DNA from: an uncultured Lachnospiraceae bacterium
GTDB lineage: Bacteria; Bacillota; Clostridia; Lachnospirales; Lachnospiraceae
Length of the DNA: 63,745 nucleotides
NCBI GenBank assembly: GCA_905235545.1
Contig: CAJOMI010000001.1
Location: 1 to 63,745, forward strand
Reading direction: 5' to 3'
Part shown: positions 1 through 63,745 of the stretch, one piece after another
How positions within the stretch are numbered: the first letter of the stretch is position 1
How the letters are laid out: each line of letters begins with the position of its first letter
Notes under the pieces: generated by a model
What the model was told of the DNA's origin: nothing
The model's input: the letters and a program-made list of their open reading frames with translations, nothing else
The model's database searches: none
Translations under genes and position numbers: made by a program

Positions 1-2
1 GT

Positions 3-221
3 AATACCAAGAGTCAGGCGTATTCTCTGGCGAAGAAGTATATGAAAAAATATTACAGTGCATGGAATAAGAAATATCCGGCTAAGTGTAAGGGTATCTC
101 TTATCTCACGGATTATGGACAGATGCGATGGAAGACCACCGGAGAGTCCGTGGTTTTGTCGGATCCGGACGGATATCAGGATATGAGTGCAGAGGAGATT
201 TTGCAGGATTTATTCCGATAA
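3..221 (+). CDS. hypothetical protein, C-terminal fragment (gene continues past the left edge)
   Basis: Frame 3 is open from the window edge to TAA at 219-221 (…SAEEILQDLFR*). No family recognised. Confidence 0.3.
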   Translation, partial: NTKSQAYSLAKKYMKKYYSAWNKKYPAKCKGISYLTDYGQMRWKTTGESVVLSDPDGYQDMSAEEILQDLFR

Positions 222-360
222 TACGGAAGGGATGGTATTTTTCAATTTAGCCAATGGTATGTTGACCGCTATTTTTTTTAGTGATAAGATTAAATGGTAA
301 ATATTCCTTGAAATGACGATTTTTTTTAAAGGGAAATTCTTTCCTGATATTAATAATGGA

Positions 361-394
361 TTGACAGGATACGGAGCGGATTGTATACACAATC
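361..394 (+). promoter_or_regulatory. candidate housekeeping-type promoter for the two-component operon, with overlapping palindrome
   Basis: TTGACA (361-366), 17-nt spacer, TATACA (384-389). An inverted repeat GATTGT-N4-ACAATC (379-394) overlaps the -10. It lies in an AT-rich non-coding gap about 80 nt upstream of the kinase start. Confidence 0.3.
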
Positions 395-467
395 GGAAGG
401 CAGGTTCATATGGCTATATATATATATTCGATTATCGTAACGGTACTGTTTCTTTTTGTAATTATTA

Positions 468-1127
468 ATGTTTCATTATAGGATTACATATAAAGAAAAA
501 AGTATAATTGAGCAAAAACATTTGGAAATTATAGCAAGCCAGATTAAACCGCATTTTATCTATAATGTTCTTAATACGATTTGGTATTTGTGCGAAAAAG
601 ATCCGGCGCGGGCCCAGCAGGCGATTGACGAATTTTCGGAATATTTGAGAGGCAATCTCGATGCTCTGAATTTGGATGATACGGTTCCGTTTACATGGGA
701 ATTGAATAATATAAAGAATTATCTGAAACTTGAAAAACTGCGTTTCGGAGATGAACTTGAAGTGATTTATGATATAGAGACAACTGAATTTCGGGTTCCG
801 GCGCTTTCTGTACAGCCTATCGTGGAAAATGCGGTAAAGCACGGTGTTTGTGCAAGCGAAGAAGGAGGAAAACTTGTAATATCCACCAGGGAAAACGCGA
901 AGGATTATGAAATCAGGGTGTTTAATACGGGGGCAATGTATGATCCGCATTCCAGGGGAGGCAATAAGGAAATAAGAAGCCATGTGGGAATACGTAATTC
1001 CAGAGAGAGAGTTCGATTGATGTGTGGGGGGACACTTCATATCGCCTCAACGGATGACAAGGGTACCACGGTTACAATAAAGATACCAAGGAAGAATAGG
1101 AATAAGAAACATAGGGAGAAGGGGTAA
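468..1127 (+). CDS. sensor-less histidine kinase (LytS/YesM-type His_kinase + HATPase_c), 219 aa
   Basis: The phosphoacceptor region QIKPHFIYNVLNTI is typical of the PF06580-type His_kinase domain. N-box PIVENAVKHG and a G-box-like GIRNSRERV are present. No TM or sensor domain is present, and upstream sequence is non-coding. Confidence 0.75.
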   Translation: MFHYRITYKEKSIIEQKHLEIIASQIKPHFIYNVLNTIWYLCEKDPARAQQAIDEFSEYLRGNLDALNLDDTVPFTWELNNIKNYLKLEKLRFGDELEVIYDIETTEFRVPALSVQPIVENAVKHGVCASEEGGKLVISTRENAKDYEIRVFNTGAMYDPHSRGGNKEIRSHVGIRNSRERVRLMCGGTLHIASTDDKGTTVTIKIPRKNRNKKHREKG

Positions 1128-1131
1128 TTAC

Positions 1132-1935
1132 ATGGAAATTATGGTGGTGGACGATGAGCAGCTGGCATTGGATAACGTCATGCTGGCCTTGGAAAAGCTG
1201 AATTTGGATGCAAATATAGCGGGGTTTCGAAAAGCATCAGAGGCGTTGGAATATGCGTTTTTGCACAAACTGGATATTGCGTTTCTGGATATTGAGATGC
1301 GCAACGTAAGTGGTGTGGATTTGGCTAAGAATCTGAAAAGACTGAATCCTCTGATCAATCTTATATTTACAACCGGTTATAAGGATTACACATCAGAGGC
1401 GATGGATCTGCATGCTTCGGGCTATATTTTAAAACCGATCACATCGGAAAAGATAAAGCAGGAACTGGCAGATCTTCGTTATAATATAGACGATATAACC
1501 GCTAAGAGCAAATTGCGAATTGTGACCTTTGGCAATTTTGGGGTGTATAACGGAGATATACCGGTTAAATTTAAATATCGAAAAACATTGGAGGTTTTGG
1601 CCTATCTTGTAGACAGAAAAGGTGCATTTGCCTCAAACGGCGAATTGATTGCGGCATTGTGGGAAGATGAGGGAGATTATGAAGGGAGAATATCCTACCT
1701 CAATAATATCAGAGCAGATTTGAAAAAAACGCTGTCGGATTTGGGATATGGTGATGCTATTATCCAGCAAAGAGGACATATGGCGATTGATGCAAAAAAG
1801 ATTTCTTGTGATTATTATGAGTATCTGAACGGAAAACTGGATAACGTAAACGGATATCACGGAGAATATATGAGCCAGTATTCATGGGCAGAGATTACAA
1901 ACGGAAGTTTGATGATTGATTTGAAAAAGGCATAA
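1132..1935 (+). CDS. response regulator: REC domain + OmpR/SARP-like winged-helix DNA-binding domain
   Basis: The N-terminus MVVDDE…AFLDIEM…GYILKPI is a receiver domain. The C-terminal half (LRIVTFGNF…KFKYRKTLEVLAYLVDRKG…ELIAALWED…YLNNIRADLKKTL…IIQQRGHMAID) matches the Trans_reg_C/SARP winged-helix pattern. It starts 4 nt after the kinase stop. Confidence 0.8.
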   Translation: MEIMVVDDEQLALDNVMLALEKLNLDANIAGFRKASEALEYAFLHKLDIAFLDIEMRNVSGVDLAKNLKRLNPLINLIFTTGYKDYTSEAMDLHASGYILKPITSEKIKQELADLRYNIDDITAKSKLRIVTFGNFGVYNGDIPVKFKYRKTLEVLAYLVDRKGAFASNGELIAALWEDEGDYEGRISYLNNIRADLKKTLSDLGYGDAIIQQRGHMAIDAKKISCDYYEYLNGKLDNVNGYHGEYMSQYSWAEITNGSLMIDLKKA

Positions 1936-1951
1936 GCGATTGCAATTTTAT

Positions 1952-1986
1952 GTGTGACTATTGTGTGACTTCCATTTGCATATAAT
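1952..1986 (+). promoter_or_regulatory. regulon promoter P1: direct repeats GTGTGACT (1952-1959, 1963-1970), N10, TATAAT (1981-1986)
   Basis: Same architecture as the four other sites. Intergenic, about 80 nt upstream of ATG 2068. Confidence 0.6.
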
Positions 1987-2067
1987 TGTAAAAGATGATT
2001 ATATGGGACGGAAAAGAATAATGAGCGGATAAAATCAAATGACAAATCGAATGAAAGGAAAAAGAAT

Positions 2068-3855
2068 ATGAATAACAACAAGCTCTACCCATTTGAAAGA
2101 AACCGTTACTATGCGGGAAAGATGCTCACCAGTGCTGATTTTCTGGCAGAGCAGACCTATTTTAACAACAAACGCCGTTTCTTGAATTCTGTAATGTACG
2201 GATCGGGAATTGTATGTGGACTGGGCGTATTCAGCTTAGATGATTTGTCGATTCTCGTAGAAAGCGGTGTGGCGATTGATGGCATGGGAAGGGAAATTGT
2301 CATCGATTCCTCTGTGGTAAAGAAACTATCTGCTGTAGACGGATTTGACAACCTGCGTTCGAACGATGTTTCCCTGTGCTTATCCTATGAAGAAAAAGAA
2401 GTGCATACGGTATATTCCGTCAATCAGACTAATCCGGATAAGGATTATGAGTATAACAGGATCGCGGAGGGATACAGACTTTTCCTTATGGACAAGGAGG
2501 ATATACCGCTTTCTTTTGAAATGGAATCGGAATTCCTTGCGAAAGGTGTACTCTTTGAGGATGAAAATTTTAGAATTGACTTTTGGATGCCGGCGAGAGT
2601 ATGTCGTGGCAGACAGGTTAAGGCTGTACTGCATGTGACAAAGTTATCCACTTCGGATGTAAAACTCAGGTACAATGGAATCCTTCAGATACCCGCATTC
2701 ACGGCACCGGATGGAGGACATGAGATTGAAGTGGATATAGATAATCTTTTGTTAAATCCGGGCAGAAGCGCAGATTTTGATTTTTGGATGATGACGCAGG
2801 ATGTTCCGACAGAGGAGACCAATATCATCTTAAAGAGCGGCAGTGTAGAGGTGACGGAGAACGGAGATACCGTTTCTGCTTCTGATAATTTTAACGTTCG
2901 CATCCTTCTCTCGGATACAGCACCAAGAGATTTGGTCAATACAGAGATCGGGAAAGTCAATCTTGAGATGAAGAGTGTAGGAAGTCAGGGCGATTATATT
3001 CGTCTTGCGGATATTCAGCTTGTGCGTACAGATCAGGCGTATATCATCGAAGAAGTTACGGAACGCAGTGTGAAATCCTATATAACGGCTCCTGCACAGA
3101 ATATGCTCAGGGAAAGCTATATGGATTTCTTTACGAAAAATGCAGATATTACGCCGGCAACAGTGGAGGTGCGCGATTTAAATCAACAACCAAAGGAGAA
3201 GGTAGAGCCATCGATTCCACAGATTGCCACGGGCGTATTGGAAATACCACTTGGTGAAATGCCAAGAAAGGGTGACATATATTATTCAGGCGAGATTATG
3301 CATGGACTTGGTAAGGGGAATGTATATGTCGATGTAGGATATGAGTTTATCAATGAGGATAAGAGCATATCGTCGAGTTCTAAGAGTACCATATTTGGCA
3401 ACCCGGAACTGTTTGAGGGAGCACAGGTTAATGAGGTAAATGCAGAGACTGCAATTCGTGTGTTGAATGATAAGGGAAGTTTCATTGTTGCAGCGAAACT
3501 CTTGGAAAATGTAGAATATCTGATGCTCACGTATCGCTGGATTGCAATAAAATTCCCTACCGGAAATGATTTGGAACTCATGGATGAGATGGGAGGAAAG
3601 AGTATTTCTGCAGCAACCCCGACTGTGGTTCTGGGCACAAAGGAGAGTCACTTCTTTGGTGTAGAATACCATAATATGGACCCTGTTTCCATTACTTATG
3701 AATTGACGGAGCCAAATTCCGGAGAGATTACACCGGATGGAATCTATACGGCACCAAATAAGGATGGAGTATATGAAATCTGTATTTATTGTACAGATAT
3801 GCCACTCATTTGCACTTATGCATATGCGATTGTAAAGAAAAAGGGGTTAGATTAA
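2068..3855 (+). CDS. conserved hypothetical protein, 595 aa, no signal peptide, beta-rich Ig-like C-terminus
   Basis: Long ORF with RBS GAAAGGAAAAAG. N-terminal motif ERNRYYAGKMLTSADFLAEQTYFNNKRRFLN…GSGIVCGLGV. C-terminal ITPDGIYTAPNKDGVYEICIYCTD resembles an Ig-like fold. Function not assignable. Confidence 0.55.
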   Translation: MNNNKLYPFERNRYYAGKMLTSADFLAEQTYFNNKRRFLNSVMYGSGIVCGLGVFSLDDLSILVESGVAIDGMGREIVIDSSVVKKLSAVDGFDNLRSNDVSLCLSYEEKEVHTVYSVNQTNPDKDYEYNRIAEGYRLFLMDKEDIPLSFEMESEFLAKGVLFEDENFRIDFWMPARVCRGRQVKAVLHVTKLSTSDVKLRYNGILQIPAFTAPDGGHEIEVDIDNLLLNPGRSADFDFWMMTQDVPTEETNIILKSGSVEVTENGDTVSASDNFNVRILLSDTAPRDLVNTEIGKVNLEMKSVGSQGDYIRLADIQLVRTDQAYIIEEVTERSVKSYITAPAQNMLRESYMDFFTKNADITPATVEVRDLNQQPKEKVEPSIPQIATGVLEIPLGEMPRKGDIYYSGEIMHGLGKGNVYVDVGYEFINEDKSISSSSKSTIFGNPELFEGAQVNEVNAETAIRVLNDKGSFIVAAKLLENVEYLMLTYRWIAIKFPTGNDLELMDEMGGKSISAATPTVVLGTKESHFFGVEYHNMDPVSITYELTEPNSGEITPDGIYTAPNKDGVYEICIYCTDMPLICTYAYAIVKKKGLD

Positions 3856-3859
3856 GAGG

Positions 3860-4702
3860 ATGAAATTTCAGTCTCAAAAGATGAACCTTGTAAGCGTGCG
3901 CCTAGTGCTTCGCAATGAAGTGAATGAGGTACATGTTTGCCGGAATTTAAATGATAAAAGTGGAGGATTGTATACTGTCATCTGTGTGAAGGATCACAGT
4001 TATGTAAAGAATTTCCTGGCGGTTTGTGAGCAGACGAAAGGAAATGAAGATTTCTTCGTGGACTGCTTTTCTGACGGCGAGAATCAGATCATTGTCTTCC
4101 CATACGTCAAAGAACGACCGTTGGAGGCATTTTATCGTCCGGATATTCTTTCGCTGCCGGAGTGCGAGGATATCTGTATCAATACGATCATAGCTTGTAT
4201 GAGTACACCACTTCCGTGGCCGCTTCTCTATCTTGCCCTGGCACAGAGACAATTGCATTTGTCCAGAGATGGATCTGTGTATCTGGGATATCTGATTGAT
4301 CTGCAGGAGTTAGATGTGACACGCACAGAGAAAGATTGTACCGTGCAGTGCGCAACACTGTTACTGGAGATGTTGCGACCGAAAGAGAGCAGACACGCAA
4401 ATAGTTTGAAGCTTTTGGAAAAAAAGGTGGCTAAGGAAAGTTACATAAGATTTGTCGAATTATATAAGGATATTCGCATATCGGCTGCACCGAAAAAAAA
4501 GGCGGGACTGTTGAGACGAATACGTCTTTGGTTTGTAAGAAACAAAGATATTCTGTTTCGATTGCTTTTGTGGTTGAGTGTAATACTTGTCATTTTTGTT
4601 GTGCTTTCATTTCTGACACAGATGGTATTTGGTGAGGTGCCGTGGCTCAGATTGTTTATTAACAGTTTTGACCAGATAGGAACCGAAAGTCTCCAACAAT
4701 AA
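3860..4702 (+). CDS. tail-anchored membrane protein, 280 aa, possible degenerate kinase-like fold
   Basis: C-terminal TM LLLWLSVILVIFVVLSFL. The N-terminal part has kinase-lobe-like strings (LYTVICVKD, IIVFPYVKERPLEAF) but no HRD/DFG motifs. Starts 4 nt after the previous stop. Confidence 0.4.
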   Translation: MKFQSQKMNLVSVRLVLRNEVNEVHVCRNLNDKSGGLYTVICVKDHSYVKNFLAVCEQTKGNEDFFVDCFSDGENQIIVFPYVKERPLEAFYRPDILSLPECEDICINTIIACMSTPLPWPLLYLALAQRQLHLSRDGSVYLGYLIDLQELDVTRTEKDCTVQCATLLLEMLRPKESRHANSLKLLEKKVAKESYIRFVELYKDIRISAAPKKKAGLLRRIRLWFVRNKDILFRLLLWLSVILVIFVVLSFLTQMVFGEVPWLRLFINSFDQIGTESLQQ

Positions 4703-4726
4703 AAATAATAGGCGGGGGGATGTAAT

Positions 4727-7258
4727 TTGACAAAGAGAATTATTATTGGACTGAATATAATATGGACCGTTGCCGTTGCCGTTTTTATGTTGATCTGCTT
4801 CTTCCCATGGATACATTCTACGGACGGAATTACGAAGGAGATGTCATATACTGCATCTGAAACGGAAGTATACGTCGCAGACAATATATTTGATCATGCA
4901 GTGATTTACAAATTGGGCAATGACGGATCAAAGAAAGAGATTTTGATAGGGCGGAACAACGATATGATCAGAGATTACAGGGTAAGTACTGTTTCTTATG
5001 AGCAGTCGCTTTTTGCGCTATTTTTTTATGATACGGTTTATGAGGGAAGAACAACTACCGCATACAGGATTGCCAGACTGGATGACGATATGAGAATTGC
5101 GCAGATTTCAGATTCTCTTGTACTTGGAAGCGAGATACGTGTGACATTTTTAAGCGTGGATGACAGTGATATATATATTTCGGCTGTGAACACATCCGGA
5201 AGTGAGGCGTATGTGTACAGGGTTTCACAAGAGGCCATGAGCGATGTGACAACCAAAAGCGGCTTGCATTTTTCTGATGTAAAGGGAAAAGTATCAGGGG
5301 ATAATTCTTCCGAAAAGACAATGGAGGAGGAAGAAAAGATTTCTGAAATCAAGCCTTTTATCTTTGAGGTTGCAGATACAGGCAGAGTCTATTCAGATTG
5401 TGCATATGAGCCGGGCGATCTCCATTTGCAGTATGACAGCGATAAGATGGACGATTTCTTTTCTGTACCGAGCAGGGTAGAAACGGCTTATGGACAGTTA
5501 CATATTACCGGAATTGAATTTAATCGTATGAGAGGGATTGAAATTGCCGCGATCATAATTATATGGGCATTGGGAATTCCTGTAATCATCATCATTACAG
5601 TCATTTTAAAGGGAAGAAACAGGGTGGTCTATTCCGGAGTCGTGATGGAGTTTGCACTGATCTTCCTTTTTGGAATGGCTATTTTCGGTATGGTGCAGTC
5701 TGCTACCGAACTTAGCGAGCGTGAACATGCGAACTTTATGGAATATATCATGAATGATGCATTCTCTAATCTGAATATCGATACGAATGCGTTCAATCTT
5801 TCTGAGAAGGGATCGGCGAGGGAGAATATATTACAATCATTCTATACAAGTGATCTGTATGAGAATATGTATACGGAATTGGCTGATATGAGCACTCTGC
5901 CGAAGGAAAACTGGAAGATTACCGGCATGGCGGTGATTGACCGGGAAAGCGGCGAGGTGTTGGTATCGAACGATCGCCGGAACAGGATACAGATGAGCAG
6001 ACTATACGGCAAAGAGGCATCCTCTTTTGCCCGGATTTCAAACGCAGGGAGCAGCATTCGAACCCGAAAATTCCAATCCGATGACAAGGAATGTGAGATA
6101 TTTGTCAGAAGTTTAGACAATATAGGAATGTCCGATTGTTCACTTGTGGGTGTTGTGTGGTATCAGGATTCCGTAAAAAATGCTGTCACATTATATAATA
6201 AGTATATCAAGAGAGCGATGATCGGATTTGTGATTGCTACGATCGCTATCATTCTTTTGCTGATTTTGGAAAATCGTGATATGCATGCCGTGGCAAAGAT
6301 GTTAAAACTGTTGGCGGAAGGCAGAGGCGTGATTACGAGCCCGGTCGTGCGGGGTAAAGATCTGGTCGCCATGAAAAACAGCACATTTGAGATAGAAAAA
6401 AATATTACAAGTATCAACCGGTCTAAATATCAGATATTTGAGGCGTATTACAGATTTGCGCCGAAATCCATCGAGAGTATGCTGGACAAGGATTCTATCA
6501 CGGAAGTTGAGATTGGTGATATTGCGGATGTTACCGGAACAGTGGCTATTTTTTCCATGAAAGAACGATATCGAACAGATGAAGAAACGCTGGCAAACAT
6601 GAATCACACCTTTGAAATCATGGAACAGTTCAGAGAAGAGCATGACGGTATCTATATCACCAATAATGAAACGCTTTCGCGGGCAAGATATTTGTTCTTA
6701 AAGGATAATAAAGAATCAATGGCGTTTGGTGAGGACGTGTTGGAAAGCATGCGTGAGTGGAAAAAACACGAATTTGTGGACACTCTTATTTTCCTGCATT
6801 ACACAACTTTTTCATACGGTATATGTGGAACGGAAACACAGAGTATGGCATTGCTTTCGTCAAGAGAGATTGAGCGGATTTCTTCGTTTGCCGAGTGGCT
6901 TCGAAAACTTAAAGTTTCGATGGTTGTTACAAAAGCAGTGTTGGAGAGAGAATCCCAATACGATGATGTGCGCTATCTGGGCTTTATTAAGACAGAGTTA
7001 GATGATCATTTGGAACTATATGAAGTTTTGAATGCGCAGGGAAAGCGCATGGCCGATGTTAAGAAAAATACCAAAACCGCTTTTGAGGAGGCAATTCGGC
7101 TCTTTTATGATAAGGACTTCTACCTTGCAAGAAATGCATTTACGGAGATACTCCGTGAAGCACCGGAAGACGGAATCACAAAGTGGTATTTGTTTGAATG
7201 TGAGACGCGGTTGAATGGAAACGCAGAAGATATCTTTACAGGGGCTTTGCACCTATAA
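4727..7258 (+). CDS. polytopic membrane protein, 843 aa, with degenerate class III nucleotidyl-cyclase-like domain and TPR-like C-terminus
   Basis: TTG start after a GGGGGGA RBS. Several TM segments are present (IIIGLNIIWTVAVAVFMLICFF, IAAIIIIWALGIPVIIIITVIL, MIGFVIATIAIILLLILE). The cytosolic RFAPKSIESML…EIGDIADVTGTVAIFSMKE resembles the cyclase homology domain start, but the metal-binding Asp (F-x-D) is absent. The C-terminus FYLARNAFTEILREAPEDGITKWYLFECE is TPR-like. Confidence 0.4.
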   Translation: MTKRIIIGLNIIWTVAVAVFMLICFFPWIHSTDGITKEMSYTASETEVYVADNIFDHAVIYKLGNDGSKKEILIGRNNDMIRDYRVSTVSYEQSLFALFFYDTVYEGRTTTAYRIARLDDDMRIAQISDSLVLGSEIRVTFLSVDDSDIYISAVNTSGSEAYVYRVSQEAMSDVTTKSGLHFSDVKGKVSGDNSSEKTMEEEEKISEIKPFIFEVADTGRVYSDCAYEPGDLHLQYDSDKMDDFFSVPSRVETAYGQLHITGIEFNRMRGIEIAAIIIIWALGIPVIIIITVILKGRNRVVYSGVVMEFALIFLFGMAIFGMVQSATELSEREHANFMEYIMNDAFSNLNIDTNAFNLSEKGSARENILQSFYTSDLYENMYTELADMSTLPKENWKITGMAVIDRESGEVLVSNDRRNRIQMSRLYGKEASSFARISNAGSSIRTRKFQSDDKECEIFVRSLDNIGMSDCSLVGVVWYQDSVKNAVTLYNKYIKRAMIGFVIATIAIILLLILENRDMHAVAKMLKLLAEGRGVITSPVVRGKDLVAMKNSTFEIEKNITSINRSKYQIFEAYYRFAPKSIESMLDKDSITEVEIGDIADVTGTVAIFSMKERYRTDEETLANMNHTFEIMEQFREEHDGIYITNNETLSRARYLFLKDNKESMAFGEDVLESMREWKKHEFVDTLIFLHYTTFSYGICGTETQSMALLSSREIERISSFAEWLRKLKVSMVVTKAVLERESQYDDVRYLGFIKTELDDHLELYEVLNAQGKRMADVKKNTKTAFEEAIRLFYDKDFYLARNAFTEILREAPEDGITKWYLFECETRLNGNAEDIFTGALHL

Positions 7259-7274
7259 AGTTTGATGGGAAGGG

Positions 7275-8519
7275 ATGTCTATGGGTAATTTATTTCAAGT
7301 TATGATCAATGCCATAAAGGCACGGTTTACGCGGATTGTTACGAAAATCAGAATGTTCACGCAGAAGGATTATCTGAAGACAAGAGTGATTGAGCGAATC
7401 CGACAGTTTTTCCAGCGCCTTTTTTCGGTCAAGCCAAAAGATAAGGACGATTACTATGGAGTATTTGGATGGCTGATATCCAAAAAGCTCGCATTTGCAA
7501 TTGTTATCATTGTGGGTGTGTTGTCATTGATCTATACATATTACACATATCCGTCTCTTTTTCCGGGAAAGAATACAGACTATATAAAGACATATCCTTA
7601 TAATTCGATCATGCTGAAGTTTGCGAAGGGAGATGTCAGAATTACAGGCAAATCCAAATACCTTGCATATGACGGCAGTGTATCTAAGGGGAAGTGCAAC
7701 GGATTTGGCACACTCTATAATCCGGCGGGGAATGTTGTATATCAGGGTAATTTTGAGAACAGTATGTATGAGGAACAGGGGAACTTTTATTATCCGGATG
7801 GCACCATGCATTATATGGGCGGCTTTCATGAAAATCTGTTTTCCGGTGACGGGGTTTTATATCGGGAGAACGGAAGTCTGGAATATGAAGGTGCATTTCT
7901 TCTCGGCATGAAAGAAGGAGAGGGAACCCTTTATGACACCGGACACAATAAAATATTTAACGGCAAATTTACACAGGATGAGGTGAAGTACAGTTCTCTT
8001 TTGGGTATGAATATACAGGAACTGGCAGGAGCTTATACCGGCAATGTTGTGCTTTATGATTCCGGTTTGGAAAGGGTTCGTTCCATGCAGGATATTGATG
8101 CATTGACTTCCGAGAGCAATGACAGTAATTCAGTAGAAGAAAACTACATAGTAAACAGTGTCTATGTATTGCACAATTATTTCCGAATCGGCGGGACTGA
8201 CCTCACCAGTATCACGGAGATAACAAAAGAGATGGGAACGCCTACCTATGAGGGTACCTCACGTGCTACTTTGCCGGAGGTCTTGGCTATAAATGAGAAA
8301 AATAACAATGAAGAAACGTTTGGCGGCACGGTAAATATCAATTTAAGACAAATCTATACAGAGTATATTGAAGTGGATGATTATGATACAGATTATGAAG
8401 TTTATCTTGTAAGCTACGCAAAGGATGGTCTTGTCTATAATTTTGTGACGGAACAGGGAAGAGACGACTTTGCTTTTTATTATATCATACAGGAAGATAA
8501 AAGCGATCTGAATCAGTAA
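7275..8519 (+). CDS. membrane-anchored MORN-repeat protein, 414 aa
   Basis: TM LAFAIVIIVGVLSLIYTY. Repeated Y-x-G-x-F-x-x-G-x-x-x-G-x-G units follow (YDGSVSKGKCNGFGTLY, YQGNFENSMYEEQGNFYY, YMGGFHENLFSGDGVLY, YEGAFLLGMKEGEGTLY). Confidence 0.6.
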   Translation: MSMGNLFQVMINAIKARFTRIVTKIRMFTQKDYLKTRVIERIRQFFQRLFSVKPKDKDDYYGVFGWLISKKLAFAIVIIVGVLSLIYTYYTYPSLFPGKNTDYIKTYPYNSIMLKFAKGDVRITGKSKYLAYDGSVSKGKCNGFGTLYNPAGNVVYQGNFENSMYEEQGNFYYPDGTMHYMGGFHENLFSGDGVLYRENGSLEYEGAFLLGMKEGEGTLYDTGHNKIFNGKFTQDEVKYSSLLGMNIQELAGAYTGNVVLYDSGLERVRSMQDIDALTSESNDSNSVEENYIVNSVYVLHNYFRIGGTDLTSITEITKEMGTPTYEGTSRATLPEVLAINEKNNNEETFGGTVNINLRQIYTEYIEVDDYDTDYEVYLVSYAKDGLVYNFVTEQGRDDFAFYYIIQEDKSDLNQ

Positions 8520-8582
8520 ATTTAAGAATGCTTCCGGCACTTTTGACTCGGAATGCATTTAAACTTTGCCAATTTATCATTT

Positions 8583-8616
8583 TGTGACGGCTTTGTGACT
8601 TTGAATGTTGCATAAT
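8583..8616 (+). promoter_or_regulatory. regulon promoter P2: TGTGAC (8583-8588), N5, TGTGACT (8594-8600), N10, CATAAT (8611-8616)
   Basis: Identical spacing to P1. Intergenic, about 90 nt upstream of ATG 8707. Confidence 0.6.
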
Positions 8617-8706
8617 ATAAACAGAATCGAACCGTAAACGGGTTCAGCGGGTAACAAGCGAGTCTTGACAATGTGAAAACCTTGCAGGGACGAGGAGAAG
8701 TGACAT

Positions 8707-10947
8707 ATGAAGAAACATGAAATGAAAAAAAATGGGATTCAAAAGTCCGAAACAAAAAAATACAGAAGAATAGGCAGGAAAATGACAGCCATAACCATGG
8801 CAACATTGCTTCTGGTATCATCTGTTGTGCCCGGTGAGGAAGTGCTGGCCGCACGAAAAAGTGGCGGAGGAACAAAGATTTCTCTTGCGACTGCAAAGAA
8901 ACTTGCGGTAGCGAAGAGTGAAAAGATTGAGGGCTTGGAACTTAGTATTGATGCAAAGGAAGCAGCGAGAATTTCAGCGACGAAGAGTCTTACCGAGAAG
9001 CAGAAGAATATGAATTCTTTTCGTTGGTCTCCTCTTTTGAAATTTAAATTGCCGACAAAACCGAATGAACAGGAGGCATTTGAATTTCAGTATAAACCGA
9101 TTCAGCTCCAGAGTGAAATCGACGTAATCCGGCATCAGGTAGATGATGCTAAGTTAAACGAGTACGAGAAGGTTTCCGATCTCTTTGTGGATATCGTATC
9201 CTATGAAGAGAAGATAACATTTTATACCGAGAGAGAGGAACAGTTGTCTGAGAGTCTGGGCAAATTGAATGCCAGAGTAAAGCTCGGAACGGCGACTCAG
9301 GCGGATGTTGACAAAGCCAGGACAAAGTTAAGTGATGTGAATTCAAAGCTCTCAAATGCAAAATCAAAGTATGAGACGGCGAAGGTGAAACTTGGCAATA
9401 TAATAGGACTGAATGTAAAAAACGGTTATACGTTTGAGAATCCGTTCGTGAGTGCCGAACTTGGAAGAAACGCATTGCCTTATCTTGAAAATTATACGGT
9501 TGCAAGAGACCAGACACTCTATGAGGCATCCAATGAGGAAAATCTTACCCTGCTCTCACTTCGAACAAATTACAGTCTGATGTCAAACTATTACGGATCC
9601 AAGATAAAAATGATTTCCAATTATATTACCCAGGTGAGTAACGGTGGAGATTTGGATAGACGAACCTTCAAGAAAGATTATGATGCCTTTCTCAAAAAGA
9701 TAGATCAGCCATGGCAGGGATATTATAAAATATGGTTTGTCAAGTTTCCGAAGGAATGGCTCAAAGGTAGTCTGGATGGTGTTCGTTATGTGGAAGACGA
9801 TCCCTATGTCTTATACCAGAATGCAATCGATTATCAGAGTGCGAGAAAGGACAAGGAAAATACGAAGGCAGAAGTGATCGCTAATGTGGAAGACGGTTAT
9901 GAGAATTATGTGGAGACCCGAAAGGCATATATTACAGCGGTGGATGAACTTACAAAGGCAGAGCAGGATTTGATTCTCGGAGATGTTAAGTTTATCTTAG
10001 GAGAGATAACAGCAGATGAATATTCGGAATTGGAAAATGCTTATAATACTGCGACAACGGAAGAAACGGAGACTTTGGCCGCGTACAGTCAGACAGTCTA
10101 TTCTTTTGACCGACTGACCTGCGGAGGGGTTTCGGCATTCTTTGAATCGCAGAATGTGGATATGACGGCAGAAACAAGAAGTATCGGTGCAGGGTCCAAA
10201 TCGACGGAAGATCTTATAAAAACGATGGTTCCGATTACGGAGGATGGTGTGGTCTATTCCATAGGATCATTGGGGGATGACCTGATGTTTGAACTTCGTA
10301 TCACGGTGCCATCCGATTTTTCCATTAGCAATCTGAATTACTATGAACTCTGGTGTGATAATGTAAAGATTGGAGACAGAACGGCAATCAATCTTCCGTT
10401 AAAGCACATGGTGCTTGCCACAAGTGAGATCACAACTTCTGAGATCCGGTTTTTCAGTTCGGAAAACGGTGATGACAGTTATATTACGAAGAGTGAATTT
10501 GATCCGACGGTTTCAAGGGGAACGCTTACCCTGATAAAGGGATATAATACATTTACAGCGGACGGTATGATTATCGGAAACTATGATGTGACAAACAGTT
10601 CTAAGACGGGAACGATTGAGATCAAGTTGAAACTCAATGAAAATTACGGCATCAGTAAATTTGCAATCAAATCGGGTAATCTCTACGCGCAGAAAGCGGA
10701 CCGGCTTAGTGACGAGCAGAGCGGAACACTGTATCTCAAAGAGGATACGACAGGTAAATATTCCGGAATATCCGATTCGTACAGTTATCTGGATGCGGTG
10801 AGCGGTGATCTGGAAGAACTTACCATAGAATTTACGGATGAACAGGGCAATAAGCTGTTTGAGGCGATTTTCAGCACCTCCGATCATAGTATCGTGGTGC
10901 CGAGAAATCAGCTTGAATATATTAACAATTATCAGTCAGAGAATTAG
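8707..10947 (+). CDS. secreted or anchored protein, 746 aa: TolC/OEP-like coiled-coil N-terminal half + beta-rich C-terminal part
   Basis: Signal or anchor MTAITMATLLLVSSVVPG. ISLATAKKLAVAKSEKIEGLELSIDAKEAARISA… and …GTATQADVDKARTKLSDVNSKLSNAKSKYETAKVKLGNIIGL follow the outer-membrane-efflux (OEP) repeat pattern. RBS GAGGAGA. Confidence 0.4.
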   Translation: MKKHEMKKNGIQKSETKKYRRIGRKMTAITMATLLLVSSVVPGEEVLAARKSGGGTKISLATAKKLAVAKSEKIEGLELSIDAKEAARISATKSLTEKQKNMNSFRWSPLLKFKLPTKPNEQEAFEFQYKPIQLQSEIDVIRHQVDDAKLNEYEKVSDLFVDIVSYEEKITFYTEREEQLSESLGKLNARVKLGTATQADVDKARTKLSDVNSKLSNAKSKYETAKVKLGNIIGLNVKNGYTFENPFVSAELGRNALPYLENYTVARDQTLYEASNEENLTLLSLRTNYSLMSNYYGSKIKMISNYITQVSNGGDLDRRTFKKDYDAFLKKIDQPWQGYYKIWFVKFPKEWLKGSLDGVRYVEDDPYVLYQNAIDYQSARKDKENTKAEVIANVEDGYENYVETRKAYITAVDELTKAEQDLILGDVKFILGEITADEYSELENAYNTATTEETETLAAYSQTVYSFDRLTCGGVSAFFESQNVDMTAETRSIGAGSKSTEDLIKTMVPITEDGVVYSIGSLGDDLMFELRITVPSDFSISNLNYYELWCDNVKIGDRTAINLPLKHMVLATSEITTSEIRFFSSENGDDSYITKSEFDPTVSRGTLTLIKGYNTFTADGMIIGNYDVTNSSKTGTIEIKLKLNENYGISKFAIKSGNLYAQKADRLSDEQSGTLYLKEDTTGKYSGISDSYSYLDAVSGDLEELTIEFTDEQGNKLFEAIFSTSDHSIVVPRNQLEYINNYQSEN

Positions 10948-10987
10948 TGAAAGCGCTTTTGTGTCATATCGATGAGGAGAATGTATT

Positions 10988-13900
10988 ATGAAAAAAATGC
11001 ACGGGGGAAAAACTGCATATCATCTCAAGATCATTGCTCTTTGCGGGACACTTTTTCTCGGCGCACTGGCAGTCGGAATCACAGCGGTGAAAAAAAACAA
11101 ACCTGCGAAGGCAGCTCCGACGAAACAGGAGGAATCGGGCTCCGGACTGGGACAACTTGTGAATGGTAAGTTGTCTCAGGAAGAATATGAGGAGCTGGTG
11201 GATGCCGAGTATAAGGAAAGTGGCGGTATGGTAAGGTTTGGCAGTTACAGAAAACGCTATGATGTCAGAAAGACCACCTTGTTTGTCGGAACCTATCTGA
11301 TCGAGTTTTCTGCGCTGAATGAAACATATTACCGTCTGGCAAATCTCTCGAAGACACAGCACACACAAAATATTGAGTTTTATAAGTCGGAACTGCAGAT
11401 GGTGGAGAACGGAAGCAATGTAAATGATGTGTGGGCTGAGCTGATGGATGCGAATCTCTCGTCTTTGACCACAGGTGCAAAGACAGAGGAAGAAAATCTG
11501 GACGAATACTGGATTAGCTGCGTGATCACGGATGATGGTGTATTTGATCCTAAGACCGGAGAAATAAAGGATCTGATGGGAGAAAATCTGTATGATTTGA
11601 TCAATCTTCCGGAACTTGCACCATTGAAAGTGAAGTATGATGAGATTGAGGAAAAGGCCGGACGAACGGAGGATGAGACCCTTCACAATTACTATACGAG
11701 AAACACCATCATATCCATCGATGATAATGCGGATCCTGTGGATCTGGAGATATTTAAGCGCTATGAGAATAATGGAAGAAATGATATTACAAATCGTTGC
11801 GATATTGAGATCAATGCGTTGAAAGCGTACCAGGGAAAATTCAGCGGTGAGGAGGATGATCTTACTGCGGCGAAAGCGGCGGCGATTCTCGATCTGTATG
11901 CACGTGAAGATGCAAAACGACGCGTGGAGATATACAAATTTTTATCTGTTGACACGGATGAAAGGGTGGCTGCACTGACAAGAATCGCTCAGATGATACA
12001 GGAAAAAGAGGAAGAGGAAGACTCCGCTTTTACTATGGATGAGAATTATATCAATGCGATTGAGGAGAGTTTGGAGAACTGTAAGAAGAGTTATGATCTG
12101 TATACCACCATGATGCTTACCAAAGGCAGTACGGTGATTTCGGAGTATCGCTATACATGGAGCGAAGAACTGCTTGACAGTGCCTATAACGGGAAATTAA
12201 ATGACAATGGAGAAAAATGGTTGCTTAATATCCTGGCCGTCAACAACATTGGTGCCGGTGAGATCAAGATGAGTGAAGCGGAGCAGCAGGTTCTTCAAAC
12301 CTATCTGATTCCGGAAGGGATCAAACGATACGAAAACAAGGTTCTGACGGAGGTGACCAGGGAATATACCAAAGCTCTGGCTGAAGGAAAAAGTGAAGAT
12401 GCGAAGAAAGATATTCTGATGGATCAGTATAACGATGCGGTTAAGCAGATGCAGGAACTGGAATTTCTCGTAAAGGCTACCTGTGACCGGAAGGAAAAGG
12501 AATATGCCATAAGTTTTATTAAAGAGCAGATTGAGCTTGCAACGCTTTGGAAGACTTTGGTGTTTGATGATCCTTACGGACCATTGGCAGATTACTGTAT
12601 TGACCTCTATATTGATTGGTTGAATAATCTTTATAAAGAGATCGTGGATGGAGATTCTGATTTCGATACAAACGGAATTGATCCGGATGAACTCGAGGCG
12701 GAAAAAGAGCGTGCAAAAGAGGAGAATAATCCGGAAAAATTAAAACAGCTCGAATTGCTGGAGGAACAATATGGCTCCAACGGAAGAAAAGACACGGATA
12801 GCAAGAATGGAGGGACAGGAGATGAAGGACCTGCCGTATTTGGATATTCCGTGAATAATATGACACCGCAGGAGTTGTTATCCGATCTTGGCGAGCGACT
12901 TAAGGACGATCTTAAACGGGCAAATTACAGTATATATGATGCCGTGATACGCGGTGCGGCAGATGCCGGTTTTGATCCGAATGCCGTTGTTTCGGGTACT
13001 CGAAATGGTGGGGAAGATGGAGAAGGCAGTGGTCGAAACACAAACGCAGGAGACGGAGATGACGATGACGCTGATAGAAACAGGAATGGTGTCGGTGATG
13101 GTCAGCCTGTAGATGATAATGACAGTAGCAGTGGAAGTGATGAGAATAGGGGAAGAAATTACGGAGGTGGCGATCAGGAAGGCACCGGTACTGACGGTAA
13201 CGACGATGAAAATGGAGACAATGCGTCAGGCAGAAACGGTAATGGAACCGGTAGTGATGATGGCAATAACGGTAGAAATTACGGTGGGGGTGATTCCGAT
13301 GGCAATGACGACGGAAGGAATGATACCGGTACCGGCAGTGATCCGGCAGCAGACGGAAAGAATCGCAAAAATCGACGGGATAATGAGAACTATGGCAGAA
13401 ATTATGGCAACGGCGATGAGGAAGGTGATGGAAGCGATAAACCTTGGAAAGATATATCTGCTTACGGAAAGGACCTGGATAATGAGGATAAGAACGGCAG
13501 TGAGGAAGATCGTTCCGATGAAGAAATAGAGAAAGCGATAGAAGACGCCTTCGGAAAAAGCTTTGGAGAACTGGATGCGGAAGCGCAGGCAGCTGTTGTA
13601 GTGGCACTCAATCGTTACGGTAAGATGCACAATGCCACAAACTGCCTTGCTTATGCGAGAAAACTGCTGACGACTATTATGAATAATAAGAACACGCTGG
13701 TATATGCACAGTATCAGGCAGATCAGAGTGCAGAATATATCAATCTGGGAGCGGTGGATTACAGCAGAATTTATACCGGGTTCCGGTATGTATTTATAGA
13801 TGGCGTGGACACTATAACGCAGATATCCGGTACAGCTGCATATTCCTTTGCAGGCAATCGTGTAACGAATTCCAACGGAGAGACGCAGGATCTGACAAGT

Positions 13901-14095
13901 GCGATTGGTTACCAGATAGATGACTATGTCAAACGCGGAACCAGGTTTCCGTACATCAATGAGACGGATTCCATGAAATATATGGTGGAAAGTGGAGAAT
14001 ATATAGTGGATACAGACTGGGGAATTGTTGTTACCGCGACAATGGAGCTTCAAGTTTCAAAGATCATAGAAATGCTTACACAGGCTGCGTCTTAA
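10988..14095 (+). CDS. large N-terminally anchored protein, 1035 aa, paralogue A (helical body, D/G/N-rich spacer, conserved C-terminal domain)
   Basis: TM IIALCGTLFLGALAVGITAV. It shares LFVGTYLIEF…FYKSELQ…DLINLPELAPLKVKY and the C-terminal …AVDYSRIYTGFRYVF… with the next gene. RBS GAGGAGA. Confidence 0.6.
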   Translation: MKKMHGGKTAYHLKIIALCGTLFLGALAVGITAVKKNKPAKAAPTKQEESGSGLGQLVNGKLSQEEYEELVDAEYKESGGMVRFGSYRKRYDVRKTTLFVGTYLIEFSALNETYYRLANLSKTQHTQNIEFYKSELQMVENGSNVNDVWAELMDANLSSLTTGAKTEEENLDEYWISCVITDDGVFDPKTGEIKDLMGENLYDLINLPELAPLKVKYDEIEEKAGRTEDETLHNYYTRNTIISIDDNADPVDLEIFKRYENNGRNDITNRCDIEINALKAYQGKFSGEEDDLTAAKAAAILDLYAREDAKRRVEIYKFLSVDTDERVAALTRIAQMIQEKEEEEDSAFTMDENYINAIEESLENCKKSYDLYTTMMLTKGSTVISEYRYTWSEELLDSAYNGKLNDNGEKWLLNILAVNNIGAGEIKMSEAEQQVLQTYLIPEGIKRYENKVLTEVTREYTKALAEGKSEDAKKDILMDQYNDAVKQMQELEFLVKATCDRKEKEYAISFIKEQIELATLWKTLVFDDPYGPLADYCIDLYIDWLNNLYKEIVDGDSDFDTNGIDPDELEAEKERAKEENNPEKLKQLELLEEQYGSNGRKDTDSKNGGTGDEGPAVFGYSVNNMTPQELLSDLGERLKDDLKRANYSIYDAVIRGAADAGFDPNAVVSGTRNGGEDGEGSGRNTNAGDGDDDDADRNRNGVGDGQPVDDNDSSSGSDENRGRNYGGGDQEGTGTDGNDDENGDNASGRNGNGTGSDDGNNGRNYGGGDSDGNDDGRNDTGTGSDPAADGKNRKNRRDNENYGRNYGNGDEEGDGSDKPWKDISAYGKDLDNEDKNGSEEDRSDEEIEKAIEDAFGKSFGELDAEAQAAVVVALNRYGKMHNATNCLAYARKLLTTIMNNKNTLVYAQYQADQSAEYINLGAVDYSRIYTGFRYVFIDGVDTITQISGTAAYSFAGNRVTNSNGETQDLTSAIGYQIDDYVKRGTRFPYINETDSMKYMVESGEYIVDTDWGIVVTATMELQVSKIIEMLTQAAS
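13151..13417 (+). repeat. three ~120-bp in-frame tandem units, each opening GRNYG(G/N)GD, inside a D/G/N-rich spacer
   Basis: GG(A/T/C)AGAAATTA(C/T)GG… recurs at 13151, 13271 and 13394. Confidence 0.6.
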
Positions 14096-14120
14096 GGTAA
14101 TGTGGATAGGGAGTGATAGA

Positions 14121-17100
14121 ATGAAGAGTAATAAGCGAACCGGAAGAAGATTGAAGATTCGAAAACTCTATAATTTGAAGAATAAGATAAAACATGCCGG
14201 TGTCAGAAAAAAGGCGATGGGCCTGATCGCTTTTTGTGTGGCTTTTTCTCTTGTTCTGACCGGCACTTTCTACAATTGGGGAAAGGCGCGTTCCGATTCC
14301 GAAGGGGCGAAAGCGGCAGAACTTGATGCTCTTGAAGGACTTCCGGGCGTGAAATTTTCCAGTATAAAAGACTCTGATATACCGAATGGGATGCTGCTGA
14401 TCGGGGCGTATCTGATCTATGACCAGTATTTGACAGATGCGGTTTACCAACTGGCTGTGGATAGTATGACAACATATAACCAGCCGATCATGTTCTATAA
14501 ATCCTCTATGGCAGGTGGTAACTGGCTTGATCTTTCATCGGCAGTCGGACTCTCGGATCTTCAGGGAAAGACCGGAGACTACGTAAAAAAGTCAGAACTG
14601 AATGACTGCATTGTGTGTGCCATGGTCGATTCGGATGGCAAGATAAGATCCTTACAGAAAACAGGAGCAGGTAAGATTATTTTCAATATTCAGGATCCCT
14701 ATGATTTTATGGAACTTCCGGAACTTGTTCCGGTAAAGCTTCTCTATAGTGGACTTACTGAGGGCGTGGATATCAAGTGGGCGTGGAATATATCCGATAT
14801 CCTTTCCAAGACAGACACCGGACGTATTGATCAGGTGTATGAGAAGATATGGACGGCCAGACTTCTTGACGGAGGGCTTGATGGGGATAGTGGCGGCAGG
14901 GCGGCCATGCAGGCGCTTGGAAACGGTCATAATGAGACAACTGACAAGTTAGATAAGGCGATAAGCGATCTCAATAACATATATTCGTATTATGTAGGTC
15001 AGGGAAACACACAATATATGCAGACTGTAATGGAGGCCATGGGACAGGCGGATTACTCCAGAAGATCCGAGATATATTATATGCTCGCATTCAACGGCAT
15101 GGGCAGGGTATATGACTATATAGTGAATAAGCAATATGATAAGCTGATCACGAAAGAGCAGTGGGCGGAACAGTTCATGATCGCCAATTGGGGAGAAAAC
15201 TGGCGCTATAATAAAAAGTGGTCTGCGGCAATAGATGCCACATTGGAAAATAATAGAAATTACAGTACATGGTCCAGTGTGAATTACGAGCAAATGAACA
15301 AAGAACTGGTTACAACATATCAGTCCATGTACGGCGGACTGAGTGATGGTGAAATTAAATTTTTAAATGCTTCTAATAGCAGTATATATGGTGATAAAGA
15401 TGATTCGGCGAATCGACTTGTAATAAATACGCTTCTCAACTCGAGTCCGAATAATGAAATTGGTAAGCTAAGCAGTTATAAAAATAAGATAGATGGTTCC
15501 TATTATTATTCGATAGCTTACCTCGCCTATGATTATGGCTGGGCAGTATCACAGGCGGGAGACCGTCTTGCTGATATCAGGTATTGGGCTGACAGGGGTG
15601 ATTATGACAAAGCTTTCGAGAATTATTTTTCTCTTATGCAGAGAACAGGCAGCACAAGAGAGAAAGGAGTAGACGGGACAAGTGACTACTATGTGGTAAG
15701 TAATTCGGGAAGACTGAACTCCCTTTTGCAACGACTTGAGACCGGAGATGACCTGTCGCCTGAACTTAGAAAGACATATACAACGGATGCTGAATATACG
15801 GATTCGGTTAAGGAGGCAATACAGAGTTGCGAGGAGAGTTATTACGAATATACAAGCCGTCTTGTGGAGAATGACAATACATTGCTTGGCGGTACCAGAT
15901 ACGATACGATGCAGTATCTTATTGACAATGCAGATGCGCAAAGCAAAACGAGTGTATCGGCAGAATATAATCAGAAGATCATGGAATATACATGCCTTCG
16001 GAATATAGCAGATAATGTGATTGCAGAGAGGGCAAATGAACTTTCACTGATCGATAATACACTTATGACTAAGGCGGAGAATAATTATCTGAAAGGAATA
16101 GCTGCGGGACCGGATAAACTGTATAACGATGCTGTAGCGGCGAATAAGCCGGAGGAGGTACTTAAGGGATACTTAGACAACCAGAAGGCAGCGCTGGATG
16201 GAACTCTTTCGGAATATGAATACATGATAGACGCAAGGATAAAAAGAATTGCATTGGGAGACAGAATCCCATATATTGACTCACTGCTCGGTAAAGCGAA
16301 CGGATATTATAACAGGGTTAGAAACGGCGCGTTTTCCGTAAAGGCGACAAAATCCGTAGACGAATTCATCGAGTGGCTGAATGATCTGAAAGGACAATGT
16401 CTGGCAGGAAGTACAGGCAGTCTGGCATTGGATGCTCTGGAGAGTCAGAAAGTGAACTATGAAGCGGAATATATGGATGCTCTGGACAAGGATGATCTGG
16501 ACGGTGCAGAGAAATGGAAGGATGCGTTGGATGATATTACGGCTCAGATCACTGAGATTCAAGACAGCGCATTGGACAGTTTTTTAAACGGGGACGCTAA
16601 GGGTGCCTCTGATGCGGCCAATTTGCTGGAGGGAACGCCGCAGGCTCTGGTTGAGGATATCAAAGGAAAAGCGGCCGATGATTTGGAAGATGGCGATTTG
16701 GCCATGATGGATACTTATATCAGCGCATTGGGAGATTTGGGCGGTTCTGATGCTTTGGAATATCTGGATCCATTGTTGAAGGATGCCGGTGCATCTACAG
16801 AATTGTTGAACAAGTTGAAAGATGCCAAGGATGTTGCGCTCGGAAGTGCATTTAATGCGGATGGTAACGGTAACGGAGATGAAACGGGCAATGGCAATGG
16901 AACCGGCACGGATGGCAACGGCGGAAGGAACGGTATTAGCGGCGACGATGGAACCGGTACGGGCGGTAATGGCAATGGAACCGGCAATGGTGCGGACGGC
17001 AGAGACGGAAGCGGCAATGGTACGGACGGAACCGGTAACGGAACCAGCACGGGTAGCAACGGAACCGGAGGAACCGGCACGGGCGGTAACGGAACCGGCA

Positions 17101-17915
17101 CGGATGGCAACGGCGGACGAAACGGTATCAGCGGAGGCAATGGAACCGGCACGGGCGGCAATGGTAACGGAGACGGAACAGGAGCAACCGGTACGGGTCG
17201 TAACGGAACCGGCACGGACGGCAACGGCGGACGAAACGGCACAGGTGGCAATGGCAGCGGAAATGGTTCCGACAGAAATATCGATACCACCGGGTTAGGG
17301 AATAAAAGTGATTCCAAATATGATGCATATAACGATGCCATATATGACTTTTTCGGTAAAGATTTTGATGATCTCAGCGATAAGGATAAGGCAGAAACAT
17401 TTGCTGGCATCGATCAGCACGCAAACGAAAAAGGCGATTATACAGGTAAACAATTTGCAAAACTTCTCTTAAAACAACTTTTGGATGAGGGTAATCCGTT
17501 TATATACCAGAAGTATAAGGATGAAAGTACTCACCTTTATGTCAATATGGCGGCGATTGACCGGTGCCGTTTGTATACAGGTTATCGGTATGTTTATAAA
17601 AATAACATGGATACATTAAGTAAGCTGAACAGTTCTGCAAGTTATATGTTTACGGTCGGCCTTTCGGTCGTGTTGAAGTCTGATGGCCGCAGAGCAGAGC
17701 TGACATCCTCTGTAGTGAGTCAGACGGATGTAACACTGGATGAAAAAGAGAAAAAAATATATCCATACCTTGTAAAAGAGGACAGTGAACATTATCTTGA
17801 TGTAAGCTGCTATTATATCCCGAATTGTATCTATGCGGTTCTGCTTCCACAGGATGTAGACGAAAAAGTAGAACAATTTCTTGGCGAATTGGATGCAAAT
17901 TCAAAAATTAATTAA
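14121..17915 (+). CDS. large N-terminally anchored protein, about 1264 aa, paralogue B (alternative start 14100)
   Basis: ATG 14121 follows an AGGGAG RBS. TM MGLIAFCVAFSLVLTGTF. It shares LLIGAYLIYD…FYKSSM…DFMELPELVPVKLLY and the C-terminal …AAIDRCRLYTGYRYVY… with paralogue A. Confidence 0.6.
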   Translation: MKSNKRTGRRLKIRKLYNLKNKIKHAGVRKKAMGLIAFCVAFSLVLTGTFYNWGKARSDSEGAKAAELDALEGLPGVKFSSIKDSDIPNGMLLIGAYLIYDQYLTDAVYQLAVDSMTTYNQPIMFYKSSMAGGNWLDLSSAVGLSDLQGKTGDYVKKSELNDCIVCAMVDSDGKIRSLQKTGAGKIIFNIQDPYDFMELPELVPVKLLYSGLTEGVDIKWAWNISDILSKTDTGRIDQVYEKIWTARLLDGGLDGDSGGRAAMQALGNGHNETTDKLDKAISDLNNIYSYYVGQGNTQYMQTVMEAMGQADYSRRSEIYYMLAFNGMGRVYDYIVNKQYDKLITKEQWAEQFMIANWGENWRYNKKWSAAIDATLENNRNYSTWSSVNYEQMNKELVTTYQSMYGGLSDGEIKFLNASNSSIYGDKDDSANRLVINTLLNSSPNNEIGKLSSYKNKIDGSYYYSIAYLAYDYGWAVSQAGDRLADIRYWADRGDYDKAFENYFSLMQRTGSTREKGVDGTSDYYVVSNSGRLNSLLQRLETGDDLSPELRKTYTTDAEYTDSVKEAIQSCEESYYEYTSRLVENDNTLLGGTRYDTMQYLIDNADAQSKTSVSAEYNQKIMEYTCLRNIADNVIAERANELSLIDNTLMTKAENNYLKGIAAGPDKLYNDAVAANKPEEVLKGYLDNQKAALDGTLSEYEYMIDARIKRIALGDRIPYIDSLLGKANGYYNRVRNGAFSVKATKSVDEFIEWLNDLKGQCLAGSTGSLALDALESQKVNYEAEYMDALDKDDLDGAEKWKDALDDITAQITEIQDSALDSFLNGDAKGASDAANLLEGTPQALVEDIKGKAADDLEDGDLAMMDTYISALGDLGGSDALEYLDPLLKDAGASTELLNKLKDAKDVALGSAFNADGNGNGDETGNGNGTGTDGNGGRNGISGDDGTGTGGNGNGTGNGADGRDGSGNGTDGTGNGTSTGSNGTGGTGTGGNGTGTDGNGGRNGISGGNGTGTGGNGNGDGTGATGTGRNGTGTDGNGGRNGTGGNGSGNGSDRNIDTTGLGNKSDSKYDAYNDAIYDFFGKDFDDLSDKDKAETFAGIDQHANEKGDYTGKQFAKLLLKQLLDEGNPFIYQKYKDESTHLYVNMAAIDRCRLYTGYRYVYKNNMDTLSKLNSSASYMFTVGLSVVLKSDGRRAELTSSVVSQTDVTLDEKEKKIYPYLVKEDSEHYLDVSCYYIPNCIYAVLLPQDVDEKVEQFLGELDANSKIN
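16864..17272 (+). repeat. G/N/T/D low-complexity coding repeats (GNGTG…GTGTDGNGGRNG unit three times)
   Basis: GGAACCGGCACGGA(T/C)GGCAACGGCGGA(A/C)G(G/A)AACGG recurs at 16899, 17091 and 17205. Confidence 0.7.
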
Positions 17916-17929
17916 AAAAATGCAATTAC

Positions 17930-17963
17930 AGTGACTGTTTCGTGACTGTTTGTGTTGTACAAT
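17930..17963 (+). promoter_or_regulatory. regulon promoter P3 (CIS tail operon): AGTGACT (17930-17936), CGTGACT (17941-17947), N10, TACAAT (17958-17963)
   Basis: Same 11-bp phasing and same N10 spacing to the -10. Intergenic, about 115 nt upstream of ATG 18080. Confidence 0.55.
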
Positions 17964-18079
17964 AATGACAACAGTTAAAGGTAAAACAGAAAGAAATTTG
18001 AATATTTGTCACACAATTGAAAAGATGTAATCAGAGTTTCACAATTACCGAATAATGGGATATATAGAAAGGGAAAAAT

Positions 18080-18676
18080 ATGGCAGATTATCCGATTATA
18101 GCAGATGTCAGTGCATATATTGTAAAAACGCTGCGGCAGAAGATGTGTCCGGAGCCGATACCGTCTCCGAATAACATAGAGATTTCTTCTCCGGCATCTC
18201 AGGATGTGGACTACATATTAGGTCTGTATCTGTATGATGTAAGGGAAGAGAATGATGTGACCAGACCCCCGCAGGTGCAGAGGGGCAGGGTGCAATTAAC
18301 CGTACCGCCAAAACCATATAGTTTATACTATATGGTGTTTATCAATGGGTCTTCCCAGATGGGACTTAAGGCTCCGGATATACAAAAAATTATAGGAAGG
18401 GTAGCACAAATTATCAATGATAACAATTCTGTGCGACCGAACGAACTGCAATCCTGGCTGGATACAGAGGAACCTCCGATTGTACTGTCTCAGGCGAAGA
18501 TAAGTCTGGAGGAGAAGGTAAGGGTGTGGAGCGCGATCAACAAGCCATATCAGATCAGTCTCTTTTACAAGGCGGCACCTGTTTTTCTGTCCAGTGAGGT
18601 TGTAATCAACACACCGAGAGTAACAGAAGCAAGTTTTGGTGTGGATATAACCGGTGTAGGAAGGAGGGAGCAGTAG
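18080..18676 (+). CDS. DUF4255 (Pvc16/Afp16 N-terminal-like) CIS tail terminator/cap-like protein
   Basis: IADVSAYIVKTLRQ…ILGLYLYDVREEN…YSLYYMVF…LSQAKISLEEKVRVWSAINKPYQISLFYKAAPVFL follows the DUF4255 pattern. Confidence 0.7.
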   Translation: MADYPIIADVSAYIVKTLRQKMCPEPIPSPNNIEISSPASQDVDYILGLYLYDVREENDVTRPPQVQRGRVQLTVPPKPYSLYYMVFINGSSQMGLKAPDIQKIIGRVAQIINDNNSVRPNELQSWLDTEEPPIVLSQAKISLEEKVRVWSAINKPYQISLFYKAAPVFLSSEVVINTPRVTEASFGVDITGVGRREQ

Positions 18677-18679
18677 AAT

Positions 18680-19417
18680 TTGGAAAATGGCGCTGTAATA
18701 AGGTACAGGCTGGATTTGCTGATCCGGCTCACAGACACGACCACGGGACAAGCCGTAACCTCACAGAGTGCAATGTTTCGAAGAGACGGAAAGTTGATGC
18801 CTTCCAGACTGAAGGGAGATGGCAATTATATCTTTGTAGATATTGGAAGAGAAAACTCTCTGATACAACTTACCGTTCCGGGATATGACGCACTGGAATT
18901 CTCAGTAGATTACGAAGAACTTGACGAGAACATGCCTTCCATAGATTTATTCCTGATACCGTCAGAGAATACAGAATCCATACTGACTCTTTCAGGGAAG
19001 ATGCGAGGCTTGACGGCAGTCGAGGCGGTGCAGCTTGGCAAACCGGTTTGCAGCATTAATGAATTTGATCCAAAGGGGAACCGGGTATCGCTCTTTTTGC
19101 CTAATCGGCAGATGAATATGGAGGGCGGTCATTATGGGCTCTTACATGGAGAGAAGGACTACGAACATTTTGTAGTCGAGGAGCAACCGAATCAATCAAC
19201 GGTTAAGCTCAAAGATCAATTAAAAGATGATTTTTCTGTCGGAAGCGGAATCGCCCGGGTGATTTTCGGGCGGGTAGGTGAAAAAGGCAATTATGTTTTG
19301 AGAGTCCGCAATACGGCAGAGCACCCCAGGTATCTGGTGCGTTATACCACAGATCAGAGTGTGAAATACCGGGTGTATGACTTTGGCGGTGATGAACCGG
19401 CCGAAGAAAAATCATAA
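18680..19417 (+). CDS. CIS-associated hypothetical protein, 245 aa, possible carboxypeptidase-regulatory-like beta-sandwich
   Basis: TTG start 4 nt after the previous stop, with GGAGGGAG upstream. LTDTTTGQAVTS…GDGNYIFVDIGRENSLIQLTVPGYD resembles the CarboxypepD_reg pattern. Weak call. Confidence 0.35.
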   Translation: MENGAVIRYRLDLLIRLTDTTTGQAVTSQSAMFRRDGKLMPSRLKGDGNYIFVDIGRENSLIQLTVPGYDALEFSVDYEELDENMPSIDLFLIPSENTESILTLSGKMRGLTAVEAVQLGKPVCSINEFDPKGNRVSLFLPNRQMNMEGGHYGLLHGEKDYEHFVVEEQPNQSTVKLKDQLKDDFSVGSGIARVIFGRVGEKGNYVLRVRNTAEHPRYLVRYTTDQSVKYRVYDFGGDEPAEEKS

Positions 19418-19429
19418 GAGGAGGAACCT

Positions 19430-19819
19430 ATGGGACAGATTGTGACAACAGGAGCAACGCTTATATGCAGTATGGGACTTGGCACATCTACATTGAATGT
19501 CACCAGCCAGCAGACGACACTTTCCGATGGAAAGCCGGTGGCGACAATAGGGGATGCAATGGCGATGACCAATATAGCTCCATTTGGTATGTGTACGTCA
19601 ATGGCAAACCCGCAGGTAGCGGCAGCTACGGCAGCAGCGATGGGAGTACTCACACCGCAACCGTGTATTCCACAGACGACAGGTTCGTGGATTCCAAGTC
19701 AGTCCAAGGTGCTTGCAGGCGGAAAACCCTGCCTCACAAATGATTGCAAATTGGCATGTGCATATGCGGGGAATATAAGCATTACCATGCCGGGACAATT
19801 AATTTCAAGTGTAAACTAA
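19430..19819 (+). CDS. DUF4280 PAAR-like spike-tip protein
   Basis: GATLICSMGLGTSTLNV…NIAPFGMCTSMANPQVAAATAAAMGVLTPQPCIP…W…GGKPCLTNDCKLACAYAGNISI is the DUF4280 signature. Confidence 0.75.
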   Translation: MGQIVTTGATLICSMGLGTSTLNVTSQQTTLSDGKPVATIGDAMAMTNIAPFGMCTSMANPQVAAATAAAMGVLTPQPCIPQTTGSWIPSQSKVLAGGKPCLTNDCKLACAYAGNISITMPGQLISSVN

Positions 19820-19837
19820 TTTGAAAGGAGAAAACGA

Positions 19838-21553
19838 ATGGCTGAATATTTTTCACCGGGGGTTTATGTTGAGGAGTACGACAACACTCCTCGTAGCATA
19901 GAGGGTGTAGGAACCAGCACCGCAGGCTTTGTAGGCTTTGCAGAAAAGGGTGCAACAACCGGAGCACCTGCCCTTGTAACAAATTTTAGAAGTTTTACCA
20001 AACAATTTGGAGGTTTTTTATCCGAATACACACACGGAGAATATCGTTTTCTTGCAAACAGTGTTGAGCAGTTCTTCGCAAACGGAGGAACTCGCTGTTA
20101 TGTAAGTCGTGTCGTACCGCCGGATGCAGTCAGTGCAAAGAAGAAGATGGGTATCCTCACGGTAACCGCAGCAAATGAGGGTAAGTGGGGTAATCGGATT
20201 CAAATTTCTTTGAACACAGTGACAAAACGTAAGATGCAGTTGATCGCCAAATCAGGAGACACATCCTATGTGGCAAAGGCCGTGGATGGATTCCGTGAGG
20301 GAGATGTGGTAACGATCAATGGAGAGTATAATCGCATCGCTGCAATCTATGATACAACCGTAACCTTTGAGAACAAATTCAAGGCAGATGTGGTTGATGA
20401 GTCGGTTATACCGCAGAAAGTTTTATATCTTGTAGCATTTAATGCACAGATTCGTTTTAACGATGATGTAGAGAATTACAGTGATCTTTCACTTAATGTA
20501 ACATCTCCGAATTATGTGGTTTCAAGATTGGCAGCAAGTGAACTTGTGAAGGTTGAGGCTTCACAGACCAAGGAAATCGGTAATCCGGTTGCAGCCATCC
20601 TTGGAAAGGGTGTTACGGATGGTATGTTCACACTGGAGGGAGGAAATGACGGTTCTATGAACAAAGTCAATGCCGGAACCTTTATCGGTGTGGATGATGG
20701 TCCGGGTAAACGAACCGGCCTTCAGGCTTTCTTAGAGAACGATGTAGTAAGCATGATGGCAATTCCGGGTGTAACCATTCCGGAAGTAGTCGCTGCACTC
20801 GTGGCACATTGTGAGAACTCAAGAAGCCGCTTCGCAGTGATCGATATGCCTGGAAACGCATACAAGACAGACGAATTGATCCAGTACAGAAGTATGATCG
20901 ATTCAACATATGCTGCCATGTATCATCCTTGGATTCAGGTATATGACAGAGGATCAAACAAACCTGACTTTATACCTCCTTCAGGAGCTGTCATGGGTGT
21001 TTATTCAAGAACAGACATCAATCGTGGTGTACATAAGGCTCCGGCGAATGAAACCGTATTCTGTTCCGGTCTTAAGGTGAATTACACCAAGGAAGAGCAG
21101 GATATCCTGAATCCGGAAGGCGTTAACCTGATCCGTAATATTCCGGGACAGGGCATTCGAATCTGGGGTGCCAGAACAGCGAGCAGTAACAGTGCATTTA
21201 AGTATGTCAATGTAAGACGACTCTTTATCTATGTGGAAGAGAGCATTCGTGCCAATACAAGCTGGGTTGTATTTGAACCGAATGATCCGACCCTTTGGCA
21301 GAGAGTAAGCCTTACGATCAGCTCCTTCTTAGATGGCATGTGGCGTTCCGGTCAGCTTTCCGGTTCATCGCCTTCAGAGGCATATTTTGTGGAAATCGGA
21401 CCGCAGACCATGAGTCGTGACGATATATTGAGCGGCAGATTGATCTGTAATATCGGAATTGCACCGTCAAGACCGGCAGAGTTTGTAATCTTCCGTGTAA
21501 CACAGCACACTGCAGAGGCAGGAGGTACTACAGAGGAGACGACAGAAGGTTAA
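19838..21553 (+). CDS. contractile tail sheath protein
   Basis: The N-terminus MAEYFSPGVYVEEYDNTPRSIEGVGTSTAGFVGFAEKG and the C-terminal GVNLIRNIPGQGIRIWGARTAS…YVNVRRLFIYVEESI are classic sheath motifs. Confidence 0.9.
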   Translation: MAEYFSPGVYVEEYDNTPRSIEGVGTSTAGFVGFAEKGATTGAPALVTNFRSFTKQFGGFLSEYTHGEYRFLANSVEQFFANGGTRCYVSRVVPPDAVSAKKKMGILTVTAANEGKWGNRIQISLNTVTKRKMQLIAKSGDTSYVAKAVDGFREGDVVTINGEYNRIAAIYDTTVTFENKFKADVVDESVIPQKVLYLVAFNAQIRFNDDVENYSDLSLNVTSPNYVVSRLAASELVKVEASQTKEIGNPVAAILGKGVTDGMFTLEGGNDGSMNKVNAGTFIGVDDGPGKRTGLQAFLENDVVSMMAIPGVTIPEVVAALVAHCENSRSRFAVIDMPGNAYKTDELIQYRSMIDSTYAAMYHPWIQVYDRGSNKPDFIPPSGAVMGVYSRTDINRGVHKAPANETVFCSGLKVNYTKEEQDILNPEGVNLIRNIPGQGIRIWGARTASSNSAFKYVNVRRLFIYVEESIRANTSWVVFEPNDPTLWQRVSLTISSFLDGMWRSGQLSGSSPSEAYFVEIGPQTMSRDDILSGRLICNIGIAPSRPAEFVIFRVTQHTAEAGGTTEETTEG

Positions 21554-21632
21554 TAAAACAGCAGATGAGAACAATGTCGTATAAGACAGATACAACACGC
21601 AAAGCATTGAATTAGAAAAAGGAGAATAAGTT

Positions 21633-22133
21633 ATGGCAGATAATCCATATCAGAACAGTAAGGGGCTTGCATATCCCTTAACCAAGATGAACTTCAAGGT
21701 AAGTGTGGCAAATGTAGAGGGTACAGCTGCATTTTCCCAGGTAACAGGCATTGAGGCAAGTGTTGATGTTATCGAGTTCCGTCAAGGCAATGCAAACTCA
21801 TTGGCACCGGTAAAGATTCCGGGACTGGTAAAGCATGGCAATGTAACACTTCGTTTTGGCTATACATTAGACAGTGCTTTTAAGACCTGGATTCAGGAGT
21901 GTGTGAGTGAGACACGTGGTCAGATACCGAGAAATGATGTACAGATTGAACTTGTGGATATCAACGGTGGAGCACCACAACAGCTGGCAACAGCAATTAC
22001 AGGTACCCGTGTTTGGCTGCTGACTAACGCATGGGTTACCAAGTACACGGCTCCGGAGCTTGATGCAAAGACGAGTGATGTCGCAATCGAATCCGTAGAG
22101 CTTGCGTATGAGGAGCTTATCATCCCGAACTAG
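21633..22133 (+). CDS. tail tube protein (T4 gp19-like / Afp1-like)
   Basis: YPLTKMNFKVSVANVEGTAAFSQVTGIEASVDVIEFRQGN… matches the phage tail tube family. It lies directly downstream of the sheath gene. Confidence 0.85.
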   Translation: MADNPYQNSKGLAYPLTKMNFKVSVANVEGTAAFSQVTGIEASVDVIEFRQGNANSLAPVKIPGLVKHGNVTLRFGYTLDSAFKTWIQECVSETRGQIPRNDVQIELVDINGGAPQQLATAITGTRVWLLTNAWVTKYTAPELDAKTSDVAIESVELAYEELIIPN

Positions 22134-22248
22134 AATCTGAAATAGTAATCGAAGCATTCAAAAAGATAACAGTTCATCTTAATGTTCCGCGAAAAAGCGG
22201 GATATTAAGGTGGACTTTATCTGCATTATATATGTTGAGGAGAATAGA

Positions 22249-22611
22249 ATGGAAACAGTATATGAATTTACCCTTCCAAAGGGATACATTGATGCAAATG
22301 GAGATATTCACAGAAATGGCAAGATGCGTCTGGCAACGGCAGGTGATGAGATCAGTGCGACGAGAGACCCGAGAGTATTGTCCAATCCGTCGTATCTTAC
22401 GATTGTAATTTTATCAAGAGTTGTTACGGAGTTAGAGGGCGTGCAGACCATAAGTGCTACATTGATCGAGCGGTTATTTACTGCGGATCTGGCTTTCCTG
22501 CAGGACATGTACCAGAGAATTAATGATATTGAGCCGCCGACTATGCAGGTGGTGTGTCCGGATTGTGGAAAGACATTTGAGGTACCGCTAAATTTTACCA
22601 TCGGGGAATAA
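22249..22611 (+). CDS. tail assembly chaperone-like protein with C-terminal zinc-ribbon (alternative GTG start 22210)
   Basis: ATG 22249 follows a GAGGAG RBS. It holds the conserved position after the tube gene and carries CPDCGKTF near the C-terminus. Confidence 0.55.
   Translation: METVYEFTLPKGYIDANGDIHRNGKMRLATAGDEISATRDPRVLSNPSYLTIVILSRVVTELEGVQTISATLIERLFTADLAFLQDMYQRINDIEPPTMQVVCPDCGKTFEVPLNFTIGE
22590..22596 (+). other. candidate -1 programmed frameshift heptamer A_AAT_TTT
   Basis: In the zero frame this reads cta AAT TTT, an X_XXY_YYZ pattern. The -1 frame is open from 22581 and continuous with the downstream 22614-22817 ORF. Confidence 0.35.
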
Positions 22612-22613
22612 GT

Positions 22614-22817
22614 TTGTATCCGGAGGATGAATTATATCGGGAGATGGCCTTTATCTCATACTATTTCCATTGGAGTGAACGGGAAGTTATGCAGATGGAA
22701 CATGGTGAGCGCAGACGCTGGTGTAATCAGATATCTTCCATCAATCAGAGCTTAAACCCCGCAGACAACAGAAAAGAAAAGAGTATTTTGGATATGAAAC
22801 CTACGAATGTGAGGTAA
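22614..22817 (+). CDS. small CIS protein, DUF6760-like (possibly also expressed as a -1 frameshift extension of the chaperone)
   Basis: MAFISYYFHWSEREVMQMEHGERRRWCNQISSIN matches the short conserved eCIS protein pattern. TTG start with GGGGA upstream. Confidence 0.55.
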   Translation: MYPEDELYREMAFISYYFHWSEREVMQMEHGERRRWCNQISSINQSLNPADNRKEKSILDMKPTNVR

Positions 22818-22821
22818 GAAT

Positions 22822-24183
22822 ATGGCAGATTTGATTGATACATCCGGAAATTTAAAAACGAGAACGAATATGACGCAACCTTCGGTTAATTTCAATTTTA
22901 TGTTGAGGATCGAAGCTGCTTTTGATGTTCCTTGCAAGTCGGTTCGAGTGATTCGTAAGGAGAATGAATATGACTATATACAGGAGGGCGGCGTAAATGA
23001 TTTTGTGCATATGATACGTAAGCCGATCACAAAGCCCTTCACACTTCAGATAGAGCGCTATGTGGGAGATCAGTTCTATGATCCGCTCTCCCTCGGAACC
23101 AAGCTTTTGTTGCCGGTATTCCTTAATGTGGGACGATACCTGGAACCGGCATTCTTTTTGCCGGACAGGCAGTATATTTTTACCGGCTGTGAAGTTATGA
23201 GTAAGGAGTACGGTGAACTGAATGCGGAGCGGAGCGGTTTGCTGACCGAGACGACCACCATAGCATTTTCAAGAATGTTTACAATAGACAGTCCCTTTGA
23301 CGGAGAAAAAAATACCTGGGCATTTGACGGTTACAAGAAGGACGGAAACGGAGAGGGACACAGAAAGAAAGATATGGAACCTTATGAACGTACCAAGGAT
23401 GAAATGGCAAGTCGCACCCAGAAATGGAGTATGGCAGAGAGACATGGAAACCTGGCAGGAGAAACGTCCGTAAGTTCCCGCCAGAATTTTAACTATAATA
23501 ATCTTTTGGATATGAGCAAAGAGGATATGGCGAATAAAGCTGTCCGTTGGGAATTTAATGAGAATAAGACAGAGGGGAATGGAAAAACGTCTGCCGACAC
23601 ACCGATAACCAGAAGTCTGCAAAGGGACGGGACAAATACACAGAAAGAGATGGCCCAAAGGGCGCTTGCGTGGGAATTTGACACAAAACAGAACTTTGGA
23701 GGCAAAGGAAATTCCGCCCGCGCCAATGTAGTGGAGGTAAAGGATCGTAACGGAGCTGTTGTTGGAAAAGCCGGACATGGAATTGTGGAAGAACGGGCCA
23801 ATACTATGGCTGAGCACGCAGCACTGTGGGAGATTGATACCAAAGACAATCCGAGCGGCAAGGGCGTAAGCTCCCGTCAGGGTGGAAAGACGACGATAGA
23901 TGAGAATGGAAATGCGGAATCCACGGGAGTCGGACTTCAAGTGGGAGATAAAAAGTCATTTGCACAGAATGCCAGTCATTGGGCGTTTGACGAGAAAAAG
24001 ACGGAAGGAAACGGAGTTAAGAATCGTGCAAATTACAGTGAGACTACAGATAAAAACGGGGAAAAGACAGCTTCCGGCATAGGTGTCAGAGAGTTAAGCC
24101 GTGAGGAGATGGTGGCCAAAGCAAATCTATGGCCGGGTGCGAAAAGCGCAAAGACGATGGCGGATTTTTTATCGAATATGTAA
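22822..24183 (+). CDS. second tube-domain protein (Afp5-like) fused to a ~290-aa W-x-F-D repeat extension
   Basis: The N-terminal ~155 aa (VNFNFMLRIEAAFDVPCKSVRVIRKENEYDYIQEGG…FTLQIERYV) is tube-like. Seven repeats of …EMA-x-[KR]A-x-x-W-x-F-[DN]-x-K-x-x-G-x-G follow. Confidence 0.65.
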   Translation: MADLIDTSGNLKTRTNMTQPSVNFNFMLRIEAAFDVPCKSVRVIRKENEYDYIQEGGVNDFVHMIRKPITKPFTLQIERYVGDQFYDPLSLGTKLLLPVFLNVGRYLEPAFFLPDRQYIFTGCEVMSKEYGELNAERSGLLTETTTIAFSRMFTIDSPFDGEKNTWAFDGYKKDGNGEGHRKKDMEPYERTKDEMASRTQKWSMAERHGNLAGETSVSSRQNFNYNNLLDMSKEDMANKAVRWEFNENKTEGNGKTSADTPITRSLQRDGTNTQKEMAQRALAWEFDTKQNFGGKGNSARANVVEVKDRNGAVVGKAGHGIVEERANTMAEHAALWEIDTKDNPSGKGVSSRQGGKTTIDENGNAESTGVGLQVGDKKSFAQNASHWAFDEKKTEGNGVKNRANYSETTDKNGEKTASGIGVRELSREEMVAKANLWPGAKSAKTMADFLSNM

Positions 24184-24187
24184 GTGA

Positions 24188-26728
24188 GTGGGGATTATGT
24201 TAAAGATTAAGGCACCAATTGAGATAAAATGTAATACAGATGTTACCTCTGTGGGAGATTCCTTTGGGGAACGCATTCGCAGCAATTACGGCGTTATGGG
24301 CGCCGGACTTACCGGCGAAGAACTGATGCATTTGGTCAGCCGCCCACCGGAGATCTATCTCGGTGAGGGCGGAATTACCAATCTGGTAAGTGAATCCAAC
24401 ATAGAGAATCGTCAGTACAACAAGGTTGAGATCGTGAATAATTTTCTGAATCGTGTTCTGGTGAATGCGGACGCAAATCTTACCTATCAGGACAGAGTTT
24501 TTATCACCAATGTACTCAACCAGTTGGGAATCAAAGATGAGCGCCATTTCATGCAACAGGTGGAGCAGATTAAACAGGAGATCAATAACACAGAGGAATT
24601 GGTAAATCTTTACTGGAATAATCTCTACCAGCTGGAGAGTCTGGTGAATCATTACCGTGAGGGAGACTCCGATACTACCAATATAGAGGAAGGAAATACG
24701 AATACGACGGAGCTTCACCTCCATGAGAATATCATGAACCGGTTGATGACAGGCGCAATCTATCAGATTGTGGAAAACTTCAGCAATCATACTGCCGGAG
24801 ATACGGTGATAACCGGTGAAGAATATCAGATATCGGAGCAGAATCGAATGACGCAGAACATTCTTCTGAATCGGCTTCAGAATGTAGTACGCCATGAAGA
24901 GGCTCCATTAACTTTCAGGCATGAGAATATATTTGAAGAGACGATAGGAGGTGATACGGAGATTACCGAAGAAACGGTAAATACGCAGGTCAACTCCGCT
25001 GTTCTTCTGAATTTGATTGACAATATATATCAGAGCCGCCATGAGAGTTTTAAAAAGGGCGGAGACAAACTATATCACATGGAAAGCACCTTCTATGAAG
25101 GAGCGGATAATACGATCAAGCGGATTACGCATAATGTGGAGCAGAATTTTGTGTATGCGAACAATGTGATACACACAGAGGAACGAGTGGAACAGTTAGG
25201 GGATGAGATTGATATCATCAATCATATACTCTCCGAGAGTTACACGGAACAGTTGAGGGCATTGACAGATGCGGATTATCGTCAATACAGAAGCACCAGT
25301 TACAGAGGTGGTGATGTAAGAAATGTTTCAACCACTAATATTAATCATTCCGAGAGCGGAGATATCGTAAGGCAGGGGGATACGATTCAAAATCTGGAGG
25401 ATCAGGTTCACTTTGGAGACCATATCACGAAGGAAGAGAATCTCATTCTTTATAGGGAAGGTGACAGTATCCGGATTGATGATGCCACCACAGAGATTGA
25501 AAACATCAACAGGGAACTTTCACTGATCAATGAGCATAATATGGTCCGCAATGAGGAGTATCAAAGGAATCTGACACGTATCACGCAGGAGATGCAGCAG
25601 CCATCCGGTTCGGGTGAAAGAACACCATCGGATCCGAATCGTCCGGAAACCCGTGAGCGTACGACGCTGATCTATGAGGAGCATCAGGGAGAAAAAATGG
25701 ACGGGGAGAATGCGGATGTCACAGTGATCCATGAGCACAACATTGCTCAGAACGAGGAATATTACCGAAATTTGACGCACATCACGCAGGAGATGCAACA
25801 GTCACCTGTTTCGGGAGAGAGGAAACCATCGGATCCGAATCATCCGGAAACCCGTGAGCACACGACCTTGATTTACGCAGATCAAACCTCCGGAGAAACT
25901 TCCGGGGAGAAGATGGATGTCACGGTTCACAATGAGCAGAATATAACACGGAACGAGGAGCTTTATCAGAATCTGACCCGTGTTACAAACGAGTTTAGCA
26001 AGTTGTCGGCTGAGAACGTAAGACACAGAGCTGTTGCCGACAGCCTCAAAGCACTGGAGAATCCGACGTTGTTCTTAAAGGAGGTTCGTGCGGAGGAGGC
26101 TGCCAGACAGAATTTGGAGGAAATTCGTCAGAATGCTATGCTGGAAGCGCTTCCGCCAAGGGAGAGAGAGACGACGAGACTTTTGAAAGAATATCTTGAA
26201 CGTCCGGAGGTCTTTCGTGACAGAAAAGTGGTTACGGAGAATAATCTGACACAGTTTATGGCGGATATCAACCGTGTGGAGAGGGAAAACCGGATACGGG
26301 AAGAGAGAGAGACGACCGAGCAAAGAGAAAGAGAGACCGTTACCGAGATTGTCACCGAGACGGTACGGGAGATGAAACAGAGTAAACCTGAGATCAAAGT
26401 GGAGGAGAGACCGGCCAAAGAGATCTCACTGGTACATAAGTCACAGGAAACACTGGTCAATGAAGAGATAATCGACGAGATTGTAGCACAGAATTACAGA
26501 ATTGAACGACAGAATGAGCGGATTGACACATTTATAACCAATAACCGGACAGAGACTAAGACGGTTGTGAACAATGTGGAGCATAACAACATAGTGGAAC
26601 AACAGCATCAGGATGTAACGGAGGCGGTAAAGCAAAGTATTCAGGGACAGATGGATACCATAACCGATAAAGTATACAATAAATTATCCAAGAGACTGGC
26701 AAACGAGAAGATAAGAAGAGGGTTATAG
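24188..26728 (+). CDS. tape-measure-like / tail length determinant candidate, 846 aa (GTG 24188 or ATG 24197)
   Basis: Long, charged, helical, repeat-bearing protein between the tube genes and the tube-initiator genes. No enzymatic motifs seen. Role inferred from position and composition. Confidence 0.45.
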   Translation: MGIMLKIKAPIEIKCNTDVTSVGDSFGERIRSNYGVMGAGLTGEELMHLVSRPPEIYLGEGGITNLVSESNIENRQYNKVEIVNNFLNRVLVNADANLTYQDRVFITNVLNQLGIKDERHFMQQVEQIKQEINNTEELVNLYWNNLYQLESLVNHYREGDSDTTNIEEGNTNTTELHLHENIMNRLMTGAIYQIVENFSNHTAGDTVITGEEYQISEQNRMTQNILLNRLQNVVRHEEAPLTFRHENIFEETIGGDTEITEETVNTQVNSAVLLNLIDNIYQSRHESFKKGGDKLYHMESTFYEGADNTIKRITHNVEQNFVYANNVIHTEERVEQLGDEIDIINHILSESYTEQLRALTDADYRQYRSTSYRGGDVRNVSTTNINHSESGDIVRQGDTIQNLEDQVHFGDHITKEENLILYREGDSIRIDDATTEIENINRELSLINEHNMVRNEEYQRNLTRITQEMQQPSGSGERTPSDPNRPETRERTTLIYEEHQGEKMDGENADVTVIHEHNIAQNEEYYRNLTHITQEMQQSPVSGERKPSDPNHPETREHTTLIYADQTSGETSGEKMDVTVHNEQNITRNEELYQNLTRVTNEFSKLSAENVRHRAVADSLKALENPTLFLKEVRAEEAARQNLEEIRQNAMLEALPPRERETTRLLKEYLERPEVFRDRKVVTENNLTQFMADINRVERENRIREERETTEQRERETVTEIVTETVREMKQSKPEIKVEERPAKEISLVHKSQETLVNEEIIDEIVAQNYRIERQNERIDTFITNNRTETKTVVNNVEHNNIVEQQHQDVTEAVKQSIQGQMDTITDKVYNKLSKRLANEKIRRGL
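25526..26000 (+). repeat. imperfect in-frame tandem repeat, period ~198-201 bp, 2.4 copies, inside the tape-measure-like gene
   Basis: ATCAATGAGCATAAT… (25526), ATCCATGAGCACAAC… (25727) and GTTCACAATGAGCAGAAT… (25925). Protein units: INEHNMVRNEEYQRNLTRITQEMQQPSGSGERTPSDPNRPETRERTTLIY / IHEHNIAQNEEYYRNLTHITQEMQQSPVSGERKPSDPNHPETREHTTLIY / VHNEQNITRNEELYQNLTRVTNEF. Confidence 0.8.
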
Positions 26729-26731
26729 CGT

Positions 26732-27595
26732 ATGAGTTTATTTGATAATCTCCAGGCGATAAATGGTGCAGTACCAAAGGCAATACTCTTTGTACAAAAG
26801 AGGAAGCTTAGTTATGAAAGTACTGAAAAGGCGACCAATATCAATAAGAATATTTCGGCGTTGAGAAATGTGACGAAGGCGGGTAAGTCAAGTTCTATAG
26901 CAAAGCGTATGGCAAAGATGAAACCCGGACAGGTCGTGGGCATAGGAACCATTGGAAGTAATCAGGTATCAAAGGCGCAGAGCGCAGATGAAGTGAATAT
27001 AGCTCTTGCACAGGAGAACTTTTTACGGTTTGAGGTACAGTATAATCCAAACACCATTTCAACAAGGACCAGTGCAGGAAGACATAATGATTATCGTGCC
27101 ATGGGCGATTCCGGTAACAGGCAGTTGAATACGATAAATCGTGTGCCGAACACTTATCTGGATGTGCAGCTTGTGTTTGAGGATATCAATGTGCAGGATG
27201 CGTTTATGACAGAGAATCTCAATCCTACGGTTGCAAATGCGGTTGATATGGTAGGGAATGTTATCCGTACGGTGAATAATGACAATCACAGTATTAAAGA
27301 TCAGGTGGAGGGGATACTTTCCCTGTTGATTACGGAGAATTCAAGAAGAGTTGTATTCTTCTGGTCAGAGATGTTTTTTCACGGAGTGGTCGAGTCCGTA
27401 CAGGCAACCTATACGATGTTCAATAAATTAGGAGATCCCATTAAGGCTACGGTCGATCTGACCATTCGTCAGGCTGCAGGTGGTGAAGCGTATAAATCAG
27501 ACATAGAATATTGGGATAAGGCATATAAACAGGTATTTCAGGAAAACGGTGCAGTGTCAAGCACAATGAAAAACATAAACCGGTTCTTTGGGTAG
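26732..27595 (+). CDS. CIS tube-initiator / baseplate-tube junction protein (CIS_tube-like, no LysM), paralogue 1
   Basis: FLRFEVQYNPNTISTRT… and …VVFFWSEMFFHGVVESVQATYTMFNKLGDPIKATVDLTI match the Afp7-type N-terminal tube fold pattern. Confidence 0.55.
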   Translation: MSLFDNLQAINGAVPKAILFVQKRKLSYESTEKATNINKNISALRNVTKAGKSSSIAKRMAKMKPGQVVGIGTIGSNQVSKAQSADEVNIALAQENFLRFEVQYNPNTISTRTSAGRHNDYRAMGDSGNRQLNTINRVPNTYLDVQLVFEDINVQDAFMTENLNPTVANAVDMVGNVIRTVNNDNHSIKDQVEGILSLLITENSRRVVFFWSEMFFHGVVESVQATYTMFNKLGDPIKATVDLTIRQAAGGEAYKSDIEYWDKAYKQVFQENGAVSSTMKNINRFFG

Positions 27596-27660
27596 AGAAT
27601 TTGTTAAAGTTGGACTGTCAGGGACAGAGTAAAGCTAAAGTATATGAGTAGGTGAAGCGT

Positions 27661-28986
27661 ATGGCTGTTTCAGATCTTTTAAAAAACGGAATAGCGGATA
27701 TAACAGGTACGGTGGAAAAGGCGATTATAAGGGTATGTGACGAGAGCCTTGCAGATGACCTTGAGAAAAAGGACGGCATCAAAACGAAGACACCTTCCGG
27801 TAATTCAATGGGGATTGGAGGCGGGATTGCCGCCAGTGTAATGGGTGAGGCACAGAATGCTGCGAAAAATGCCGCAGATAATGCGATCAAGTCAATGGCG
27901 AATGACTACGCAGCACTTGCGAACATTAAAAACACCATCCTGAAAGATCAAGCCATCGATTACAATCGGGAGTTTACCGTACAGTTTAATCCGTCCAGTA
28001 TGCAACTTACATCCTATCATTACACTTCGACCGATATAACAAAGGCAGACGGTTCACAAGCGGATCAATCCATTGGTCGTACGTCCCCATATCCGGATAT
28101 GGTTTTTTCTGTGAATTTGTTGTTTGAACGGGTGGTGGCAGAGGAGGCTTTCGTGCAGGATACCATGTTTAAGAGTATTTCAACCCTTGGAAAAACGGCT
28201 GTAAAGGCAGGGTTTGATGCAATTACAGGTGGATTTGAAACCGTGCAGAATATGGTGGAAGGCTTTGTGGGAGTCATCAGAAATCAGCGCACCAGACGAA
28301 TCTGTTTTTCATGGAACAATATGTCTTATGAGGGTGTTCTGAACAATGTGCGTTCCAAATACACGATGTTTGACCTGTATGGCAGACCAATCAGGGGAGA
28401 GGTGTATTTATCCATTCGTCTTTCCGATATGCAGGTTAGTGAAACCAACATGGGTTACTGGCAGGATGCTTATGATAATGCTTTTGGATTTGATCCGAAC
28501 GCAGAGGGTATGTATGGTAAACTTAAGAATGCTGCGAATACGATATCCAGCGCAGCGAATACAGTGTCAACTGCCGCATTGCAGACAGTCAATATGGCAT
28601 CTCAGGCAGCCGGAATGGTCGGCGGACTTTCGGATCAGATATACACTTCTCTTTTTGGCGATGAGATAAAGGAAAAGCAACAAAAAGAGTTCGAAGAGAC
28701 ATACACTAAGAAGAAAGAGGAAGAGGATCTGGCGACTGAAAAACAACAGAAAGAGAATGCGGACAGGAAAAGAAAGGAGCGAAGTTTTGTATCCGGTCAG
28801 ATCAACGACAGAATCGTTTCCGTCGACGAAGAAAAACGAAGCGAGGCGCGCAAGACGGATGCGGAACGCAACAGGGAGACGCAGAAAAGCATTAATGATC
28901 TGATAGGGGAACAGGAAGACAACAATATTCCGATGCAGGAAGCGGAGAATATAGAGACCGGAGAAAACGGTCTGATTGACATGTGA
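27661..28986 (+). CDS. CIS tube-initiator paralogue 2 with charged coiled-coil C-terminal tail (alternative GTG 27652)
   Basis: REFTVQFNPSSMQLTSYHY… and …RICFSWNNMSYEGVLNNVRSKYTMFDLYGRPIRGEVYLSI parallel the previous gene. ATG 27661 follows AGGTGA. The C-terminus is K/E-rich. Confidence 0.55.
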   Translation: MAVSDLLKNGIADITGTVEKAIIRVCDESLADDLEKKDGIKTKTPSGNSMGIGGGIAASVMGEAQNAAKNAADNAIKSMANDYAALANIKNTILKDQAIDYNREFTVQFNPSSMQLTSYHYTSTDITKADGSQADQSIGRTSPYPDMVFSVNLLFERVVAEEAFVQDTMFKSISTLGKTAVKAGFDAITGGFETVQNMVEGFVGVIRNQRTRRICFSWNNMSYEGVLNNVRSKYTMFDLYGRPIRGEVYLSIRLSDMQVSETNMGYWQDAYDNAFGFDPNAEGMYGKLKNAANTISSAANTVSTAALQTVNMASQAAGMVGGLSDQIYTSLFGDEIKEKQQKEFEETYTKKKEEEDLATEKQQKENADRKRKERSFVSGQINDRIVSVDEEKRSEARKTDAERNRETQKSINDLIGEQEDNNIPMQEAENIETGENGLIDM

Positions 28987-28998
28987 TAGGAGAAAATC

Positions 28999-30369
28999 GT
29001 GGCAGAATTTGAATTTAATGATTTGGAAAAAGAATATGAGCATTTCGGACATCCTGTTGTCAGTATCGAGATTAACGGAGAGGAGTTCGAGAATAACAAG
29101 TACGGTATGGGCGTCTCAGATATCCGGATAGAGCTTTCCGCAGGGTTTGAGGCGAGCATGGCGAGCTTTGTAATCTATAATGTATATGATCAGGTAAATG
29201 GTGCGTTTGTATTTGACCGTTTCAAGAAATATGTGTTATTGGGATCTTCCGTTGTCATATACACAGGATATGCTTCTACTGTACGTGAAGTATTCCGCGG
29301 ATTTATTGCAAAGGTCAATTTTATATATGAAGAGGATGATATTCCGGGTGTAATGGTGACGGCTATGGATATGAAGGGAATTATGATGACCAATAATTCA
29401 TCAAAGCAGCTGAAGGCAAAAACTTATTCGGCAGCACTCAAAGAAATATTGGCATCCGAACCTTATACCAGCCTGATTTCCGACGGAGTGATCAAGTCCT
29501 ATAAGATTTCAGATACTCCGGATGGTCAGATGAATGCATCCGGAGGCGGATTTGGTGGCATCACAGGAGCAGCATCAAGTGCGATGGGCAGTGTTCCCGG
29601 AGCATCAGATGCGCAGAATGCCGCAGGCCAGACAGAGGCACTTTCCGGAGCAGCGGGAGGAACAGGACAGCAAAGCTCGGATGTCTATACAGTAGAGATG
29701 GTGGGGGAGAGTGATTATGAATTTTTTGTGAGGACGGCAAAGAGGTTTAACTATGACTTCTTTATTCTGGGAGGAGAGCTTATCTTTCGTCCCGCAAAGA
29801 GCGACACTGCAGTCTATATGAATCTGGGTGTTAAGACGGGAATGCGAAACATTAATGTGGAGTATGACATCACCGGTCTTTTTGGAAAGGTAGAGGTGAG
29901 AAATGTGGATCCCGGAAAAGGCAAACTGATTTCTTCTTCGAAGAAATTTTCCAATAAAATCAGTCAGGGAAGCAAGGCAAAAGGGATCGTGGGAAAATTG
30001 GAAAAAGTATTTATTGACCCCACGGTATCATCTAAGGATGATGCGTCCTACAGGGCAAATTATCTGGTTGAAGATATGAGTTATCGTTTTGGAACATTAG
30101 AGGCAGATGTGATCGGACTGCCGGAAATTGTGCCCGGCAGATTCATACAGATCACAGGGCTTGGCAAGGATGTGGAAAACCAATACTATGTGCAGGAAGT
30201 CATACATACCTTCAATTCAGAAGGGGATTACATTACGCGGATAATAGGAAAGGCAGCGACCATTACCGATTCGGTAGGAATGGATTCTCTGGGCGGAGGT
30301 ATGTCTGCTGCAACAGGAGCAATATCGGGTGCTGCGGGAACAGTGTCCGGCATAGGAGGATTATTCTGA
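28999..30369 (+). CDS. gpD-like (late control D) baseplate hub protein
   Basis: DIRIELSAGFEASMASFVIYNVYD…, …YDFFILGGELIFRPA… and …YYVQEVIHTFNSEGDYITRIIG follow the P2 gpD / hub pattern. A G/A/S-rich insertion and tail are present. Confidence 0.6.
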   Translation: MAEFEFNDLEKEYEHFGHPVVSIEINGEEFENNKYGMGVSDIRIELSAGFEASMASFVIYNVYDQVNGAFVFDRFKKYVLLGSSVVIYTGYASTVREVFRGFIAKVNFIYEEDDIPGVMVTAMDMKGIMMTNNSSKQLKAKTYSAALKEILASEPYTSLISDGVIKSYKISDTPDGQMNASGGGFGGITGAASSAMGSVPGASDAQNAAGQTEALSGAAGGTGQQSSDVYTVEMVGESDYEFFVRTAKRFNYDFFILGGELIFRPAKSDTAVYMNLGVKTGMRNINVEYDITGLFGKVEVRNVDPGKGKLISSSKKFSNKISQGSKAKGIVGKLEKVFIDPTVSSKDDASYRANYLVEDMSYRFGTLEADVIGLPEIVPGRFIQITGLGKDVENQYYVQEVIHTFNSEGDYITRIIGKAATITDSVGMDSLGGGMSAATGAISGAAGTVSGIGGLF

Positions 30370-31262
30370 TGGGATTATTTGATGTTTTAGATGATATTGC
30401 AGAACGGAATGTTCAAAAGACCGAGACCGGAGATAACAGAATGTTTGGAATTGTGGTTGGGGAGGTAGTGGATAACTATGATGCAGACCGTGCAGGAAGA
30501 GTGTGTGTCTCCATACAGACCCGTGATTCGGAGGCAAATATATTGAAGTGGGCAAGAGTTTCCACGCCATATATGGGCAAGGAATGGGGTATGTATTTTT
30601 TCCCGGAGGTCGGAGATCAAGTGCTTGTCGCATTCGACGGTGGTAATATCGAACGACCGTATATAATTGGAAGTATTCCCAGGGACACGGATACATTTTT
30701 AAAAAAGTCCAAGCATGAAAAGAATAAGAAAAAACGTATTGTGACAAAGAGTGGTAATGCCATTGAGATAACGGATGGCACCTCTGAGGATGATATGGCG
30801 GAAACGTCATCTGTACCGTCAGCCACGGATGTGGCAGGTGGAGGTGTACCGGGATCTGCGGGCGGAGCAGCCATGGAAGGTGATAAGATCGTAATCATGA
30901 CTCCGGATGAGAAACACAGTGTCACTCTGGATGATGGAAAAAATCTCATTCAGATCAAAGATAAAGAAGGCAAATGTGATATTAAGATGCAGACCGTAGA
31001 CGGAACCATTAATGTCAATGCTGCCAGAAAGCTCATCATAAAAGTGGGCGAGACGATCAAAATTACCATGAACGGAGATTCCGGCAAGCTTTTAGTAGAG
31101 GCAAAGGATGTAGCGGTAGACTCCACCGGAAAGGTATCTGTTTCCGCAACCGGTAAAAATGAGATTTCAGCGGCCAATGTCAATATCAGCTCCAACAGTA
31201 CCATGAAGTTGCAGGCCAACACGATGGTATCGGTTGAGGGTAAACCGATAAAATTGGGATAA
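30369..31262 (+). CDS. VgrG / gp5-like spike protein (OB fold + beta-helix), 297 aa
   Basis: MFGIVVGEVVDNYDADRAGRVCVSIQ…WARVSTPYMGKEWGMYFFPEVGDQVLVAFDGGNIERPYIIGS is the gp5/VgrG OB signature. The C-terminus has a repetitive beta-helix-like sequence. The start overlaps the previous stop (TGATG). Confidence 0.8.
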   Translation: MGLFDVLDDIAERNVQKTETGDNRMFGIVVGEVVDNYDADRAGRVCVSIQTRDSEANILKWARVSTPYMGKEWGMYFFPEVGDQVLVAFDGGNIERPYIIGSIPRDTDTFLKKSKHEKNKKKRIVTKSGNAIEITDGTSEDDMAETSSVPSATDVAGGGVPGSAGGAAMEGDKIVIMTPDEKHSVTLDDGKNLIQIKDKEGKCDIKMQTVDGTINVNAARKLIIKVGETIKITMNGDSGKLLVEAKDVAVDSTGKVSVSATGKNEISAANVNISSNSTMKLQANTMVSVEGKPIKLG

Positions 31263-31264
31263 TA

Positions 31265-31298
31265 TGTGACTGTTTTGTGAGTATAACAGTGGTATAGT
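31265..31298 (+). promoter_or_regulatory. regulon promoter P4 (baseplate/ATPase operon): TGTGACT (31265-31271), TGTGAGT (31276-31282), N10, TATAGT (31293-31298)
   Basis: Same phasing and spacing as P1-P3. It lies in the 143-nt gap between the spike and gp25 genes. Confidence 0.55.
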
Positions 31299-31405
31299 TT
31301 ATCTTATCAGAGAAGACTTCCACTTTTGTAAGTGGTGAGGGATAGATACCAATATGTCTTCGTGGGAGTCTGGTCTTATTATCATTATTTAACAGGAGAA
31401 ATGCT

Positions 31406-31864
31406 ATGGCAGACAAAGATTTTTTGGGTGAGGGGATGAAGTTCCCACCGCAAATTAACAAAGCGACCGGACGATTTGTTACCGTGAGCGAGGAACAAAG
31501 CGTCAGACAGTCGGTGTATCTGATCCTGATGACACAATTAGGAGAACGCCCATTGAGGGAGAACTTTGGAAGCAATCTTATGAGCTATACATTTATGGAT
31601 TTGAGCGTTACAAGAATTAATATTCTGATTCGAACGCTGAAGGAACAGATATTGAATCAGGAGCCACGTATTGAGGATTTGAGAATAACGCCCAGTGAGG
31701 AATCAGGTAACGGAAGGATCATATTCGATATCGAATATACGGTTGTTGCAACCAATACAAGAGACAATCTTGTATTTCCGTTTTATTTGAACCAGGAGAC
31801 AGAAGTAAGAGAGGAAGAGCCAGAGAATTATGAGCCTATACCAGTCGAAGAAATTGAATATTGA
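31406..31864 (+). CDS. GPW/gp25-like baseplate wedge protein
   Basis: FLGEGMKFPPQIN…EEQSVRQSVYLILMTQLGERPLRENFGSNL is the gp25 signature. Confidence 0.85.
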   Translation: MADKDFLGEGMKFPPQINKATGRFVTVSEEQSVRQSVYLILMTQLGERPLRENFGSNLMSYTFMDLSVTRINILIRTLKEQILNQEPRIEDLRITPSEESGNGRIIFDIEYTVVATNTRDNLVFPFYLNQETEVREEEPENYEPIPVEEIEY

Positions 31865-34853
31865 TACGAGGACCGAGGAGGATATCAGGCGTGAGGTGAT
31901 CCGTCTTGCAAAGAATTACGAGACCGGATGGGAACCGGATGAGGAGAATCCGGATGTGGGATCTGCGCTTGCCAATGTGTTTGCCCATGAAGTTTCTGAG
32001 AACATAGATCGGATGAATGAAATTATGGACCGGTATCACACGGAGTTCGTTAATATGCTCGATATTTCACTGTTGCCTGCAAAACCGGCCAGTTCTATCG
32101 TTGTATGTGAATTAGCGGATGATACCATACCGGGGGCGGGAATCCCAAAGGGAACAAAACTTCTTACAGATTCCGAAGAACCGATTGTGTTTGAGACGGA
32201 ACACAGTCTTTATGTGACGAGTTCGCAGATCAATGCAGCCTTTATGACGGATAAAGAGACGGGTGCGATCGTGCCGATTTTCGGAAATTTTTACAATCCG
32301 GAACTGATTCCCGGGGAAACGCTGCTTTCTGAGTATACCGGTCATGACGGCATGATGGGAAATGCACAGATGCATCCATTTACCTTGTTCGGAGAGAACG
32401 GTGGGATAGAAAGAAATGTTGTGATCTTTTACCATTCTACGGTTTTTGATTGTGAAAATGATGATATCTATGTACGGATAGAAGGCGGAGAAGAACTTAT
32501 TTCCGATATCAGGGAAAAACGGGTGCGCTTTGCATATCTGTCAGAGGACGGAATAAAAGATTATCCATACTGTGAGCTTCGACATGACGGACAGACATTT
32601 GTACTTCACAAATATGAGGCGAATCGCAAGATTAATGCAGGCACAAAACAATACAGCATGCTGATTATGATCGCAGACAGGGCACCGTCGGAATCCAGAC
32701 ATGTGAACCGTATTACGTTTTCCGCACACGGGAAACCGGTGAAAGCAGAGAATGTCAACAACGGCTCCAATGATCTGGAAACAGAGAAGTTCCAGCCATT
32801 TACGGATACGATTTCTTTGTATGATGATTGTTATATATGCCATGATAATTATTTTTCAAAGGCAGGTGCAAGAATCAACGTATCCTTTAATCTGTCAATC
32901 AAGGAACACAAGGTAAGTCTTACGGCAGAGCAGGTCGAGGAGAGTCTGAAGGTAATAAAAAGAAAGCCAAAGACGGTATCTCATGAAGTGCCGGGTGATT
33001 GTTATGTCGAAGAGGTAGTCTTTGAATATTTCAATGGGACAGGATGGAAGAAGCTTCCGGCTATGACGGATATGAGAGGACTGTTTTCGACGGAGAATTC
33101 CGGCGGTAGATGTGAGATTTCCTTTATCTGTCCGGAAGATTGGGCGGGACAGGTAACCGGATCTTATGAGGGACGCTGTATCCGGATGCAGGTTACGAAA
33201 GCGGAGAATTGCTATATGCGTCCATGTATACATCATTATCCGGAGATCACAGATCTGGAGATTTCCTATACATACGAAAATCAATACGTTGACGCAGAAC
33301 GTGCGGAGACAATTATAGGTACCTCGCGTTGCGAGATTACGAGCAAGCTTAAGGCAGAGAATGGATATATAACCTTTCAGGCAGGGAGTTATAAAGAGGA
33401 TGCACTGTATCTCGGATTCTCCAAGCCTATGGAATCTGGACCTGTCAGCATTCTTTTCAATTTGGCGGACAGCATGGAATATGAAGGGTTGAAATGTCGC
33501 TTTGAGTACGTATCTTCGGAAGGTTTTAAACCTATGAAGATTTTGGATTATACGCAGGAATTTACCCATTCCGGAGTTGTTTTGTTCATTCCTCCGGCAG
33601 ACATGCATTCCATGGTGCTTGAGGGGAAAAATCAATATTGGATTCGTGTGATCAGAAGTCATGGGAATGAGAATTCGGAGAAACAGGAGAATCTGCCGCT
33701 GGTGAAAGATATTTGCCTGAATGCTGTGCAGGTATCCAATATAGAGACCAGAACAACACAGAGTTTCTTTGTGGAAGAGGTTACGCCGGGAATGCAGTTT
33801 TATCTTGGAGTGAATCATATCTTAGATGTGGATGTCTGGGTGAATGAGATGGGACGTCATTCCAGGGAGAGGATGATCTCCATGTGGGAGGAGGATCCGG
33901 AAAATGTAATCGTAGAACAGGACAGTATGGGCGGCATTACTGCTTTTTACAGACGGTGGCAGGAGACGGACCGTCTGGACACTGCGGAGAATCCAAGAAG
34001 CTATCAGCTTGACCGGCTGCTCAACCGCATCATATTCGGTGATGGAATAAAGACATGGATTCCGAGTGTTACGGATGATGAAGCGGTAAGGTGTACGGTG
34101 CGTTGTTGTAACGGAAAATACGGAAATGTGGACGTGGATATGATAACAGAGCCTCAGGGCTATCTCATGTATATAGGGAAAATAACCAATCCCGTAAAGG
34201 CATACGGTGGCAGTGATATCGAGGAGATTGATAAAGCGCTTAGCAGAGGAGCCGGCATATTGAGCAGTCGGAACCGTCTCGTCACCATGCAGGATTATAT
34301 ACGTGCAATTCAGGCATATTCCGATACGATCGCGCAGGTTAAGGGCATTGTGGGACGAACCAAGAACGGCAGAGGAAAACAGGGCGATCTTACGTTTGTT
34401 TTGTTGATGAAAGATTTTGCGGATGGTTCCTATGCGTTTCATCGCATTGTGCGCGGATTGACAGACTATCTGTTAGAACGGTCGGAAATTACAGTTACAG
34501 AGAATTATCTTCAAATTGTGGAACCTACCTTTGTGGAACTTTCGGTATCGTTGTGGATCAATGTGATCAATATGGATGAAAGTTTTGAAATACAGTCTCT
34601 TATGCAGCAGGCTCTTGCGGAATATCTGGACCCTGTGAATAGTCCCGGATTGACAATTGGAACATTGCCTCGCAAATCTCAGCTTTTAATTCGGTTGAAT
34701 AGTCTGAAGAACAAGGCAATCGTTAAGAAATCCATTGTGATCGCCAAATATCGGGATGAAAAGGGTGTACACGAGATGGATCTGGAAGATGTGAATGTAA
34801 CACCGTTTATGATAGCGAAAAACGGGGAGCATAAGGTACATATATTGAATTAG
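31830..34853 (+). CDS. baseplate J / gp6-like wedge protein (Afp11-like), 1007 aa
   Basis: Its size, its position after gp25 and its N-terminus (…EEDIRREVIRLAKNYETGWEPDEENPDVGSALANVFA…) fit the family. It overlaps the gp25 3' end by 35 nt. Confidence 0.6.
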   Translation: MSLYQSKKLNIDTRTEEDIRREVIRLAKNYETGWEPDEENPDVGSALANVFAHEVSENIDRMNEIMDRYHTEFVNMLDISLLPAKPASSIVVCELADDTIPGAGIPKGTKLLTDSEEPIVFETEHSLYVTSSQINAAFMTDKETGAIVPIFGNFYNPELIPGETLLSEYTGHDGMMGNAQMHPFTLFGENGGIERNVVIFYHSTVFDCENDDIYVRIEGGEELISDIREKRVRFAYLSEDGIKDYPYCELRHDGQTFVLHKYEANRKINAGTKQYSMLIMIADRAPSESRHVNRITFSAHGKPVKAENVNNGSNDLETEKFQPFTDTISLYDDCYICHDNYFSKAGARINVSFNLSIKEHKVSLTAEQVEESLKVIKRKPKTVSHEVPGDCYVEEVVFEYFNGTGWKKLPAMTDMRGLFSTENSGGRCEISFICPEDWAGQVTGSYEGRCIRMQVTKAENCYMRPCIHHYPEITDLEISYTYENQYVDAERAETIIGTSRCEITSKLKAENGYITFQAGSYKEDALYLGFSKPMESGPVSILFNLADSMEYEGLKCRFEYVSSEGFKPMKILDYTQEFTHSGVVLFIPPADMHSMVLEGKNQYWIRVIRSHGNENSEKQENLPLVKDICLNAVQVSNIETRTTQSFFVEEVTPGMQFYLGVNHILDVDVWVNEMGRHSRERMISMWEEDPENVIVEQDSMGGITAFYRRWQETDRLDTAENPRSYQLDRLLNRIIFGDGIKTWIPSVTDDEAVRCTVRCCNGKYGNVDVDMITEPQGYLMYIGKITNPVKAYGGSDIEEIDKALSRGAGILSSRNRLVTMQDYIRAIQAYSDTIAQVKGIVGRTKNGRGKQGDLTFVLLMKDFADGSYAFHRIVRGLTDYLLERSEITVTENYLQIVEPTFVELSVSLWINVINMDESFEIQSLMQQALAEYLDPVNSPGLTIGTLPRKSQLLIRLNSLKNKAIVKKSIVIAKYRDEKGVHEMDLEDVNVTPFMIAKNGEHKVHILN

Positions 34854-34917
34854 CAGGGAATAGATAAAGAGGATTGAATTTTGTAAGTGCCGATCTATAT
34901 TTAATGTACGAGGAGAG

Positions 34918-37047
34918 ATGGAAATGCTGGAGTATATTAGCAGTGACAGAAAAACCTATGATGAGCGTTATGAGGAAGCGGTTTCCCGAATACCGCTCTA
35001 TACAAAGGAATGGACCAATTTTAATCCATCCGATCCGGGAATCACTATTTTGGAGGTGCTTACCGGATATGAGACATTGGCACAGGAACATCTCGACAGG
35101 GTTCCGTTTACCGTGCAGGAAAATCTTCTTAAAATGATGGGATTCCGTATACGAAAGGGGAGGCCGGCAAGACTTCTTCTCTCTGCGGAGGGGGTGCAAA
35201 GTAATGTGTCTCTTCCTGCAAATCACAGATTTGTGATAGGGGATCTGATTTTTGAGACAAACAGAAAAATTGACCTTACCGGTGCGAAGATGACAGGGAT
35301 CTATTCCAAAACAGGTAATGGATTTAAGGATTGTTCCGGTCTTTTAGACAAGGAGACAAGAGTGCCGCAAAGTATATTCGGAAAACATCCGAAGGCAGGA
35401 AATGCCGTATATTTTGTGACGGACAAACTCCCGGCACCTTCTGAGGAAATGATTCTTTATGTGGAACTCAAAATGTCTGCCGACAGAAATCCTCTGACAG
35501 AGAAGATGAAAAATCCTTTTGCGGATGTGGAATTTCAGGTTTTGACGGCTGATGGATTTGTGCCGTGTAAGACAAGAGATTTTACCAGTGCTTTTTTGAC
35601 CAGCGGGGAGATCAGAGTACGCATGCCGGAGACAGAACCAATCTGGTCGGGAAACAGTGATAAGGAAGAAGAGATACCGTCACAGCCCGGGTATTTGGTC
35701 CGTGCGATACTAAAGGAGGCAAATTATGATGTGGCTCCGAGAGTGACATCTGTTTATCCGTTCCTTTTTGAGGTATGGCAGAAGTTCTCTATGTCAGAGT
35801 GTACCACTTATCAAAGAACTTCAGATATTACCGTCAGAAGTTCTATTGTCGGCGACGCATATATTGATGTATACTGTAAAGAGGAGAAGGGGAGTTCCTA
35901 CCGCAAGTATATGTATACATCTTCTTTTGACGAACCGGGACGCTATTACAGACAGACGATGGGAGAAGATGGATTTTATCATATTGATTTTGACAGGAAT
36001 ATAACCGGTTTCGGACCGGAAAAAGTCAAGAACTGTGTTAAGGTTGTATGTTACACCGAGGAGGTTATGCGCCAGTACGCACTCGGAAATGTAATGGGAT
36101 ATGATGATCAGGTGATCGATCTTCCGTTTAAAAATCTGGTATCGGAAGGATTTTCCGTGATTGCAAGACGGGAAGATGGCATGGGCGGATATATATATGA
36201 TTTTGTTCGTCCCGATTACGAGGCAGAAGATGCGTTGTGCTATCATTTACTGGAACATGATGGTAAGATTTTGATTGAGGATGCGGGAGATTTTATAGGT
36301 GCGGAATTGTTTCTGGCGGGTATTTCCGTAACCCGTGGCAGCGAGGGAAATATACGGGCGGGCAATGAACTTTTATCTGCAAATCCTGTGGCTGATGTAC
36401 CGGTACGTTTCTTCAATCCGGGGCCCGGAACAGGAGGAGCATACAGAGAACGCTTATCGGATGTGCGTCACAGATTTCTGGCGGATATGGAGAAATCCTA
36501 TACTGCAGTGACAGCATCTGATTTCGAAAAGCTGGTAAAGAGCACACCGGGGCTGATTATTCACAAGGCACGGGCGTATATGGACGAGGAAAAGAATATG
36601 GCAAGAATTGCCGTGAAGCCGGGTAATGATGAGGAATTTCCGAAATTGACGGAATATTACAAAAAGATCATTATGGAACATCTTGACTCGAGAAGGCTTC
36701 TTTCCACAAGGATAGAACTGACATCACCGGTATATACCAGAGTCAATGTGAGCGGCACGGTATATGTGAAGCTTAACTACGACAACAGTCTGGAACAGAT
36801 AGAGCAATGCATACGCGAGAAAATTGATTACATCCATACCGATAAAAATTTTGGTGAGAGACTGTCATTTGATGATTGTTTCCATGCAATCGAGTTGTTG
36901 GATTGTGTGAAGAATGTATATGATCTTTCCGTGTTGCCGCATTCACTGGCACATGCAAAGCTTGTTGAGGCAGACATTGTGCCGGATGACAACTGCCTGC
37001 TGTACCCGGGGGATATCAAGATAGAGGTTGTCACCTACGATCGTTAA
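34918..37047 (+). CDS. second large baseplate wedge protein (Afp12/gp7-position, baseplate-J-related), 709 aa
   Basis: YDERYEEAVSRIPLYTKEWTNFNPSDPGITILEVLTGYETLAQEHLDRV is typical of putative baseplate assembly proteins. Alternative ATG at 34924. Confidence 0.55.
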   Translation: MEMLEYISSDRKTYDERYEEAVSRIPLYTKEWTNFNPSDPGITILEVLTGYETLAQEHLDRVPFTVQENLLKMMGFRIRKGRPARLLLSAEGVQSNVSLPANHRFVIGDLIFETNRKIDLTGAKMTGIYSKTGNGFKDCSGLLDKETRVPQSIFGKHPKAGNAVYFVTDKLPAPSEEMILYVELKMSADRNPLTEKMKNPFADVEFQVLTADGFVPCKTRDFTSAFLTSGEIRVRMPETEPIWSGNSDKEEEIPSQPGYLVRAILKEANYDVAPRVTSVYPFLFEVWQKFSMSECTTYQRTSDITVRSSIVGDAYIDVYCKEEKGSSYRKYMYTSSFDEPGRYYRQTMGEDGFYHIDFDRNITGFGPEKVKNCVKVVCYTEEVMRQYALGNVMGYDDQVIDLPFKNLVSEGFSVIARREDGMGGYIYDFVRPDYEAEDALCYHLLEHDGKILIEDAGDFIGAELFLAGISVTRGSEGNIRAGNELLSANPVADVPVRFFNPGPGTGGAYRERLSDVRHRFLADMEKSYTAVTASDFEKLVKSTPGLIIHKARAYMDEEKNMARIAVKPGNDEEFPKLTEYYKKIIMEHLDSRRLLSTRIELTSPVYTRVNVSGTVYVKLNYDNSLEQIEQCIREKIDYIHTDKNFGERLSFDDCFHAIELLDCVKNVYDLSVLPHSLAHAKLVEADIVPDDNCLLYPGDIKIEVVTYDR

Positions 37048-37059
37048 TGGAGGGATACT

Positions 37060-38142
37060 ATGGCAAGAACTGTTTACAGCATTAAAAAGAATCGTTTAAA
37101 GCAGTCCTACGGAGAAGGCATTTCAATGGATCAGAATGCCACGATTTATCTGGACGAACATACCTCTGTACACAGGCTGTATCTAAAGAGTGTGGATGCT
37201 GCCGAGGAAGATGCGGAGTGGGGAAGATTCTCTTTTCGGACACATTTGTCTGAGGAGCAGGTGCTTTATGTATATGCCTTTGCATCCAATGATTCCTATA
37301 TTCGGATGGGGCAGGAGGATGTGGATATCAATCGTTTTCTCACCTCAGGCAATATATCCGATGATGCAAAGAAGATCCTTATGTGCCAGCCGGGGGCACT
37401 TCGTTTTGTAGAAAAGAACGATCTGCTTCTGTACGGATTGAAGGGAAGATATCTGTATCTTTCCATTGAAGTTATGGGAGAGGGGGACGGATATCTGTCA
37501 GCACTTAAGGTGGAACGCGGTTCCGATGAATTTATGGAAGCATTTCCGGAAATCTATCGGGAAAATAATGACTTTTTTCATCGTTATATGAGTGTATTTA
37601 ACAGTATTTATAACGATTTTGACGACAATGTAAATAAATTGCCGAAGTTGCTTGATCTGGATGCTTGTCCGGATCTGCTGCTTCCGATGTATGCGGGTTG
37701 GATGGGAATTGATGTTCAAGGAGATTTCTTAAAACCGGATGCGTTGAGGGAACTTGTAAAAGAAGCATATACCTTGAATCGGATGAAGGGAACAAAGGAA
37801 TGTATAAAGAGAATATTGGAGATTGCTATTGATGAGCAGTTTCTTATCTTAGAAGAAAACCAGATGAAAGAGTATACAGATGCGAGAGCTTCCAATGAAG
37901 GAGTGTTTGATGTTACGATTCTGGTGAAGAAACAATTGAGTGAAAATGAGAGATATCAACTTTCTTATCTTTTGGAGCAATTTATGCCGGTCAGATGCCG
38001 TTTGAAACTGGAAAGCTTCCGGGATTCCTCTATTATGGACAGCCGAGTATATCTGGATATGAATGCTCAGGTGGCCGGTGCGAAAAATGCTGCATTAGAT
38101 GATTATTTGGGACTTGATGGCAATATTATATTAGAAGAATAA
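37060..38142 (+). CDS. P2 gpI-like phage tail protein (baseplate periphery)
   Basis: FPEIYRENNDFFHRYMSVFNSIYNDFDDNVNKLPKLLDLDACPDLLLPMYAGWMGIDV…LNRMKGTKECIKRILE follows the tail protein I domain pattern. Confidence 0.6.
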   Translation: MARTVYSIKKNRLKQSYGEGISMDQNATIYLDEHTSVHRLYLKSVDAAEEDAEWGRFSFRTHLSEEQVLYVYAFASNDSYIRMGQEDVDINRFLTSGNISDDAKKILMCQPGALRFVEKNDLLLYGLKGRYLYLSIEVMGEGDGYLSALKVERGSDEFMEAFPEIYRENNDFFHRYMSVFNSIYNDFDDNVNKLPKLLDLDACPDLLLPMYAGWMGIDVQGDFLKPDALRELVKEAYTLNRMKGTKECIKRILEIAIDEQFLILEENQMKEYTDARASNEGVFDVTILVKKQLSENERYQLSYLLEQFMPVRCRLKLESFRDSSIMDSRVYLDMNAQVAGAKNAALDDYLGLDGNIILEE

Positions 38143-38164
38143 ATATGACTTGGAGGACAAAGAT

Positions 38165-38464
38165 ATGACGATTAAAGAGATAAAAAAAGAAGGAGAAATT
38201 TTACTTGAAATCACGGGAAGGATTGATACCACAACGGCACCGGAGTTGCAGCAGGCGATATTGATCGCATTTCAAAAGGTAAAGAAACTGGTGATTGATT
38301 TTAAAGCCGTTGAGTACATATCAAGTGCCGGCTTGAGGGCTCTGTTGATCGGAGAGAAAACAGCCAAATCCAAGGGAAGCAGTATGGTCATTACCGGTGC
38401 AAATGATGCTGTAATTGATATATTTAAGGTGACAGGTTTTATCAATATTCTTACATTGGAATAG
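38165..38464 (+). CDS. STAS-domain anti-sigma-factor antagonist (SpoIIAA/RsbV-like)
   Basis: ITGRIDTTTAPELQQ…LVIDFKAVEYISSAGLRALL…MVITGANDAVIDIFKVTGF, with the conserved phosphorylatable Ser in ISSAGL. ATG 38165 follows GGAGGA (alternative TTG 38150). Confidence 0.8.
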   Translation: MTIKEIKKEGEILLEITGRIDTTTAPELQQAILIAFQKVKKLVIDFKAVEYISSAGLRALLIGEKTAKSKGSSMVITGANDAVIDIFKVTGFINILTLE

Positions 38465-38477
38465 GAGATATTACACA

Positions 38478-39578
38478 ATGAAAAAAGGGAAAATAATACT
38501 ACTGAATCTTGTTATAATTGCATATATCGTAACGGTGGCCGGCTGGTTCTTCAATGACGGAAGACTGTTTTATGGCGGATTTGGAACATTCACGGTTGTT
38601 CTCATCGCATTTATGATTGTTGCTATGATAAGGCCGAATACGCACAAGGATTTACAAGAGGAAGAAATCGAGACGGATGATCTTTATGATGACGGAGAGA
38701 AATATGAGGATAATGGTACGGAGGGAGCATTATCCGAAGATTTCGATGCAGCAGATACGTCGTATGAAACATTGGAACAAATATCGGAACGGTTTCGAAA
38801 TGCCAATCGTCACGATGATGATCAGAATGACGAAAATGGCAGTGAAGAATCGCAGGACGGAGAGGAAATTACGGGAGATATCAGTGAAGAGTCGCAGGAC
38901 GAAGAGGAAGGTACGGGAGATTTTAGCGCAGAGTCGCAGAGCGGAGAGGAAGGCACAGGAGATGTCAGTGCTTACCGGATGGCGATTGAAGATCTGAAGG
39001 AAGAACTTGTCGAGGTGCGTGAGGAGCTGGAACGCGCAAACCATGAATTGGCGGAATTACGGTCCAAAGAAAAGGATTCTCGCGAGAGGGGATTGTCCAT
39101 CCTTCCGGAGAGTATGATGCCAAAGGAAGAACTGGACACCATTAATATCGTTGACGTCGCAAAGGGTGTGGCCGATGAACTTCAAACGGATGCTTTTAAG
39201 GCAGGTCTCAGAGTACAGGTTTCCGCCGGAGAGGAACAGATTCTTGTGCGGGCGGATGAAGAACTTCTCCGTGTTTTGTTCCGCAACATTGTGGACAATT
39301 CAATCAAATATATGAATCGTCAGGGGATTCTGGTCATTACACTTTCTACGATAGGTGATGATCTGTTTGTGGTTTTAAAGGATAACGGAGACGGATTAGA
39401 TCCGGAAGAGACAAATCATATTTTTGAGTTAAATTATCAGGGCTCAAACCGAATATCCGGAAACGGTCTTGGACTTGCACAGGCAAAGGCTGTTGTGGAA
39501 TATTATGGTGGAAATATATATGCGAAATCAACGCAGGGTGGCGGTATGGGAATATATATTCAACTGCCGACATCGTGA
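38478..39578 (+). CDS. membrane-anchored HATPase_c protein with acidic repeats and no clear DHp/H-box
   Basis: Two N-terminal TM segments, then an acidic repeat region and a coiled coil. N-box FRNIVDNSIKY, G1 DNGDGL and G2 GNGLGLAQAK follow. Only a weak NHELAEL string sits where an H-box would be, and the DHp second helix seems missing. Confidence 0.6.
   Translation: MKKGKIILLNLVIIAYIVTVAGWFFNDGRLFYGGFGTFTVVLIAFMIVAMIRPNTHKDLQEEEIETDDLYDDGEKYEDNGTEGALSEDFDAADTSYETLEQISERFRNANRHDDDQNDENGSEESQDGEEITGDISEESQDEEEGTGDFSAESQSGEEGTGDVSAYRMAIEDLKEELVEVREELERANHELAELRSKEKDSRERGLSILPESMMPKEELDTINIVDVAKGVADELQTDAFKAGLRVQVSAGEEQILVRADEELLRVLFRNIVDNSIKYMNRQGILVITLSTIGDDLFVVLKDNGDGLDPEETNHIFELNYQGSNRISGNGLGLAQAKAVVEYYGGNIYAKSTQGGGMGIYIQLPTS
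38844..38972 (+). repeat. three 42-45-bp in-frame tandem repeats (EESQDGEEITGDIS-like)
   Basis: GA(A/G)(GAA/GAG)TCGCAG(G/A)(A/G)CG(G/A)AGAGGAA… recurs at 38844, 38886 and 38931. Confidence 0.7.
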
Positions 39579-39638
39579 TTGTGCAGAATGGTTTGCAGAA
39601 CTGACTGAGAGGTATGAATTATAACCGGAGGTGAAAAC

Positions 39639-39902
39639 ATGTCATTACTGTATTCGAATCTGTCGGACCGTTTGATGGAAGAGAATCGGCGGGTAAATGC
39701 AGAAAACAAACAAAAAAATGATATTCAGCAGGATCAGGATGAGGATGAGATGGGATATGCCTACGATGAGCCGGTGCATTTTGGATTTCTCAATGAGAAC
39801 AGAGGTATCTTTGTCAATAATGACGATGAGAATGCGCTGAATACGGCTAAAAGTGTATTTGACAAGACAGCAGTCTTTCGAGTAAAGCAGGACGAAGACT
39901 AG
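39639..39902 (+). CDS. small acidic hypothetical protein, 87 aa
   Basis: ORF with a GGAGGTGA RBS, in the same orientation, inside the operon. No family recognised. Confidence 0.4.
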   Translation: MSLLYSNLSDRLMEENRRVNAENKQKNDIQQDQDEDEMGYAYDEPVHFGFLNENRGIFVNNDDENALNTAKSVFDKTAVFRVKQDED

Positions 39903-39969
39903 ATGAACATAGCAATAACAGGATAATGTAATGATCGGTCAGATCAATATGAGATGAGGAGATGGAAGA

Positions 39970-42465
39970 TTGGCAGGTAGAAAGAAAAAAACGGATGAAA
40001 TGGAAGAACAGAATGTAGCGTTGGCGGAAACAAAGGGTACGAATGTTAAGAAGAAGTCGGATTCCGATGTGGAAGTGACGGGTGAAGAAAAGAAAAGAAC
40101 GCAAAGACCTTCTACGATAGACGGGAAGAAAGTCTGCGCATTTACGGGCTATGATGAATATATGCGGCATGTATTCCACTGTGTGAACACATGCCTTTCC
40201 GCATATTTGGAGAATATGAAGTTCACCTTTTCAAACGGACAGGGCGGATATAAAAACGTGCTCTATCCGGATTTGGAGATTGCTTCCGATTCCTGTAATG
40301 AGCAGATCATGAAATACGAGCAGATGTATGGGGAGCAGGAGGAAGTGGAAAAAGAGTATACGGAAAAAACAGGGGGAAAAGAAGAATTCGATGAGGATTT
40401 CCTTTCTCTGCTTGACGCATTTTCTGAGACTTCCGACAATGGGCAGGAAGAAAATTCAAAGAGCAACAAGAAATCTTCTGCCTCCGGTTCAAGCAAGGCA
40501 TTTGATGTGTTAGCACGTCTTGAATGGATATCGGCATGTGCGGAACGCACTGCGGAAAACGGAGTAAGGATGCCTTTTTACGAGCTTACAAAGAAGCTTG
40601 AAATGAGTCCTTTTGCAATGTTTACCTTTGCGAGTGGTGTGCTTTCTTCCACACAGACGGATTATGCCGGTATCTTCCAGATTGTGAATGAGAACGGCGG
40701 TCTCTCTTCTCCGACGATAGAAAGTGCGGCCAAAATCTTTTTCGGCCCCAATTATTCAATAACAGGGGCATACGGTGAGATGAGTGAATGCCTTGAAGTA
40801 TTGCTGCCAATCCTGGATCTTAGGGTAGTTTCCAGTATGCCGTTTTCCACGGTAATTTCTCCGGATAAGCGTATTATCGACTATTTGTTCGGCAAAGATC
40901 CTATGCGCCTTGATGAAAATTATATTCGTTTTTTCAAAATGCTTACGAATGATGAGGAACTGGATCCCATTATGGCGAATGATGGTCAACTTGAGGCAAT
41001 GAAAATATCCTACGGTGAGGGTGTCCGTATTTTCTCCTATTATGGAGACGAAGGAAGCGGAAGAAAGTTCTTTATACGTCATTTCTGCAAAGAAAACGAC
41101 CTTGGTGCGATATCGATCAATTGCAAGAAGTTGTTTGTATATGACTTTAATTTTGTGGAAAAGGCTCTGTGGGCAGTGACAAGAGAGTGTATCTTAACCA
41201 ATTCCTGCTGCTGTCTGGATGAGCTTACCTTTAGAGAGGATGAGAAGGAAAAATTCTACGGCTACATGGATCTGGCATTTGCAAAGCTTACGCAAAAGAA
41301 GATACTGGTATTTGCCATTAGCCGTGAGAAGTTAGCCATGAGAGATATTACCAAAGAAGAGGTGACGGAACTTGAGATACCGACCCCTACCAATGAGGAA
41401 CGCGAGAAATGCTGGAATTATTTTTCGGAAAAGTATGCGCTTGATAAGGATGTGGATAAGTTGGAGATGGCGACCAAGTTCCTTTTTACACCGGGTAAGA
41501 TCAAGTCCGCACTTCACAGTGCCAGAAGTCTTGCAACCATGAACAAGGAGATATTGATTTCACGCGCTACTCTGTTCCAGGGTTGTTACGGTCAGATGAG
41601 TTCGGAACTTACCCAGAAAGCTACTAAGATAAAGGCGAACTTTGGTTTTGAGGATATCGTTATGAATCGTGATCAGCGTGAGACGCTGGAGCATGCGATC
41701 GATCAGATGAACTTTAGAAAACAGGTATATGACGGTTGGCACTATACCAAGAAGTATCCATACGGACGAGGACTTTCAATTCTTCTGTTCGGAGCACCCG
41801 GTACCGGTAAATCCATGTGTGCCCAGGTTATCGCGCATGAACTGAATCTTGAACTTTACAGAGTCGATCTTTCAAAGGTTATTGATAAATACGTCGGTGA
41901 GACTGAAAAGTCTATTTCCATGATCTTTCGAGAGGCAAAGAAATGTAATGTCGTGTTGTTCTTTGATGAGTGTGATACCCTGTTTGCGAAGCGTTCCGAT
42001 GATGGAGGATCCAATCAGGCGTCCAACAATAATAAGACTGCTTTGCTGCTGCAGGAGGTTGAGGGATATGACGGTGTGTCTGTGCTTGCCACGAACTACA
42101 AGCATAATATAGATCCTGCGTTCTTCAGACGTATGAAATATATTGTAGAGTTCCAGTTCCCGGATGTGGACACGAGGGAGATGCTCTGGAACACTACGAT
42201 ACCGAAAGACACTCCTTTGGCCGATGATGTGGATATCCGATATCTGGCTGAAAAGTACGAGCTGGTTGGTGGTAATATCAAGAACTGTATACTGAATGCC
42301 GCTTTTCTGGCCGCAGCAGATCCTGAAGCCGAAGGAAAGGTACACATGGTACACTACCTGCAGGCTGTCAAATACGAGTTTGTTAAGGTTGGTAAAGTAT
42401 TTACACGTTCCGATTTTGAGCCTTATGCAGACCTGATCTTCGGAAAACAGGGCAGCCTGATATGA
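39970..42465 (+). CDS. Afp15-like CIS AAA+ ATPase, copy 1 (831 aa)
   Basis: The C-terminal AAA module has Walker A LLFGAPGTGKS, Walker B VVLFFDECD, and VLATNYKHNIDPAFFRRM. The N-terminal region is long and non-ATPase. TTG start after GAGGAG (alternative ATG 40000). Confidence 0.8.
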   Translation: MAGRKKKTDEMEEQNVALAETKGTNVKKKSDSDVEVTGEEKKRTQRPSTIDGKKVCAFTGYDEYMRHVFHCVNTCLSAYLENMKFTFSNGQGGYKNVLYPDLEIASDSCNEQIMKYEQMYGEQEEVEKEYTEKTGGKEEFDEDFLSLLDAFSETSDNGQEENSKSNKKSSASGSSKAFDVLARLEWISACAERTAENGVRMPFYELTKKLEMSPFAMFTFASGVLSSTQTDYAGIFQIVNENGGLSSPTIESAAKIFFGPNYSITGAYGEMSECLEVLLPILDLRVVSSMPFSTVISPDKRIIDYLFGKDPMRLDENYIRFFKMLTNDEELDPIMANDGQLEAMKISYGEGVRIFSYYGDEGSGRKFFIRHFCKENDLGAISINCKKLFVYDFNFVEKALWAVTRECILTNSCCCLDELTFREDEKEKFYGYMDLAFAKLTQKKILVFAISREKLAMRDITKEEVTELEIPTPTNEEREKCWNYFSEKYALDKDVDKLEMATKFLFTPGKIKSALHSARSLATMNKEILISRATLFQGCYGQMSSELTQKATKIKANFGFEDIVMNRDQRETLEHAIDQMNFRKQVYDGWHYTKKYPYGRGLSILLFGAPGTGKSMCAQVIAHELNLELYRVDLSKVIDKYVGETEKSISMIFREAKKCNVVLFFDECDTLFAKRSDDGGSNQASNNNKTALLLQEVEGYDGVSVLATNYKHNIDPAFFRRMKYIVEFQFPDVDTREMLWNTTIPKDTPLADDVDIRYLAEKYELVGGNIKNCILNAAFLAAADPEAEGKVHMVHYLQAVKYEFVKVGKVFTRSDFEPYADLIFGKQGSLI

Positions 42466-42569
42466 CAATAGATCAGAGCATTAGGGGGGCAAAATACCTT
42501 TTGACCCCAACATCATGATATAGATACATAATACTTCGTTAATTATTTTTCGGGAAACGGGGGGATAGT

Positions 42570-45500
42570 ATGGATGAAGTCGTATTGTCTGAAGAAGAGA
42601 TAAAAGAGCTGAAAAATCAGATTTTAAATGGTGTAAAAAATGCGAAAGCTCAAAATATAAAAGAAAGAAAACAAAAAATTTACAATGATAATGCAAATTT
42701 GATAAATGATTATCTGAAAAAACAAAGAGAACAGGAAATAGTACGGCGTAATAGAAAAAAGAAGTCCCGGACCGGTGGTAATAAGAATATCCAAAACAAT
42801 TATAATCGGACAGTAAAGAATGATCAGTCGGATAATTCTTTAAAGAATAATTTTATAAAGAAGGAAGAAGAAAAAAGGGAAGAGATCAATAACAGAATAA
42901 AGAAAAGCTTTCCGGAACCGGAAAAAACAGACGAAAATAAGCTTCCTGAGGTAGAAGGCGGGAAGGGTGTATTTGAGTTGCCACAAGATATGGAAATTGA
43001 AAAACAGCCTGAGGAGAAGAATGCAGGACAGGAAGATGAACTTATCTTAGAGATTAATGGAAAAGTGGTAGATATAGAGAATCTTGAGGAGAGAGTTTCC
43101 GCTGTACCGGGAATGGAAGAAGTAGAACAGAATGAAGAAAATGACCGGCAAGGTGACATTGCGGATCATGTGATCAATGAAGTCGGTGCAGCAAAGAATG
43201 AACCGAATAACGAAGTAGAGGAAGAAGCAAAGAATGAACGGAATAACGAAATAGAGGAAGAAGCAAAGAATGAACGGAATAATGAACCGAATAACGAAAT
43301 AGAGGAAGAAGCAAAGAATGAACGGAATAATGAACCGAAGGAAGAAGCAAAGAATGAACGGAATAATGAACCGAATAATGAAGTAGAGGACGCAGCAAAG
43401 AATGAACCGGAAATAGAATACGATGATTTTCTGAGTGGCTTATATTTTGTGCTGACCGGAAAAGAGAAGAGATATACTGCAGTAGAGAGAAATGAGCTTA
43501 TGGACAAAGACGTCGATAAGCGATTGTTATATCACCGTACGATGCAAAAAAAACTGGAACTTGATGCCGTTAACCAGATTAAAAAGGAAAGAAACAAAAA
43601 TGAGTTCAAAGACAAGATAAAAAATTTTGAAGAGAATATGCGGGATACTGACGGAATGAGGCGGATTGACGGTTTTCTTAAGATGGACTATACCATTTTT
43701 GATAACTTCGAAGACATCTATATTGTGTTGAACTTCGAAAAATTGAATAATGCAATTGAACAGTCGGAACATATTTATAAGGATGTGTTACCTTTAGCAG
43801 TCGAGGCCGGAACCATTGACGAGAACACCCGGGTGAATGTTACCGCGCTTGCAATGGCAATCGATGACTACAAGGAATATATGAATTATCGTATCATGAT
43901 AATAGCAGATGAGAATTATACGTTGGCATTAGACGAAGAACCGTTTAGAATGAACGCAGATGACGCTGCAATTTATGAGAGATTAGACAAGTTCACTTCA
44001 GACAATAATCTGAGTGAAAGAAACCTCAATACTTTGATGCACTTTGTTACATATAAGACCGGCATGAACGGTAATGACAAAGGTGATAGAAAAAGGAATC
44101 CTTTGTTTGCCGAACATTTTAATGATGAGAAGAGCAATATGCTTACCCGTATGCAGCAATACGGGTTTAGTGCTGAGGAAAAGGAAGAAAATGTTGATGA
44201 GGATATCGATGAGGATCTCGCTGCGCTTGAACAACAGGTAAAGGCTGAGGATGTTGATCAGGAGGCTGACAGGGAAGCTGCGAATATTCCTGAAGTCCCT
44301 GAGATACTTATTCCTAAGAGAAGAAGACAGCTTAATTATCTTATAACGGGAAATGATATTATGCCACAAGAGTTGCATGAGGGCGAAGAGAAAAACAGAA
44401 GTGACCTTGCGGGCAAGGCAAGAGAGATATATCAGGCGTGGGAGAATATGAATCCTGAACTTTCACTGGAAAGAGCTCTTCTTGATGTGTCCAAGTATGA
44501 GGAACAGGGTTTTATACTTCCGCCTGAGATACTTGAAGTGGTAAGGGCGGGAATCCGACCGGGAGAATCTCTTGAGGTAAGGAAGGCGAATGCAGATACT
44601 TTGGCTGAAGGAATGTATCGTGGAGATAATGAGGATGCTAAGCAACTTCCACATATATTGATCAGCAATTATATGCGGACTGATTTTTCAATATTTGATG
44701 CGCTGGATGATGAAGCAATCGTCAGTCATTACAACGAAGCAAAACGTCTGTTGAATTATGGTCTTTCTCTGCAGGAGCTGTTTTATCAGACAGCTGATAA
44801 TAAAACCTGTCTGCTTTCGCAGGACAGGGCAGATAATTTTTATGCCATTCTCTCCGCACTTAGGGATTATATGGATTACGCCACAATACGTATGGATATC
44901 ATTAGAAGTCCGTTTTATTCCCTGTTTGATGTTGATAAAGAGATTAAGGAACAGGATATTAAGCAGGTTGAGGATGCAGGTAAAGGAGAATATGAGGCAG
45001 ATTTGTTGATGTATATAAAAAAATATGCAGATATTGCTCCGTATATTGAAAAAGTAAAAAGAGGAGGCTTCTATGAACGTGCTTCGGGTTATGGATATGT
45101 TGATATAAATGAGTATCTTGATGAAAATCCGGAAATGCAGGAGAAATTCAGAGAGTATATCACACAGGAAAAGAATATGGAAATGTTTGCTGTACTTCCC
45201 CAACTGGTGGAGTATTATGGGGAGGAGGATGAGACAGCAATAGAAAATATTGCCCGAAGTAACGAATTGCGAATTGAGCGTAATAATTTTAACAATGTTC
45301 AAAAGGTTGTAGGCAGCAATAAGGATTATGATGAAGTGAAGAACGATCCGAAGTATGAAGAACAGACTGCAGGGCGTGAAGCTCTTTCGGAGAGGGCGGT
45401 TGAACTGATCAACAGTCTGAATGTTGAGGAAACGGATGCCAATATATGGCTGGATGAACTTATGGATACTGATGTGAGCATACTCGATAACATGTCTTCC

Positions 45501-48500
45501 GATGAGAAGCTGATAGAGCATTTTGAGGATATATTAAAGCTTACCACCAGATGGAAAATCATCAAGGAGAAGCTTTCCGTATATGATGAACAGGGAATGC
45601 ATATTCCTTCCGAAGACAGGATAAAACTTAAGGGATTACAGGAGATGCTTTCTGACGCACAGGTTTACCTTATATTAAAACTGAATCAGATAAAAAATCC
45701 ATTTTATAAGAATATGCACCTCTCTGACGAGATAGGCAATGAAAATACGGATGTAGAAGCATTTAACAGACGGTTAGAAAAATTCGAGAATGACAATGCG
45801 GAGCTTATGAACTATGTGCAGGCAACAGGGCTTGTTGTCAATTCCGCATTTCTTTCGATGTTTGCCGGCAATGGAAAGAATACGGCAGAGAAATATATTC
45901 AGGCTGTTTCAACTTCAGAGGAAGCAAGAATACAGGAAACAAACCAAAATCGTATATCGAAAATGGCAGATAACTATGCAGCTGTCACTTATCTGTTTGA
46001 CGGAGGAGAGGGACAGATTAACGCAGATATGCGCTTATTTTCTGAGGGATCAGGTAAGCGAGAAGGAAGAACCAAAAAAAGCTTAGAGGCAGTAGACGCG
46101 TATACTGCGTATAACGAAAAAGTTATGGATACTTTTAAGACGGCCAAAGAAAGGTTAAAAGTAATCCGTTATGCAAATTATGATATCGATCCTAAGATCA
46201 TCAACGGAATTTATACAATGTTAAAGATCGGAGGTACTGAAGAGGACATCAAGTATAATACAGAGCTCCTTATGAACCTCGGGGCGGAGAATATTAACAC
46301 AAGAGGAGCAGCGTACAAAGAGATGGTAGATAACTTACTCGCTGTTGAGCTATCTAAGTTTGACAGATGCGATGATGAGTATTTTATCGCTAATTATACG
46401 GAGCTTAAGTCTTTAGCGGAACCGGCAATCGCATTGGCCCGGCCGGGAGTGATCAATTCGTTTGCAAAGAACGGATATCGAATATCAGAACAGAAGAAGA
46501 AAAATCTGGTTGCCCTTTCGGATAATATCAAAAAATATATGGACTTTATGGATGCACGTATGAAGGTCATTCAACATCCGCTTTACGAACTCGTATTTCG
46601 GGAGACGGATAACAACAAGGATTTCAAACCTGAGGAATTGAAACAACGGATGTTAAGAGCCGGTCAGATGATGAGTTCAAAAGACAGGGACTATATAGAG
46701 GTTCTTGTGAATGCATTCTCCGTAAGCTTTCCGTTTGCAATGCGTAATATGTCTATGCGGGAACGACTTGAAGCAGACGGTTATAAAACTCCGGAGGGAG
46801 GAGCTTATGATGAGGATATCGCCGGTAATGAGGCTTATCAGCAAGAGATTGCAGACGATCATATAATAAAAGAGACAGTGGAGCTTCGGACAGAGCAGTT
46901 CGTTACCAATGTGCTCAAAGAACTTGGCACGGGTGATGGAAAGCAGAGTTTGGAGGATTATGAGAAGCAGAACGCTGACAGGGAGAAGAGAAAAACACTT
47001 TCCGAGAAAATGAGAACACTTCCGGAATTCGATAGCGTCGAGCCGGTAATACTTGTAATGGATCTTTTGGCAGGACATGAGGATGTAATTAATGCATTCC
47101 TCTCCATGGATTTTAAGGAACTTGATAATCTTAGTGATGAAACTATCGTTGAAAGATATCAGGATATAGCAGCACTTTGCAGAGTGGATGATCAGGTTCG
47201 TCCGGCGCTTGAAACACTAAGGGCAGATTATAATGATACGAACAAGGATGCGAAGGATAAACCAACAACCACAACAATATCTGCAGTGGTGGGCAGACTG
47301 GAAATGCTGAATGATCTGAGAAATTATATGGTGGTTAAGAGATTGGTTATCAGCAATCCACTATATGAGAAGCATTATAATGAGGCTTATCTATCGTATC
47401 ATGAAGATGCGGGTGCTATGCATGATAAGATAGATTCTTTGGAGGGAAAGCTAAGCGAAGATGAGGCGGAATATCTTAGGAATGTTGCAAGTATTATGAG
47501 TAAACCGTTCATGGCAAGATACACCGGCAACGGTAAAACCACGGCTGATGCTTATGGAAAACAGCAGGAAAACGATAACTTTGCAAGAGGCGAGCTGAAA
47601 GATGAAGGTAAAAAGAACGTCATTTTAGATGAGAATGAAAGATCTGCGGGTGAGATTTCCGGTGATCCGGAGGATATCAATACTTCGTTGGCGAATATAG
47701 AGGGAGAACTGGGTTCTAAAGCAATGTCGGAACCGTTGAATGAATTGAAAACATTCACGGAAACTTCCCAATATCAGCAACGGCTCTATAAGAGAGAAAT
47801 GCAAACCAGAAATTTTTCCAAAGATATCAACCATAATATGCAGCCGATCAAGGAACAGATTAAAATAATATTTAATCTGTTAAATGAGGAGATGAATTAC
47901 GGTCATGATGACCAGTTTGCTGAAGAATTGGATTTGCTACTCAATCATTTTGAGGTATTGGGTGTATTATGCAGTCAGTATCTGACCGGTACGCGAAACA
48001 AAACGTCGGATGATATGAATCAGGCTGCGATCAGAAAGGTGCGAAGGATCAGAGATATTGCCCATTATGCATATACCCAGACATACACCAGTGCGCGCAT
48101 GAGCCGTATATATTTCAGACAGCAGGATATATCCGGAAGAAGAGTTCCATGGATCAATATGTATCACTATGCGGAGCAACCTATTGTATGGGAACAGGGA
48201 TTGGTTCCATATACAGAGATCAATAAAGAAGAAATATCGGCGATAAAAGGTGAGAAGAAACCAAGGACCAGGCTTAAGGAATTTACACCTGAGGATAATT
48301 CTTTTGTGAAGATCGAACACTGGATGACAATATTTTCCGAATGCAAGCCAGACTATGTCAATGCGATTGACCGTGAGCTGTCCATTAAAGACATGGAAAA
48401 GATTGAGAAGCTGGTAAACACTGTAAATATGCGGACAAATCAGGGGCTTCCGGATGATTCGAGGGATTTTATCCGGGCATGTGATGATATGATACATTCC

Positions 48501-48803
48501 TTTACCGCTACGAATATTCGATTAAAAAAGTATATTGATAATATGAAGGTTGAGACGGAGGATGACAAGACACAGAAGCGGATGTTGGAGAATGTTATGT
48601 ACCTGTTGAAGTCACAGATTGATTTATACAATGTATATGGAAATAGCGTTCCGGATACATACGAGGTTATAAAGAATGATCCCAAGAATGATACGATCAG
48701 TGATGTATTTTTGTCATGGTATCAGGATTATGCAGCCAGAGCCATAAAAAAGATGGAACAGATGAAGCAGGTGGAAGCAGGTACAGGTGAGAAAGATTCG
48801 TAA
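42570..48803 (+). CDS. giant charged repeat protein, 2077 aa, five ~250-330-aa internal modules; function unknown (cargo or scaffold candidate)
   Basis: Single uninterrupted ORF with a GGGGGGA RBS. A recurring motif pair [ST]D[FV]SI[FL]D … Y[ML]D[YF]…R[ML]x[IV]I..P[FL]Y appears five times. No signal peptide, TM or catalytic motif recognised. Confidence 0.6.
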   Translation: MDEVVLSEEEIKELKNQILNGVKNAKAQNIKERKQKIYNDNANLINDYLKKQREQEIVRRNRKKKSRTGGNKNIQNNYNRTVKNDQSDNSLKNNFIKKEEEKREEINNRIKKSFPEPEKTDENKLPEVEGGKGVFELPQDMEIEKQPEEKNAGQEDELILEINGKVVDIENLEERVSAVPGMEEVEQNEENDRQGDIADHVINEVGAAKNEPNNEVEEEAKNERNNEIEEEAKNERNNEPNNEIEEEAKNERNNEPKEEAKNERNNEPNNEVEDAAKNEPEIEYDDFLSGLYFVLTGKEKRYTAVERNELMDKDVDKRLLYHRTMQKKLELDAVNQIKKERNKNEFKDKIKNFEENMRDTDGMRRIDGFLKMDYTIFDNFEDIYIVLNFEKLNNAIEQSEHIYKDVLPLAVEAGTIDENTRVNVTALAMAIDDYKEYMNYRIMIIADENYTLALDEEPFRMNADDAAIYERLDKFTSDNNLSERNLNTLMHFVTYKTGMNGNDKGDRKRNPLFAEHFNDEKSNMLTRMQQYGFSAEEKEENVDEDIDEDLAALEQQVKAEDVDQEADREAANIPEVPEILIPKRRRQLNYLITGNDIMPQELHEGEEKNRSDLAGKAREIYQAWENMNPELSLERALLDVSKYEEQGFILPPEILEVVRAGIRPGESLEVRKANADTLAEGMYRGDNEDAKQLPHILISNYMRTDFSIFDALDDEAIVSHYNEAKRLLNYGLSLQELFYQTADNKTCLLSQDRADNFYAILSALRDYMDYATIRMDIIRSPFYSLFDVDKEIKEQDIKQVEDAGKGEYEADLLMYIKKYADIAPYIEKVKRGGFYERASGYGYVDINEYLDENPEMQEKFREYITQEKNMEMFAVLPQLVEYYGEEDETAIENIARSNELRIERNNFNNVQKVVGSNKDYDEVKNDPKYEEQTAGREALSERAVELINSLNVEETDANIWLDELMDTDVSILDNMSSDEKLIEHFEDILKLTTRWKIIKEKLSVYDEQGMHIPSEDRIKLKGLQEMLSDAQVYLILKLNQIKNPFYKNMHLSDEIGNENTDVEAFNRRLEKFENDNAELMNYVQATGLVVNSAFLSMFAGNGKNTAEKYIQAVSTSEEARIQETNQNRISKMADNYAAVTYLFDGGEGQINADMRLFSEGSGKREGRTKKSLEAVDAYTAYNEKVMDTFKTAKERLKVIRYANYDIDPKIINGIYTMLKIGGTEEDIKYNTELLMNLGAENINTRGAAYKEMVDNLLAVELSKFDRCDDEYFIANYTELKSLAEPAIALARPGVINSFAKNGYRISEQKKKNLVALSDNIKKYMDFMDARMKVIQHPLYELVFRETDNNKDFKPEELKQRMLRAGQMMSSKDRDYIEVLVNAFSVSFPFAMRNMSMRERLEADGYKTPEGGAYDEDIAGNEAYQQEIADDHIIKETVELRTEQFVTNVLKELGTGDGKQSLEDYEKQNADREKRKTLSEKMRTLPEFDSVEPVILVMDLLAGHEDVINAFLSMDFKELDNLSDETIVERYQDIAALCRVDDQVRPALETLRADYNDTNKDAKDKPTTTTISAVVGRLEMLNDLRNYMVVKRLVISNPLYEKHYNEAYLSYHEDAGAMHDKIDSLEGKLSEDEAEYLRNVASIMSKPFMARYTGNGKTTADAYGKQQENDNFARGELKDEGKKNVILDENERSAGEISGDPEDINTSLANIEGELGSKAMSEPLNELKTFTETSQYQQRLYKREMQTRNFSKDINHNMQPIKEQIKIIFNLLNEEMNYGHDDQFAEELDLLLNHFEVLGVLCSQYLTGTRNKTSDDMNQAAIRKVRRIRDIAHYAYTQTYTSARMSRIYFRQQDISGRRVPWINMYHYAEQPIVWEQGLVPYTEINKEEISAIKGEKKPRTRLKEFTPEDNSFVKIEHWMTIFSECKPDYVNAIDRELSIKDMEKIEKLVNTVNMRTNQGLPDDSRDFIRACDDMIHSFTATNIRLKKYIDNMKVETEDDKTQKRMLENVMYLLKSQIDLYNVYGNSVPDTYEVIKNDPKNDTISDVFLSWYQDYAARAIKKMEQMKQVEAGTGEKDS
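43191..43410 (+). repeat. tandem 36/48-bp in-frame DNA repeats encoding AKNE(R/P)NNE(PNNE)(I/V)EEE units
   Basis: GCAAAGAATGAAC(C/G)GAATAA(C/T)GAA… recurs six times from 43191 to 43395. Confidence 0.8.
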
Positions 48804-48851
48804 ACGAGTCTTGACATGAAATGAGGTCAGGGATAGAAGAGGTGATATACA

Positions 48852-51056
48852 ATGTATGGATACGGAGATTATTATGACGAGAGACTTACCCAAATTCCAT
48901 ATACGGACAGCAGTGAAGAACTTGAGGATTACAGGGCATTAGTTGAGATTATGTTAGAGGATCTGGCGGGAATCAAGGGGGTCGGCACAGAGGAAGGATT
49001 GTTCTCCAAAGGGCTGGTAATCTCCGAAGCAGAGATGCAGGAGTATTTTGTGAATCACCCTTCCGTCAGAGAAAAGGATTTTTATTTCTATATATTGGGT
49101 GATGTGGTGAAACAGGCAATAGGACACATAGAAAGCAGAGAGGAGAGCACATCGGATAATGTCTTTTTGCCCATAAGGAATATCAGAAAGAATTTTGGAC
49201 TCAGTGACGCTTGGACAGTGGCATTGGTACTTGCCTTCCTTGCCCATACGAACAGGGGATATGAGAGAATATATGGATTTTTGCAGGATGATATAGAAAG
49301 CAGTGAACCGACACTGGGACTTGCTGTTTCTTTGTGTGAGAGAGCCTTTTATGAGGATAAACTCAGTGCTTCAGATATACTGTCGGACAAGTCATATCTG
49401 TTCGGAACGTTATTCATGGAGGAGGGAATCAATCCGGTATATCCTCTTCGCACGAAACTGATCCTGACAGGAGCAGCACTGACTTATATGAATGGGAATA
49501 CCACTCTTTTTGGTTATGGTGCCGGGATTCCGTATGGCTTGCTATGTGAATATGAAGACGGGAAGACGCCGGCCTTTTTTGAAAAGGAGGTAAAGGTGCT
49601 TTTCAATCTGATCAGACATGGTGACGCGTTACCGTGCCTGTTTGTGGAAGGCAGGGATCAGGATGCGATCATTCATGTGGCAGCGCTGGCGGCGCGTGCT
49701 AACGGAAAGCGTTTCGTCACCGTGTCGGGTGAGTCAATAAGTACGGCAGATGAAATGGAATGTTCCGGTATGGTGGCTTTTTTGTCTTTTTATGGTCATA
49801 TGGAAGGAATTACGGTGATGGTAACGGATGTGACGGATGAGAGGCTTGCAGATGAATCCTTTACGCGCATATTGAAGAGATTGATCCGGACAGAGGGAAT
49901 TGCCCCATTTCTATTTGCAGGAAGTGATCAGACACCGGAAAGATTTAAGACCGGAGCTGCGACGGGAACGCCTGTCCTCCATTTGCAACTACCGGTACCG
50001 GATGTAAAAGTCCGAACCACGATATGGGATTATTTTATCAAAGATGCCGGATTGTCCAAAGAAAAGGGATTTTCCAGCGAGGAGATCGCAGACTGTTATG
50101 AGGTAGGCTATGGTGTTATCAAGACTGCAGTGTCCCAGGCAAAACTCAATATGCTGGCAAATGGAGTAAAAAAGGTTAACAAGGATATCGTAGCCGATGC
50201 ACTGAAAGGAATCGGAACGGTCAACTTCAAAGGACTGGCCAAGGAGGTGCGGGCAGTCTACACATGGGAGGATCTTTGTATTGGAGATACGGAGCGCAGA
50301 GTGCTTCAGACGGCATGTGACCGCTATAAGATAAAGAACCGCATCGGTGAGAACTGGGGCATTACGAAAAAAAATGCTTACGGAAACGGTGTATCGGTGT
50401 TGTTGTATGGTCCGCCGGGAACCGGTAAAACCATGTCGGCACAGGTGGTGGCAAGAGAAATCGGACTTCCGTTATATCGTGTAGATACGTCGCAGCTCTT
50501 CTCAAAATATATCGGGGAGACACAAAAGAACTTAAATGCGGTATTTGACGAGGCAGAGGCTTCCAATGTGATACTGTTTTTTGATGAGGCGGATGCGCTT
50601 TTTTCAAAGAGGACGGATGTGGAGAGTTCCAATGACCGTCATGCTAATCAGGAAATCGCTTTTCTTCTCCAGAGGATAGAGGAATATAAAGGAATGAGTC
50701 TGCTTGCCACAAACTTTTATTCGGGATTTGATCAGGCATTTGTACGTCGTATCACATACGCGGTGAGATTAGAACAGCCGGATTACGAGACAAGACTCTC
50801 TCTTTGGAACAATACGCTTCCGGAAGAGGTCCCGAAGGAAAAATCAATTGATTATGAATTTTTAGCAAAGAATTTTGAACTTACGGGAAGTAACATCAAG
50901 GCAATCCTTCTCTCGGCTGCTTATATGGCCGGAGCAGAGGACGGAATGCTTTCCATGGCACATATCGTCCGGGCTATGAAATATGAGTTTGACAAGCTCG
51001 GCATGATGCCGGACTCGGGCAAATTTGGACCTTATTCCGTGTATTTGTTTGGATGA
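48852..51056 (+). CDS. Afp15-like CIS AAA+ ATPase, copy 2 (734 aa)
   Basis: Walker A LLYGPPGTGKT, Walker B ILFFDEAD, and LLATNFYSGFDQAFVRRI. The C-terminal module is clearly alignable to copy 1. Confidence 0.8.
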   Translation: MYGYGDYYDERLTQIPYTDSSEELEDYRALVEIMLEDLAGIKGVGTEEGLFSKGLVISEAEMQEYFVNHPSVREKDFYFYILGDVVKQAIGHIESREESTSDNVFLPIRNIRKNFGLSDAWTVALVLAFLAHTNRGYERIYGFLQDDIESSEPTLGLAVSLCERAFYEDKLSASDILSDKSYLFGTLFMEEGINPVYPLRTKLILTGAALTYMNGNTTLFGYGAGIPYGLLCEYEDGKTPAFFEKEVKVLFNLIRHGDALPCLFVEGRDQDAIIHVAALAARANGKRFVTVSGESISTADEMECSGMVAFLSFYGHMEGITVMVTDVTDERLADESFTRILKRLIRTEGIAPFLFAGSDQTPERFKTGAATGTPVLHLQLPVPDVKVRTTIWDYFIKDAGLSKEKGFSSEEIADCYEVGYGVIKTAVSQAKLNMLANGVKKVNKDIVADALKGIGTVNFKGLAKEVRAVYTWEDLCIGDTERRVLQTACDRYKIKNRIGENWGITKKNAYGNGVSVLLYGPPGTGKTMSAQVVAREIGLPLYRVDTSQLFSKYIGETQKNLNAVFDEAEASNVILFFDEADALFSKRTDVESSNDRHANQEIAFLLQRIEEYKGMSLLATNFYSGFDQAFVRRITYAVRLEQPDYETRLSLWNNTLPEEVPKEKSIDYEFLAKNFELTGSNIKAILLSAAYMAGAEDGMLSMAHIVRAMKYEFDKLGMMPDSGKFGPYSVYLFG

Positions 51057-51121
51057 AAAAATAATTACTTAATATTAAGGAGAGGGCCTGCTAAAACTAT
51101 CTCTGACAGAAGCATAAAGAT

Positions 51122-51155
51122 TGTGACATTTATGTGACATTTAATGTGGTATCTT
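51122..51155 (+). promoter_or_regulatory. regulon promoter P5: TGTGACA (51122-51128), TGTGACA (51133-51139), N10, TATCTT (51150-51155)
   Basis: Perfect TGTGAC hexamers at 11-bp phasing with the same N10 spacing. Intergenic, about 90 nt upstream of ATG 51244. Confidence 0.55.
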
Positions 51156-51243
51156 AAGAAAAGATACGTAGAAGGAGAAGAGTGTAAGTTTTTTAAAGAT
51201 AAATTTTTACACCACATAAGAAGATAATAGACGAGGATAGCTT

Positions 51244-52203
51244 ATGAAACCAGATACCAAAACCTATTATGATATTCCTGAAGATTTTATGAATCGCTTA
51301 AAAGAGCGGGGATATAAGAAAGTAACCGGCGAACAGAAGAAAGAGTTCGATCCTTATTATGATAAGATGAATGAACATTGGTGTGCGAATACCAGTTTTG
51401 TGAATCTATGGGGATGGAGTGATACCTTTCCGGTATATTGTAAAATATCAAACGGATATGTATACCTGATCCAATTCCTGCGGACAGACGGATATCCGGT
51501 GGCTAGTCCTTTTTTGGGATGTTATACGAAAGATGGGATTACAGAGGCAATCAGGGAAATTAAAAAGGATTTTGAATATTTTGAGTATCCGTTGGTGTTC
51601 ATGGATATTACGCCATGGATGCTCCCCTATTTTACAGAGACCGGAATTGATTTTGAGATAGAAGATCTTAGAGAACTTCAGGATTATATCTATACACCGG
51701 AGGCTTTATGGGAGGGATTGAATCAATCCGATGATCGTTATCGGTATCGTTATTTTAAGAGAAGATATCAATACGAGACAATAGAACTGAACTCAGAACA
51801 TGCAGATGAGTGTCTGCGCTTCATGGATGAGCATTGGTGTAAATTCGAGGAGTGCAGCAAATGCTGCGGTTGTTTGAAACAAGTGATATTCCGTGTGGTT
51901 TCAAAATTTGACACGCCTGACGAATATGGTATATTGGTACGTGTAGAGGGGAAGACAGCCGGTATATGCATTGTGTCAAACAGAAATGGTCTTGGAATTT
52001 ATCAATACAAAAATGCTGTCAATCAGATCAAGGGAATCAATGAATATTTGTTGCGCGAATGCTTTGAACGCTATTTGCAGAATGTAGATGTTATTAATTA
52101 TACAGAAGATATGGGTATAGAAAATCTGCGTTATTATAAGGAGCATTTGACCTCTCATTATTCGCTGCTCTCAAAATATACATTAAGTGAAAAGGTTAGA
52201 TGA
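51244..52203 (+). CDS. DUF2156 / LPG_synthase_C-like (GNAT-fold, aminoacyl-transferase-like) protein, paralogue A
   Basis: …DYIYTPEAL…DDRYRYRYFKRRYQYETIEL…GILVRVEGKTAGICIVS…KGINEYLLRECFERYL…INYTEDMGIENLRYYKEHL follows the DUF2156 layout as I remember it. It has a CSKCCGC cysteine cluster. Confidence 0.5.
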   Translation: MKPDTKTYYDIPEDFMNRLKERGYKKVTGEQKKEFDPYYDKMNEHWCANTSFVNLWGWSDTFPVYCKISNGYVYLIQFLRTDGYPVASPFLGCYTKDGITEAIREIKKDFEYFEYPLVFMDITPWMLPYFTETGIDFEIEDLRELQDYIYTPEALWEGLNQSDDRYRYRYFKRRYQYETIELNSEHADECLRFMDEHWCKFEECSKCCGCLKQVIFRVVSKFDTPDEYGILVRVEGKTAGICIVSNRNGLGIYQYKNAVNQIKGINEYLLRECFERYLQNVDVINYTEDMGIENLRYYKEHLTSHYSLLSKYTLSEKVR

Positions 52204-55163
52204 TTATGCGATATTTATTTTTAAAGAAACAAACCGAATCAAATGAAGAACGGACAAAACAGGTGAATAAATATTTGGTTGCTATATTGATGTTGCTGCT
52301 GATCGTTTTTTCGGTTTTGCTCTTTCTGTTTAGAGGCTGGATTGGGGAGACAGAACTCTCTTCTTATGCACTGAGTGAGGTCTCTGATATTGCGGCAGAT
52401 CGTGAGGGAAATCTTTATATTTTGGCAGATGCGACGGATGCTGTGTTAAAAGTGTCGCCGGATGGAGTTTTGTTAGACAGAATTCGATTCCCGGAACTCG
52501 ATGATATGTCCTCTGCAATCCATATCGCAGTGGGTGGAGATGATAATATATATCTGCATGAAGTGGTGATCGATCAGGGAGTTTTGCTGGAAAAAGAGCA
52601 GATTGGACGATTGAATTCAAAACTGCATGATCTTGAAGTGCTGGATACCATTTGGGAAAAAGACGGAACCGTGCGGCAGTCTGTTGCAGGTATTGCGCCC
52701 ACAAAAACAGGAATCCGTTATATCAAAAAAGATTCATCCGGTATGGTAGTATATGATGAGAACGCTACGGAGACAGTAAGTTGTTCCTATCCAAAGGCGG
52801 ATGAGCAAATTCTGTATGCCGTTACGGACGATATTGGAAATGATATCTTCTATGTTACATATAATGGAGAGGTTTATCGTTATGTGAATGGAAAAGAGGA
52901 TACCCTGCTCTATGACAGCGATGAACGAGAAGGAAGCGTTCCACAGTCTGTAAGCTATGCAGACGGGATATTGTATGTGACAGATATCGGATTGCGTGAT
53001 ATCATCATGATCAACGTGGACACAGGAGAAATGAAATTTCGTTCTACCGAGGGTGAGATCAAGGAACGTGCGATTGAATATTTTGTATCCGCTACGAATC
53101 ATATGGTGTCTGCAGGGGAATATTCAATTACCCTTTGGAATGAAACGGATTATGTGCAACTGTGGGACTTGGAAATTGGCGGCGGTGTGAAAGCAAAAAT
53201 TATATTCACATGGATTGCGATATTTTATATTGGCATTTTTCTGTTTATCATGTTGACCAGATTGCTTCATTATTTTTTCAGGCGGGCCAATATATATAGT
53301 AAGGTTGCTTTTTTTATCTTTATAGGCGTTGCGATTCTGGTTGCCCTTTTGGTTGGAACGATGTTCCCGGAGTTTCTCTCCCAGCTTACCGAGCAGATAT
53401 ACGAAAAAGAGATTCTTGCAGCTTCCGTGGTGGCAGATCAGATACCGGAAGATTCTTTTCTGGCACTGAATAAGCCTTCGGATTTTATGAATGAGGATTA
53501 TAAGAAAGTGCAAAGTGTGCTGGACAGTGTATTTGCATCGGAAGATAGTGGATCCCAAGCGTATTATTGCGTGCTTTATCGCCTGATGGATGGAGTGATT
53601 ACTCTGACTTATACCATGGAGGATATCTGCGTTGTATATCCTTATGATTGGGAGTATGAGGGAAGCGGAATGCAGGATGTCATGGAGAAAGGGACGATAT
53701 CCCAATACAGCAGTACCAGTAATACCGGTAGTTATCTGTTTGTGCATTACCCGATTACCGGCAGTGATGGGAACATCATTGGATTGGTAGAGGTTGGTAC
53801 CGATTTGAATTCAGTGACAGAAAAAAATAAAAATATTATTCTTTCTATGTTGTTAAATGTATTTGCCATGACAGTGGCTGTCATCATGCTCCTGGTTGAA
53901 ATCATGTATTATGTGAAGGACAGAAATGCTTATATAGAAAAGAATAAACATTCGACAGATCCCGTATCATTGCCACCGGGGATTTTCAGATTTATTGTAT
54001 TTTTAATATTTTTATTTACAAACCTGACCTGTGTGATTCTGCCAATTCATGCAAAGGAGCTTGCGGGGGGACAGGGAATATTTGGTCTTTCTCCGGCTAT
54101 TTCAGCTGCGATTCCGATTTCGGCAGAAGTTTTTTCAGGTGCGGTCTTTTCTGCACTTGGAGGGAAAATCATTGACAAACTCGGTGCAAAAAAGGCGATA
54201 TTGGTTTCCGGTATATCGTTTACACTTGGACTTTTGGTGCGTGTGGTGCCGCATATTTTGATGCTGATTCTGGGTTCTGTCCTGTTAGGTGCCGGATGGG
54301 GCGTGCTGCTGATTATGGTAAATGTACAGATTGCGGAACTTTCAGATGAGGAGAAGGATAAGGGGTATTCTTATTATAGTGTATCCTCTATATCGGGGGT
54401 TAATTGTGGAGTTATACTCGGAGGATTTCTGGTACAGTGGTGTTCCTATACCACAATCTTTTTAATAACCGCTGCAGTCAGTGTGTTGTTATATATTGTC
54501 TGTCGAAAGTATCTTGCAGACAATATGCCGAAGTATGATAAGACAGAATCAGAAGAGAACACATCGGACGGTCATAGTAACTGGAGATTGATTTTAAGTC
54601 CTCGTGTTTTATGTTTCTTTGGAATGGTGTTAACACCGCTTTTGATCTGCGGATATTTCCTGAATTATCTTTTCCCGATCCTGGGATCGGAATGGGGCAT
54701 GTCCGACTCCTATATCAGTTATGCTTTTATGATCAGCGGAGTGATTGTGCTTTGTTTTGGAACGCATTTGACGGAAGTTTTTACCAGACGTAATCTGCGG
54801 CGTTTTGGTCTTACGGTGTCAGTTTTACTTTATGCGGAGGCATTTCTGGCTATGGCACTTATGGAGAATATTCCATCGCTTTTGCTGGCGCTTGTATTGA
54901 TCGGATTTGCAGACAGTTTCGGAATACCACTGTTAACCAGTTACTTTACGGAGCTTGATGAAGTCGAACAGTTTGGTTATGACAGAGCATTTGGTGTTTA
55001 CAGTGTGTTTGAGAACGGCGCACAGTCGCTGGGCGCTTATGTACTGGGTATTGTATATAATATCGGGATACAAAAAGGTATGTTATTATTAGTAGGAGTC
55101 ATCACGATATTTGCATTAGCCTTTTTCTTCACGTCGCTTCCGAAAAAGAGCGCTTGCAAATGA
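52200..55163 (+). CDS. fusion protein: extracytoplasmic NHL/beta-propeller-like + Cache-like sensor region + C-terminal MFS transporter domain, 987 aa
   Basis: ATGA overlap with the upstream gene. Repeated LY[IV][LT][AD]D strings are present (NLYILADATD, GILYVTDIGL). A Cache-like segment (…YLFVHYPITGSDGNIIGLVEVGTDL) follows. The C-terminal part has about 12 hydrophobic helices with the MFS-like GGKIIDKLGAKKAILVSG. Confidence 0.55.
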   Translation: MIMRYLFLKKQTESNEERTKQVNKYLVAILMLLLIVFSVLLFLFRGWIGETELSSYALSEVSDIAADREGNLYILADATDAVLKVSPDGVLLDRIRFPELDDMSSAIHIAVGGDDNIYLHEVVIDQGVLLEKEQIGRLNSKLHDLEVLDTIWEKDGTVRQSVAGIAPTKTGIRYIKKDSSGMVVYDENATETVSCSYPKADEQILYAVTDDIGNDIFYVTYNGEVYRYVNGKEDTLLYDSDEREGSVPQSVSYADGILYVTDIGLRDIIMINVDTGEMKFRSTEGEIKERAIEYFVSATNHMVSAGEYSITLWNETDYVQLWDLEIGGGVKAKIIFTWIAIFYIGIFLFIMLTRLLHYFFRRANIYSKVAFFIFIGVAILVALLVGTMFPEFLSQLTEQIYEKEILAASVVADQIPEDSFLALNKPSDFMNEDYKKVQSVLDSVFASEDSGSQAYYCVLYRLMDGVITLTYTMEDICVVYPYDWEYEGSGMQDVMEKGTISQYSSTSNTGSYLFVHYPITGSDGNIIGLVEVGTDLNSVTEKNKNIILSMLLNVFAMTVAVIMLLVEIMYYVKDRNAYIEKNKHSTDPVSLPPGIFRFIVFLIFLFTNLTCVILPIHAKELAGGQGIFGLSPAISAAIPISAEVFSGAVFSALGGKIIDKLGAKKAILVSGISFTLGLLVRVVPHILMLILGSVLLGAGWGVLLIMVNVQIAELSDEEKDKGYSYYSVSSISGVNCGVILGGFLVQWCSYTTIFLITAAVSVLLYIVCRKYLADNMPKYDKTESEENTSDGHSNWRLILSPRVLCFFGMVLTPLLICGYFLNYLFPILGSEWGMSDSYISYAFMISGVIVLCFGTHLTEVFTRRNLRRFGLTVSVLLYAEAFLAMALMENIPSLLLALVLIGFADSFGIPLLTSYFTELDEVEQFGYDRAFGVYSVFENGAQSLGAYVLGIVYNIGIQKGMLLLVGVITIFALAFFFTSLPKKSACK

Positions 55164-55235
55164 GATTGAAATTGCGGGAAAAACGGATGAATCGACACGA
55201 AGTGGAAACTGCTATGAAAGAGGAGTAATAATGGC

Positions 55236-56900
55236 ATGAAGAGATCAGAAGGAAAGAAGAAAAAAAAGATAGGAAAAAGATTACGTCTGTTTACAACAAT
55301 TGTAATATTGACATTGACTATTATTTTAATTGGTAGTTCCACGGTACTGAATGTTATTTTTTTAAAAAACTTTTATAACGATAAAACGATGCAGATCGCA
55401 AAAGAAGCGGCAGATATGGTGGACCCGGAATATATCAGTGAATTATATGCAGCAATTTCGACAGAAGAGTATCGTCAAATATTTCAAAGAGCAGAGGAAC
55501 AGAATGACTTCTCAGAGGTTGAACAGTGGATGGACGAAAAAGGCTTTCGGACAGAATTTGAACAGGAGATTGCCAAGTTAAAACAATTGGGAGAAAATAT
55601 GTCAGCGAAATATATTTATGTTCAAATCGTGGAGGGGGATAAGTGCTTTACGATTTTAGACCCGTATGAAGAATATATTTCAGTTGGATGTGTAGATGAG
55701 CTTACAGGCAGCGCTTATGAAGATATTCATGGAAACCAACAGGTAACTCCTATCGTGGCAAAAACGGAATATGGCTGGTTGTCGACCGGAGGACAACCTA
55801 TTTACAACACGTCAGGGGACCCGATTGCGATTGCGTTCTGTGATGTTGATGTGACGGATATGGTCAACAATATTGGAAGGACGGTATATATTAATGCAGC
55901 TATAAGTTTATTGATGGCATGTTGTATTTCTCTCTATATGGGAAGACATATCAAAAGAGAAATTACGTCTCCCATTGAAAAACTTACGGATGCGGCAGAT
56001 GACTTCCGAAACGATGAGGCAGGCTTTTCAAAAGATAAGGTTGCTTTTTTGGATATAAATACCGGTGATGAGATTGAAGAATTATATCATGCTATACATT
56101 TCATGCAGGAAAGTATTATAGAATATATGGATAATCTGACCACGATTACAGCGGAGAAAGAGAGAATCAGTGCAGAGCTGGATGTGGCGACACGCATTCA
56201 GGCAAGTATGCTTCCAACAGTATATCCGGCCTTTCCGGATCAAAAAGAGTTTGATATTTATGCATCCATGAAACCCGCGAAGGAGGTGGGCGGTGATTTT
56301 TATGATTACTTTTTAATAGATGATGATCATCTGGGAATTGTGATCGCGGATGTTTCGGGAAAGGGAGTACCTGCTGCACTCTTTATGATGATGAGCAAGA
56401 TTGTAATATCGAACTTTGCGCATATGGGACTTTCGCCGTCGGAAGTCTTGAAGAAGACGAATGACTATATATGCAAGAGCAACGAAGAGGAAATGTTTGT
56501 AACGGTATGGTTTGGAATTATGGAAATATCGACCGGGCATATTGTGGCAGGAAATGCAGGGCATGAATATCCTATGATCCGGAGAAAGGATGGAGACTTC
56601 GAGATCATGGAAGATAAGCATGATTTTGTGCTTGGCGGTATAGCAGAGATGTCATATACAGAGTATGCGTTCGATTTGGAAAAGGGAGATACTCTTTTCA
56701 TCTATACGGACGGATGTCCGGAAGCGACAAATGAGCAGAATGAACTCTTTGGTACAGACCGTATGTTGGAGGCATTGAACAGAAATGCCGATGCAGATCC
56801 AATAGAGATTTTGGAAAATATGACAAGTGCAGTAAATGATTTTGTGAAGAGTTCCCCACAATTTGATGATTTGACCATGCTTGCGTTGAAATTTGTATGA
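55236..56900 (+). CDS. membrane-bound PP2C (SpoIIE/RsbU-type) phosphoserine phosphatase with extracytoplasmic sensor and HAMP-like linker
   Basis: TM LFTTIVILTLTIILIG, a Cache-like segment, a second TM, then ELDVATRIQASMLP…EVGGDFYDYFLIDDDHLGIVIADVSGKGVPAALFMMM…LFIYTDGCPEA…DDLTMLALKF. Confidence 0.8.
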   Translation: MKRSEGKKKKKIGKRLRLFTTIVILTLTIILIGSSTVLNVIFLKNFYNDKTMQIAKEAADMVDPEYISELYAAISTEEYRQIFQRAEEQNDFSEVEQWMDEKGFRTEFEQEIAKLKQLGENMSAKYIYVQIVEGDKCFTILDPYEEYISVGCVDELTGSAYEDIHGNQQVTPIVAKTEYGWLSTGGQPIYNTSGDPIAIAFCDVDVTDMVNNIGRTVYINAAISLLMACCISLYMGRHIKREITSPIEKLTDAADDFRNDEAGFSKDKVAFLDINTGDEIEELYHAIHFMQESIIEYMDNLTTITAEKERISAELDVATRIQASMLPTVYPAFPDQKEFDIYASMKPAKEVGGDFYDYFLIDDDHLGIVIADVSGKGVPAALFMMMSKIVISNFAHMGLSPSEVLKKTNDYICKSNEEEMFVTVWFGIMEISTGHIVAGNAGHEYPMIRRKDGDFEIMEDKHDFVLGGIAEMSYTEYAFDLEKGDTLFIYTDGCPEATNEQNELFGTDRMLEALNRNADADPIEILENMTSAVNDFVKSSPQFDDLTMLALKFV

Positions 56901-56960
56901 AGCGAACAAGGCATTTATCTCGTTAGTGAATCTTGGAGTGATGTTGAGGAGGTATATTTT

Positions 56961-57392
56961 ATGAGTAGCAAGGAAGAATTAGAAATTGAAGCGGTGGTGG
57001 AAAATTTACCGCGGGTACTTGATTTTGTGAATTGCAATTTGGAAAACAAAGATTGTCCACAAAATGTGCGGGTGCAGATTGATATTGCAGTAGAGGAGAT
57101 CTTTGTCAATATAGCATCCTATGCGTATCAACCGGGAAAAGGTCCGGCGTGTATTGAAGTTGAGGTAAAAGACGATCCACTTTCTGTGGAACTAACATTT
57201 ATCGATGGAGGTGTACAGTATGATCCGTTGGCGAAGGATGACCCGGACATTTCAATGTCGGTTGATGAGCGTGAGATTGGCGGACTTGGAATTTTTATGG
57301 TGAAACAAACTATGGATTATGTAGAATATGAATATGTAAATGGCAGGAATATTCTAAGGATAAAGAAAAATTTTGACAACGAAGAGCAATGA
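56961..57392 (+). CDS. RsbW/SpoIIAB-like anti-sigma factor / STAS serine kinase (HATPase_c_2)
   Basis: 143 aa. …VQIDIAVEEIFVNIASYAY…FIDGGVQYDP…GGLGIFMVKQTMDYVEYEYVNGRNILRIKK matches the anti-sigma regulatory kinase pattern. Confidence 0.75.
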   Translation: MSSKEELEIEAVVENLPRVLDFVNCNLENKDCPQNVRVQIDIAVEEIFVNIASYAYQPGKGPACIEVEVKDDPLSVELTFIDGGVQYDPLAKDDPDISMSVDEREIGGLGIFMVKQTMDYVEYEYVNGRNILRIKKNFDNEEQ

Positions 57393-57455
57393 GAATAAGA
57401 AGAATGGATGCAGATGTATTTTTCTGCAGTATTCTTTAATGTTAGGATGATGCGA

Positions 57456-58601
57456 ATGAGAAAATATAAGATATTCGTAAGTTCGGTTATTTTAGTGCTT
57501 TTCTCCATAATAGTCAATACAATGGATTTGACAGTGTATGCGACTCCCGTATCAGGTGTTCATGAAGAATATGAGGAGGCGAAAAATCAGGCCGAGATGG
57601 ATGATTTGACGGTAAGCAGGCTGATTGAACGGATAGCGGAGATGAATAGCGAAATGATAGAAGATGCCGAATTGATCGAACGGACATTTCAGGAATTGTC
57701 CGACCTTGAGAAAAAGACGAAAGAGTCCGAACAACGGCTTGAGGAATATGAAGATGACTATGAAATGGCAAAAGAGTATCTTTATAAAAATATTCAAATG
57801 GAATATGAATCAGGTGTCCGCAAGAGTTTATTGCTTTCCTTTTTGGACTCGGAGTCGATAATGGATTTTCTGCATCGCACGGAGTATCATGATGCTGTTC
57901 ATACATATATCGATGAGAGGATGTTTTCCTCTGAATGGATGATCGAGCGGTCGGAAAAAGAGAAAGAAAATCTTTCGGAAATAACAAATGCAAAGAAGAT
58001 AGAACTGGAAAAATATGAAAGTCAAAAAGAAGTTCTTAGTGAAAAGGTGACCGAGCTTTCCATCATGATGCAGGAAGCGAAGGAGATGGCAGATTCCTCC
58101 AAAAAATTTGAAGAAGAACTTGAGAAAAAAATAGCGGAAATGGAAGAACAGGAGCGGGAACTGACCAGACAGGGCGGGAATAACGGAGATAACAGTAATG
58201 TTGATTATACAGGGAATGGCACAAAGTATTATTATGAGTCGGCATATCCATATACTGATACCGAACTTACGTTGATGGCAGGAATTATTCAGGCAGAGGC
58301 AGGCAGTACAAGCTATCCGGGGATGATTGCGGTTGGGAGTGTTGTCATGAATCGTGTGGCAAGTCCCCGATTTGATAATACGATTGAAGGTGTGATCTAT
58401 GCCAAAAGTCAGTTTGAACCGGTAGCAACCGGAAGACTTGCCGTAATTCTTGCAAACGGTCCGGAAGCTTCGTGTTATACGGCTGCAAAAGATGTTTTAA
58501 GCGGGAAACGCAATGTCCCTAATTATTATTTTAAAGCTGCATGGTATGCAAGGGAGCATGGTATACAGGGAGTTGAGATTGGAGGAAATGTGTTTCATTA
58601 A
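57456..58601 (+). CDS. secreted cell-wall hydrolase: coiled-coil N-terminal region + SleB/Hydrolase_2 domain (ORF opens at 57408)
   Basis: The signal peptide MRKYKIFVSSVILVLFSIIVNTMDLTVYA fits ATG 57456, which follows AGGA. The C-terminus LTLMAGIIQAEAGSTSYPGMIAVGSVVMNRVASPRFDNTIEGVIYAKSQFEP is the SleB-type hydrolase signature. Confidence 0.7.
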   Translation: MRKYKIFVSSVILVLFSIIVNTMDLTVYATPVSGVHEEYEEAKNQAEMDDLTVSRLIERIAEMNSEMIEDAELIERTFQELSDLEKKTKESEQRLEEYEDDYEMAKEYLYKNIQMEYESGVRKSLLLSFLDSESIMDFLHRTEYHDAVHTYIDERMFSSEWMIERSEKEKENLSEITNAKKIELEKYESQKEVLSEKVTELSIMMQEAKEMADSSKKFEEELEKKIAEMEEQERELTRQGGNNGDNSNVDYTGNGTKYYYESAYPYTDTELTLMAGIIQAEAGSTSYPGMIAVGSVVMNRVASPRFDNTIEGVIYAKSQFEPVATGRLAVILANGPEASCYTAAKDVLSGKRNVPNYYFKAAWYAREHGIQGVEIGGNVFH

Positions 58602-58732
58602 GTTTCATTAAGTACCGGCGGCTCCAAAGCACCTGTTTGTGGAATCTGTACAATATGTACAATCTAATATATAATATTAATGAGTTTCACAATTATCTAG
58701 AGATAAGGAGAGTTGAAGGGAGATATAGAACT

Positions 58733-59689
58733 ATGAAAAACAGAAATGCTGTTTTACCAATGTCTCAGGAAATGTTGAAAATAATATCTGACTGTGGGTA
58801 CAGAAAAGTAAAACCGGATGATCAGGTATTATTTGATTTGTATTATGATAAGATGAATCAGCCATGGTCAGCTGCGACCAGTTTTTTGAATGCAGTTGTA
58901 TGGGAGGAGAGCTTACCTGTATATTTTAAAGAATATGAAGGAGTCATAATTGGAATTTGTTATATAGCCGAAGAAAAAAAACTGGTGGGAATACCTTTTA
59001 TCGGACATTATACCGATGCGTCGGTTGCACGTTCCTTTGCAGTCTTAAAAAAAGATCTGCAAGCGCTACATGCACCGGTTGTCATCATGGATGTGACGAA
59101 ATGGATGTTGCCATATTATGAGTCGATAGAGGGGGAAGCTTTTGATGTGGAAGACAGACGTGACTACATGGAATATATCTATCAGACGGAAAGTTTTGAA
59201 GCAGGGATGAATAAGCAGGATGACCGATATCGCTATCATTATTTCATGCGTAAGTTTAACTATGAAACGGAGGAGATCACAAAGGATCATCGTGAGGAGA
59301 TTTTTGAATTTATGGAGCAAATCTGGTGCGGAAACAGAGACTGCAAGGAATGCGATTTTGGATGTCTTCTGGATGGAACGGACCGTGTTCTTTCGGTATA
59401 TGACCGCATCCGAGCTGATGGAATATTGGTGCGTGTAGATGGGAAAATGGTAGGATTTTGTATCGTGACGAAACGTATGGGGCAGGGCGTATATCAGTTC
59501 AAACATGCGCTCAAGCAATATAAAGGAATCAATGAATATTTGTTAAGGGAATGCTATGAGCGATTTCTGAAGGACGTGGATTTTATTAATTATACAGAAG
59601 ATTGTGGAATTGAAAGTCTCAGAAGATATAAGATGAACCTGGCAGAAGAATATTCATTGTCTTCCAGACTGACACTCGTGGAAAAATAA
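58733..59689 (+). CDS. DUF2156 / LPG_synthase_C-like protein, paralogue B (ORF opens at 58637)
   Basis: Alignable end to end with 51244-52203 (DDRYRYHYF, GILVRVDGK, KGINEYLLRECYERFL, INYTEDCGIESLRRYK). ATG 58733 follows GAAGGGAG. Confidence 0.5.
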   Translation: MKNRNAVLPMSQEMLKIISDCGYRKVKPDDQVLFDLYYDKMNQPWSAATSFLNAVVWEESLPVYFKEYEGVIIGICYIAEEKKLVGIPFIGHYTDASVARSFAVLKKDLQALHAPVVIMDVTKWMLPYYESIEGEAFDVEDRRDYMEYIYQTESFEAGMNKQDDRYRYHYFMRKFNYETEEITKDHREEIFEFMEQIWCGNRDCKECDFGCLLDGTDRVLSVYDRIRADGILVRVDGKMVGFCIVTKRMGQGVYQFKHALKQYKGINEYLLRECYERFLKDVDFINYTEDCGIESLRRYKMNLAEEYSLSSRLTLVEK

Positions 59690-59756
59690 ATGATAATTCT
59701 TTTATGTTTCAGTATCATAACATCGGAGAGATCCATACTCTAGTAATAGATAAAGT

Positions 59757-61547
59757 ATGGATCTTTTTATGATTGAAAGTAAAATGAGCCCGGAATTGTT
59801 AATGGCATTGGGTATTGCGGAAGAAGAGAGGAAAAAAAGTCTGAATCTGAATGTGGGATACAGTACTGCATCAGATCTGTGGGAACTGATCATTCGCTAT
59901 ACGGGAAACCTGATCGCAATTCGGGAAGAACTTGAAATCCGGATCGAGGAATTATTGGGCGGATATGCAGTGATCCGGATTCCTGAATTTCTGATCGGCA
60001 GACTTTCCGATTATTCGGAAATTGACTATATAGAAAAGCCGAAGGCGCTCCTTTTGTCGGAGATGGAAGGCATTCGTCAGTCTTGTGTCAACAGGGTTCG
60101 GTTGCCGGATTATGATCTGACCGGACGTGGTGTGTTGGTGGCTTGCCTCGACTCCGGAGTGGATATCTATCATCCGGATTTTCGAAATGCTGATGGTACG
60201 ACAAGGATTGTTACACTTTGGGATCAGACCGTGCCGGGCAATCCACCGGTCGGATATACCATTGGGAGCGTGTATTCTGCACAGGATATCAACATGGCTT
60301 TAGAGGAAGGGGAAAGTGGACGTGGTTTGTCGGCAAGTCGTATTTACAGGAACTTAGTCTATCCGGTAAGTGACCGGGTGCCGGAATATGATTCGACCGG
60401 ACACGGAACTGCTGTCCTCGGAATTATGGCAGGAAATGGAAATGCATCGAATGGAGAGATTGTAGGTGTAGCACCGGAGGCAGATATCATTGTAGTGAAA
60501 CTTGGAAATACAGATGACAGGGGATTTCCCAGGACCACACAATTGATGCGCGCCATTGACTATTCGGTGCGATATGCAATCGAGGTCGGGAAACCGCTTG
60601 CAATCAATGTCAGTTTTGGAAATAATTACGGTGCGCATAATGGAGATTCCATATTGGAACGGTATATCGATACCGTATCCGGACTGCATAGAATATCGAT
60701 TGTTGCAGGAACCGGAAATGATGGTATGACTGCACGTCATACGTTTGGAACGCTCCGAAGCGGCGCGACGGAAAGTGTAGAGATCTTTGTGTCAGACTAT
60801 GTGAGTTCTTTTAATTTGCAGATATGGAAGCATTATCAGGATGTTTTTTCCATATCCATAGAATCCCCGACCGGGAGGCGAATCGGCCCGGTTTCCGTCT
60901 ATGCCGGTGTGCAGGAATATATTCTTCCGGAAGATATTATTACAATCTATTACGGAGAACCGACGCCGTATAATCCGGAGCAGGAAATCTATCTCTCATG
61001 GATTCCAAGGGAGACATATATTACATCAGGAATTTGGAAGATAGAGGTGGAACCGCAACGTATCATTGCAGGTGATTATAATATGTGGCTTCGCAGTACC
61101 ACGGCTGAAGTATCCTTTGTCCGCGCATCGAAGTTCAACACGTTGGTGATCCCCTCCACTGCAAGGTCTGTGATATCGGTTGCTGCCTATGACTCGAGAA
61201 ATGATACCTTCGCGGCTTTTTCCGGAAGAGGACCGAGTCTTGAAATGGAGTTGCCACAAGGAGTCGGGAAACCGGATCTCACCGCACCGGGAGTTGCCAT
61301 CAACACTTGCATGGTGGGTGGCGGGTACGGTGTTGTTTCCGGTACCTCCTTTGCCGCTCCGTTTGTGACAGGTGCTGCCGCACTGCTGATGCAGTATGGG
61401 ATTGTGGATGGGAAGGATCCGTATTTCTATGGTGAAAAGATACGGGCAAACCTGATCAAGGGGGCACGCAGATTGCCATTTCAGGAACAACAGCCCTCTC
61501 CAAGAGTTGGGTGGGGAGCTCTTTGTGTGGCTGACAGCCTGCCATAA
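59757..61547 (+). CDS. subtilisin-family (S8) serine protease with Csp-like N-terminal prodomain
   Basis: Catalytic triad contexts VLVACLDSGVD, DSTGHGTAVLGIMAG and VSGTSFAAPFVTGAAALL. The N-terminus WELIIRYTGNL…LLGGYAVIRIPEF…IDYIEKPKAL resembles clostridial Csp germination protease prodomains. Confidence 0.75.
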   Translation: MDLFMIESKMSPELLMALGIAEEERKKSLNLNVGYSTASDLWELIIRYTGNLIAIREELEIRIEELLGGYAVIRIPEFLIGRLSDYSEIDYIEKPKALLLSEMEGIRQSCVNRVRLPDYDLTGRGVLVACLDSGVDIYHPDFRNADGTTRIVTLWDQTVPGNPPVGYTIGSVYSAQDINMALEEGESGRGLSASRIYRNLVYPVSDRVPEYDSTGHGTAVLGIMAGNGNASNGEIVGVAPEADIIVVKLGNTDDRGFPRTTQLMRAIDYSVRYAIEVGKPLAINVSFGNNYGAHNGDSILERYIDTVSGLHRISIVAGTGNDGMTARHTFGTLRSGATESVEIFVSDYVSSFNLQIWKHYQDVFSISIESPTGRRIGPVSVYAGVQEYILPEDIITIYYGEPTPYNPEQEIYLSWIPRETYITSGIWKIEVEPQRIIAGDYNMWLRSTTAEVSFVRASKFNTLVIPSTARSVISVAAYDSRNDTFAAFSGRGPSLEMELPQGVGKPDLTAPGVAINTCMVGGGYGVVSGTSFAAPFVTGAAALLMQYGIVDGKDPYFYGEKIRANLIKGARRLPFQEQQPSPRVGWGALCVADSLP

Positions 61548-61620
61548 CGTACAGCTTGTAAAAACGGTCTGTTGTGATATGCATCATGATAACACTTGGA
61601 TTTTATTCTGCAACAGAAAA

Positions 61621-61655
61621 CCCCCTCCAACCTGATCTGACAGGTTAGAAGGGGG
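61621..61655 (-). terminator. intrinsic terminator hairpin between convergent genes
   Basis: CCCCCTCCAACCTG (61621-61634), 6-nt loop, CAGGTTAGAAGGGGG (61641-61655), a 14-15 bp stem with two mismatches. On the minus strand it is followed by TTTTCTGTTG. Confidence 0.65.
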
Positions 61656-61700
61656 CAACGTCCGGCTTAACCGAATGACATTGGCTGTGAAGCGTAGCGA

Positions 61701-63455
61701 TTATCCGAGTTCACAGATAATCTCTTTAATTTCACCGTTTCTTACCTTTTCGGCAAGTTCACCGGTCAGTTTGGTTCCGTAAGAAGTTCCGTCAATCTGG
61801 ATATCGGTTACGGCAACTCCATTTTCACCATAGGTACTCTTGTGAGCAGGGTTCTTATAGGTAACCTTTGTGTTGGAGCAAAGCTGGAATTCTACTTCGC
61901 CGTTGTCGTCGAACAGCCAGTCAACCAAAGCAGGCTGTAAGCGGAAAGTCAGTTCGCCATTCTCTACAGTAAATGGATTCTTGCCTGCCATCATCGTGCT
62001 CCACATAGAAAGAACCTCGGTATTGGAACCGGAAAGTCTTGCCTGGAATCCTCTTCCGTGAGTAGATGGATCCGGATTCAGGCTGGAAGCGATGAAGGAG
62101 GAATTTTCCAGAGTGCTTCTTCCGTATACGGCAGGATCCACAAACGGGATAAATACCGTCTGTAATTCCTCGTAGAATGCATCATATAAGCCGGCTTCCA
62201 GAATACCTAATTGATACTTGTAAGCCATGTGAAGGAATATGCTTTCTCTCTCCAGCCAACCGGCGGTGAAGGCACGTACACGTCCGTTTTCCATGCTGAG
62301 TGCATCGATCGGTACACTGGTCTTGTACATCTTCAGTTTCCTGTCATAAAGATCACTTGCCTTTACGGTCTTTACCAGATTGAGAGCTTCCTCTTTGTCG
62401 GATAAGGTCTTTAGGTATCTTGCCGGTCCCTCTAAGAAGGCAGGGAGTTTAACAGGGGTAAGATGATTGACCTTAACGGCAGGAAGACCATAATGTGTCA
62501 GAACCGGATTGCCTTCGGCATCCTTTACCACTTCGTAATCATCTGCCTCGTATGTAATATAGGTCGGCATCAATCCATCTCCGAATTCTTTTGCCTTCTG
62601 GATACCCTTTAAGATCTTCTCATGGGCATTGTCTAAATATTCTTTCAGTTCTTTTCCGGAGAGGGTTTCCTCTTTTCCGGTCATGGTGATCCATACCCTG
62701 TCACGATAATTCTCGCGAACGGTAGCCACTGCATCCCAATACTCAAAATCAGACAGTTCGCCGGCTTTATAAGCGGATAACTTGGCAGCGGTTTCACGGA
62801 TCAGATAAGCAATCTCTTCCGGAAGAGCGTAATCCTTGGACGGATCGATCTCATCCGCCAGGAAGTGTACGATACGCTCTAATTCCATTGTCTCTGCAAT
62901 ACCGCTTCCGATCAGACCCGGAAGTCCGTTCATGGCGTCATTCCATCCCGGTTTGCCACCTTCCATCTCGACACCCATACCTTCCGGATCCAAGGTCGCG
63001 AATTTGATGGCTGCAAGGAATAACATCTTGGTAAACAGAGATACTTCGATGATATTGCCGTTTTCATCTTTTAACCAGTTGGTATCATTCTCGTCAAAGT
63101 CCTCCCGTCGACTCTTTTCCACATCTTTTTTCAGAGCGCCGTACTGTCTTACTTTGCCGTTGTTATCTACATATTTTTCACTTCTCGGCATAACCTTTTC
63201 CACACTGTCATAGAAACGGTAAGTTGCATTGCCATATAAGAATTCCTCTTTCTTGTCCGGGAAGATACGAAGATAATCTTCCACCAGATCGAAGTTGTAG
63301 TCAAAGTGGTCACTCCAGTAACCTTCTCCAAACTTCGCCTCAATATTCTGGGAGCAAAGCTCGGTCACTTCCTGTAAAAATGCATCCTCATCGATGGCAA
63401 GTTCGATATTCTTGCGGAAGATAGAGGGTGAAACGTCCCTGTACAAATCCGGCAA
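61701..63455 (-). CDS. C-terminal ~584 aa of a large conserved protein, possibly an (alpha/alpha)6 glycoside phosphorylase/hydrolase-like enzyme
   Basis: Long minus-strand ORF. GGKPGWNDAMNGLPGL resembles the GWND motif region of GH94-type phosphorylases. The function call is weak. Confidence 0.4.
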   Translation of the reverse strand: MPDLYRDVSPSIFRKNIELAIDEDAFLQEVTELCSQNIEAKFGEGYWSDHFDYNFDLVEDYLRIFPDKKEEFLYGNATYRFYDSVEKVMPRSEKYVDNNGKVRQYGALKKDVEKSRREDFDENDTNWLKDENGNIIEVSLFTKMLFLAAIKFATLDPEGMGVEMEGGKPGWNDAMNGLPGLIGSGIAETMELERIVHFLADEIDPSKDYALPEEIAYLIRETAAKLSAYKAGELSDFEYWDAVATVRENYRDRVWITMTGKEETLSGKELKEYLDNAHEKILKGIQKAKEFGDGLMPTYITYEADDYEVVKDAEGNPVLTHYGLPAVKVNHLTPVKLPAFLEGPARYLKTLSDKEEALNLVKTVKASDLYDRKLKMYKTSVPIDALSMENGRVRAFTAGWLERESIFLHMAYKYQLGILEAGLYDAFYEELQTVFIPFVDPAVYGRSTLENSSFIASSLNPDPSTHGRGFQARLSGSNTEVLSMWSTMMAGKNPFTVENGELTFRLQPALVDWLFDDNGEVEFQLCSNTKVTYKNPAHKSTYGENGVAVTDIQIDGTSYGTKLTGELAEKVRNGEIKEIICELG

Positions 63456-63745
63456 GTGCTTTCTTGTCCGCGTCAGACTTGGCAGCTTTCGAAAGCAGTG
63501 TATCCAGGTCAGACTCCTTATCCGGCAGTACGGAGAAAGTAGAAGAGCGGATCTCCAACGGGTTGTAACCGTCTGCCTGCACCAGACTGAAGAAAGTCTT
63601 TACGTTGAAATCACCGACTTCCGGATGGAAGAATACGTCATTTCTGCGGTTCTGGTTCACGTCACGGAAGTTACCGTTACCCTGTGAATAATATTCTCCG
63701 GCCGTTGAGAAGAAGTTGTAGTCACGCTCCGGATCGCCGTGCTTT
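63388..63745 (-). CDS. upstream part of the same minus-strand gene in a different frame (runs off the right edge)
   Basis: The frame is open from the window edge (KHGDPERDYNFFSTAGEYYSQGNGNFRDVNQNRRND…) to a stop at 63388. It overlaps the 61701-63455 ORF by 68 nt. Confidence 0.4.
   Translation of the reverse strand, partial: KHGDPERDYNFFSTAGEYYSQGNGNFRDVNQNRRNDVFFHPEVGDFNVKTFFSLVQADGYNPLEIRSSTFSVLPDKESDLDTLLSKAAKSDADKKALAGFVQGRFTLYLPQEYRTCHR

Follow-up and report, generated by a model that had tools for sequence, protein, structure and literature searches.

The 63,745-nt stretch analysed here (the window) carries contractile-injection-system (CIS) operons flanked by three others, and it raises the question of whether these operons are switched on together and by what. 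An earlier note on this DNA had pointed to one promoter architecture occurring five times (P1–P5). Considering the sites, their relatives in other genomes and the response regulator gene next to P1, we infer that P1–P5 are probably activator-dependent sigma-A promoters, which the adjacent regulator would bind and activate from predicted start sites and in answer to one signal, as a single regulon.

Five predicted tandem-repeat promoters

The five quoted sequences were recovered exactly on the plus strand (Table 1) and take the form TGTGACn-N4-TGTGACn-N10-TAnnnT, of which about 0.02 occurrences are expected by chance. The 11-bp phasing of the repeats and the 10-nt gap to the −10-like hexamer hold at all five, and the ORF map placed each site in an intergenic gap, co-directional with the neighbouring genes and 115–150 nt upstream of a start codon, as had been claimed. 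Exact GTGAC-N6-GTGAC was found four times in the window (0.03 expected from dinucleotide shuffles), while GTGAS-N6-GTGAS-N12-A-N3-T matched precisely P1–P5 (0.02 expected), with no match on the minus strand of the window. When one mismatch was tolerated, a sixth match appeared at 55839, but this was rejected as a site, being at chance level, inside the SpoIIE-type gene and without a −10 element. A 34-nt weight matrix trained solely on sites from other genomes and then run on the window recovered P1–P5 as the only sites, with 23.8–36.9 bits against 10.1 at the next-best position and a maximum of 17.6 over 20 shuffles.

Table 1. Promoter sites, operons and genes discussed in the text (window coordinates)
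Feature	Position	Strand	Sequence or content	Predicted transcription start	Ends of the genes enclosing the site	Motif start to start codon (nt)
P1	1953–1986	+	TGTGACT-ATTG-TGTGACT-N10-TATAAT	~1993	1935/2068	115
P2	8583–8616	+	TGTGACG-GCTT-TGTGACT-N10-CATAAT	~8623	8519/8707	124
P3	17930–17963	+	AGTGACT-GTTT-CGTGACT-N10-TACAAT	~17970	17915/18080	150
P4	31265–31298	+	TGTGACT-GTTT-TGTGAGT-N10-TATAGT; TGn 5′ of −10	~31305	31262/31406	141
P5	51122–51155	+	TGTGACA-TTTA-TGTGACA-N10-TATCTT; TGn 5′ of −10	~51162	51056/51244	122
P1 operon	2068–8519	+	four genes of unknown function, the last with MORN repeats			
P2 operon	8707–17915	+	three large genes, the first with a weak OEP match			
P3 operon	18080–31262	+	CIS cap, PAAR-like protein, sheath, tube, tube-like proteins, spike			
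P4 operon	31406–51056	+	gp25, two baseplate-J proteins, Tail_P2_I, STAS, kinase-like ATPase, two AAA ATPases, 2077-aa protein			
P5 operon	at least 51244–57392	+	LPG_synthase_C, MFS fusion, SpoIIE-type PP2C phosphatase, RsbW-like kinase			
STAS protein gene	38150–38464					
SpoIIE-type phosphatase gene	55236–56900					
RsbW-like kinase gene	56961–57392					
Short histidine kinase gene	408–1127	+	one N-terminal transmembrane helix, PF06580 His_kinase, HATPase_c (Pfam)			
Response regulator gene (candidate activator)	1132–1935	+	REC, SARP-like winged-helix domain, short helical C-terminal stub			
Sigma-A-like promoter candidate	262–290	+	TTGACC-17-TAAGAT with TG, 5′ of the kinase-regulator pair			

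None of the five sites was detected by a sigma-70 consensus scan, because they lack a −35-like hexamer 16–18 nt from the −10 element. The earlier note had offered, as an alternative, a sigma factor gated by the partner-switching genes; a STAS protein, an RsbW-like kinase and a SpoIIE-type phosphatase are encoded in the locus with no visible target, and a factor supplied from elsewhere and freed by them would read TGTGAC as its −35 element. However, scanning 38 window proteins and looking through the genes called in the syntenic loci revealed no sigma factor gene, and the TGTGAC hexamers lie 11 and 22 nt from the −10, neither of which is workable. The element consists of helically phased tandem copies, three of them in one related locus (L009), whereas sigma −35 elements are not so repeated; the −10 elements of P1–P5 look sigma-A-like, as does the −10 consensus TAnAAT of the window and related loci; and CIS-free loci of regulator paralogs share the architecture, with heptamers that track the recognition helix of the regulator. 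The sigma-factor alternative was therefore left unsupported and is very improbable. Since no sigma factor gene was found among the proteins scanned, the −10 elements look sigma-A-like and a −35 is missing, promoters of the SARP/pho-box activator type are the most likely reading.

Conservation of the sites in related loci

Syntenic Lachnospiraceae loci retain sites of the P1–P5 type at the orthologous positions, where the flanking DNA has diverged; the orthologous-locus check proposed in the earlier note came out in favour of the motif. The footprint was built from 18 sites of the window and nine related loci (L001, L003, L004, L006–L009 and L011; L005 duplicates L004), whose regulators are 66–75% identical to the window regulator and whose 846-aa CIS protein is 54–77% identical. 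It shows conservation of both GTGAC cores and of a TAnAAT −10 but not of the spacers, the N10 or the flanking bases. P1 and P2 both have orthologous sites in L001, L003 and L004/L005, P3 in L007, L008 and L009 (the last with the third phased repeat) and P4 in L006, L007 and L008, L009 lacking it; a P5-like site lies upstream of the equivalent gene block in L011. P4 and P5 are missing in some relatives, in which the corresponding genes can be fused into the upstream operon, and in L010 the P5 gene block and the CIS operon are fused, with neither gap nor site between them. The motif is absent from L013, a more distant CIS locus of like gene order and 40% identity. This conservation, together with the lack of a −35-like hexamer at all five sites, supports the claim that tandem 7-bp repeats replace the −35.

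Repeats at this place could also be operators, at which the regulator or another protein bound at −40 to −23 represses promoters firing from a −10 or extended −10 element, since a site overlapping the −35 region can occlude RNA polymerase. Extended −10 promoters of the sigma-70 type can work without a −35, and TGn precedes the −10 in P4, P5 and several orthologous sites; it could make P4 and P5 partly −35-independent, so that a protein at −40 to −23 would act on them as a repressor and not as an activator. P1 and its three orthologs, however, have neither −35 nor TGn and are therefore expected to be very weak unaided, and a face-of-helix contact with polymerase needs just such a strict 10-nt distance to the −10, whereas simple occlusion would not. 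Repression is also disfavoured by the characterised SARP or PhoB sites in the register of P1–P5, all of which are activator sites (PMC10936776), and we regard it as unlikely.

The adjacent regulator and its paralogs

The regulator gene is adjacent in all three independent syntenic loci that extend that far (L001, L003 and L004; L005 is arranged as L004). Pfam assigned to the protein a REC domain and a weak Trans_reg_C match, the DNA-binding domain scoring below threshold (19.3 vs 26.2 bits), and detected no BTAD domain. The REC domain is nearest to LytR/BtsR, with invariant D53, T81 and K101 and conserved phospho-acceptor residues. The predicted full-length structure (pLDDT 88) matched OmpR/PhoB-family regulators across both domains, while the C-terminal domain model (pLDDT 92) had as its best matches the AfsR SARP domain (8hvr, 8k60; TM 0.71–0.73, E 2e-5) and EmbR, ahead of PhoB (TM 0.52). 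Of the earlier assignment to the OmpR-PhoB class the winged helix thus stood, but the DNA-binding domain appears nearer to SARP proteins (AfsR, EmbR) than to PhoB.

The partner kinase has no sensor domain, and its orthologs are proteins of 233–251 aa with one transmembrane helix; a homologous kinase gave 62 tblastn matches among 80 loci encoding regulator paralogs. A 2-nt deletion near 460 in the window puts the membrane anchor (410–481) out of frame with the kinase ORF (468–1127), which may impair the system in this assembly or strain; the source contig L094 carries an intact copy of the gene (239 aa). An ordinary promoter appears to serve the kinase-regulator pair; the candidate for it in Table 1 carries no heptamer repeats, and the regulator is therefore probably not autoregulated. 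The equivalent position in L001 holds TTGGAC-N15-TGTGgTATAAT after a terminator.

Among the 80 metagenomic paralog loci, 77 (40–52% identity) were tested over the 210 nt past the regulator stop codon, where a period-11 heptamer repeat followed by TAnnnT was required. The architecture was found directly downstream of the regulator in 20 of the 77 (26%), against 1.4% both in shuffled sequence and, per 210 nt, in the rest of those loci (about 19-fold enrichment), and about 70% of the loci have no clear site there. The paralog heptamers vary (TGTTGCA, TGGTACA, TGCCTCC, TGCAACG and others), extra copies of a locus's own pair occur elsewhere in it, and loci without any CIS show a like architecture with other heptamers. 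Heptamer distance correlated most strongly with the recognition helix (Mantel r 0.54, p 2e-4) and more weakly with the REC domain (r 0.28) and helices 1–2 (r 0.22), in a test confounded by shared ancestry because heptamer groups largely coincide with clades. At residue 192, Asn went with TGT, Lys with TGG (4/4) and Ser with TGC (3/3).

The repeats might instead be read by another DNA-binding protein, encoded elsewhere, with the regulator a neighbour by coincidence: its binding to the repeats is something we infer, and since the motif is absent upstream of its own operon there is no autoregulatory link. Yet in four independent lineages P1 either starts 3–28 nt past the regulator stop codon or overlaps it, the like placement recurs, enriched as given above, for paralogs with different heptamers, and heptamer sequence co-varies with the recognition helix, which makes such a protein quite unlikely. 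Predicted fold, paralog architecture and covariation together point to the adjacent REC-winged-helix protein as the reader, as the earlier note had suggested.

Proposed mechanism and known systems

In the activator mechanism that we propose, the small membrane-anchored kinase encoded just upstream would phosphorylate the regulator, which would use its SARP-like winged helix to bind each promoter as a head-to-tail (tandem) dimer, each of the two repeats holding one protomer. The two TGTGAC(T) heptamers, spaced by one helical turn, would occupy the −35 place at about −40 to −23, and the bound regulator may recruit or adapt RNA polymerase, and so stand in for the −35 contact, in the manner of AfsR on the afs box and of PhoB on the pho box. 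A single signal would turn on five co-directional operons, most likely a single regulon: the P1 and P2 operons of unknown function, the CIS operons of P3 (tube, sheath, spike) and P4 (baseplate, ATPases) and the lipid-modification, transporter and partner-switching operon of P5. The common double heptamer would thereby co-switch five operons of a phage-tail-like injection gene cluster in a gut or rumen bacterium. The tie between flanking operons and CIS is supported as far as computation reaches, by the conservation at orthologous positions and the evidence on the regulator.

In SARP sites, direct repeats with a spacing of 11 or 22 bp overlap the −35 (PMC10936776). The remark that they resemble P1–P5 was borne out: the sites of actinobacterial SARPs (AfsR at the afs box, ActII-ORF4 and DnrI at heptamer repeats) likewise have 11-bp direct repeats over a poor or absent −35, a 3′ repeat at a fixed short distance from the −10 and a unit of a 7-bp core and four less conserved bases. 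If the start lies 7 nt past the −10, the pair of 11-bp units reaches from −40 to −19, identical to the afs box (PMC10936776), and AfsR and EmbR are the predicted structural neighbours of the DNA-binding domain. Classical SARPs, in contrast, have neither an N-terminal receiver domain nor a cognate histidine kinase; here the BTA domain is shortened to about 40 residues and escapes Pfam BTAD, the host is a low-GC Firmicute and not an actinomycete, the core is TGTGAC and not TCGAG-like, the heptamer ends 10 and not 8 nt from the −10 (a figure that depends on how the repeats are delimited), and the targets are CIS and accessory operons instead of antibiotic biosynthesis genes.

The pho box of OmpR-PhoB class II promoters consists of two 7-bp direct repeats with 4 bp between them, 10 bp upstream of the −10 and replacing the −35, which is the layout of P1–P5. 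Like PhoB, the regulator is a phosphorylatable REC-winged-helix protein, and its predicted full-length structure aligns over both domains; unlike PhoB, it has a winged helix that is sub-threshold for Trans_reg_C and structurally nearer to SARP, a REC domain most similar to LytR/BtsR and, in place of a PhoR-like HisKA kinase, a sensorless partner of the PF06580 (LytS/YesM) type.

In the part of the study by Geller et al. (2021) considered here, regulators beside eCIS loci are GerE/LuxR-type, sometimes with a kinase, and BTAD is an eCIS 'shell' domain, seen near eCIS loci earlier (PMC8213781). A transcription factor, sometimes two-component, beside a CIS cluster is common to both cases; that part stays at the level of domain co-occurrence, and no binding site, promoter architecture or regulon was found in it (PMC8213781), whereas the present regulator is not GerE-type and its predicted sites and target operons are defined.

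The PF06580 kinase family and the receiver-domain subtype are those of LytS/LytR systems, whose output is LytTR or AraC, and the earlier OmpR/PhoB-type assignment is refined to that extent. The output domain here is a SARP-like winged helix and not LytTR, and a lone membrane helix takes the place of a multi-pass sensor in the kinase. LytTR regulators use 9-bp repeats about 12 bp apart with a 21-bp period, whereas P1–P5 have 7-bp repeats with an 11-bp period.

Phased direct repeats at P1-P5 and their promoter context

The five promoter-like sequences quoted in the earlier note (P1-P5, general form TGTGACn-N4-TGTGACn-N10-TAnnnT) were all found verbatim on the + strand of the window at the positions listed in the table. 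As the note had claimed, every site lies in a gap between co-directional genes with the next start codon 115-150 nt downstream, and at all five the repeat phase is exactly 11 bp and the distance from the second heptamer to the -10 hexamer exactly 10 nt. The claimed rarity of the motif was borne out as well: GTGAC-N6-GTGAC has four exact matches against 0.03 expected from dinucleotide-preserving shuffles, while a looser core with a -10 anchor (GTGAS-N6-GTGAS-N12-A-N3-T) retrieved exactly the five sites (0.02 expected) and had zero matches on the - strand of the window. The window was also scanned with a 34-nt weight matrix trained solely on sites from other genomes, so that the test was not circular; P1-P5 scored 23.8-36.9 bits, the next-best position 10.1 bits and the best of 20 shuffles 17.6 bits. 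The 8.9 kb that flank the window on its left contain no core match of at least 9 of 10 bases at all. A sixth match, with one mismatch, falls within coding sequence at 55839; it lacks a -10 and does not exceed chance level. A lone reverse heptamer, GTCACA (TGTGAC on the - strand), is present at 18008-18013 in the P3 leader, about 40 nt past the predicted start, in a leader segment that is missing from the orthologous loci.

Predicted sites and genes of the window, in order
Feature	Site	Genes	Strand	Content
Histidine kinase		408/468-1127	+	Short PF06580 kinase
Response regulator		1132-1935	+	
P1 and following genes	1953	2068-8519	+	Four genes; MORN repeats in the fourth, no known domains in the others
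P2 and following genes	8583	8707-17915	+	Three large genes, weak OEP match in the first
P3 and following genes	17930	18080-31262	+	Pvc16-like cap, DUF4280 (PAAR-like), sheath, tube, two CIS_tube, YQBQ-like, spike
P4 and following genes	31265	31406-51056	+	gp25, two baseplate-J, Tail_P2_I, STAS, kinase-like ATPase, AAA ATPase, 2077-aa protein, AAA+WHD ATPase
P5 and following genes	51122	51244 onward	+	LPG_synthase_C, MFS fusion, SpoIIE-type PP2C phosphatase with HAMP, RsbW-like kinase
Further genes, same stretch		51244 onward		Cell-wall hydrolase, second LPG_synthase_C, CspB-like protease

The -10 elements look sigma-A-like, with a TGn extension at some sites (P4, P5). Scanning for TTGACA-N16-18-TATAAT reported none of P1-P5, and the hexamers 16-18 nt 5' of each -10 match TTGACA by eye at only 1-2 of six positions; judged by sequence, all five sites appear to be devoid of a functional -35 hexamer. 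Promoter-like and terminator-like matches in the window scans were overall at chance level. No terminator-like hairpin was found just upstream of any of P1-P5, thus the five promoters may act within a long co-directional array. The kinase-regulator pair seems to have an ordinary promoter of its own at 262-290 (TTGACC-17-TAAGAT) without repeats, and in the related locus L001 a terminator followed by TTGGAC-N15-TGTGgTATAAT precedes the pair. Autoregulation of this operon was rejected, as upstream repeats are absent and a canonical promoter stands there instead.

Other types of regulatory site were weighed. The palindrome of CRP/FNR-type sites is TGTGA-N6-TCACA, of which TGTGA is one half; this assignment was dismissed since every repeat is direct and the inverted partner is missing. 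A LytTR-type site was considered because the kinase family led us to expect one. LytTR sites consist of 9-bp repeats with a 21-bp period, which 7-bp repeats with an 11-bp period do not fit, and the output domain of the regulator is not LytTR. The repeats might also be operators of a repressor where TGn-extended -10 elements exist, but this reading agrees poorly with the fixed helical register and with P1, which has neither a -35 nor TGn.

Conservation of the sites in related loci

Scanning genome contigs with the 846-aa CIS (contractile injection system) protein returned a single locus, L006, and metagenome and viral scans with the same protein returned nothing; orthologous loci were therefore gathered via protein homologs and contig look-ups. 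Regulator orthologs of 66-75% identity sit in syntenic loci in the order kinase, regulator, proteins of about 595, 280, 844 and 413 (MORN) aa, then one of about 740 aa. The named homologs belong to Lachnospiraceae, and one related locus comes from a goat-rumen MAG.

In L001, L003 and L004/L005, both the P1 and the P2 orthologous gaps contain TGTGACn-N4-TGTGACn-N10-TAnnAT, and the motif precedes the Pvc16-like gene, as at P3, in L007, L008 and L009. For P4, the gap between the spike and gp25 genes carries the motif in L006, L007 and L008, whereas the 44-nt gap of L009 has no site. For P5, a site (AGTGACG-AAAA-TGTGACT-N10-TAAATA) lies before the block in L011, but in L010 the LPG_synthase_C-MFS-PP2C-RsbW block directly follows the CIS ATPase with neither gap nor site, and is thus fused into the P4 transcription unit. 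In L004/L005 the same block is found upstream of the kinase-regulator pair, after other genes, and no P5-type site was seen at the LPG_synthase_C operon in the DNA examined there. The gene association thus survives rearrangement, also where the separate promoter is lost.

The 11-bp phase of the heptamers is exact at the 13 related-locus sites too. The 10-nt gap is also kept there, except at P4 of L006 and L007, where TATAAT fits best at 9 nt. When all 18 sites were aligned, high information was confined to the two GTGAC cores, the T-rich spacer and the -10 (TAnAAT), with flanks near zero. In the housekeeping DNA beside the related loci there was no further core match of at least 9/10 followed by a -10-like hexamer, and L013, a less closely related CIS locus (40% identity) whose genes follow the same order, lacks the motif at both positions. 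Hence the motif marks one sub-lineage of this CIS type.

Some local features of these loci deserve mention. The P3 ortholog of L009 (3235-3280) has three phased repeats, TGTGAAA-AAAC-AGTGACT-GTTT-AGTGACT. The P3 repeats are A-initial (AGTGACT) in all four lineages and those of P1, P2 and P4 T-initial, so the A-initial variant is promoter-specific and kept between genomes. In L013, 660 nt of G+C-rich non-coding DNA (6142-6801), in which several long inverted repeats occur, lie between the tube gene and the next gene; the gap at the matching position of the window is just 77 nt. A conserved leader RNA was also considered and set aside, as Rfam returned nothing on the window and the P3 leaders of four loci vary in both length and sequence.

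The SARP-like regulator family and predicted activation

The REC domain of the regulator is clear (72 bits; D53, T81 and K101 conserved) and nearest to LytR/BtsR-type receivers, which fits the PF06580 partner kinase. The earlier note assigned the output domain to the OmpR/PhoB-type winged helices. Trans_reg_C matches it only weakly, at 19.3 bits on the window regulator against a cut-off of 26.2, with hits in 19 of 21 family members (best E-value 3.7e-5). AlphaFold modelling of the full-length protein (pLDDT 88) gave a fold that can be aligned over both domains to regulators of the OmpR/PhoB family (PrrA, DrrB, VanR, PhoP and KdpE). Taken alone, however, the C-terminal domain model (pLDDT 92) is nearer to EmbR and to the SARP domain of AfsR in transcription complexes (8hvr, 8k60; TM 0.71-0.73, E 2e-5) than to PhoB (TM 0.52, the winged helix alone covered). 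The models thus predict an OmpR-type winged-helix DNA-binding domain such as SARPs possess. The BTA domain is incomplete: Pfam BTAD had no match at E < 1 in any of the 21 family members, and the winged helix is followed by only about 40 residues in three helices, which align with the start of the AfsR/EmbR BTA domain. With REC fused to a SARP-like output, the predicted architecture is that of COG3947-type "SAPR family" regulators. A 47%-identical homolog is named "two-component SAPR family response regulator" by JGI, a name we take to correspond to COG3947; our literature search returned no characterised member of this type.

The orthologous kinases have 233-251 aa and a single N-terminal membrane helix without a sensor domain. 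The database copy of the contig from which the window comes, L094, is an ENA metagenome scaffold of 107,748 nt; a look-up of the 584-aa protein, aimed at its right flank, yielded no record. In the 408-481 region of the window (compare 9277-9350 of L094), GTAATTATTAATG is 2 nt shorter than its counterpart GTAATTATATTAATG in that copy, where the kinase gene is an intact 239-aa ORF; the 2-nt deletion splits the membrane helix (410-481) from the kinase ORF (468-1127). Either a mistake in the assembly or genuine strain variation, which would disable or delocalise the kinase, may underlie this frameshift.

The link between regulator and site was examined across the family. A metagenome scan with the family alignment gave 80 paralog loci (40-52% identity), 77 of them usable, in which a site was counted if a heptamer was repeated at 11 bp (at least 6/7 identical) with TAnnnT 9-11 nt later in the 210 nt after the regulator stop. 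Such sites were found in 20 of the 77 loci, against 1.4% in shuffled regions, 1.4% per 210 nt in the rest of the locus DNA (both strands) and 3/77 on the opposite strand. Recurrence immediately after the regulator gene contradicts the idea that the repeats are read by an unlinked DNA-binding protein. The TGTGAC[T/A] heptamer is shared by the window group and three paralog loci (L064, L069, L070); other paralogs have TGTTGCA (seven loci), TGGTACA (three) or, in single loci, TGGTGCG, TGCCTCC, TGCAACG, TGCCTAC, TGTCTAA and TGTCGCG, the general repeat unit being TGnnnCn-nTTT. Several paralog loci have extra promoters bearing the same heptamer pair.

The recognition helix (residues 184-203) tracked heptamer distance best, with a Mantel r of 0.54 (p 2e-4); r was 0.28 for the REC domain and 0.22 for helices 1-2. 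Asn at residue 192 occurs only with TGT heptamers (15/17 TGT loci); Lys at this position goes along with TGG (4/4) and Ser with TGC (3/3). Since shared ancestry inflates such tests, the covariation counts as support, not as proof. The predicted dependence of transcription on the cognate winged-helix activator is supported indirectly, by adjacency, by recurrence across the family and by this covariation.

Two paralog loci are worth describing. In the cultured Eubacterium oxidoreducens (L012), the paralog is followed by AGTATCC-GTTT-TGTGTCC-N10-TATAAT (10785-10818), and the fetched locus contains no CIS. In L035, TGTGTCT-TTAT-TGTGTCC-N10-TACAAT (about 5600-5640) stands before homologs of the first two P1 genes (595 and 280 aa), therefore P1-type genes can adjoin a related regulator with another site specificity.

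All functional claims for the locus are inferred from sequence, predicted structure and comparative genomics, and on this basis activation of the SARP/pho-box type is the best-supported reading of P1-P5. The sites combine 11-bp direct repeats, a fixed -10 distance and an apparently absent -35, the features of promoters of this class. A pho box has a 7+4+7 layout 10 bp from the -10, and P1-P5 share it. Assuming a start 7 nt past the -10, the heptamers would lie at about -40 to -34 and -29 to -23, and the implied span of the two repeat units, -40 to -19, would equal that of the SARP afs box, which overlaps a poor -35 and works by sigma adaptation; in SARP sites the direct repeats are spaced by 11 or 22 bp, and the 3' one stands at 8 bp from the -10 (PMC10936776). 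A phosphorylated regulator dimer would bind the two repeats head-to-tail and replace the -35 contact.

The competing proposal of the earlier note, an unseen alternative sigma factor gated by the partner-switching genes, is contradicted. TGTGAC lies 11 and 22 nt from the -10, the element being duplicated at the 11-bp phase, so a sigma factor would have to recognize tandem phased repeats at an unworkable spacing beside a sigma-A-like -10. Moreover, no sigma gene was found among the 38 window proteins scanned or the called genes of the related loci, and the heptamer-regulator covariation among the paralogs also speaks against it.

The promoter architecture itself is textbook. What appears to be new is that in Firmicutes it serves a SARP-like regulator which is fused to a receiver, has a truncated BTA domain and is paired with a sensor-less LytS-type kinase, that it defines a regulon of five operons centred on a Gram-positive contractile injection system, and that one site grammar with variable specificity bases runs through a whole regulator family. 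Literature searches returned no paper dealing with REC-SARP regulators of Firmicutes or with how CIS are regulated in Lachnospiraceae, and nothing on what switches such Gram-positive gut and rumen CIS on. An eCIS survey counted BTAD among the "shell" domains and gave regulators of the GerE type, in some cases accompanied by a kinase, as conserved neighbours; the passages seen do not mention sites or regulons (PMC8213781). We regard the finding overall as solid, useful and mechanistically unsurprising. It would extend SARP-style activation past actinomycetes and place it under two-component control. The family pattern suggests a simple recognition code, which could yield orthogonal promoter-regulator pairs for Lachnospiraceae.

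Partner-switching genes and operon contents

Partner-switching genes of the window encode a STAS protein (38150-38464) and a SpoIIE-type PP2C and an RsbW-like kinase (within 55236-57392); the latter two form a single fusion protein of 714 aa in L004/L005. By tblastn, STAS, PP2C and RsbW-like homologs adjoin regulator paralogs in L029, L032, L045, L060, L074 and L093, in none of which a homolog of the CIS genes of the window was detected, and no sigma factor lies beside these recurring homologs. This module may belong with the two-component family and not with a sigma factor. We tentatively suggest, as a possibility still on the doubtful side, that the regulator of the window belongs to a large uncharacterised Lachnospiraceae family in which a sensor-less single-helix PF06580 kinase is paired with a REC-SARP-like regulator. 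Throughout the family, sites would consist of two TGnnnCn-nTTT units placed 10 nt from the -10. Specificity would lie in the variable heptamer bases, and a handful of residues in the recognition helix, with residue 192 as a candidate, would read them. Input may come from STAS, RsbW-like and PP2C proteins instead of a ligand-binding sensor domain; such proteins recur beside family members with and without a CIS. If true, a partner-switching module would feed a two-component system instead of a sigma factor, and this link is the part with more upside.

To our knowledge, hardly any work exists on the CIS of Gram-positive bacteria from gut and rumen. The five-promoter regulon and its candidate activator would offer a direct handle for inducing CIS particle production, by overexpressing the regulator or a phosphomimetic form. 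Through the regulon, the P1 and P2 operons, about 16 kb of genes whose function is unknown, would join the CIS functional unit, as would a lipid-modification/transporter/phosphatase operon.

Gene content was derived from Pfam and NCBIfam scans of 38 window proteins, and all genes are on the + strand except the last. The CIS genes matched Pvc16_N, DUF4280, Phage_sheath_1/1C, Phage_T4_gp19, two CIS_tube, Phage_base_V, GPW_gp25, two Baseplate_J, Tail_P2_I and two AAA families. They are predicted to encode the sheath, tube, gp25-like initiator, baseplate J, spike, PAAR-like tip, Pvc16-like cap and AAA ATPase of an Afp/PVC-like eCIS cluster. The 2077-aa protein (42570-48803) encoded between the AAA ATPase genes of the P4 operon has no Pfam match, and L010 has a 2137-aa counterpart at the same place. 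Its role could be that of a tail fibre, a tape measure or an effector. Lachnospiraceae are generally regarded as monoderm, and the first P2 gene (8707-10947) encodes 746 aa that match TolC-like outer-membrane efflux proteins (OEP, E 7e-11); next come proteins of 1035 and 1271 aa without known domains, and the P2-operon proteins may form a CIS-associated envelope or anchoring complex. Three LPG_synthase_C (DUF2156) paralogs are found on the contig, two in the P5 region (51244-52203 and 58637-59689) and one 8 kb left of the window (L094 925-1827). The first is always followed by the MFS-domain fusion protein of about 990 aa. One ortholog cluster (P0249) has 2424 member sequences, thus the LPG_synthase_C block is common in the sampled communities.

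What the first reader, a model, noticed from the sequence alone, without database searches (positions are those of the whole stretch)
18080..51056. Headless contractile injection system (phage-tail-like particle) in a Clostridia-type genome
A complete contractile tail and baseplate set is present in one orientation. It comprises a DUF4255 cap-like protein, DUF4280 PAAR-like protein, sheath, tube, chaperone pair, second tube protein and tape-measure-like protein. It also has two tube initiators, a gpD-like hub, a VgrG/gp5 spike, gp25, two large wedge proteins, a gpI-like protein and two Afp15-type AAA+ ATPases.

There is no capsid, portal, terminase, head-tail connector, integrase, holin or repressor. 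DUF4255 plus an Afp15-like ATPase is the hallmark combination of eCIS (Afp/PVC-type) loci rather than prophages or T6SS. The accessory content around it (see the other findings) does not match the well-described Afp/PVC, MAC or Bacteroidales layouts that I know.
Basis: partly seen in the sequence, partly recalled or inferred. Interest (0 to 1): 0.7.

Follow-up and report, generated by a model that had tools for sequence, protein, structure and literature searches.

The report
Headless injection system in gut Lachnospiraceae
This is a real phage-tail-like injection machine with no virus head, from a gut or rumen Lachnospiraceae bacterium; it is a little-studied Gram-positive variant that carries its own cell-envelope gene set and a phosphorylation switch.

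Summary
Window 18080-51056 encodes, on one strand, a cap (DUF4255), a PAAR-like DUF4280 protein, sheath, tube and a tube-fold protein. It also encodes two CIS_tube initiators, a split hub and spike, gp25, two Baseplate_J wedge proteins, a gpI/TssG-like protein and two AAA+ ATPases. No head, terminase, portal, integrase or lysis gene was found in the window or in 10 kb to its left.

It is not Afp/PVC-like. Gene content matches lineage II subtype IIa. The closest solved sheaths are from the haloarchaeal membrane-bound "T6SS" and the cytoplasmic Streptomyces CIS.

The system is larger than reported. A Cis13-family protein and six membrane or secreted proteins, including a TolC-like one (2068-17915), are syntenic with the sheath in about 20 Lachnospiraceae loci. 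The usual fibre slot holds a STAS protein and a membrane GHKL kinase-like protein. An RsbW-like kinase and a PP2C phosphatase (55236-57392) probably complete a partner-switching module. A fast-evolving 2077-aa orphan protein lies between the two ATPases.

My best reading (about 0.5) is a cell-envelope-associated, phosphorylation-gated CIS. The main rival (about 0.3) is a lysis-released particle. It is a new variant of a known kind, with an interest score of 0.6.

The parts
2068..3855 (+). Cis13-family protein (595 aa). The N-terminal 135 aa resemble a baseplate-binding domain and the rest is beta-rich. It is the first gene of the conserved upstream module.
   Evidence: NCBIfam CIS13_fam NF053767, E 3.7e-26, residues 8-142. 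More than 1140 full-length homologues, with no sign of C-terminal domain swapping. Syntenic in L016, L026, L033 and L055. The AF2 model has low confidence.
3860..4702 (+). 280-aa protein with a single C-terminal transmembrane segment (tail-anchored). It is a candidate membrane adaptor.
   Evidence: Hydrophobic segment at 228-263. Conserved next to the Cis13-like gene in L016, L018, L026, L028, L030, L033 and L055. No family hit.
4727..7258 (+). 843-aa polytopic membrane protein.
   Evidence: At least four hydrophobic segments. Conserved upstream of the sheath in at least 15 Lachnospiraceae loci at 24-34% identity. No family hit.
7275..8519 (+). 414-aa MORN-repeat protein with one N-proximal transmembrane segment.
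   Evidence: Pfam MORN, 1.9e-9. TM segment at 61-93. Present in 19 of 21 loci with sheath identity of at least 64% and enough upstream sequence.
8707..10947 (+). 746-aa secreted TolC-like (OEP) protein with an additional C-terminal domain.
   Evidence: Pfam OEP 7e-11, above the gathering score, in two stretches. NCBIfam TolC 2.4e-8. A family profile hits TolC chains in PDB at E 2.5e-4 to 2e-3, in two stretches. The N-terminus looks like a signal peptide. Present in 20 of 21 such loci.
10988..14095 (+). 1035-aa N-terminally anchored acidic protein, a variable paralog of the next gene.
   Evidence: N-terminal TM or signal anchor. Shares N- and C-terminal domains with the 1271-aa protein. 51% identical in the closest relative, L005, and only partly conserved elsewhere.
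14100..17915 (+). 1271-aa N-terminally anchored protein, paralog of the previous gene.
   Evidence: No family hit.
18080..18676 (+). Cap / tail terminator (Cis16/Afp16, DUF4255).
   Evidence: Pfam Pvc16_N, 2.8e-28.
18680..19417 (+). 245-aa conserved protein of unknown role.
   Evidence: Homologues lie between the cap and DUF4280 genes in 28 Lachnospiraceae-type loci. No family or PDB match.
19430..19819 (+). PAAR-like spike tip (DUF4280).
   Evidence: Pfam DUF4280, 5e-32.
19838..21553 (+). Contractile sheath (Cis2).
   Evidence: Pfam sheath domains. PDB matches: 9ezm Halogeometricum Cis2 at 1.6e-106, and 8bky/8bl4 at 1e-93 to 1e-91, which I attribute to the Streptomyces CIS.
21633..22133 (+). 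Inner tube (Cis1).
   Evidence: Pfam Phage_T4_gp19, 5.8e-32.
22210..22611 (+). Tail-assembly-chaperone-like protein. The true start is probably the ATG at residue 14.
   Evidence: phrog_508, 5e-9. Conserved in 73 loci, with alignments starting at residues 10-16.
22614..22817 (+). 67-aa conserved partner of the chaperone-like protein.
   Evidence: Conserved in 72 loci, out to Streptomyces.
22822..24183 (+). Tube-fold protein (N-terminal about 155 aa) with a C-terminal extension of W-x-F-D...G-N-G repeats.
   Evidence: hhalign against the tube family: probability 86.6%, E 4.5e-6, 134 columns. Repeats are visible in the sequence.
24188..26728 (+). Putative tape-measure-like protein (846 aa). The assignment is positional.
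   Evidence: No family hit. The ends are conserved and the middle is variable. A 201-bp in-frame tandem repeat lies at 25580-25959.
26732..27595 (+). Tube initiator 1 (CIS_tube).
   Evidence: Pfam CIS_tube, 2.7e-15.
27652..28986 (+). Tube initiator 2 (CIS_tube), paralog of the previous gene with a C-terminal extension.
   Evidence: Pfam CIS_tube, 9.5e-10. 23% identical to the previous protein, E 2e-21.
28999..30369 (+). Baseplate hub (gp27/gpD-like half of a split Afp8).
   Evidence: Pfam YQBQ 6e-7. VgrG_rel 6.6e-9. phrog_196 baseplate hub.
30369..31262 (+). Spike (gp5/VgrG OB-fold half of a split Afp8).
   Evidence: Pfam Phage_base_V, 9e-21.
31406..31864 (+). Sheath initiator gp25 (Cis9).
   Evidence: Pfam GPW_gp25, 1.1e-16.
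31830..34853 (+). Baseplate wedge Cis11a (1007 aa).
   Evidence: TIGR02243 2.5e-24. phrog_6. PDB 9gtp Baseplate J-like chain, 3.8e-10.
34918..37047 (+). Baseplate wedge Cis11b (709 aa).
   Evidence: Pfam Baseplate_J 2.3e-6. phrog_6 3e-16. PDB 9gtp 2.6e-6.
37060..38142 (+). gpI/TssG-like wedge protein (Tail_P2_I) with an extra N-terminal domain of about 185 aa.
   Evidence: Pfam Tail_P2_I, 8.7e-12, residues 187-312. phrog_48. 197 homologues; those that carry a source name are Lachnospiraceae, Butyrivibrio or Agathobacter.
38150..38464 (+). STAS protein (RsbV/SpoIIAA-like) in the slot where fibre genes usually sit.
   Evidence: Pfam STAS, 1.4e-17. Found directly after Tail_P2_I in L087, L088 and L089. 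The Y-x-S-S-A-G-L-R motif is invariant.
38478..39578 (+). Membrane-anchored GHKL ATPase (histidine-kinase-like) with two TM segments, an acidic repeat linker and a coiled coil. No recognisable HisKA domain.
   Evidence: Pfam HATPase_c, 1.9e-20, residues 260-365. TM segments. Conserved in L087, L088 and L089. 42-bp repeats.
39639..39902 (+). 87-aa acidic protein that precedes the first ATPase in related loci too.
   Evidence: 80%, 35% and 34% identical in L087, L088 and L089. No family hit.
39970..42465 (+). AAA+ ATPase 1 (Cis15-like, 831 aa).
   Evidence: Pfam AAA, 6.6e-27. Walker A and B motifs intact.
42570..48803 (+). Giant acidic all-alpha orphan protein (2077 aa) with five divergent internal repeats. 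It is the candidate cargo or effector.
   Evidence: No family or PDB hit. Only 6 clusters among 1.84 billion representatives. 42% identical in loci whose other compared genes are mostly 65-94% identical. Repeats. The AF2 model is all-helical with low confidence.
48852..51056 (+). AAA+ ATPase 2 (Cis15-like, 734 aa, with a winged-helix domain).
   Evidence: Pfam AAA 4.3e-28 and WHD 8.5e-11. Downstream genes are not conserved in L084, so this marks the right end of the core.
55236..56900 (+). Membrane PP2C phosphatase (two TM segments, HAMP and SpoIIE domains). Probable phosphatase of the STAS module.
   Evidence: Pfam SpoIIE 2.3e-50 and HAMP. A PP2C gene lies beside RsbW-like and STAS genes directly upstream of the CIS in Paenibacillus L053. 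The link to the CIS is inferred.
56961..57392 (+). RsbW/SpoIIAB-like serine kinase (HATPase_c_2). Probable kinase of the STAS protein.
   Evidence: Pfam HATPase_c_2, 2.7e-20. Its homologue at 49% identity lies one gene after the STAS gene, inside the CIS cluster of L088.

Best explanation
This is a chromosomal, head-less contractile injection system of a Lachnospiraceae bacterium. It belongs to eCIS-superfamily lineage II and its gene content matches subtype IIa. The functional unit runs from about 2068 to 51056, plus a probable kinase and phosphatase pair at 55236-57392.

Shown here:
- A complete set of genes for cap, sheath, tube, tube initiators, split hub and spike, PAAR-like tip, gp25 and a Cis11a/Cis11b/gpI-like wedge, plus two AAA+ ATPases.
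- Conserved synteny of this core with a Cis13-family protein and six membrane or secreted proteins.
- A STAS protein with an intact phospho-serine motif and a membrane GHKL protein in the slot where fibre genes normally sit.
- A fast-evolving giant orphan protein between the two ATPases.

Inferred:
- The particle assembles in the cytoplasm.
- It docks at the producer's own membrane and envelope through the Cis13-like protein and the TM, MORN and TolC-like module, rather than being released as a free fibre-bearing particle.
- Assembly or firing is gated after translation by a partner-switching circuit. In that circuit the STAS protein is phosphorylated by the RsbW-like or GHKL kinase and dephosphorylated by the membrane HAMP-PP2C phosphatase, in response to an envelope signal.
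- The two ATPases load or recycle components.
- The giant variable protein is the delivered cargo.
For: Core identity.

Not a prophage.

Lineage:
- The closest solved sheaths are 9ezm (Halogeometricum, subtype IIa, bound to the cytoplasmic membrane; PMC11566945) and 8bky/8bl4, which I attribute to the cytoplasmic Streptomyces CIS.
- Two afp11 copies and a split afp8 match subtype IIa as defined in PMC6899500.

Envelope module:
- A CIS13_fam N-terminal domain heads an operon of TM and secreted proteins.
- The module is present in 19-20 of 21 loci with sheath identity of at least 64%, and absent from more distant relatives.
- Proteins with signal peptides or anchors cannot be parts of a particle built in the cytoplasm. 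Their tight linkage therefore points to a function at the producer's envelope.

No fibre at the expected position:
- In Tail_P2_I-type baseplates, fibre genes lie directly downstream of Tail_P2_I (PMC12923769).
- Here, and in L087, L088 and L089, that slot is occupied by the STAS gene.

Switch:
- The STAS Y-x-S-S-A-G-L-R motif is invariant.
- The homologue of the window's RsbW-like gene lies one gene after the STAS gene inside the L088 cluster.
- An independent RsbW-like, STAS and PP2C trio lies directly upstream of a differently arranged CIS in Paenibacillus L053.
- Both the GHKL protein and the PP2C are membrane-embedded.

Cargo:
- The giant protein is the most divergent of the genes compared with L087 and L084.
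- It is all-alpha rather than fibre-like.
- In relatives the slot next to the ATPases always holds a giant orphan protein of 1269 to 2155 aa.
Against: No experiment or image exists for any member of this clade, so the mode of action rests on context and analogy.
- The Cis13-like protein has no transmembrane helix, unlike Anabaena Cis13. It is beta-rich with Ig-like domains, which would also suit a receptor-binding fibre.
- PMC12923769 reports functional validation of a Paenibacillus fibre and argues for extracellular action in Bacillota, so some Bacillota relatives may be released.
- A Gram-positive wall is a serious barrier to outward firing.
- A SleB-like wall hydrolase with a TM anchor lies nearby (57408-58601) and could serve release.
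- The PP2C and RsbW-like pair is separated from the core by two unrelated genes, and no PP2C was seen within 10 kb in L087-L089.
- No toxin domain is recognisable in the giant protein.
- The TolC similarity is partial: Pfam is above threshold, but the PDB profile hits are only about 1e-3.
Confidence: 0.5

Rival explanations
1. It is a classical extracellular CIS. Particles are built in the cytoplasm, released by lysis of a subpopulation, bind a target cell (bacterium, protist or host) through the Cis13-like protein acting as a fibre, and inject cargo. The upstream envelope proteins would then serve immunity, receptor masking or release. The STAS, kinase and phosphatase module would control production or lysis.
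For: - All hallmark eCIS families, including DUF4255 and Afp15-like ATPases, are present.
- A beta-rich, Ig-like Cis13-family protein is present.
- A membrane-anchored SleB-type wall hydrolase lies 6 kb downstream.
- PMC12923769 reports functional validation of a Paenibacillus fibre and argues for extracellular action in Bacillota.
Against: - No fibre gene lies in the conserved slot after Tail_P2_I.
- The Cis13-like protein shows no C-terminal domain shuffling across the family, unlike typical receptor-binding proteins.
- No holin or endolysin cassette is present, and the genes downstream of the second ATPase have no counterpart in L084, the one relative examined.
- The systems with the closest solved sheaths are not extracellular.
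- This reading gives no reason for seven envelope proteins to stay syntenic with a particle released by lysis.
Confidence: 0.3
2. It is a Streptomyces-like intracellular CIS. Free cytoplasmic particles fire against the producer's own membrane under stress or during development (here possibly sporulation), causing regulated cell death or differentiation rather than attacking other cells.
For: - The second-closest solved sheath is the one I attribute to the Streptomyces CIS.
- That system lacks fibres and needs a membrane protein, CisA, encoded where fibres usually are.
- The window organism carries germination genes (CspB, SleB) close to the cluster, and the phosphatase is of the SpoIIE family.
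- A stress-type partner-switching module fits a stress-triggered response.
Against: - The gene content matches IIa, with two Cis11 and a split Afp8, not IId.
- The neighbouring germination genes are not shown to be conserved with the CIS.
- The large secreted proteins and the hypervariable giant protein fit interaction with other cells better than self-killing.
Confidence: 0.15
3. It is a degraded prophage or an R-type tailocin (diffocin-like bacteriocin).
For: The sheath, tube and baseplate genes are of phage-tail ancestry, and PHROG tail families are hit.
Against: - The DUF4255 cap and two AAA+ ATPases are eCIS markers that phage tails and tailocins lack (PMC6899500 and PMC12210884).
- There are no head, terminase, integrase, repressor or lysis genes, and no tRNA or att-like feature.
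- The same layout is conserved across many Lachnospiraceae species at 64-85% sheath identity.
Confidence: 0.02

Closest known systems
Haloarchaeal CIS / 'archaeal T6SS' of Halogeometricum borinquense (eCIS subtype IIa; PMC11566945; sheath PDB 9ezm)
   Same: - It is the closest solved sheath by sequence (E 1.6e-106).
- It also has Cis11a/Cis11b and Cis13 components.
- That paper states that the nearest relatives of haloarchaeal Cis11 are Bacillota.
- A conserved membrane protein is encoded upstream of its core cluster.
   Different: - The host is an archaeon with an S-layer envelope, not a Gram-positive wall.
- Its structural genes are split by a toxin/immunity region.
- The parts of the paper I read mention no STAS/GHKL/PP2C module, TolC-like protein or giant protein flanked by two ATPases.
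- Homology between its anchor, Hbor_38620, and any window protein was not tested.
Streptomyces coelicolor CIS-Sc (subtype IId; PMC10066040, PMC12237407; PDB 9gtp for the baseplate, and 8bky which I attribute to this system)
   Same: - The host is Gram-positive.
- It is the second-closest solved sheath (1.9e-93), and the window's Cis11 proteins match the 9gtp baseplate J-like chain.
- It has no conventional fibre gene, and a membrane protein is encoded in the fibre slot.
   Different: - It has a single Cis11 gene and an unsplit Afp8 (IId).
- It has CisA rather than a STAS and GHKL pair.
- It has no upstream envelope module.
- Sheath identity is only about 36-37%.
Afp / PVC (lineage I eCIS of Serratia and Photorhabdus)
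   Same: - The core protein families are the same: cap DUF4255, sheath, tube, gp25, Baseplate_J, spike, PAAR-like protein and AAA+ ATPase.
- A very large cargo gene lies near the ATPase end, recalling Afp18. That comparison is from my own knowledge and was not tested here.
   Different: - Lineage I has three sheath paralogs, an Afp12 wedge, Afp13 fibres and a recognisable Afp14, and it occurs in Gram-negative hosts.
- Its sheath match to the window is much weaker (about 1e-42 to 1e-49).
- Its gene order differs: in the window the cap comes first and the ATPases last.
Anabaena thylakoid-anchored tCIS (PMC8894136)
   Same: It uses a Cis13 protein whose N-terminal domain binds the baseplate, as a membrane connector rather than a target-binding fibre.
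   Different: - Anabaena Cis13 carries a transmembrane helix, and the window's Cis13-like protein does not.
- The sheath match is distant (1e-46).
Partner-switching modules that gate secretion machines. Examples are Bordetella BtrU/V/W for the T3SS, and by analogy the PpkA/PppA/Fha threonine-phosphorylation pathway of the Pseudomonas H1-T6SS. These come from my own knowledge and were not checked in the library.
   Same: The window has a STAS antagonist, a GHKL serine kinase and a PP2C phosphatase encoded with a secretion or injection apparatus, and no sigma factor in the window.
   Different: No such module turned up for a CIS in the library searched: no held paper contains both 'contractile injection' and 'STAS domain'. 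The output partner is unknown.

Membership tests
eCIS superfamily (Chen et al. 2019 core set) | Tube (Afp1/5) and contractile sheath (Afp2/3/4) genes | tested here: met
   PF06841, PF19266, PF04984 and PF17482. Sheath matches to CIS structures in PDB.
eCIS superfamily (Chen et al. 2019 core set) | Afp7-type tube initiator/hub, Afp8 spike, Afp9 gp25 and Afp11 Baseplate_J | tested here: met
   CIS_tube twice, YQBQ/VgrG-related hub, Phage_base_V, GPW_gp25, and Baseplate_J/TIGR02243 twice. No LysM domain was detected.
eCIS superfamily (Chen et al. 2019 core set) | Afp15 AAA+ ATPase together with an Afp16 DUF4255 cap. This pair separates eCIS from phage tails and tailocins. | tested here: met
   Pvc16_N 2.8e-28, and two AAA proteins with intact Walker motifs.
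eCIS superfamily (Chen et al. 2019 core set) | No capsid, portal, terminase or integrase genes in or next to the locus | tested here: met
   No such family among the 40 long ORFs. The 10-kb left flank is clean. The right flank beyond 63745 was not recovered.
eCIS subtype IIa (Chen et al. 2019) | Two copies of afp11 | tested here: met
   31830-34853 and 34918-37047 both match Baseplate_J-type models. The rule is taken from PMC6899500.
eCIS subtype IIa (Chen et al. 2019) | afp8 split into gp27-like and gp5-like ORFs, with an afp10 (PAAR-type) gene present | tested here: met
   A 456-aa hub and a 297-aa Phage_base_V protein, plus DUF4280. DUF4280 is PAAR-like, not the canonical PAAR Pfam family.
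eCIS subtype IIa (Chen et al. 2019) | Placement inside the IIa clade of the Afp11 tree | not tested
   No dbeCIS reference sequences were available. Indirect support: the best solved sheath is the IIa Halogeometricum protein, and PMC11566945 places Bacillota Cis11 next to the haloarchaeal one. IIc shares the two-afp11 and split-afp8 features and is not excluded.
Extracellular mode of action (Afp/PVC/AlgoCIS-type) | Tail-fibre or receptor-binding gene downstream of the baseplate wedge genes | tested here: not met
   The gene after Tail_P2_I is a STAS gene, followed by a membrane GHKL gene, here and in three relatives. The expected position is taken from PMC12923769.
Extracellular mode of action (Afp/PVC/AlgoCIS-type) | Any fibre-like protein in the locus | tested here: inconclusive
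   A Cis13-family N-terminal domain protein lies 14 kb upstream of the cap gene. It is beta-rich but its model has low confidence, and it shows no domain shuffling.
Extracellular mode of action (Afp/PVC/AlgoCIS-type) | Particles released into the medium | not testable with these tools
   This needs EM of supernatants from a cultured carrier.
Canonical T6SS (subtypes i-iii) | TssB/TssC two-chain sheath, TssJ/L/M membrane complex, ClpV, and no DUF4255 cap | tested here: not met
   The sheath is a single-chain phage-type protein and a DUF4255 cap is present. No Tss membrane-complex family was hit.
Membrane-anchored CIS (haloarchaeal T6SS-like, T6SSiv, tCIS) | Baseplate attached to a membrane in situ | not testable with these tools
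   This needs cryo-ET. Indirect support comes from the conserved envelope module headed by a Cis13-family gene.
Membrane-anchored CIS (haloarchaeal T6SS-like, T6SSiv, tCIS) | Cis13 with a transmembrane helix (tCIS) | tested here: not met
   The only hydrophobic stretch (46-64) lies inside the conserved N-terminal domain, and there is no terminal TM helix. TM segments are found instead in the adjacent 280-aa and 843-aa proteins.
Streptomyces-type cytoplasmic CIS (subtype IId) | Single afp11, unsplit afp8, and the CisA membrane protein | tested here: not met
   The window has two afp11 copies and a split afp8. CisA homology was not tested because no sequence was at hand.
R-type tailocin / diffocin | Tail plus fibres plus lysis cassette, with no AAA+ ATPase and no DUF4255 cap | tested here: not met
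   ATPases and a cap are present, and there is no lysis cassette.
Partner-switching module (RsbV/RsbW/RsbU, SpoIIAA/AB/E type) | STAS protein with the conserved phosphorylatable serine | tested here: met
   Pfam STAS 1.4e-17. The Y-I-S-S-A-G-L-R motif is invariant in five loci.
Partner-switching module (RsbV/RsbW/RsbU, SpoIIAA/AB/E type) | HATPase_c_2 serine kinase and PP2C phosphatase | tested here: met
   56961-57392 matches HATPase_c_2 at 2.7e-20, and 55236-56900 matches SpoIIE at 2.3e-50. The kinase homologue lies inside the L088 cluster. The full trio lies next to the CIS in L053.
Partner-switching module (RsbV/RsbW/RsbU, SpoIIAA/AB/E type) | A cognate sigma factor as the output | tested here: not met
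   No sigma-70 family domain occurs in any long ORF of the window. The output is therefore unknown and may be a CIS component.

The most novel reading that the evidence does not exclude
The Lachnospiraceae clade has a cell-anchored, outward-firing, T6SS-like injection machine, the first in monoderm (Gram-positive) bacteria. The baseplate docks through the Cis13-like protein onto a dedicated envelope complex made of TM proteins, a MORN protein and a secreted TolC-like protein, which gives passage through the wall. Firing is gated by a STAS/GHKL/PP2C phosphorylation switch that senses the envelope. The hypervariable giant protein, handled by two ATPases, is the delivered effector. The system is widespread in gut and rumen commensals, whereas the surveys I read report gut CIS mainly from Bacteroidota.
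Probability: 0.25. Interest if true: 0.85.

Novelty: new variant of a known kind. Interest (0 to 1): 0.6.

Why it matters
Contractile injection systems are well studied in Gram-negative bacteria. Among Gram-positive organisms, only the Streptomyces system has been characterised in the papers I found, and there it works inside the cell.

Two surveys shape current expectations:
- The other states that human-gut CIS are predominantly from Bacteroidota (PMC12210884).

Here the same layout recurs in dozens of Lachnospiraceae species from rumen and gut, including cultured strains (Butyrivibrio sp. AE2032, Dorea sp. D27, Clostridium sp. CAG:632). An abundant group of gut commensals therefore carries an uncharacterised injection machine.

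Three conserved additions are testable leads on two open questions:
- an envelope module with a TolC-like protein;
- a partner-switching phosphorylation module in the fibre slot;
- a giant orphan protein between two ATPases.

The first question is how a contractile machine deals with a Gram-positive wall. The second is how firing is controlled after translation. The giant proteins could also be a source of new effectors or of engineerable cargo.

Tried and rejected
Searches and models that gave nothing useful:
- The homologue search with the 2077-aa protein returned only the protein itself, because low-complexity words swamped the candidate list. The exhaustive search of residues 301-1400 found just 6 clusters, none with a Pfam domain.
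- The AlphaFold model of the Cis13-like protein had a mean pLDDT of 57.9, and Foldseek gave only generic Ig-like or beta-sandwich matches. The profile search against PDB found nothing.
- The AlphaFold model of one repeat of the giant protein, built on an alignment of its five repeats, had pLDDT 53 and was all-helical. Foldseek found nothing below E 0.7.
- PDB sequence searches with the 245-aa, 453-aa and 2077-aa proteins were empty.
- The right flank beyond 63745 was not recovered. The exact CspB-like and 584-aa proteins are not on record, and by my coordinate arithmetic the two longer identical contigs end near window position 58.7 kb.
- The metagenome scan with ATPase 2 gave only three short loci.
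- Promoter and terminator scans were at background level, apart from one strong terminator at 61621-61654 outside the system.
- There were no tRNA or Rfam hits.
- Two literature searches were badly posed and uninformative.

Readings I considered and rejected:
- Prophage or tailocin: rejected because the ATPases and the DUF4255 cap are present and there are no head or lysis genes.
- Canonical T6SS: rejected because no Tss membrane complex is present and the sheath is phage-type.
- Anti-phage defence ATPase: the IteA hits of 1e-32 to 1e-35 cover only the generic AAA domain and fall far below the model cut-off.
- The LytS-type kinase and response regulator at 468-1935 as the CIS regulator: rejected because the pair is not conserved with the cluster in relatives.

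Full report
**Observation.** The interval 18080-51056 starts at the first codon of a DUF4255 cap gene and ends at the stop codon of an AAA+ ATPase gene. Every gene between 468 and 61547 is on the + strand.

- cap (Pvc16_N, 2.8e-28);
- PAAR-like DUF4280 protein (5e-32);
- sheath (Phage_sheath_1 and 1C);
- tube (gp19, 6e-32);
- a tail-assembly-chaperone-like protein (phrog_508), followed by a 67-aa ORF conserved in 72 related loci;
- two paralogous CIS_tube initiators;
- a gp27/gpD-like hub;
- a Phage_base_V spike;
- gp25;
- two Baseplate_J-type wedge proteins of 1007 and 709 aa;
- a Tail_P2_I protein;
- two AAA+ ATPases.

The two ATPases are 36% identical over their C-terminal 400 residues, and both keep their Walker motifs.

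The 'second tube protein' was the weakest claim. A profile of its N-terminal 155 residues aligns with the tube family over 134 columns (hhalign probability 86.6%, E 4.5e-6), so it stands. The rest of that protein is a repeat extension.

The 'tape-measure-like' 846-aa protein has no homologue of known function. Its position, its conserved ends and an in-frame 201-bp tandem repeat are all that support the label.

**Not a prophage.** None of the 40 long ORFs of the window hits a capsid, portal, terminase, connector, integrase, repressor or holin family. There is no tRNA or Rfam element.

A 107-kb metagenome scaffold whose compared proteins are 100% identical to the window extends 10 kb further left. 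It shows only an ABC transporter, a carboxyl transferase, an S1-domain protein and similar genes.

To the right, the window itself carries 12.7 kb of transporter, signalling and spore-germination genes. I could not recover sequence beyond 63745.

**Who carries it, and which lineage.** The sheath is 85% identical to that of a rumen Lachnospiraceae MAG. It is 64-77% identical to sheaths in some thirty other genomes, mostly labelled Lachnospiraceae, including Acetatifactor, Dorea sp. D27 and Clostridium sp. CAG:632. Identity falls to about 50% in Oscillospiraceae, Paenibacillus and Brevibacillus, and to 36-40% in Streptomyces and many other phyla. Butyrivibrio sp. AE2032, a cultured strain, carries the same layout.

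Against solved structures, the best sheath match is Halogeometricum borinquense Cis2 (9ezm, 1.6e-106). Next come 8bky and 8bl4 (about 1e-93 to 1e-91), which I attribute to the Streptomyces CIS. PVC, tCIS, AlgoCIS and Afp follow at 1e-42 to 1e-49.

The Halogeometricum system is subtype IIa, is bound to the cytoplasmic membrane and mediates contact-dependent killing. Its authors note that the nearest Cis11 relatives are Bacillota (PMC11566945).

Chen et al. (PMC6899500) define IIa and IIc by two afp11 copies, and IIa, IIb and IIc by an afp8 split into gp27-like and gp5-like ORFs. A PAAR-type gene is present everywhere except IIb. The window meets all three criteria. I therefore place it in lineage II with a IIa-type gene content. 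The Afp11 tree that formally defines the subtype was not run.

**The system is larger than reported.** The 595-aa protein at 2068-3855 matches the NCBIfam CIS13 family over its first 135 residues (3.7e-26). It heads a run of six further genes:
- a 280-aa tail-anchored protein;
- an 843-aa polytopic membrane protein;
- a MORN-repeat protein with one TM segment;
- a secreted 746-aa protein with TolC-like (OEP) repeats (Pfam above threshold; family profile against TolC structures at 2.5e-4 to 2e-3);
- two paralogous N-terminally anchored proteins of 1035 and 1271 aa.

The order, from Cis13-like through 280 aa, 843 aa, MORN and TolC-like to the variable giants, then cap, 245 aa, DUF4280 and sheath, recurs in related loci. 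Of 21 loci with sheath identity of at least 64% and at least 7.8 kb of upstream sequence, 20 have the TolC-like gene and 19 the MORN gene. The module is absent from relatives at 54% identity or less, apart from partial matches in a Lachnoclostridium MAG (L033). In many of those distant loci an ATPase gene lies upstream of the sheath instead, next to the cap gene where one is detected.

**A phosphorylation switch in the fibre slot.** In Tail_P2_I-type baseplates, fibre genes normally lie directly downstream of Tail_P2_I (PMC12923769). Here that position holds a 104-aa STAS protein, followed by a 366-aa protein with two TM segments and a histidine-kinase-type ATPase domain but no recognisable HisKA domain.

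The same holds in three relatives whose Tail_P2_I is 76%, 49% and 44% identical. In all three the STAS gene follows Tail_P2_I, and GHKL-type genes lie nearby, sometimes after a small P-loop ATPase gene.

The Y-x-S-S-A-G-L-R motif, which carries the phosphorylatable serine of RsbV/SpoIIAA-type proteins, is invariant.

In the wolf-gut locus L088, the HATPase_c_2 gene one gene after the STAS gene is 49% identical to the window's gene at 56961-57392. In the window that gene lies 6 kb beyond the core, next to a membrane HAMP-PP2C phosphatase.

Independently, Paenibacillus sp. 1P07SE has an RsbW-like, STAS and PP2C trio directly upstream of its differently ordered CIS.

No sigma factor is encoded in the window. 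I infer that the switch acts on the machine itself rather than on transcription. No paper in the held library contains both 'contractile injection' and 'STAS domain'.

**The ATPase-giant-ATPase block.** Between the two ATPases lies a 2077-aa acidic protein with five divergent repeats of 255-330 residues. It is predicted to be all-helical and has no family or structure match.

An exhaustive search of 1.84 billion representatives found only six related clusters.

In locus L087 the other genes compared are 52-89% identical, most of them 72-89%, while the giant protein is 42% identical. In L084 the flanking ATPases are 94% and 65% identical and the giant protein is again 42%.

More distant relatives keep a giant protein beside the ATPases, but its sequence is unrelated. 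Rapid turnover in a fixed slot next to the loading ATPases is what one expects of cargo. This is inference, and no toxin domain is visible.

**How it most likely works.** Established here are a complete particle gene set, its linkage to an envelope module, a partner-switching module, and a variable giant protein.

I infer, at about 0.5, that the particle acts at the producer's own envelope rather than as a released fibre-bearing particle. Four observations point that way:
- Exported proteins cannot be parts of a particle built in the cytoplasm, yet they stay syntenic with it.
- The fibre slot is taken by regulators.
- Both sensors of the switch are membrane-embedded.
- The systems with the closest solved sheaths are membrane-bound or cytoplasmic.

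Several observations point the other way:
- The Cis13-like protein lacks a TM helix and is beta-rich, as a fibre would be.
- PMC12923769 reports functional validation of a Paenibacillus fibre.
- A Gram-positive wall is a real barrier.
- A SleB-type hydrolase is nearby.

The extracellular reading keeps about 0.3. A Streptomyces-like self-directed, development-linked role keeps about 0.15. A prophage or tailocin reading keeps about 0.02.

**Novelty.** The kind of system is known, and relatives in Paenibacillus and Ruminiclostridium appear in published eCIS surveys. What I could not find described are four things:
- the Lachnospiraceae clade itself;
- its envelope module with a TolC-like protein in a family I take to be monoderm;
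- the STAS/GHKL/PP2C module;
- the two ATPases flanking a giant orphan protein.

Surveys state that eCIS are depleted from mammalian microbiomes and that human-gut CIS are predominantly from Bacteroidota. The only paper in the library that uses 'eCIS' in this sense together with 'Lachnospiraceae' is a rumen-ciliate preprint about other taxa. I therefore rate this a new variant of a known kind, with interest 0.6.

**Limits.** Mode of action, cargo identity and the link of the PP2C and RsbW-like pair to the CIS are all inferences from context. Both structure models had low confidence. The subtype was not confirmed by phylogeny. The literature library is incomplete.

Noticed in passing
window 51244-52203 and 58637-59689; also L001:925-1827 (left of the window): Three paralogous LPG_synthase_C (DUF2156, aminoacyl-phosphatidylglycerol-synthase C-terminal type) genes surround the locus. 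By my coordinate arithmetic, the two longer public contigs identical to the window end near window position 58.7 kb, next to the second paralog. That may be an assembly break caused by repeats.
   Followed up: partly
window 52200-55163: A 987-aa fusion protein joins an N-terminal multi-TM region with weak 7TM-histidine-kinase and single-Cache hits to a complete MFS transporter. This is an unusual sensor-transporter architecture. It lies between the CIS core and the PP2C/RsbW-like pair.
   Followed up: no
window 57408-58601 and 59757-61547: A SleB-type cell-wall hydrolase with an N-terminal TM anchor and a CspB-type germination protease with its prodomain. These suggest the host forms endospores. 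Their closeness to a CIS recalls the link between the CIS and development in Streptomyces, but conservation was not shown.
   Followed up: partly
window 61701-63455 (- strand) and 61621-61654: A 584-aa protein with partial similarity to GH149 beta-1,3-glucan phosphorylase (2e-16, far below the cut-off). It converges on a strong 14-bp-stem bidirectional terminator, the only convincing terminator in the scanned regions.
   Followed up: no
window 22822-24183: The C-terminal 290 aa of the tube-fold protein consist of about six repeats of a W-x-F-D/E...G-N-G-(K/E) motif. The repeat number varies between relatives; L006 seems to have an expanded or duplicated version.
   Followed up: partly
window 25580-25959, 38840-38970, 43197-43412: In-frame tandem DNA repeats lie inside three CIS genes: 201 bp x1.9 in the tape-measure-like gene, 42 bp x3.1 in the acidic linker of the membrane GHKL protein, and 84 bp x2.6 in the N-terminus of the giant protein. 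These are likely hotspots of length variation.
   Followed up: partly
window 468-1935: A LytS-type histidine kinase (the N-terminal sensor seems short or missing in this ORF) and a response regulator lie just upstream of the Cis13-like gene. They are not conserved with the CIS in other species.
   Followed up: partly
L053:4628-9066 (Paenibacillus sp. 1P07SE): An RsbW-like kinase, a STAS protein and a PP2C phosphatase are encoded directly upstream of the ATPase-cap-sheath genes of a distantly related CIS. This is an independent association of partner-switching genes with a CIS. None of the other Paenibacillus loci fetched showed it.
   Followed up: partly
L088:11433-12101 and L089:11374-12024: Relatives insert a small ABC_tran/AAA_21-like P-loop ATPase of about 220 aa between the STAS gene and the GHKL gene. 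The window lacks it.
   Followed up: no
window 39970-42465: ATPase 1 appears to contain a second, degenerate AAA-like domain at residues 345-522, which is 25% identical to the active domain of ATPase 2. It may therefore be a tandem-AAA protein with an inactive first ring.
   Followed up: no

Follow-up and report, generated by a model that had tools for sequence, protein, structure and literature searches.

Results

Gene content of the locus

The window, that is the whole stretch of 63,745 nucleotides (63.7 kb) analysed here, comes from an uncultured Lachnospiraceae bacterium (GCA_905235545.1, CAJOMI010000001.1:1-63745) and contains a cluster of CIS genes with the following features:

18080-37047, + strand: CIS structural operon (Pfam, PHROGs and NCBIfam matches)
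37060-38142, + strand: gpI/Cis12-like wedge protein, 360 aa (Pfam Tail_P2_I, E 8.7e-12; NCBIfam CIS12, partial match, and tail_TIGR02242)
38165-38464, + strand: SpoIIAA/RsbV-type STAS protein, 99 aa (Pfam STAS; TIGR00377; PDB neighbours)
38478-39578, + strand: membrane-anchored HATPase_c protein without an H-box, 366 aa (Pfam HATPase_c, E 1.9e-20; AF2 model)
39639-39902, + strand: small acidic protein, 87 aa (45 of 80 loci, always ahead of the first AAA+ ATPase)
39970-42465, + strand: AAA+ ATPase 1 (Cis15-like), 831 aa (Pfam AAA, E 6.6e-27; 67 of 80 loci)
48852-51056, + strand: AAA+ ATPase 2 (WHD + AAA), a paralogue of ATPase 1 (Pfam; 36% identity to ATPase 1)

The structural operon encodes a cap protein (Pvc16_N), a PAAR-like DUF4280 protein, the sheath, the tube, an assembly chaperone, two CIS_tube initiators, YQBQ, a VgrG-like spike, gp25 and two Baseplate_J-like wedge proteins. 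Downstream, the gpI-like wedge gene (stop at 38142) is followed after 22 nt by the STAS gene and after a further 13 nt by the gene of the two-TM HATPase protein, and no terminator-like site was found between gpI and the ATPase in the window. This order, with a gap of about 20 nt after gpI, had been proposed in an original prediction made from the sequence, and is confirmed here. The small acidic protein has a conserved C-terminal motif, the His of which is not conserved. Membrane proteins are numerous in the cluster, and a response regulator encoded at 1132-1935 pairs with its own LytS-type kinase.

The layout of this module is conserved across Lachnospiraceae loci. Of the species-level loci, 45 extend for 8 kb or more to either side of the membrane HATPase gene; 43 of these contain a CIS ATPase, 41 contain both gpI and STAS and 25 contain an RsbW-like kinase; in the two loci that lack a CIS ATPase, the membrane HATPase gene adjoins a Cis13-like block. 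The gap between gpI and STAS has a median of 33 nt (54 related loci). Within the interval from gpI to the ATPase, compared in 44 loci, the HATPase was found in 42, STAS in 38, a TM-SH3 protein in 30, an ABC ATPase in 29 and an RsbW-like orthologue in 23. This ABC ATPase belongs to the ABC_tran family, lies after STAS and is fused to an RsbW-like domain in two loci (L005 and L006); it is absent from the window.

Lineage of the sheath and wedge proteins

In a PDB sequence comparison, the best solved relative of the window sheath is Cis2 of H. borinquense (9EZM, E 1.6e-106), followed by the sheaths of Streptomyces CIS-Sc (8BKY and 8BL4, E ~1e-93 to 1e-91), whereas the PVC, AFP, AlgoCIS and tCIS sheaths reach only E 1e-41 to 1e-51. 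The second wedge protein matches only Cis11 of CIS-Sc (9GTP) among solved structures. Judged by search E-values, the sheath and wedge of the window belong with the CIS-Sc and haloarchaeal CIS lineage, in agreement with the analogy to Streptomyces drawn in the original prediction. The studied members of this lineage work inside the producer cell: CIS-Sc is cytoplasmic (PMC12237407) and the haloarchaeal T6SS-like CIS is membrane-anchored (PMC11566945).

The STAS protein

The STAS protein exceeds the cut-offs of both Pfam STAS (E 1.4e-17; 63.8 bits, cut-off 22.6) and the anti-sigma-factor antagonist model TIGR00377 (71.3 bits, cut-off 53.45), and its PDB neighbours are the SpoIIAA-like 4hyl, TM1442, RsbV and SpoIIAA. 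The reading frame is open from TTG 38150 as well as from ATG 38165; the latter is preceded by a Shine-Dalgarno GGAGG at 38152-38156 and is probably the true start, giving 99 aa as in the orthologues. The site of the presumed switch is:

38324-38326, + strand: predicted phospho-acceptor Ser codon (Ser54 counted from ATG 38165; Ser59 from TTG 38150)

This codon specifies the second Ser of the motif ISSAGL, which aligns with Ser58 of SpoIIAA and with the serine of DSAGL in TM1442, and does not vary in any of 57 sequences (the window STAS protein and 56 CIS-linked orthologues). The STAS identity given in the original prediction therefore stands, as does its choice of the ISSAGL motif as the site of the Ser.

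A candidate kinase and phosphatase

The same gene string contains two further components of a partner switch, which the first-pass reading of the window had overlooked:

55236-56900, + strand: sensor phosphatase composed of a TM segment, ~175 extracytoplasmic aa, a second TM segment, HAMP and PP2C (SpoIIE) (Pfam SpoIIE, E 2.3e-50, and HAMP)
56961-57392, + strand: RsbW/SpoIIAB-type serine kinase (HATPase_c_2), 143 aa (Pfam E 2.7e-20; PDB RsbW 6m36)

The N, G1 and G2 motifs of the RsbW-like kinase are conserved in 34 sequences. The TM segments of the phosphatase span residues 22-40 and 217-235, its best NCBIfam match is SiaA (below cut-off), and the string LPGs-MFS-SpoIIE recurs downstream of the CIS ATPases in several loci. 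Just past the kinase gene lies a gene for a SleB-type cell-wall hydrolase.

In the window, kinase and phosphatase are encoded ~17-18 kb from STAS; in the related loci that were inspected, the RsbW-like gene lies beside STAS or is separated from it by one ABC ATPase gene. By sequence and gene position, the RsbW-like kinase is likely the cognate kinase of the STAS protein, and this kinase and the PP2C protein are better candidates for STAS cognates than the membrane HATPase, which the original prediction had put forward as the kinase. The pair of the window could also serve another STAS protein elsewhere in the genome. Furthermore, L095 has a 61%-identical RsbW-like gene within a self-contained SpoIIE-STAS-RsbW operon whose surroundings lack CIS genes, so this partner-switch family is not exclusive to CIS.

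Of the traits of an anti-sigma-factor antagonist, the STAS protein thus has an above-threshold domain, a conserved Ser and, in its neighbourhood, a HATPase_c_2 kinase and a PP2C protein. A regulated sigma factor was not found: Pfam gave no sigma-factor domain in the scanned window ORFs, nor in those related loci that were annotated, and such a factor could be encoded elsewhere in the genome. These components might form an ordinary transcriptional partner switch: a sigma factor encoded elsewhere, which drives the CIS operon or other genes, would be under the control of STAS, PP2C and the RsbW-like kinase, STAS would ride in the operon, and the HATPase would be an unrelated, degenerate sensor kinase. 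The agreement of STAS with the antagonist model, the best named matches of the kinase (RsbW and SpoIIAB) and the stand-alone operons of the same family outside CIS loci would all fit. We nevertheless consider this scheme improbable, given that no sigma-factor gene was found among the scanned ORFs of the window or the annotated related loci, that 54 loci keep STAS immediately behind the wedge gene, a position that would be unusual for a gene with only a regulatory function, and that the membrane HATPase is essentially confined to the CIS context.

Less probable still is that STAS, like MlaB, belongs to an ABC-type ATPase as an accessory subunit, with no phospho-switch at all. The ABC_tran ATPase that follows STAS in related loci, together with its RsbW-like fusions, would suit such a role, and STAS does have weak MlaB matches (NCBIfam 23 bits; PDB 7ch8, E 7e-6). 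The antagonist model, however, scores 71 bits against the 23 of MlaB, the phospho-serine motif is invariant, a kinase and a phosphatase are present in the cluster, and the window has no ABC ATPase of this kind.

The membrane-anchored HATPase protein

The protein encoded directly after STAS consists of the following parts:

38484-38627, + strand: TM hairpin, residues 3-24 and 28-50 (AF2 pLDDT 89-96; hydropathy scan)
38840-38970, + strand: 42-nt x 3.1 tandem repeat, encoding an acidic 14-aa x3 repeat (TRF)
38961-39092, + strand: single long helix, residues 162-205, where a DHp hairpin would be expected (AF2 model; alignment A1)
39135-39569, + strand: CA (ATP-binding) domain with invariant N, G1, F and G2 boxes (alignment A1; AF2 model)

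The outer loop of the TM hairpin is only 3 residues long, and the protein consequently has no extracytoplasmic sensor domain. The acidic repeat, disordered in the AF2 model, is an insertion specific to the subclade of the window and is missing in most homologues (alignment A1). No HisKA match was obtained for the protein, and the only His of the long helix is not conserved across 30 homologues (alignment A1), among which no conserved His was found that could form an H-box; residues 187-216 align only to the part of ZraS that follows the hairpin. In contrast to the H-box, the ATP-binding residues are invariant in the same alignment (N274, D302, G304, G306, G328, G330 and G332), and the best Foldseek matches of the model are the CA domains of HK853, ZraS and DivL. 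Pfam, TRF, the alignment and the model, in which the helical stretch is one long helix, thus bear out the two-TM protein with acidic repeat, helix and HATPase domain lacking an H-box that had been described from the sequence.

Of the hallmarks of a sensor histidine kinase, the protein therefore has the HATPase_c boxes and lacks both the DHp His and a paired response regulator, none adjoining its gene in the window or, as far as these were annotated, in related loci. It does not conform to the SpoIIAB/RsbW type either, being a membrane-anchored protein of 366 aa with a HATPase_c rather than a HATPase_c_2 domain. From sequence and model, we conclude that it derives from a histidine kinase whose phospho-acceptor His is missing. 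In three loci (L047, L050 and L059) it is kept without STAS or the RsbW-like kinase, which implies a role independent of STAS.

Could the membrane HATPase itself be the STAS serine kinase, as a membrane-located analogue of SpoIIAB/RsbW? As it has no His acceptor, any kinase activity would have to be exerted in trans. Its gene immediately follows STAS in the window; in related loci without an RsbW-like gene between the two, it lies on the STAS strand within 400 nt in 11 loci or within 2.5 kb in 12, and its ATP-binding boxes are invariant. Two contigs (L073 and L040) carry genes for SpoIIE, STAS and the ATPase and none of the RsbW-like type, the membrane HATPase being an intact ORF in L040 and only a tblastn match in L073. 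We still regard this assignment as rather unlikely: by fold as well as by sequence, the protein has a classical histidine kinase CA domain and not HATPase_c_2, a canonical RsbW-like kinase is present in the window and stands beside STAS in many loci, and the HATPase persists where STAS is missing. In the commonest alternative layout, moreover, the HATPase gene is on the opposite strand with a partner of its own, the TM-SH3 protein.

The fibre slot and a Cis13-like protein

No Afp13/Pvc13-type fibre gene directly follows the wedge genes, where STAS is found instead, exactly as the original prediction had it. Its broader statement that nothing in the window resembles a fibre does not hold in the strict sense, owing to a gene upstream of the structural operon:

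2068-3855, + strand: Cis13-slot (fibre-slot) orthologue, 595 aa (NCBIfam NF053767 CIS13; orthologue P0376)

The match to NF053767 (E 3.7e-26) is confined to the N-terminal 135 residues (8-142) and reaches 92 bits against a 370-bit cut-off; the protein comprises this N-terminal Cis13-like domain and a beta-rich remainder. Its end-to-end orthologue P0376 (E 1e-47) is encoded directly after Tail_P2_I in a CIS operon of Anaeromicrobium (L097). In the window, the gene heads a conserved block of envelope-protein genes upstream of the cap gene, and the same block precedes Pvc16_N in L089. By these sequence relationships, the cis13-like fibre-slot gene has probably moved from the slot after the wedge genes to 2068-3855.

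Among the matches listed, full-length identity of the Cis13-like protein across Lachnospiraceae is 59-86%; for sequences labelled Acetatifactor it is ~60%, compared with 41-48% for the wedge proteins, these sequences possibly not coming from the same genomes. No phage-fibre match and no PDB sequence match was found for it, and its AF2 monomer model is poor (pLDDT 54). The unassigned ORFs of the window gave no fibre match in Pfam or PHROGs.

A fibre-slot orthologue would also be compatible with a classical extracellular CIS, whose particles, released by lysis, bind targets via the Cis13-like protein or other, unrecognised fibres, with STAS, kinase, phosphatase and HATPase only timing production or lysis. 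The SleB-type hydrolase after the kinase could be placed in this scheme, and many eCIS operons, including those of Firmicutes, have no annotated Afp13 (PMC8213781). We give such a particle a small chance. The level of identity among the Cis13-like proteins is unlike that of a diversifying receptor-binding protein, a phage-fibre match is missing, the nearest solved sheath and wedge relatives act inside the cell, and the cluster encodes many membrane proteins.

Discussion

A partner switch as a candidate gate for the CIS

We tentatively propose that a partner-switching phospho-switch serves as a control and docking module that gates the Lachnospiraceae CIS at the membrane, a reading that we hold to be nearly as probable as its negation. 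More specifically, the RsbW-like kinase (56961) would phosphorylate the STAS serine (codon 38324-38326) and thereby keep the system off. Upon an extracytoplasmic cue sensed by the TM-HAMP-PP2C phosphatase (55236), STAS would be dephosphorylated and would then bind one of two GHKL proteins, the RsbW-like kinase or the membrane HATPase; through this binding the CIS would be licensed to assemble, to dock at the membrane or to fire. The old fibre slot would now be occupied by STAS, co-produced with the wedge, and next by the membrane-anchored ATP-binding protein. The sequence analysis establishes the domain identities, the invariant serine, the lack of an H-box, the conserved synteny and the lineage; from these we infer who phosphorylates whom, the contact between STAS and the membrane HATPase, and the post-translational nature of the output.

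The original prediction had envisaged a membrane-tethered or signal-triggered CIS without fibres. Signal triggering is plausible because a full partner-switching set is present, including a phosphatase with an extracytoplasmic sensing region; the fibre-less part of that claim fails on gene content, given the Cis13-like protein at 2068-3855.

A more specific version, which we consider doubtful, casts STAS as a phospho-regulated baseplate adaptor, the unphosphorylated form of which bridges the wedge to the membrane pseudo-kinase and so docks or triggers the CIS at the cytoplasmic membrane on an extracellular cue. The binding of SpoIIAB by SpoIIAA provides the model for such a bridge; the contacts of STAS with the HATPase and with the baseplate are conjectural.

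Significance

We found no published description of a CIS gated by such a partner switch. What triggers cytoplasmic or membrane-associated CIS is an open question, and in Streptomyces CisA alone is known, without its signal. The loci described here represent a widespread, unstudied CIS lineage of gut and rumen Lachnospiraceae with a signalling set inside the structural cluster, in which a single serine, a pair of enzymes and a membrane protein offer handles for tests of licensing. If the baseplate-adaptor version is true, the output of a partner switch in Gram-positive gut commensals would be the position and firing of an injection machine. Furthermore, a relocated fibre-slot gene can hide in a seemingly fibre-less cluster, a point of importance for surveys in which CIS are sorted by whether Afp13 or Cis13 is present.

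Comparison with known systems

Partner switches with an output other than a sigma factor include Bordetella BtrU/BtrV/BtrW, which acts on type III secretion, and Pseudomonas SiaA/SiaB/SiaC. Like the window, they combine a STAS-type switch, a GHKL serine kinase and PP2C with no sigma factor in the locus, and the TM-HAMP-PP2C architecture of the phosphatase is shared as well; as in BtrU/BtrV/BtrW, the output in the window would be a secretion or injection machine. Unlike in these systems, in the window the structural operon itself encodes the switch protein, immediately downstream of a baseplate gene, and the conserved set includes a fourth, membrane-anchored HATPase_c protein. The threonine phosphorylation pathway PpkA/PppA/Fha1 of T6SS likewise uses a kinase/phosphatase pair for post-translational control in response to envelope cues; it consists of a Hanks kinase, PP2C and FHA, whereas the window has a GHKL kinase, PP2C and STAS.

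For membrane adaptors, the lineage offers precedents in CisA (PMC12237407), the Anabaena tCIS protein Cis13 (PMC8894136) and Hbor_38620 (PMC11566945). The N-terminal domain of Anabaena Cis13 binds the baseplate, and the protein serves membrane attachment and not target binding (PMC8894136), so that there is precedent for the Cis13-like protein at 2068-3855 to have a function other than that of a fibre. Near the C-terminus of the Anabaena protein a TM helix is predicted (residues 122-154; PMC8894136), whereas the window protein is beta-rich over its 595 aa with no convincing TM helix; the tCIS sheath is also far more distant from that of the window (E 1e-46).

The T6SS-like CIS of H. borinquense, which provides the best sheath match, resembles the window in having two Cis11-like genes, Cis12 and Cis13, genes for multi-TM candidate anchors upstream of the core cluster, and a host without a Gram-negative envelope (PMC11566945). 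Its candidate anchor is a 6-TM protein, and the available part of its report describes no STAS/kinase/phosphatase/HATPase module; for the Lachnospiraceae system, membrane anchoring is a prediction.

The sheath and Cis11-like wedge of Streptomyces coelicolor CIS-Sc (PMC12237407) are among the closest solved relatives of the window proteins. Both systems occur in Gram-positive hosts, lack a classical fibre gene after the wedge genes and encode in that slot a membrane protein whose cytoplasmic part includes a long disordered stretch (PMC12237407). The HATPase gene, two genes after the wedge, thus occupies the position of a CisA-type adaptor and does not share its architecture: compared by description, CisA is bitopic, with a single TM segment and a periplasmic substrate-binding-like C-terminal domain, whereas the window protein has a TM hairpin and a cytoplasmic histidine-kinase-type CA domain. 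To the CIS-Sc scheme the window adds STAS, a serine kinase, a PP2C phosphatase and a Cis13-like gene elsewhere in the cluster.

Gene content of the cluster

Gene calls in the window were scanned against Pfam, PHROGs and NCBIfam. The forward strand carries all large open reading frames (ORFs) except one, and the genes are laid out as follows:

468-1935: LytS-type kinase and response regulator
2068-17915: seven genes, nearly without family matches
18080-38142: complete contractile injection system (CIS) core, Pvc16_N cap to Tail_P2_I
38150-39902: STAS protein, membrane HATPase and an 87-aa acidic protein
39970-51056: AAA+ ATPase, 2077-aa acidic protein and second AAA+ ATPase
51244-55163: LPG_synthase_C and 987-aa MFS fusion
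55236-57392: HAMP-SpoIIE phosphatase and HATPase_c_2 kinase
57408-61547: SleB-like hydrolase, second LPG_synthase_C and CspB

The core consists, in order, of the Pvc16_N cap, a PAAR-like DUF4280 protein, sheath, gp19-type tube, assembly chaperone, two CIS_tube proteins, YQBQ, a VgrG-like spike, gp25, two Baseplate_J-like proteins and Tail_P2_I (the gpI-like wedge gene, 37060-38142). Within it, 22822-26728 encodes a 453-aa protein whose N-terminal part is weakly tube-like and which shows about five repeats found by eye (W(E/A)F(D/N)xK...GNG), and an 846-aa candidate tape measure with three such by-eye repeats (HN..NEE.YRNLT.ITQE).

The LytS-type kinase is soluble (His_kinase and HATPase_c, 239 aa on the source contig). 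Together with its response regulator it precedes a block headed by a Cis13-like gene (2068-3855) both here and in L090 (7619-9634; L numbers denote related loci from genome and metagenome scans), an observation that also draws on L087 (7922-10804). The pair probably regulate transcription of the cluster. A conserved envelope-protein block (3860-17915) separates the Cis13-like gene from the cap gene; its members are a protein with a C-terminal transmembrane (TM) segment, a four-TM 843-aa protein, a TM and MORN protein, a signal-peptide protein that includes a TolC-like OEP segment, which is unusual for a Firmicute, and two signal-anchored paralogues (1035 and 1271 aa) that have G/N/D-rich linkers. 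This block may form a complex that spans the envelope or anchors the CIS.

The 2077-aa acidic protein (42570-48803; 12% E, 8.5% N) is encoded between the two paralogous AAA+ ATPases (ATPase 1, 39970-42465; ATPase 2, 48852-51056). It has no family match in the window scans and no internal repeats by BLAST, and its conservation is low, with 41-44% identity in the closest loci and no detectable counterpart in most. We regard it as a cargo or effector candidate. The two LPG_synthase_C (DUF2156) genes and the 987-aa fusion, which joins a multi-TM, sCache-like N-terminal part to an MFS transporter, occupy 51244-55163 and 58637-59689. A string of LPG_synthase_C, MFS and SpoIIE genes is also found 3' of the CIS ATPases in L017, L029, L031, L032, L047 and L091.

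A relocated Cis13-like gene

The original prediction held that nothing in the window resembles a fibre. This stands for the fibre slot, that is the place after the wedge gene: no fibre gene lies 3' of the wedge genes in the window, and the large unassigned ORFs have no fibre match in the Pfam, PHROGs and NCBIfam scans. Upstream of the window, the contig encodes S1-domain, carboxyltransferase and ABC proteins but no fibre. Variable slot genes of related loci were considered as fibres and rejected; they encode ABC ATPase, SBP, SDF, MatE, GNAT, SpoIIE and RsbW-like proteins.

However, the claim does not extend to the gene at 2068-3855. The N-terminal 135 residues of its product match the NCBIfam model 'CIS13 family contractile injection system protein' (E 3.7e-26, short of the cut-off for the full length), and this domain has 3969 representative homologues at E <= 0.001. 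The Anaeromicrobium protein P0376 is homologous to it end to end (E 1e-47), and the P0376 gene lies directly 3' of Tail_P2_I, at the 3' end of a CIS baseplate operon (L097) that has no STAS or HATPase gene. Because this homologue sits after Tail_P2_I, 2068-3855 is, judged by homology and gene order, a fibre-slot orthologue. In Lachnospiraceae the cis13-like gene has moved to the head of the envelope-protein block described above, which lies immediately upstream of the cap gene; in L065 it is placed after ATPase 2.

The Cis13-like protein is not a classical fibre. It shows 59-86% identity to the listed homologues over its full length, has no match among 50,697 phage records (tblastn) and yields a poor AF2 monomer model (pLDDT 54). 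In Acetatifactor-labelled sequences its identity is about 60% versus 41-48% for the wedge proteins, a comparison that is qualitative only, as the genomes may differ. Single-sequence and profile searches of the PDB gave no match. The poor model itself was set aside as structural evidence; Foldseek found for it no more than generic Ig/macroglobulin-like matches and, with a low TM score, a baseplate chain of phage phi812. The Cis13 of Anabaena forms a trimer on the baseplate and anchors the CIS in a membrane (PMC8894136), and by analogy a docking role can reasonably be proposed for the Cis13-like protein.

A STAS protein and a membrane HATPase in the fibre slot

The gpI-like gene ends at 38142, and the STAS ORF is open from a TTG at 38150. 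A GGAGG at 38152-38156 followed by an ATG at 38165 gives a 99-aa product, the same length as the orthologues; the STAS gene (38165-38464) is therefore separated from the wedge gene by 22 nt, in keeping with the gap of about 20 nt originally described. The protein scores 63.8 bits in Pfam and 71.3 bits, over the cut-off, with TIGR00377, and its closest solved relatives are 4hyl, TM1442, RsbV and SpoIIAA. On sequence we confidently assign it to the SpoIIAA/RsbV type. The second Ser of its ISSAGL motif (codon 38324-38326) aligns with SpoIIAA Ser58 and is invariant in 57 sequences (the window protein and 56 CIS-linked orthologues).

The membrane HATPase gene (38478-39578) begins 13 nt past the STAS stop. 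In the AF2 model of its product (mean pLDDT 72), a TM hairpin (residues 3-24 and 28-50) is followed by a disordered acidic region with a 42-nt x3.1 tandem repeat, one long helix (residues 162-205) and a CA domain (residues 220-364). The protein had been described as carrying a histidine-kinase-type ATP-binding domain without a convincing H-box. This is correct, and true of the whole family rather than of one protein, because 30 aligned homologues show invariant N, G1, F and G2 boxes and no conservation of the single His of the helix, residues 187-216 align to the post-hairpin part of ZraS (phmmer), and the Foldseek matches are HK853, ZraS and DivL. The stretch ANHELAELR was rejected as a degenerate H-box, its His being K, Q, R or A in homologues and the stretch aligning post-hairpin in ZraS. 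The 87-aa protein was rejected as a phosphotransfer partner because its His is not conserved.

Conservation and layout of the slot

The membrane HATPase family comprises more than 1000 proteins at E <= 0.001; among the 120 matches listed, all named ones are from Lachnospiraceae or Pseudobutyrivibrio, and no plasmid match was found. Relatives from Butyrivibrio, Pseudobutyrivibrio and Acetatifactor also have the locus. A scan of one genome per species yielded 80 loci, which were searched with the window proteins by tblastn (Table).

Table. Window genes detected in related loci (tblastn)
STAS: 61 of 80 loci
gpI: 57 of 80 loci
ATPase 1: 67 of 80 loci; 43 of the 45 loci flanked by 8 kb or more on each side
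RsbW-like kinase: 35 of 80 loci; 25 of the 45
SpoIIE: 20 of 80 loci
gpI and STAS together: 41 of the 45

The two full-flank loci lacking ATPase 1 adjoin the 2068-10947 block. The STAS count was borne out by HMM search, by which three loci (L047, L050 and L059) have wedge genes and the membrane HATPase and no STAS. The median gap between gpI and STAS is 33 nt (54 loci).

Two layouts are the commonest. The first, found in the window, places gpI, STAS, an optional ABC ATPase gene and HATPase on one strand; the second has gpI, STAS, the optional ABC ATPase gene and an RsbW-like gene on one strand, and HATPase with a TM-SH3_3 gene on the other. In 44 loci, the interval from gpI to the ATPase contains HATPase (42), STAS (38), TM-SH3 (30), ABC ATPase (29), RsbW-like (23) and SpoIIE (8) genes. 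An ABC_tran ATPase gene directly follows STAS in 29 of the 44, and a TM and SH3_3 gene directly follows the membrane HATPase in 30 (see also L035, 2956-3600, and L025, 10579-11184); the window has neither. An RsbW-like domain is fused to an ABC-type ATPase in L005 and L006 (11552-12742). L048 (CAVITM010000024.1) is a Lachnospiraceae-type CIS/STAS/HATPase locus on a contig labelled Moraxellaceae, which is probably mis-binned. L013/L003 (13977-15178; Pseudobutyrivibrio MAG), where the membrane HATPase and ATPases are present, gpI and STAS were not detected and an insertion sequence (rve transposase) lies nearby, may be disrupted.

A possible partner switch

A canonical partner-switching set is present in the window. 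The kinase at 56961-57392 is a HATPase_c_2 protein (73 bits) whose nearest PDB entry is RsbW and whose N, G1 and G2 motifs are conserved in 34 sequences. The phosphatase (55236-56900) has an extracytoplasmic domain of about 175 aa between two TM segments, and then HAMP and PP2C domains. This pair lies about 17-18 kb from STAS; the LPG_synthase_C, MFS fusion, SpoIIE (and RsbW-like) string recurs 3' of the CIS ATPases in several loci, and STAS is present in all full-flank loci with an RsbW-like kinase. No sigma factor was found in the scanned window ORFs. The partner-switch family is not exclusive to CIS, since the metagenome locus L095 (5682-8260) holds a stand-alone SpoIIE-STAS-RsbW operon, its kinase 61% identical to that of the window, among transketolase, MscS and C39 ABC exporter genes.

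We tentatively propose, at somewhat less than even confidence, that a partner switch gates the CIS post-translationally; beyond the domain assignments, each step is inferred. The RsbW-like kinase would phosphorylate Ser54 of STAS, the sensor PP2C would strip the phosphate upon an extracytoplasmic cue, and dephospho-STAS would then bind a GHKL partner. The fourth conserved member is the membrane HATPase, most likely a membrane-located STAS-binding partner, an anchor or a second kinase. Its ATP site is intact, but it lacks both a His acceptor and a sensor loop, and most loci pair it with a TM-SH3 wall-binding protein. Because three loci keep it without STAS, it must also have a STAS-independent role.

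Comparison with known systems

The best solved match of the sheath is 9EZM (E 1.6e-106), Cis2 of a membrane-anchored haloarchaeal T6SS-like CIS from H. borinquense, followed by Streptomyces CIS-Sc (about 1e-93 to 1e-91); for the sheaths of PVC, AFP, AlgoCIS and tCIS the values are 1e-41 to 1e-51. CIS-Sc Cis11 is the only match of the second wedge protein. CIS-Sc lacks fibres, and its firing requires CisA, a membrane protein whose gene occupies the fibre slot (PMC12237407). Taken together, this relatedness and the fibreless, CisA-dependent CIS-Sc support the analogy with Streptomyces that the original prediction had drawn.

A missing Afp13 is common: the analysis by Geller et al. covers 629 Afp13 sequences from 1425 eCIS operons, with the Firmicute examples marked 'No afp13 in operon' in their table (PMC8213781), and a metagenome survey describes gut-derived CIS as lacking Cis13 by its own criteria (PMC12210884). 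Our literature search turned up no account of a Lachnospiraceae CIS, nor any link between CIS and STAS, partner switching or anti-sigma antagonists. What is new here, compared to these systems, is that the fibre slot holds a conserved phospho-switch with a membrane HATPase, and that the fibre-slot gene is relocated.
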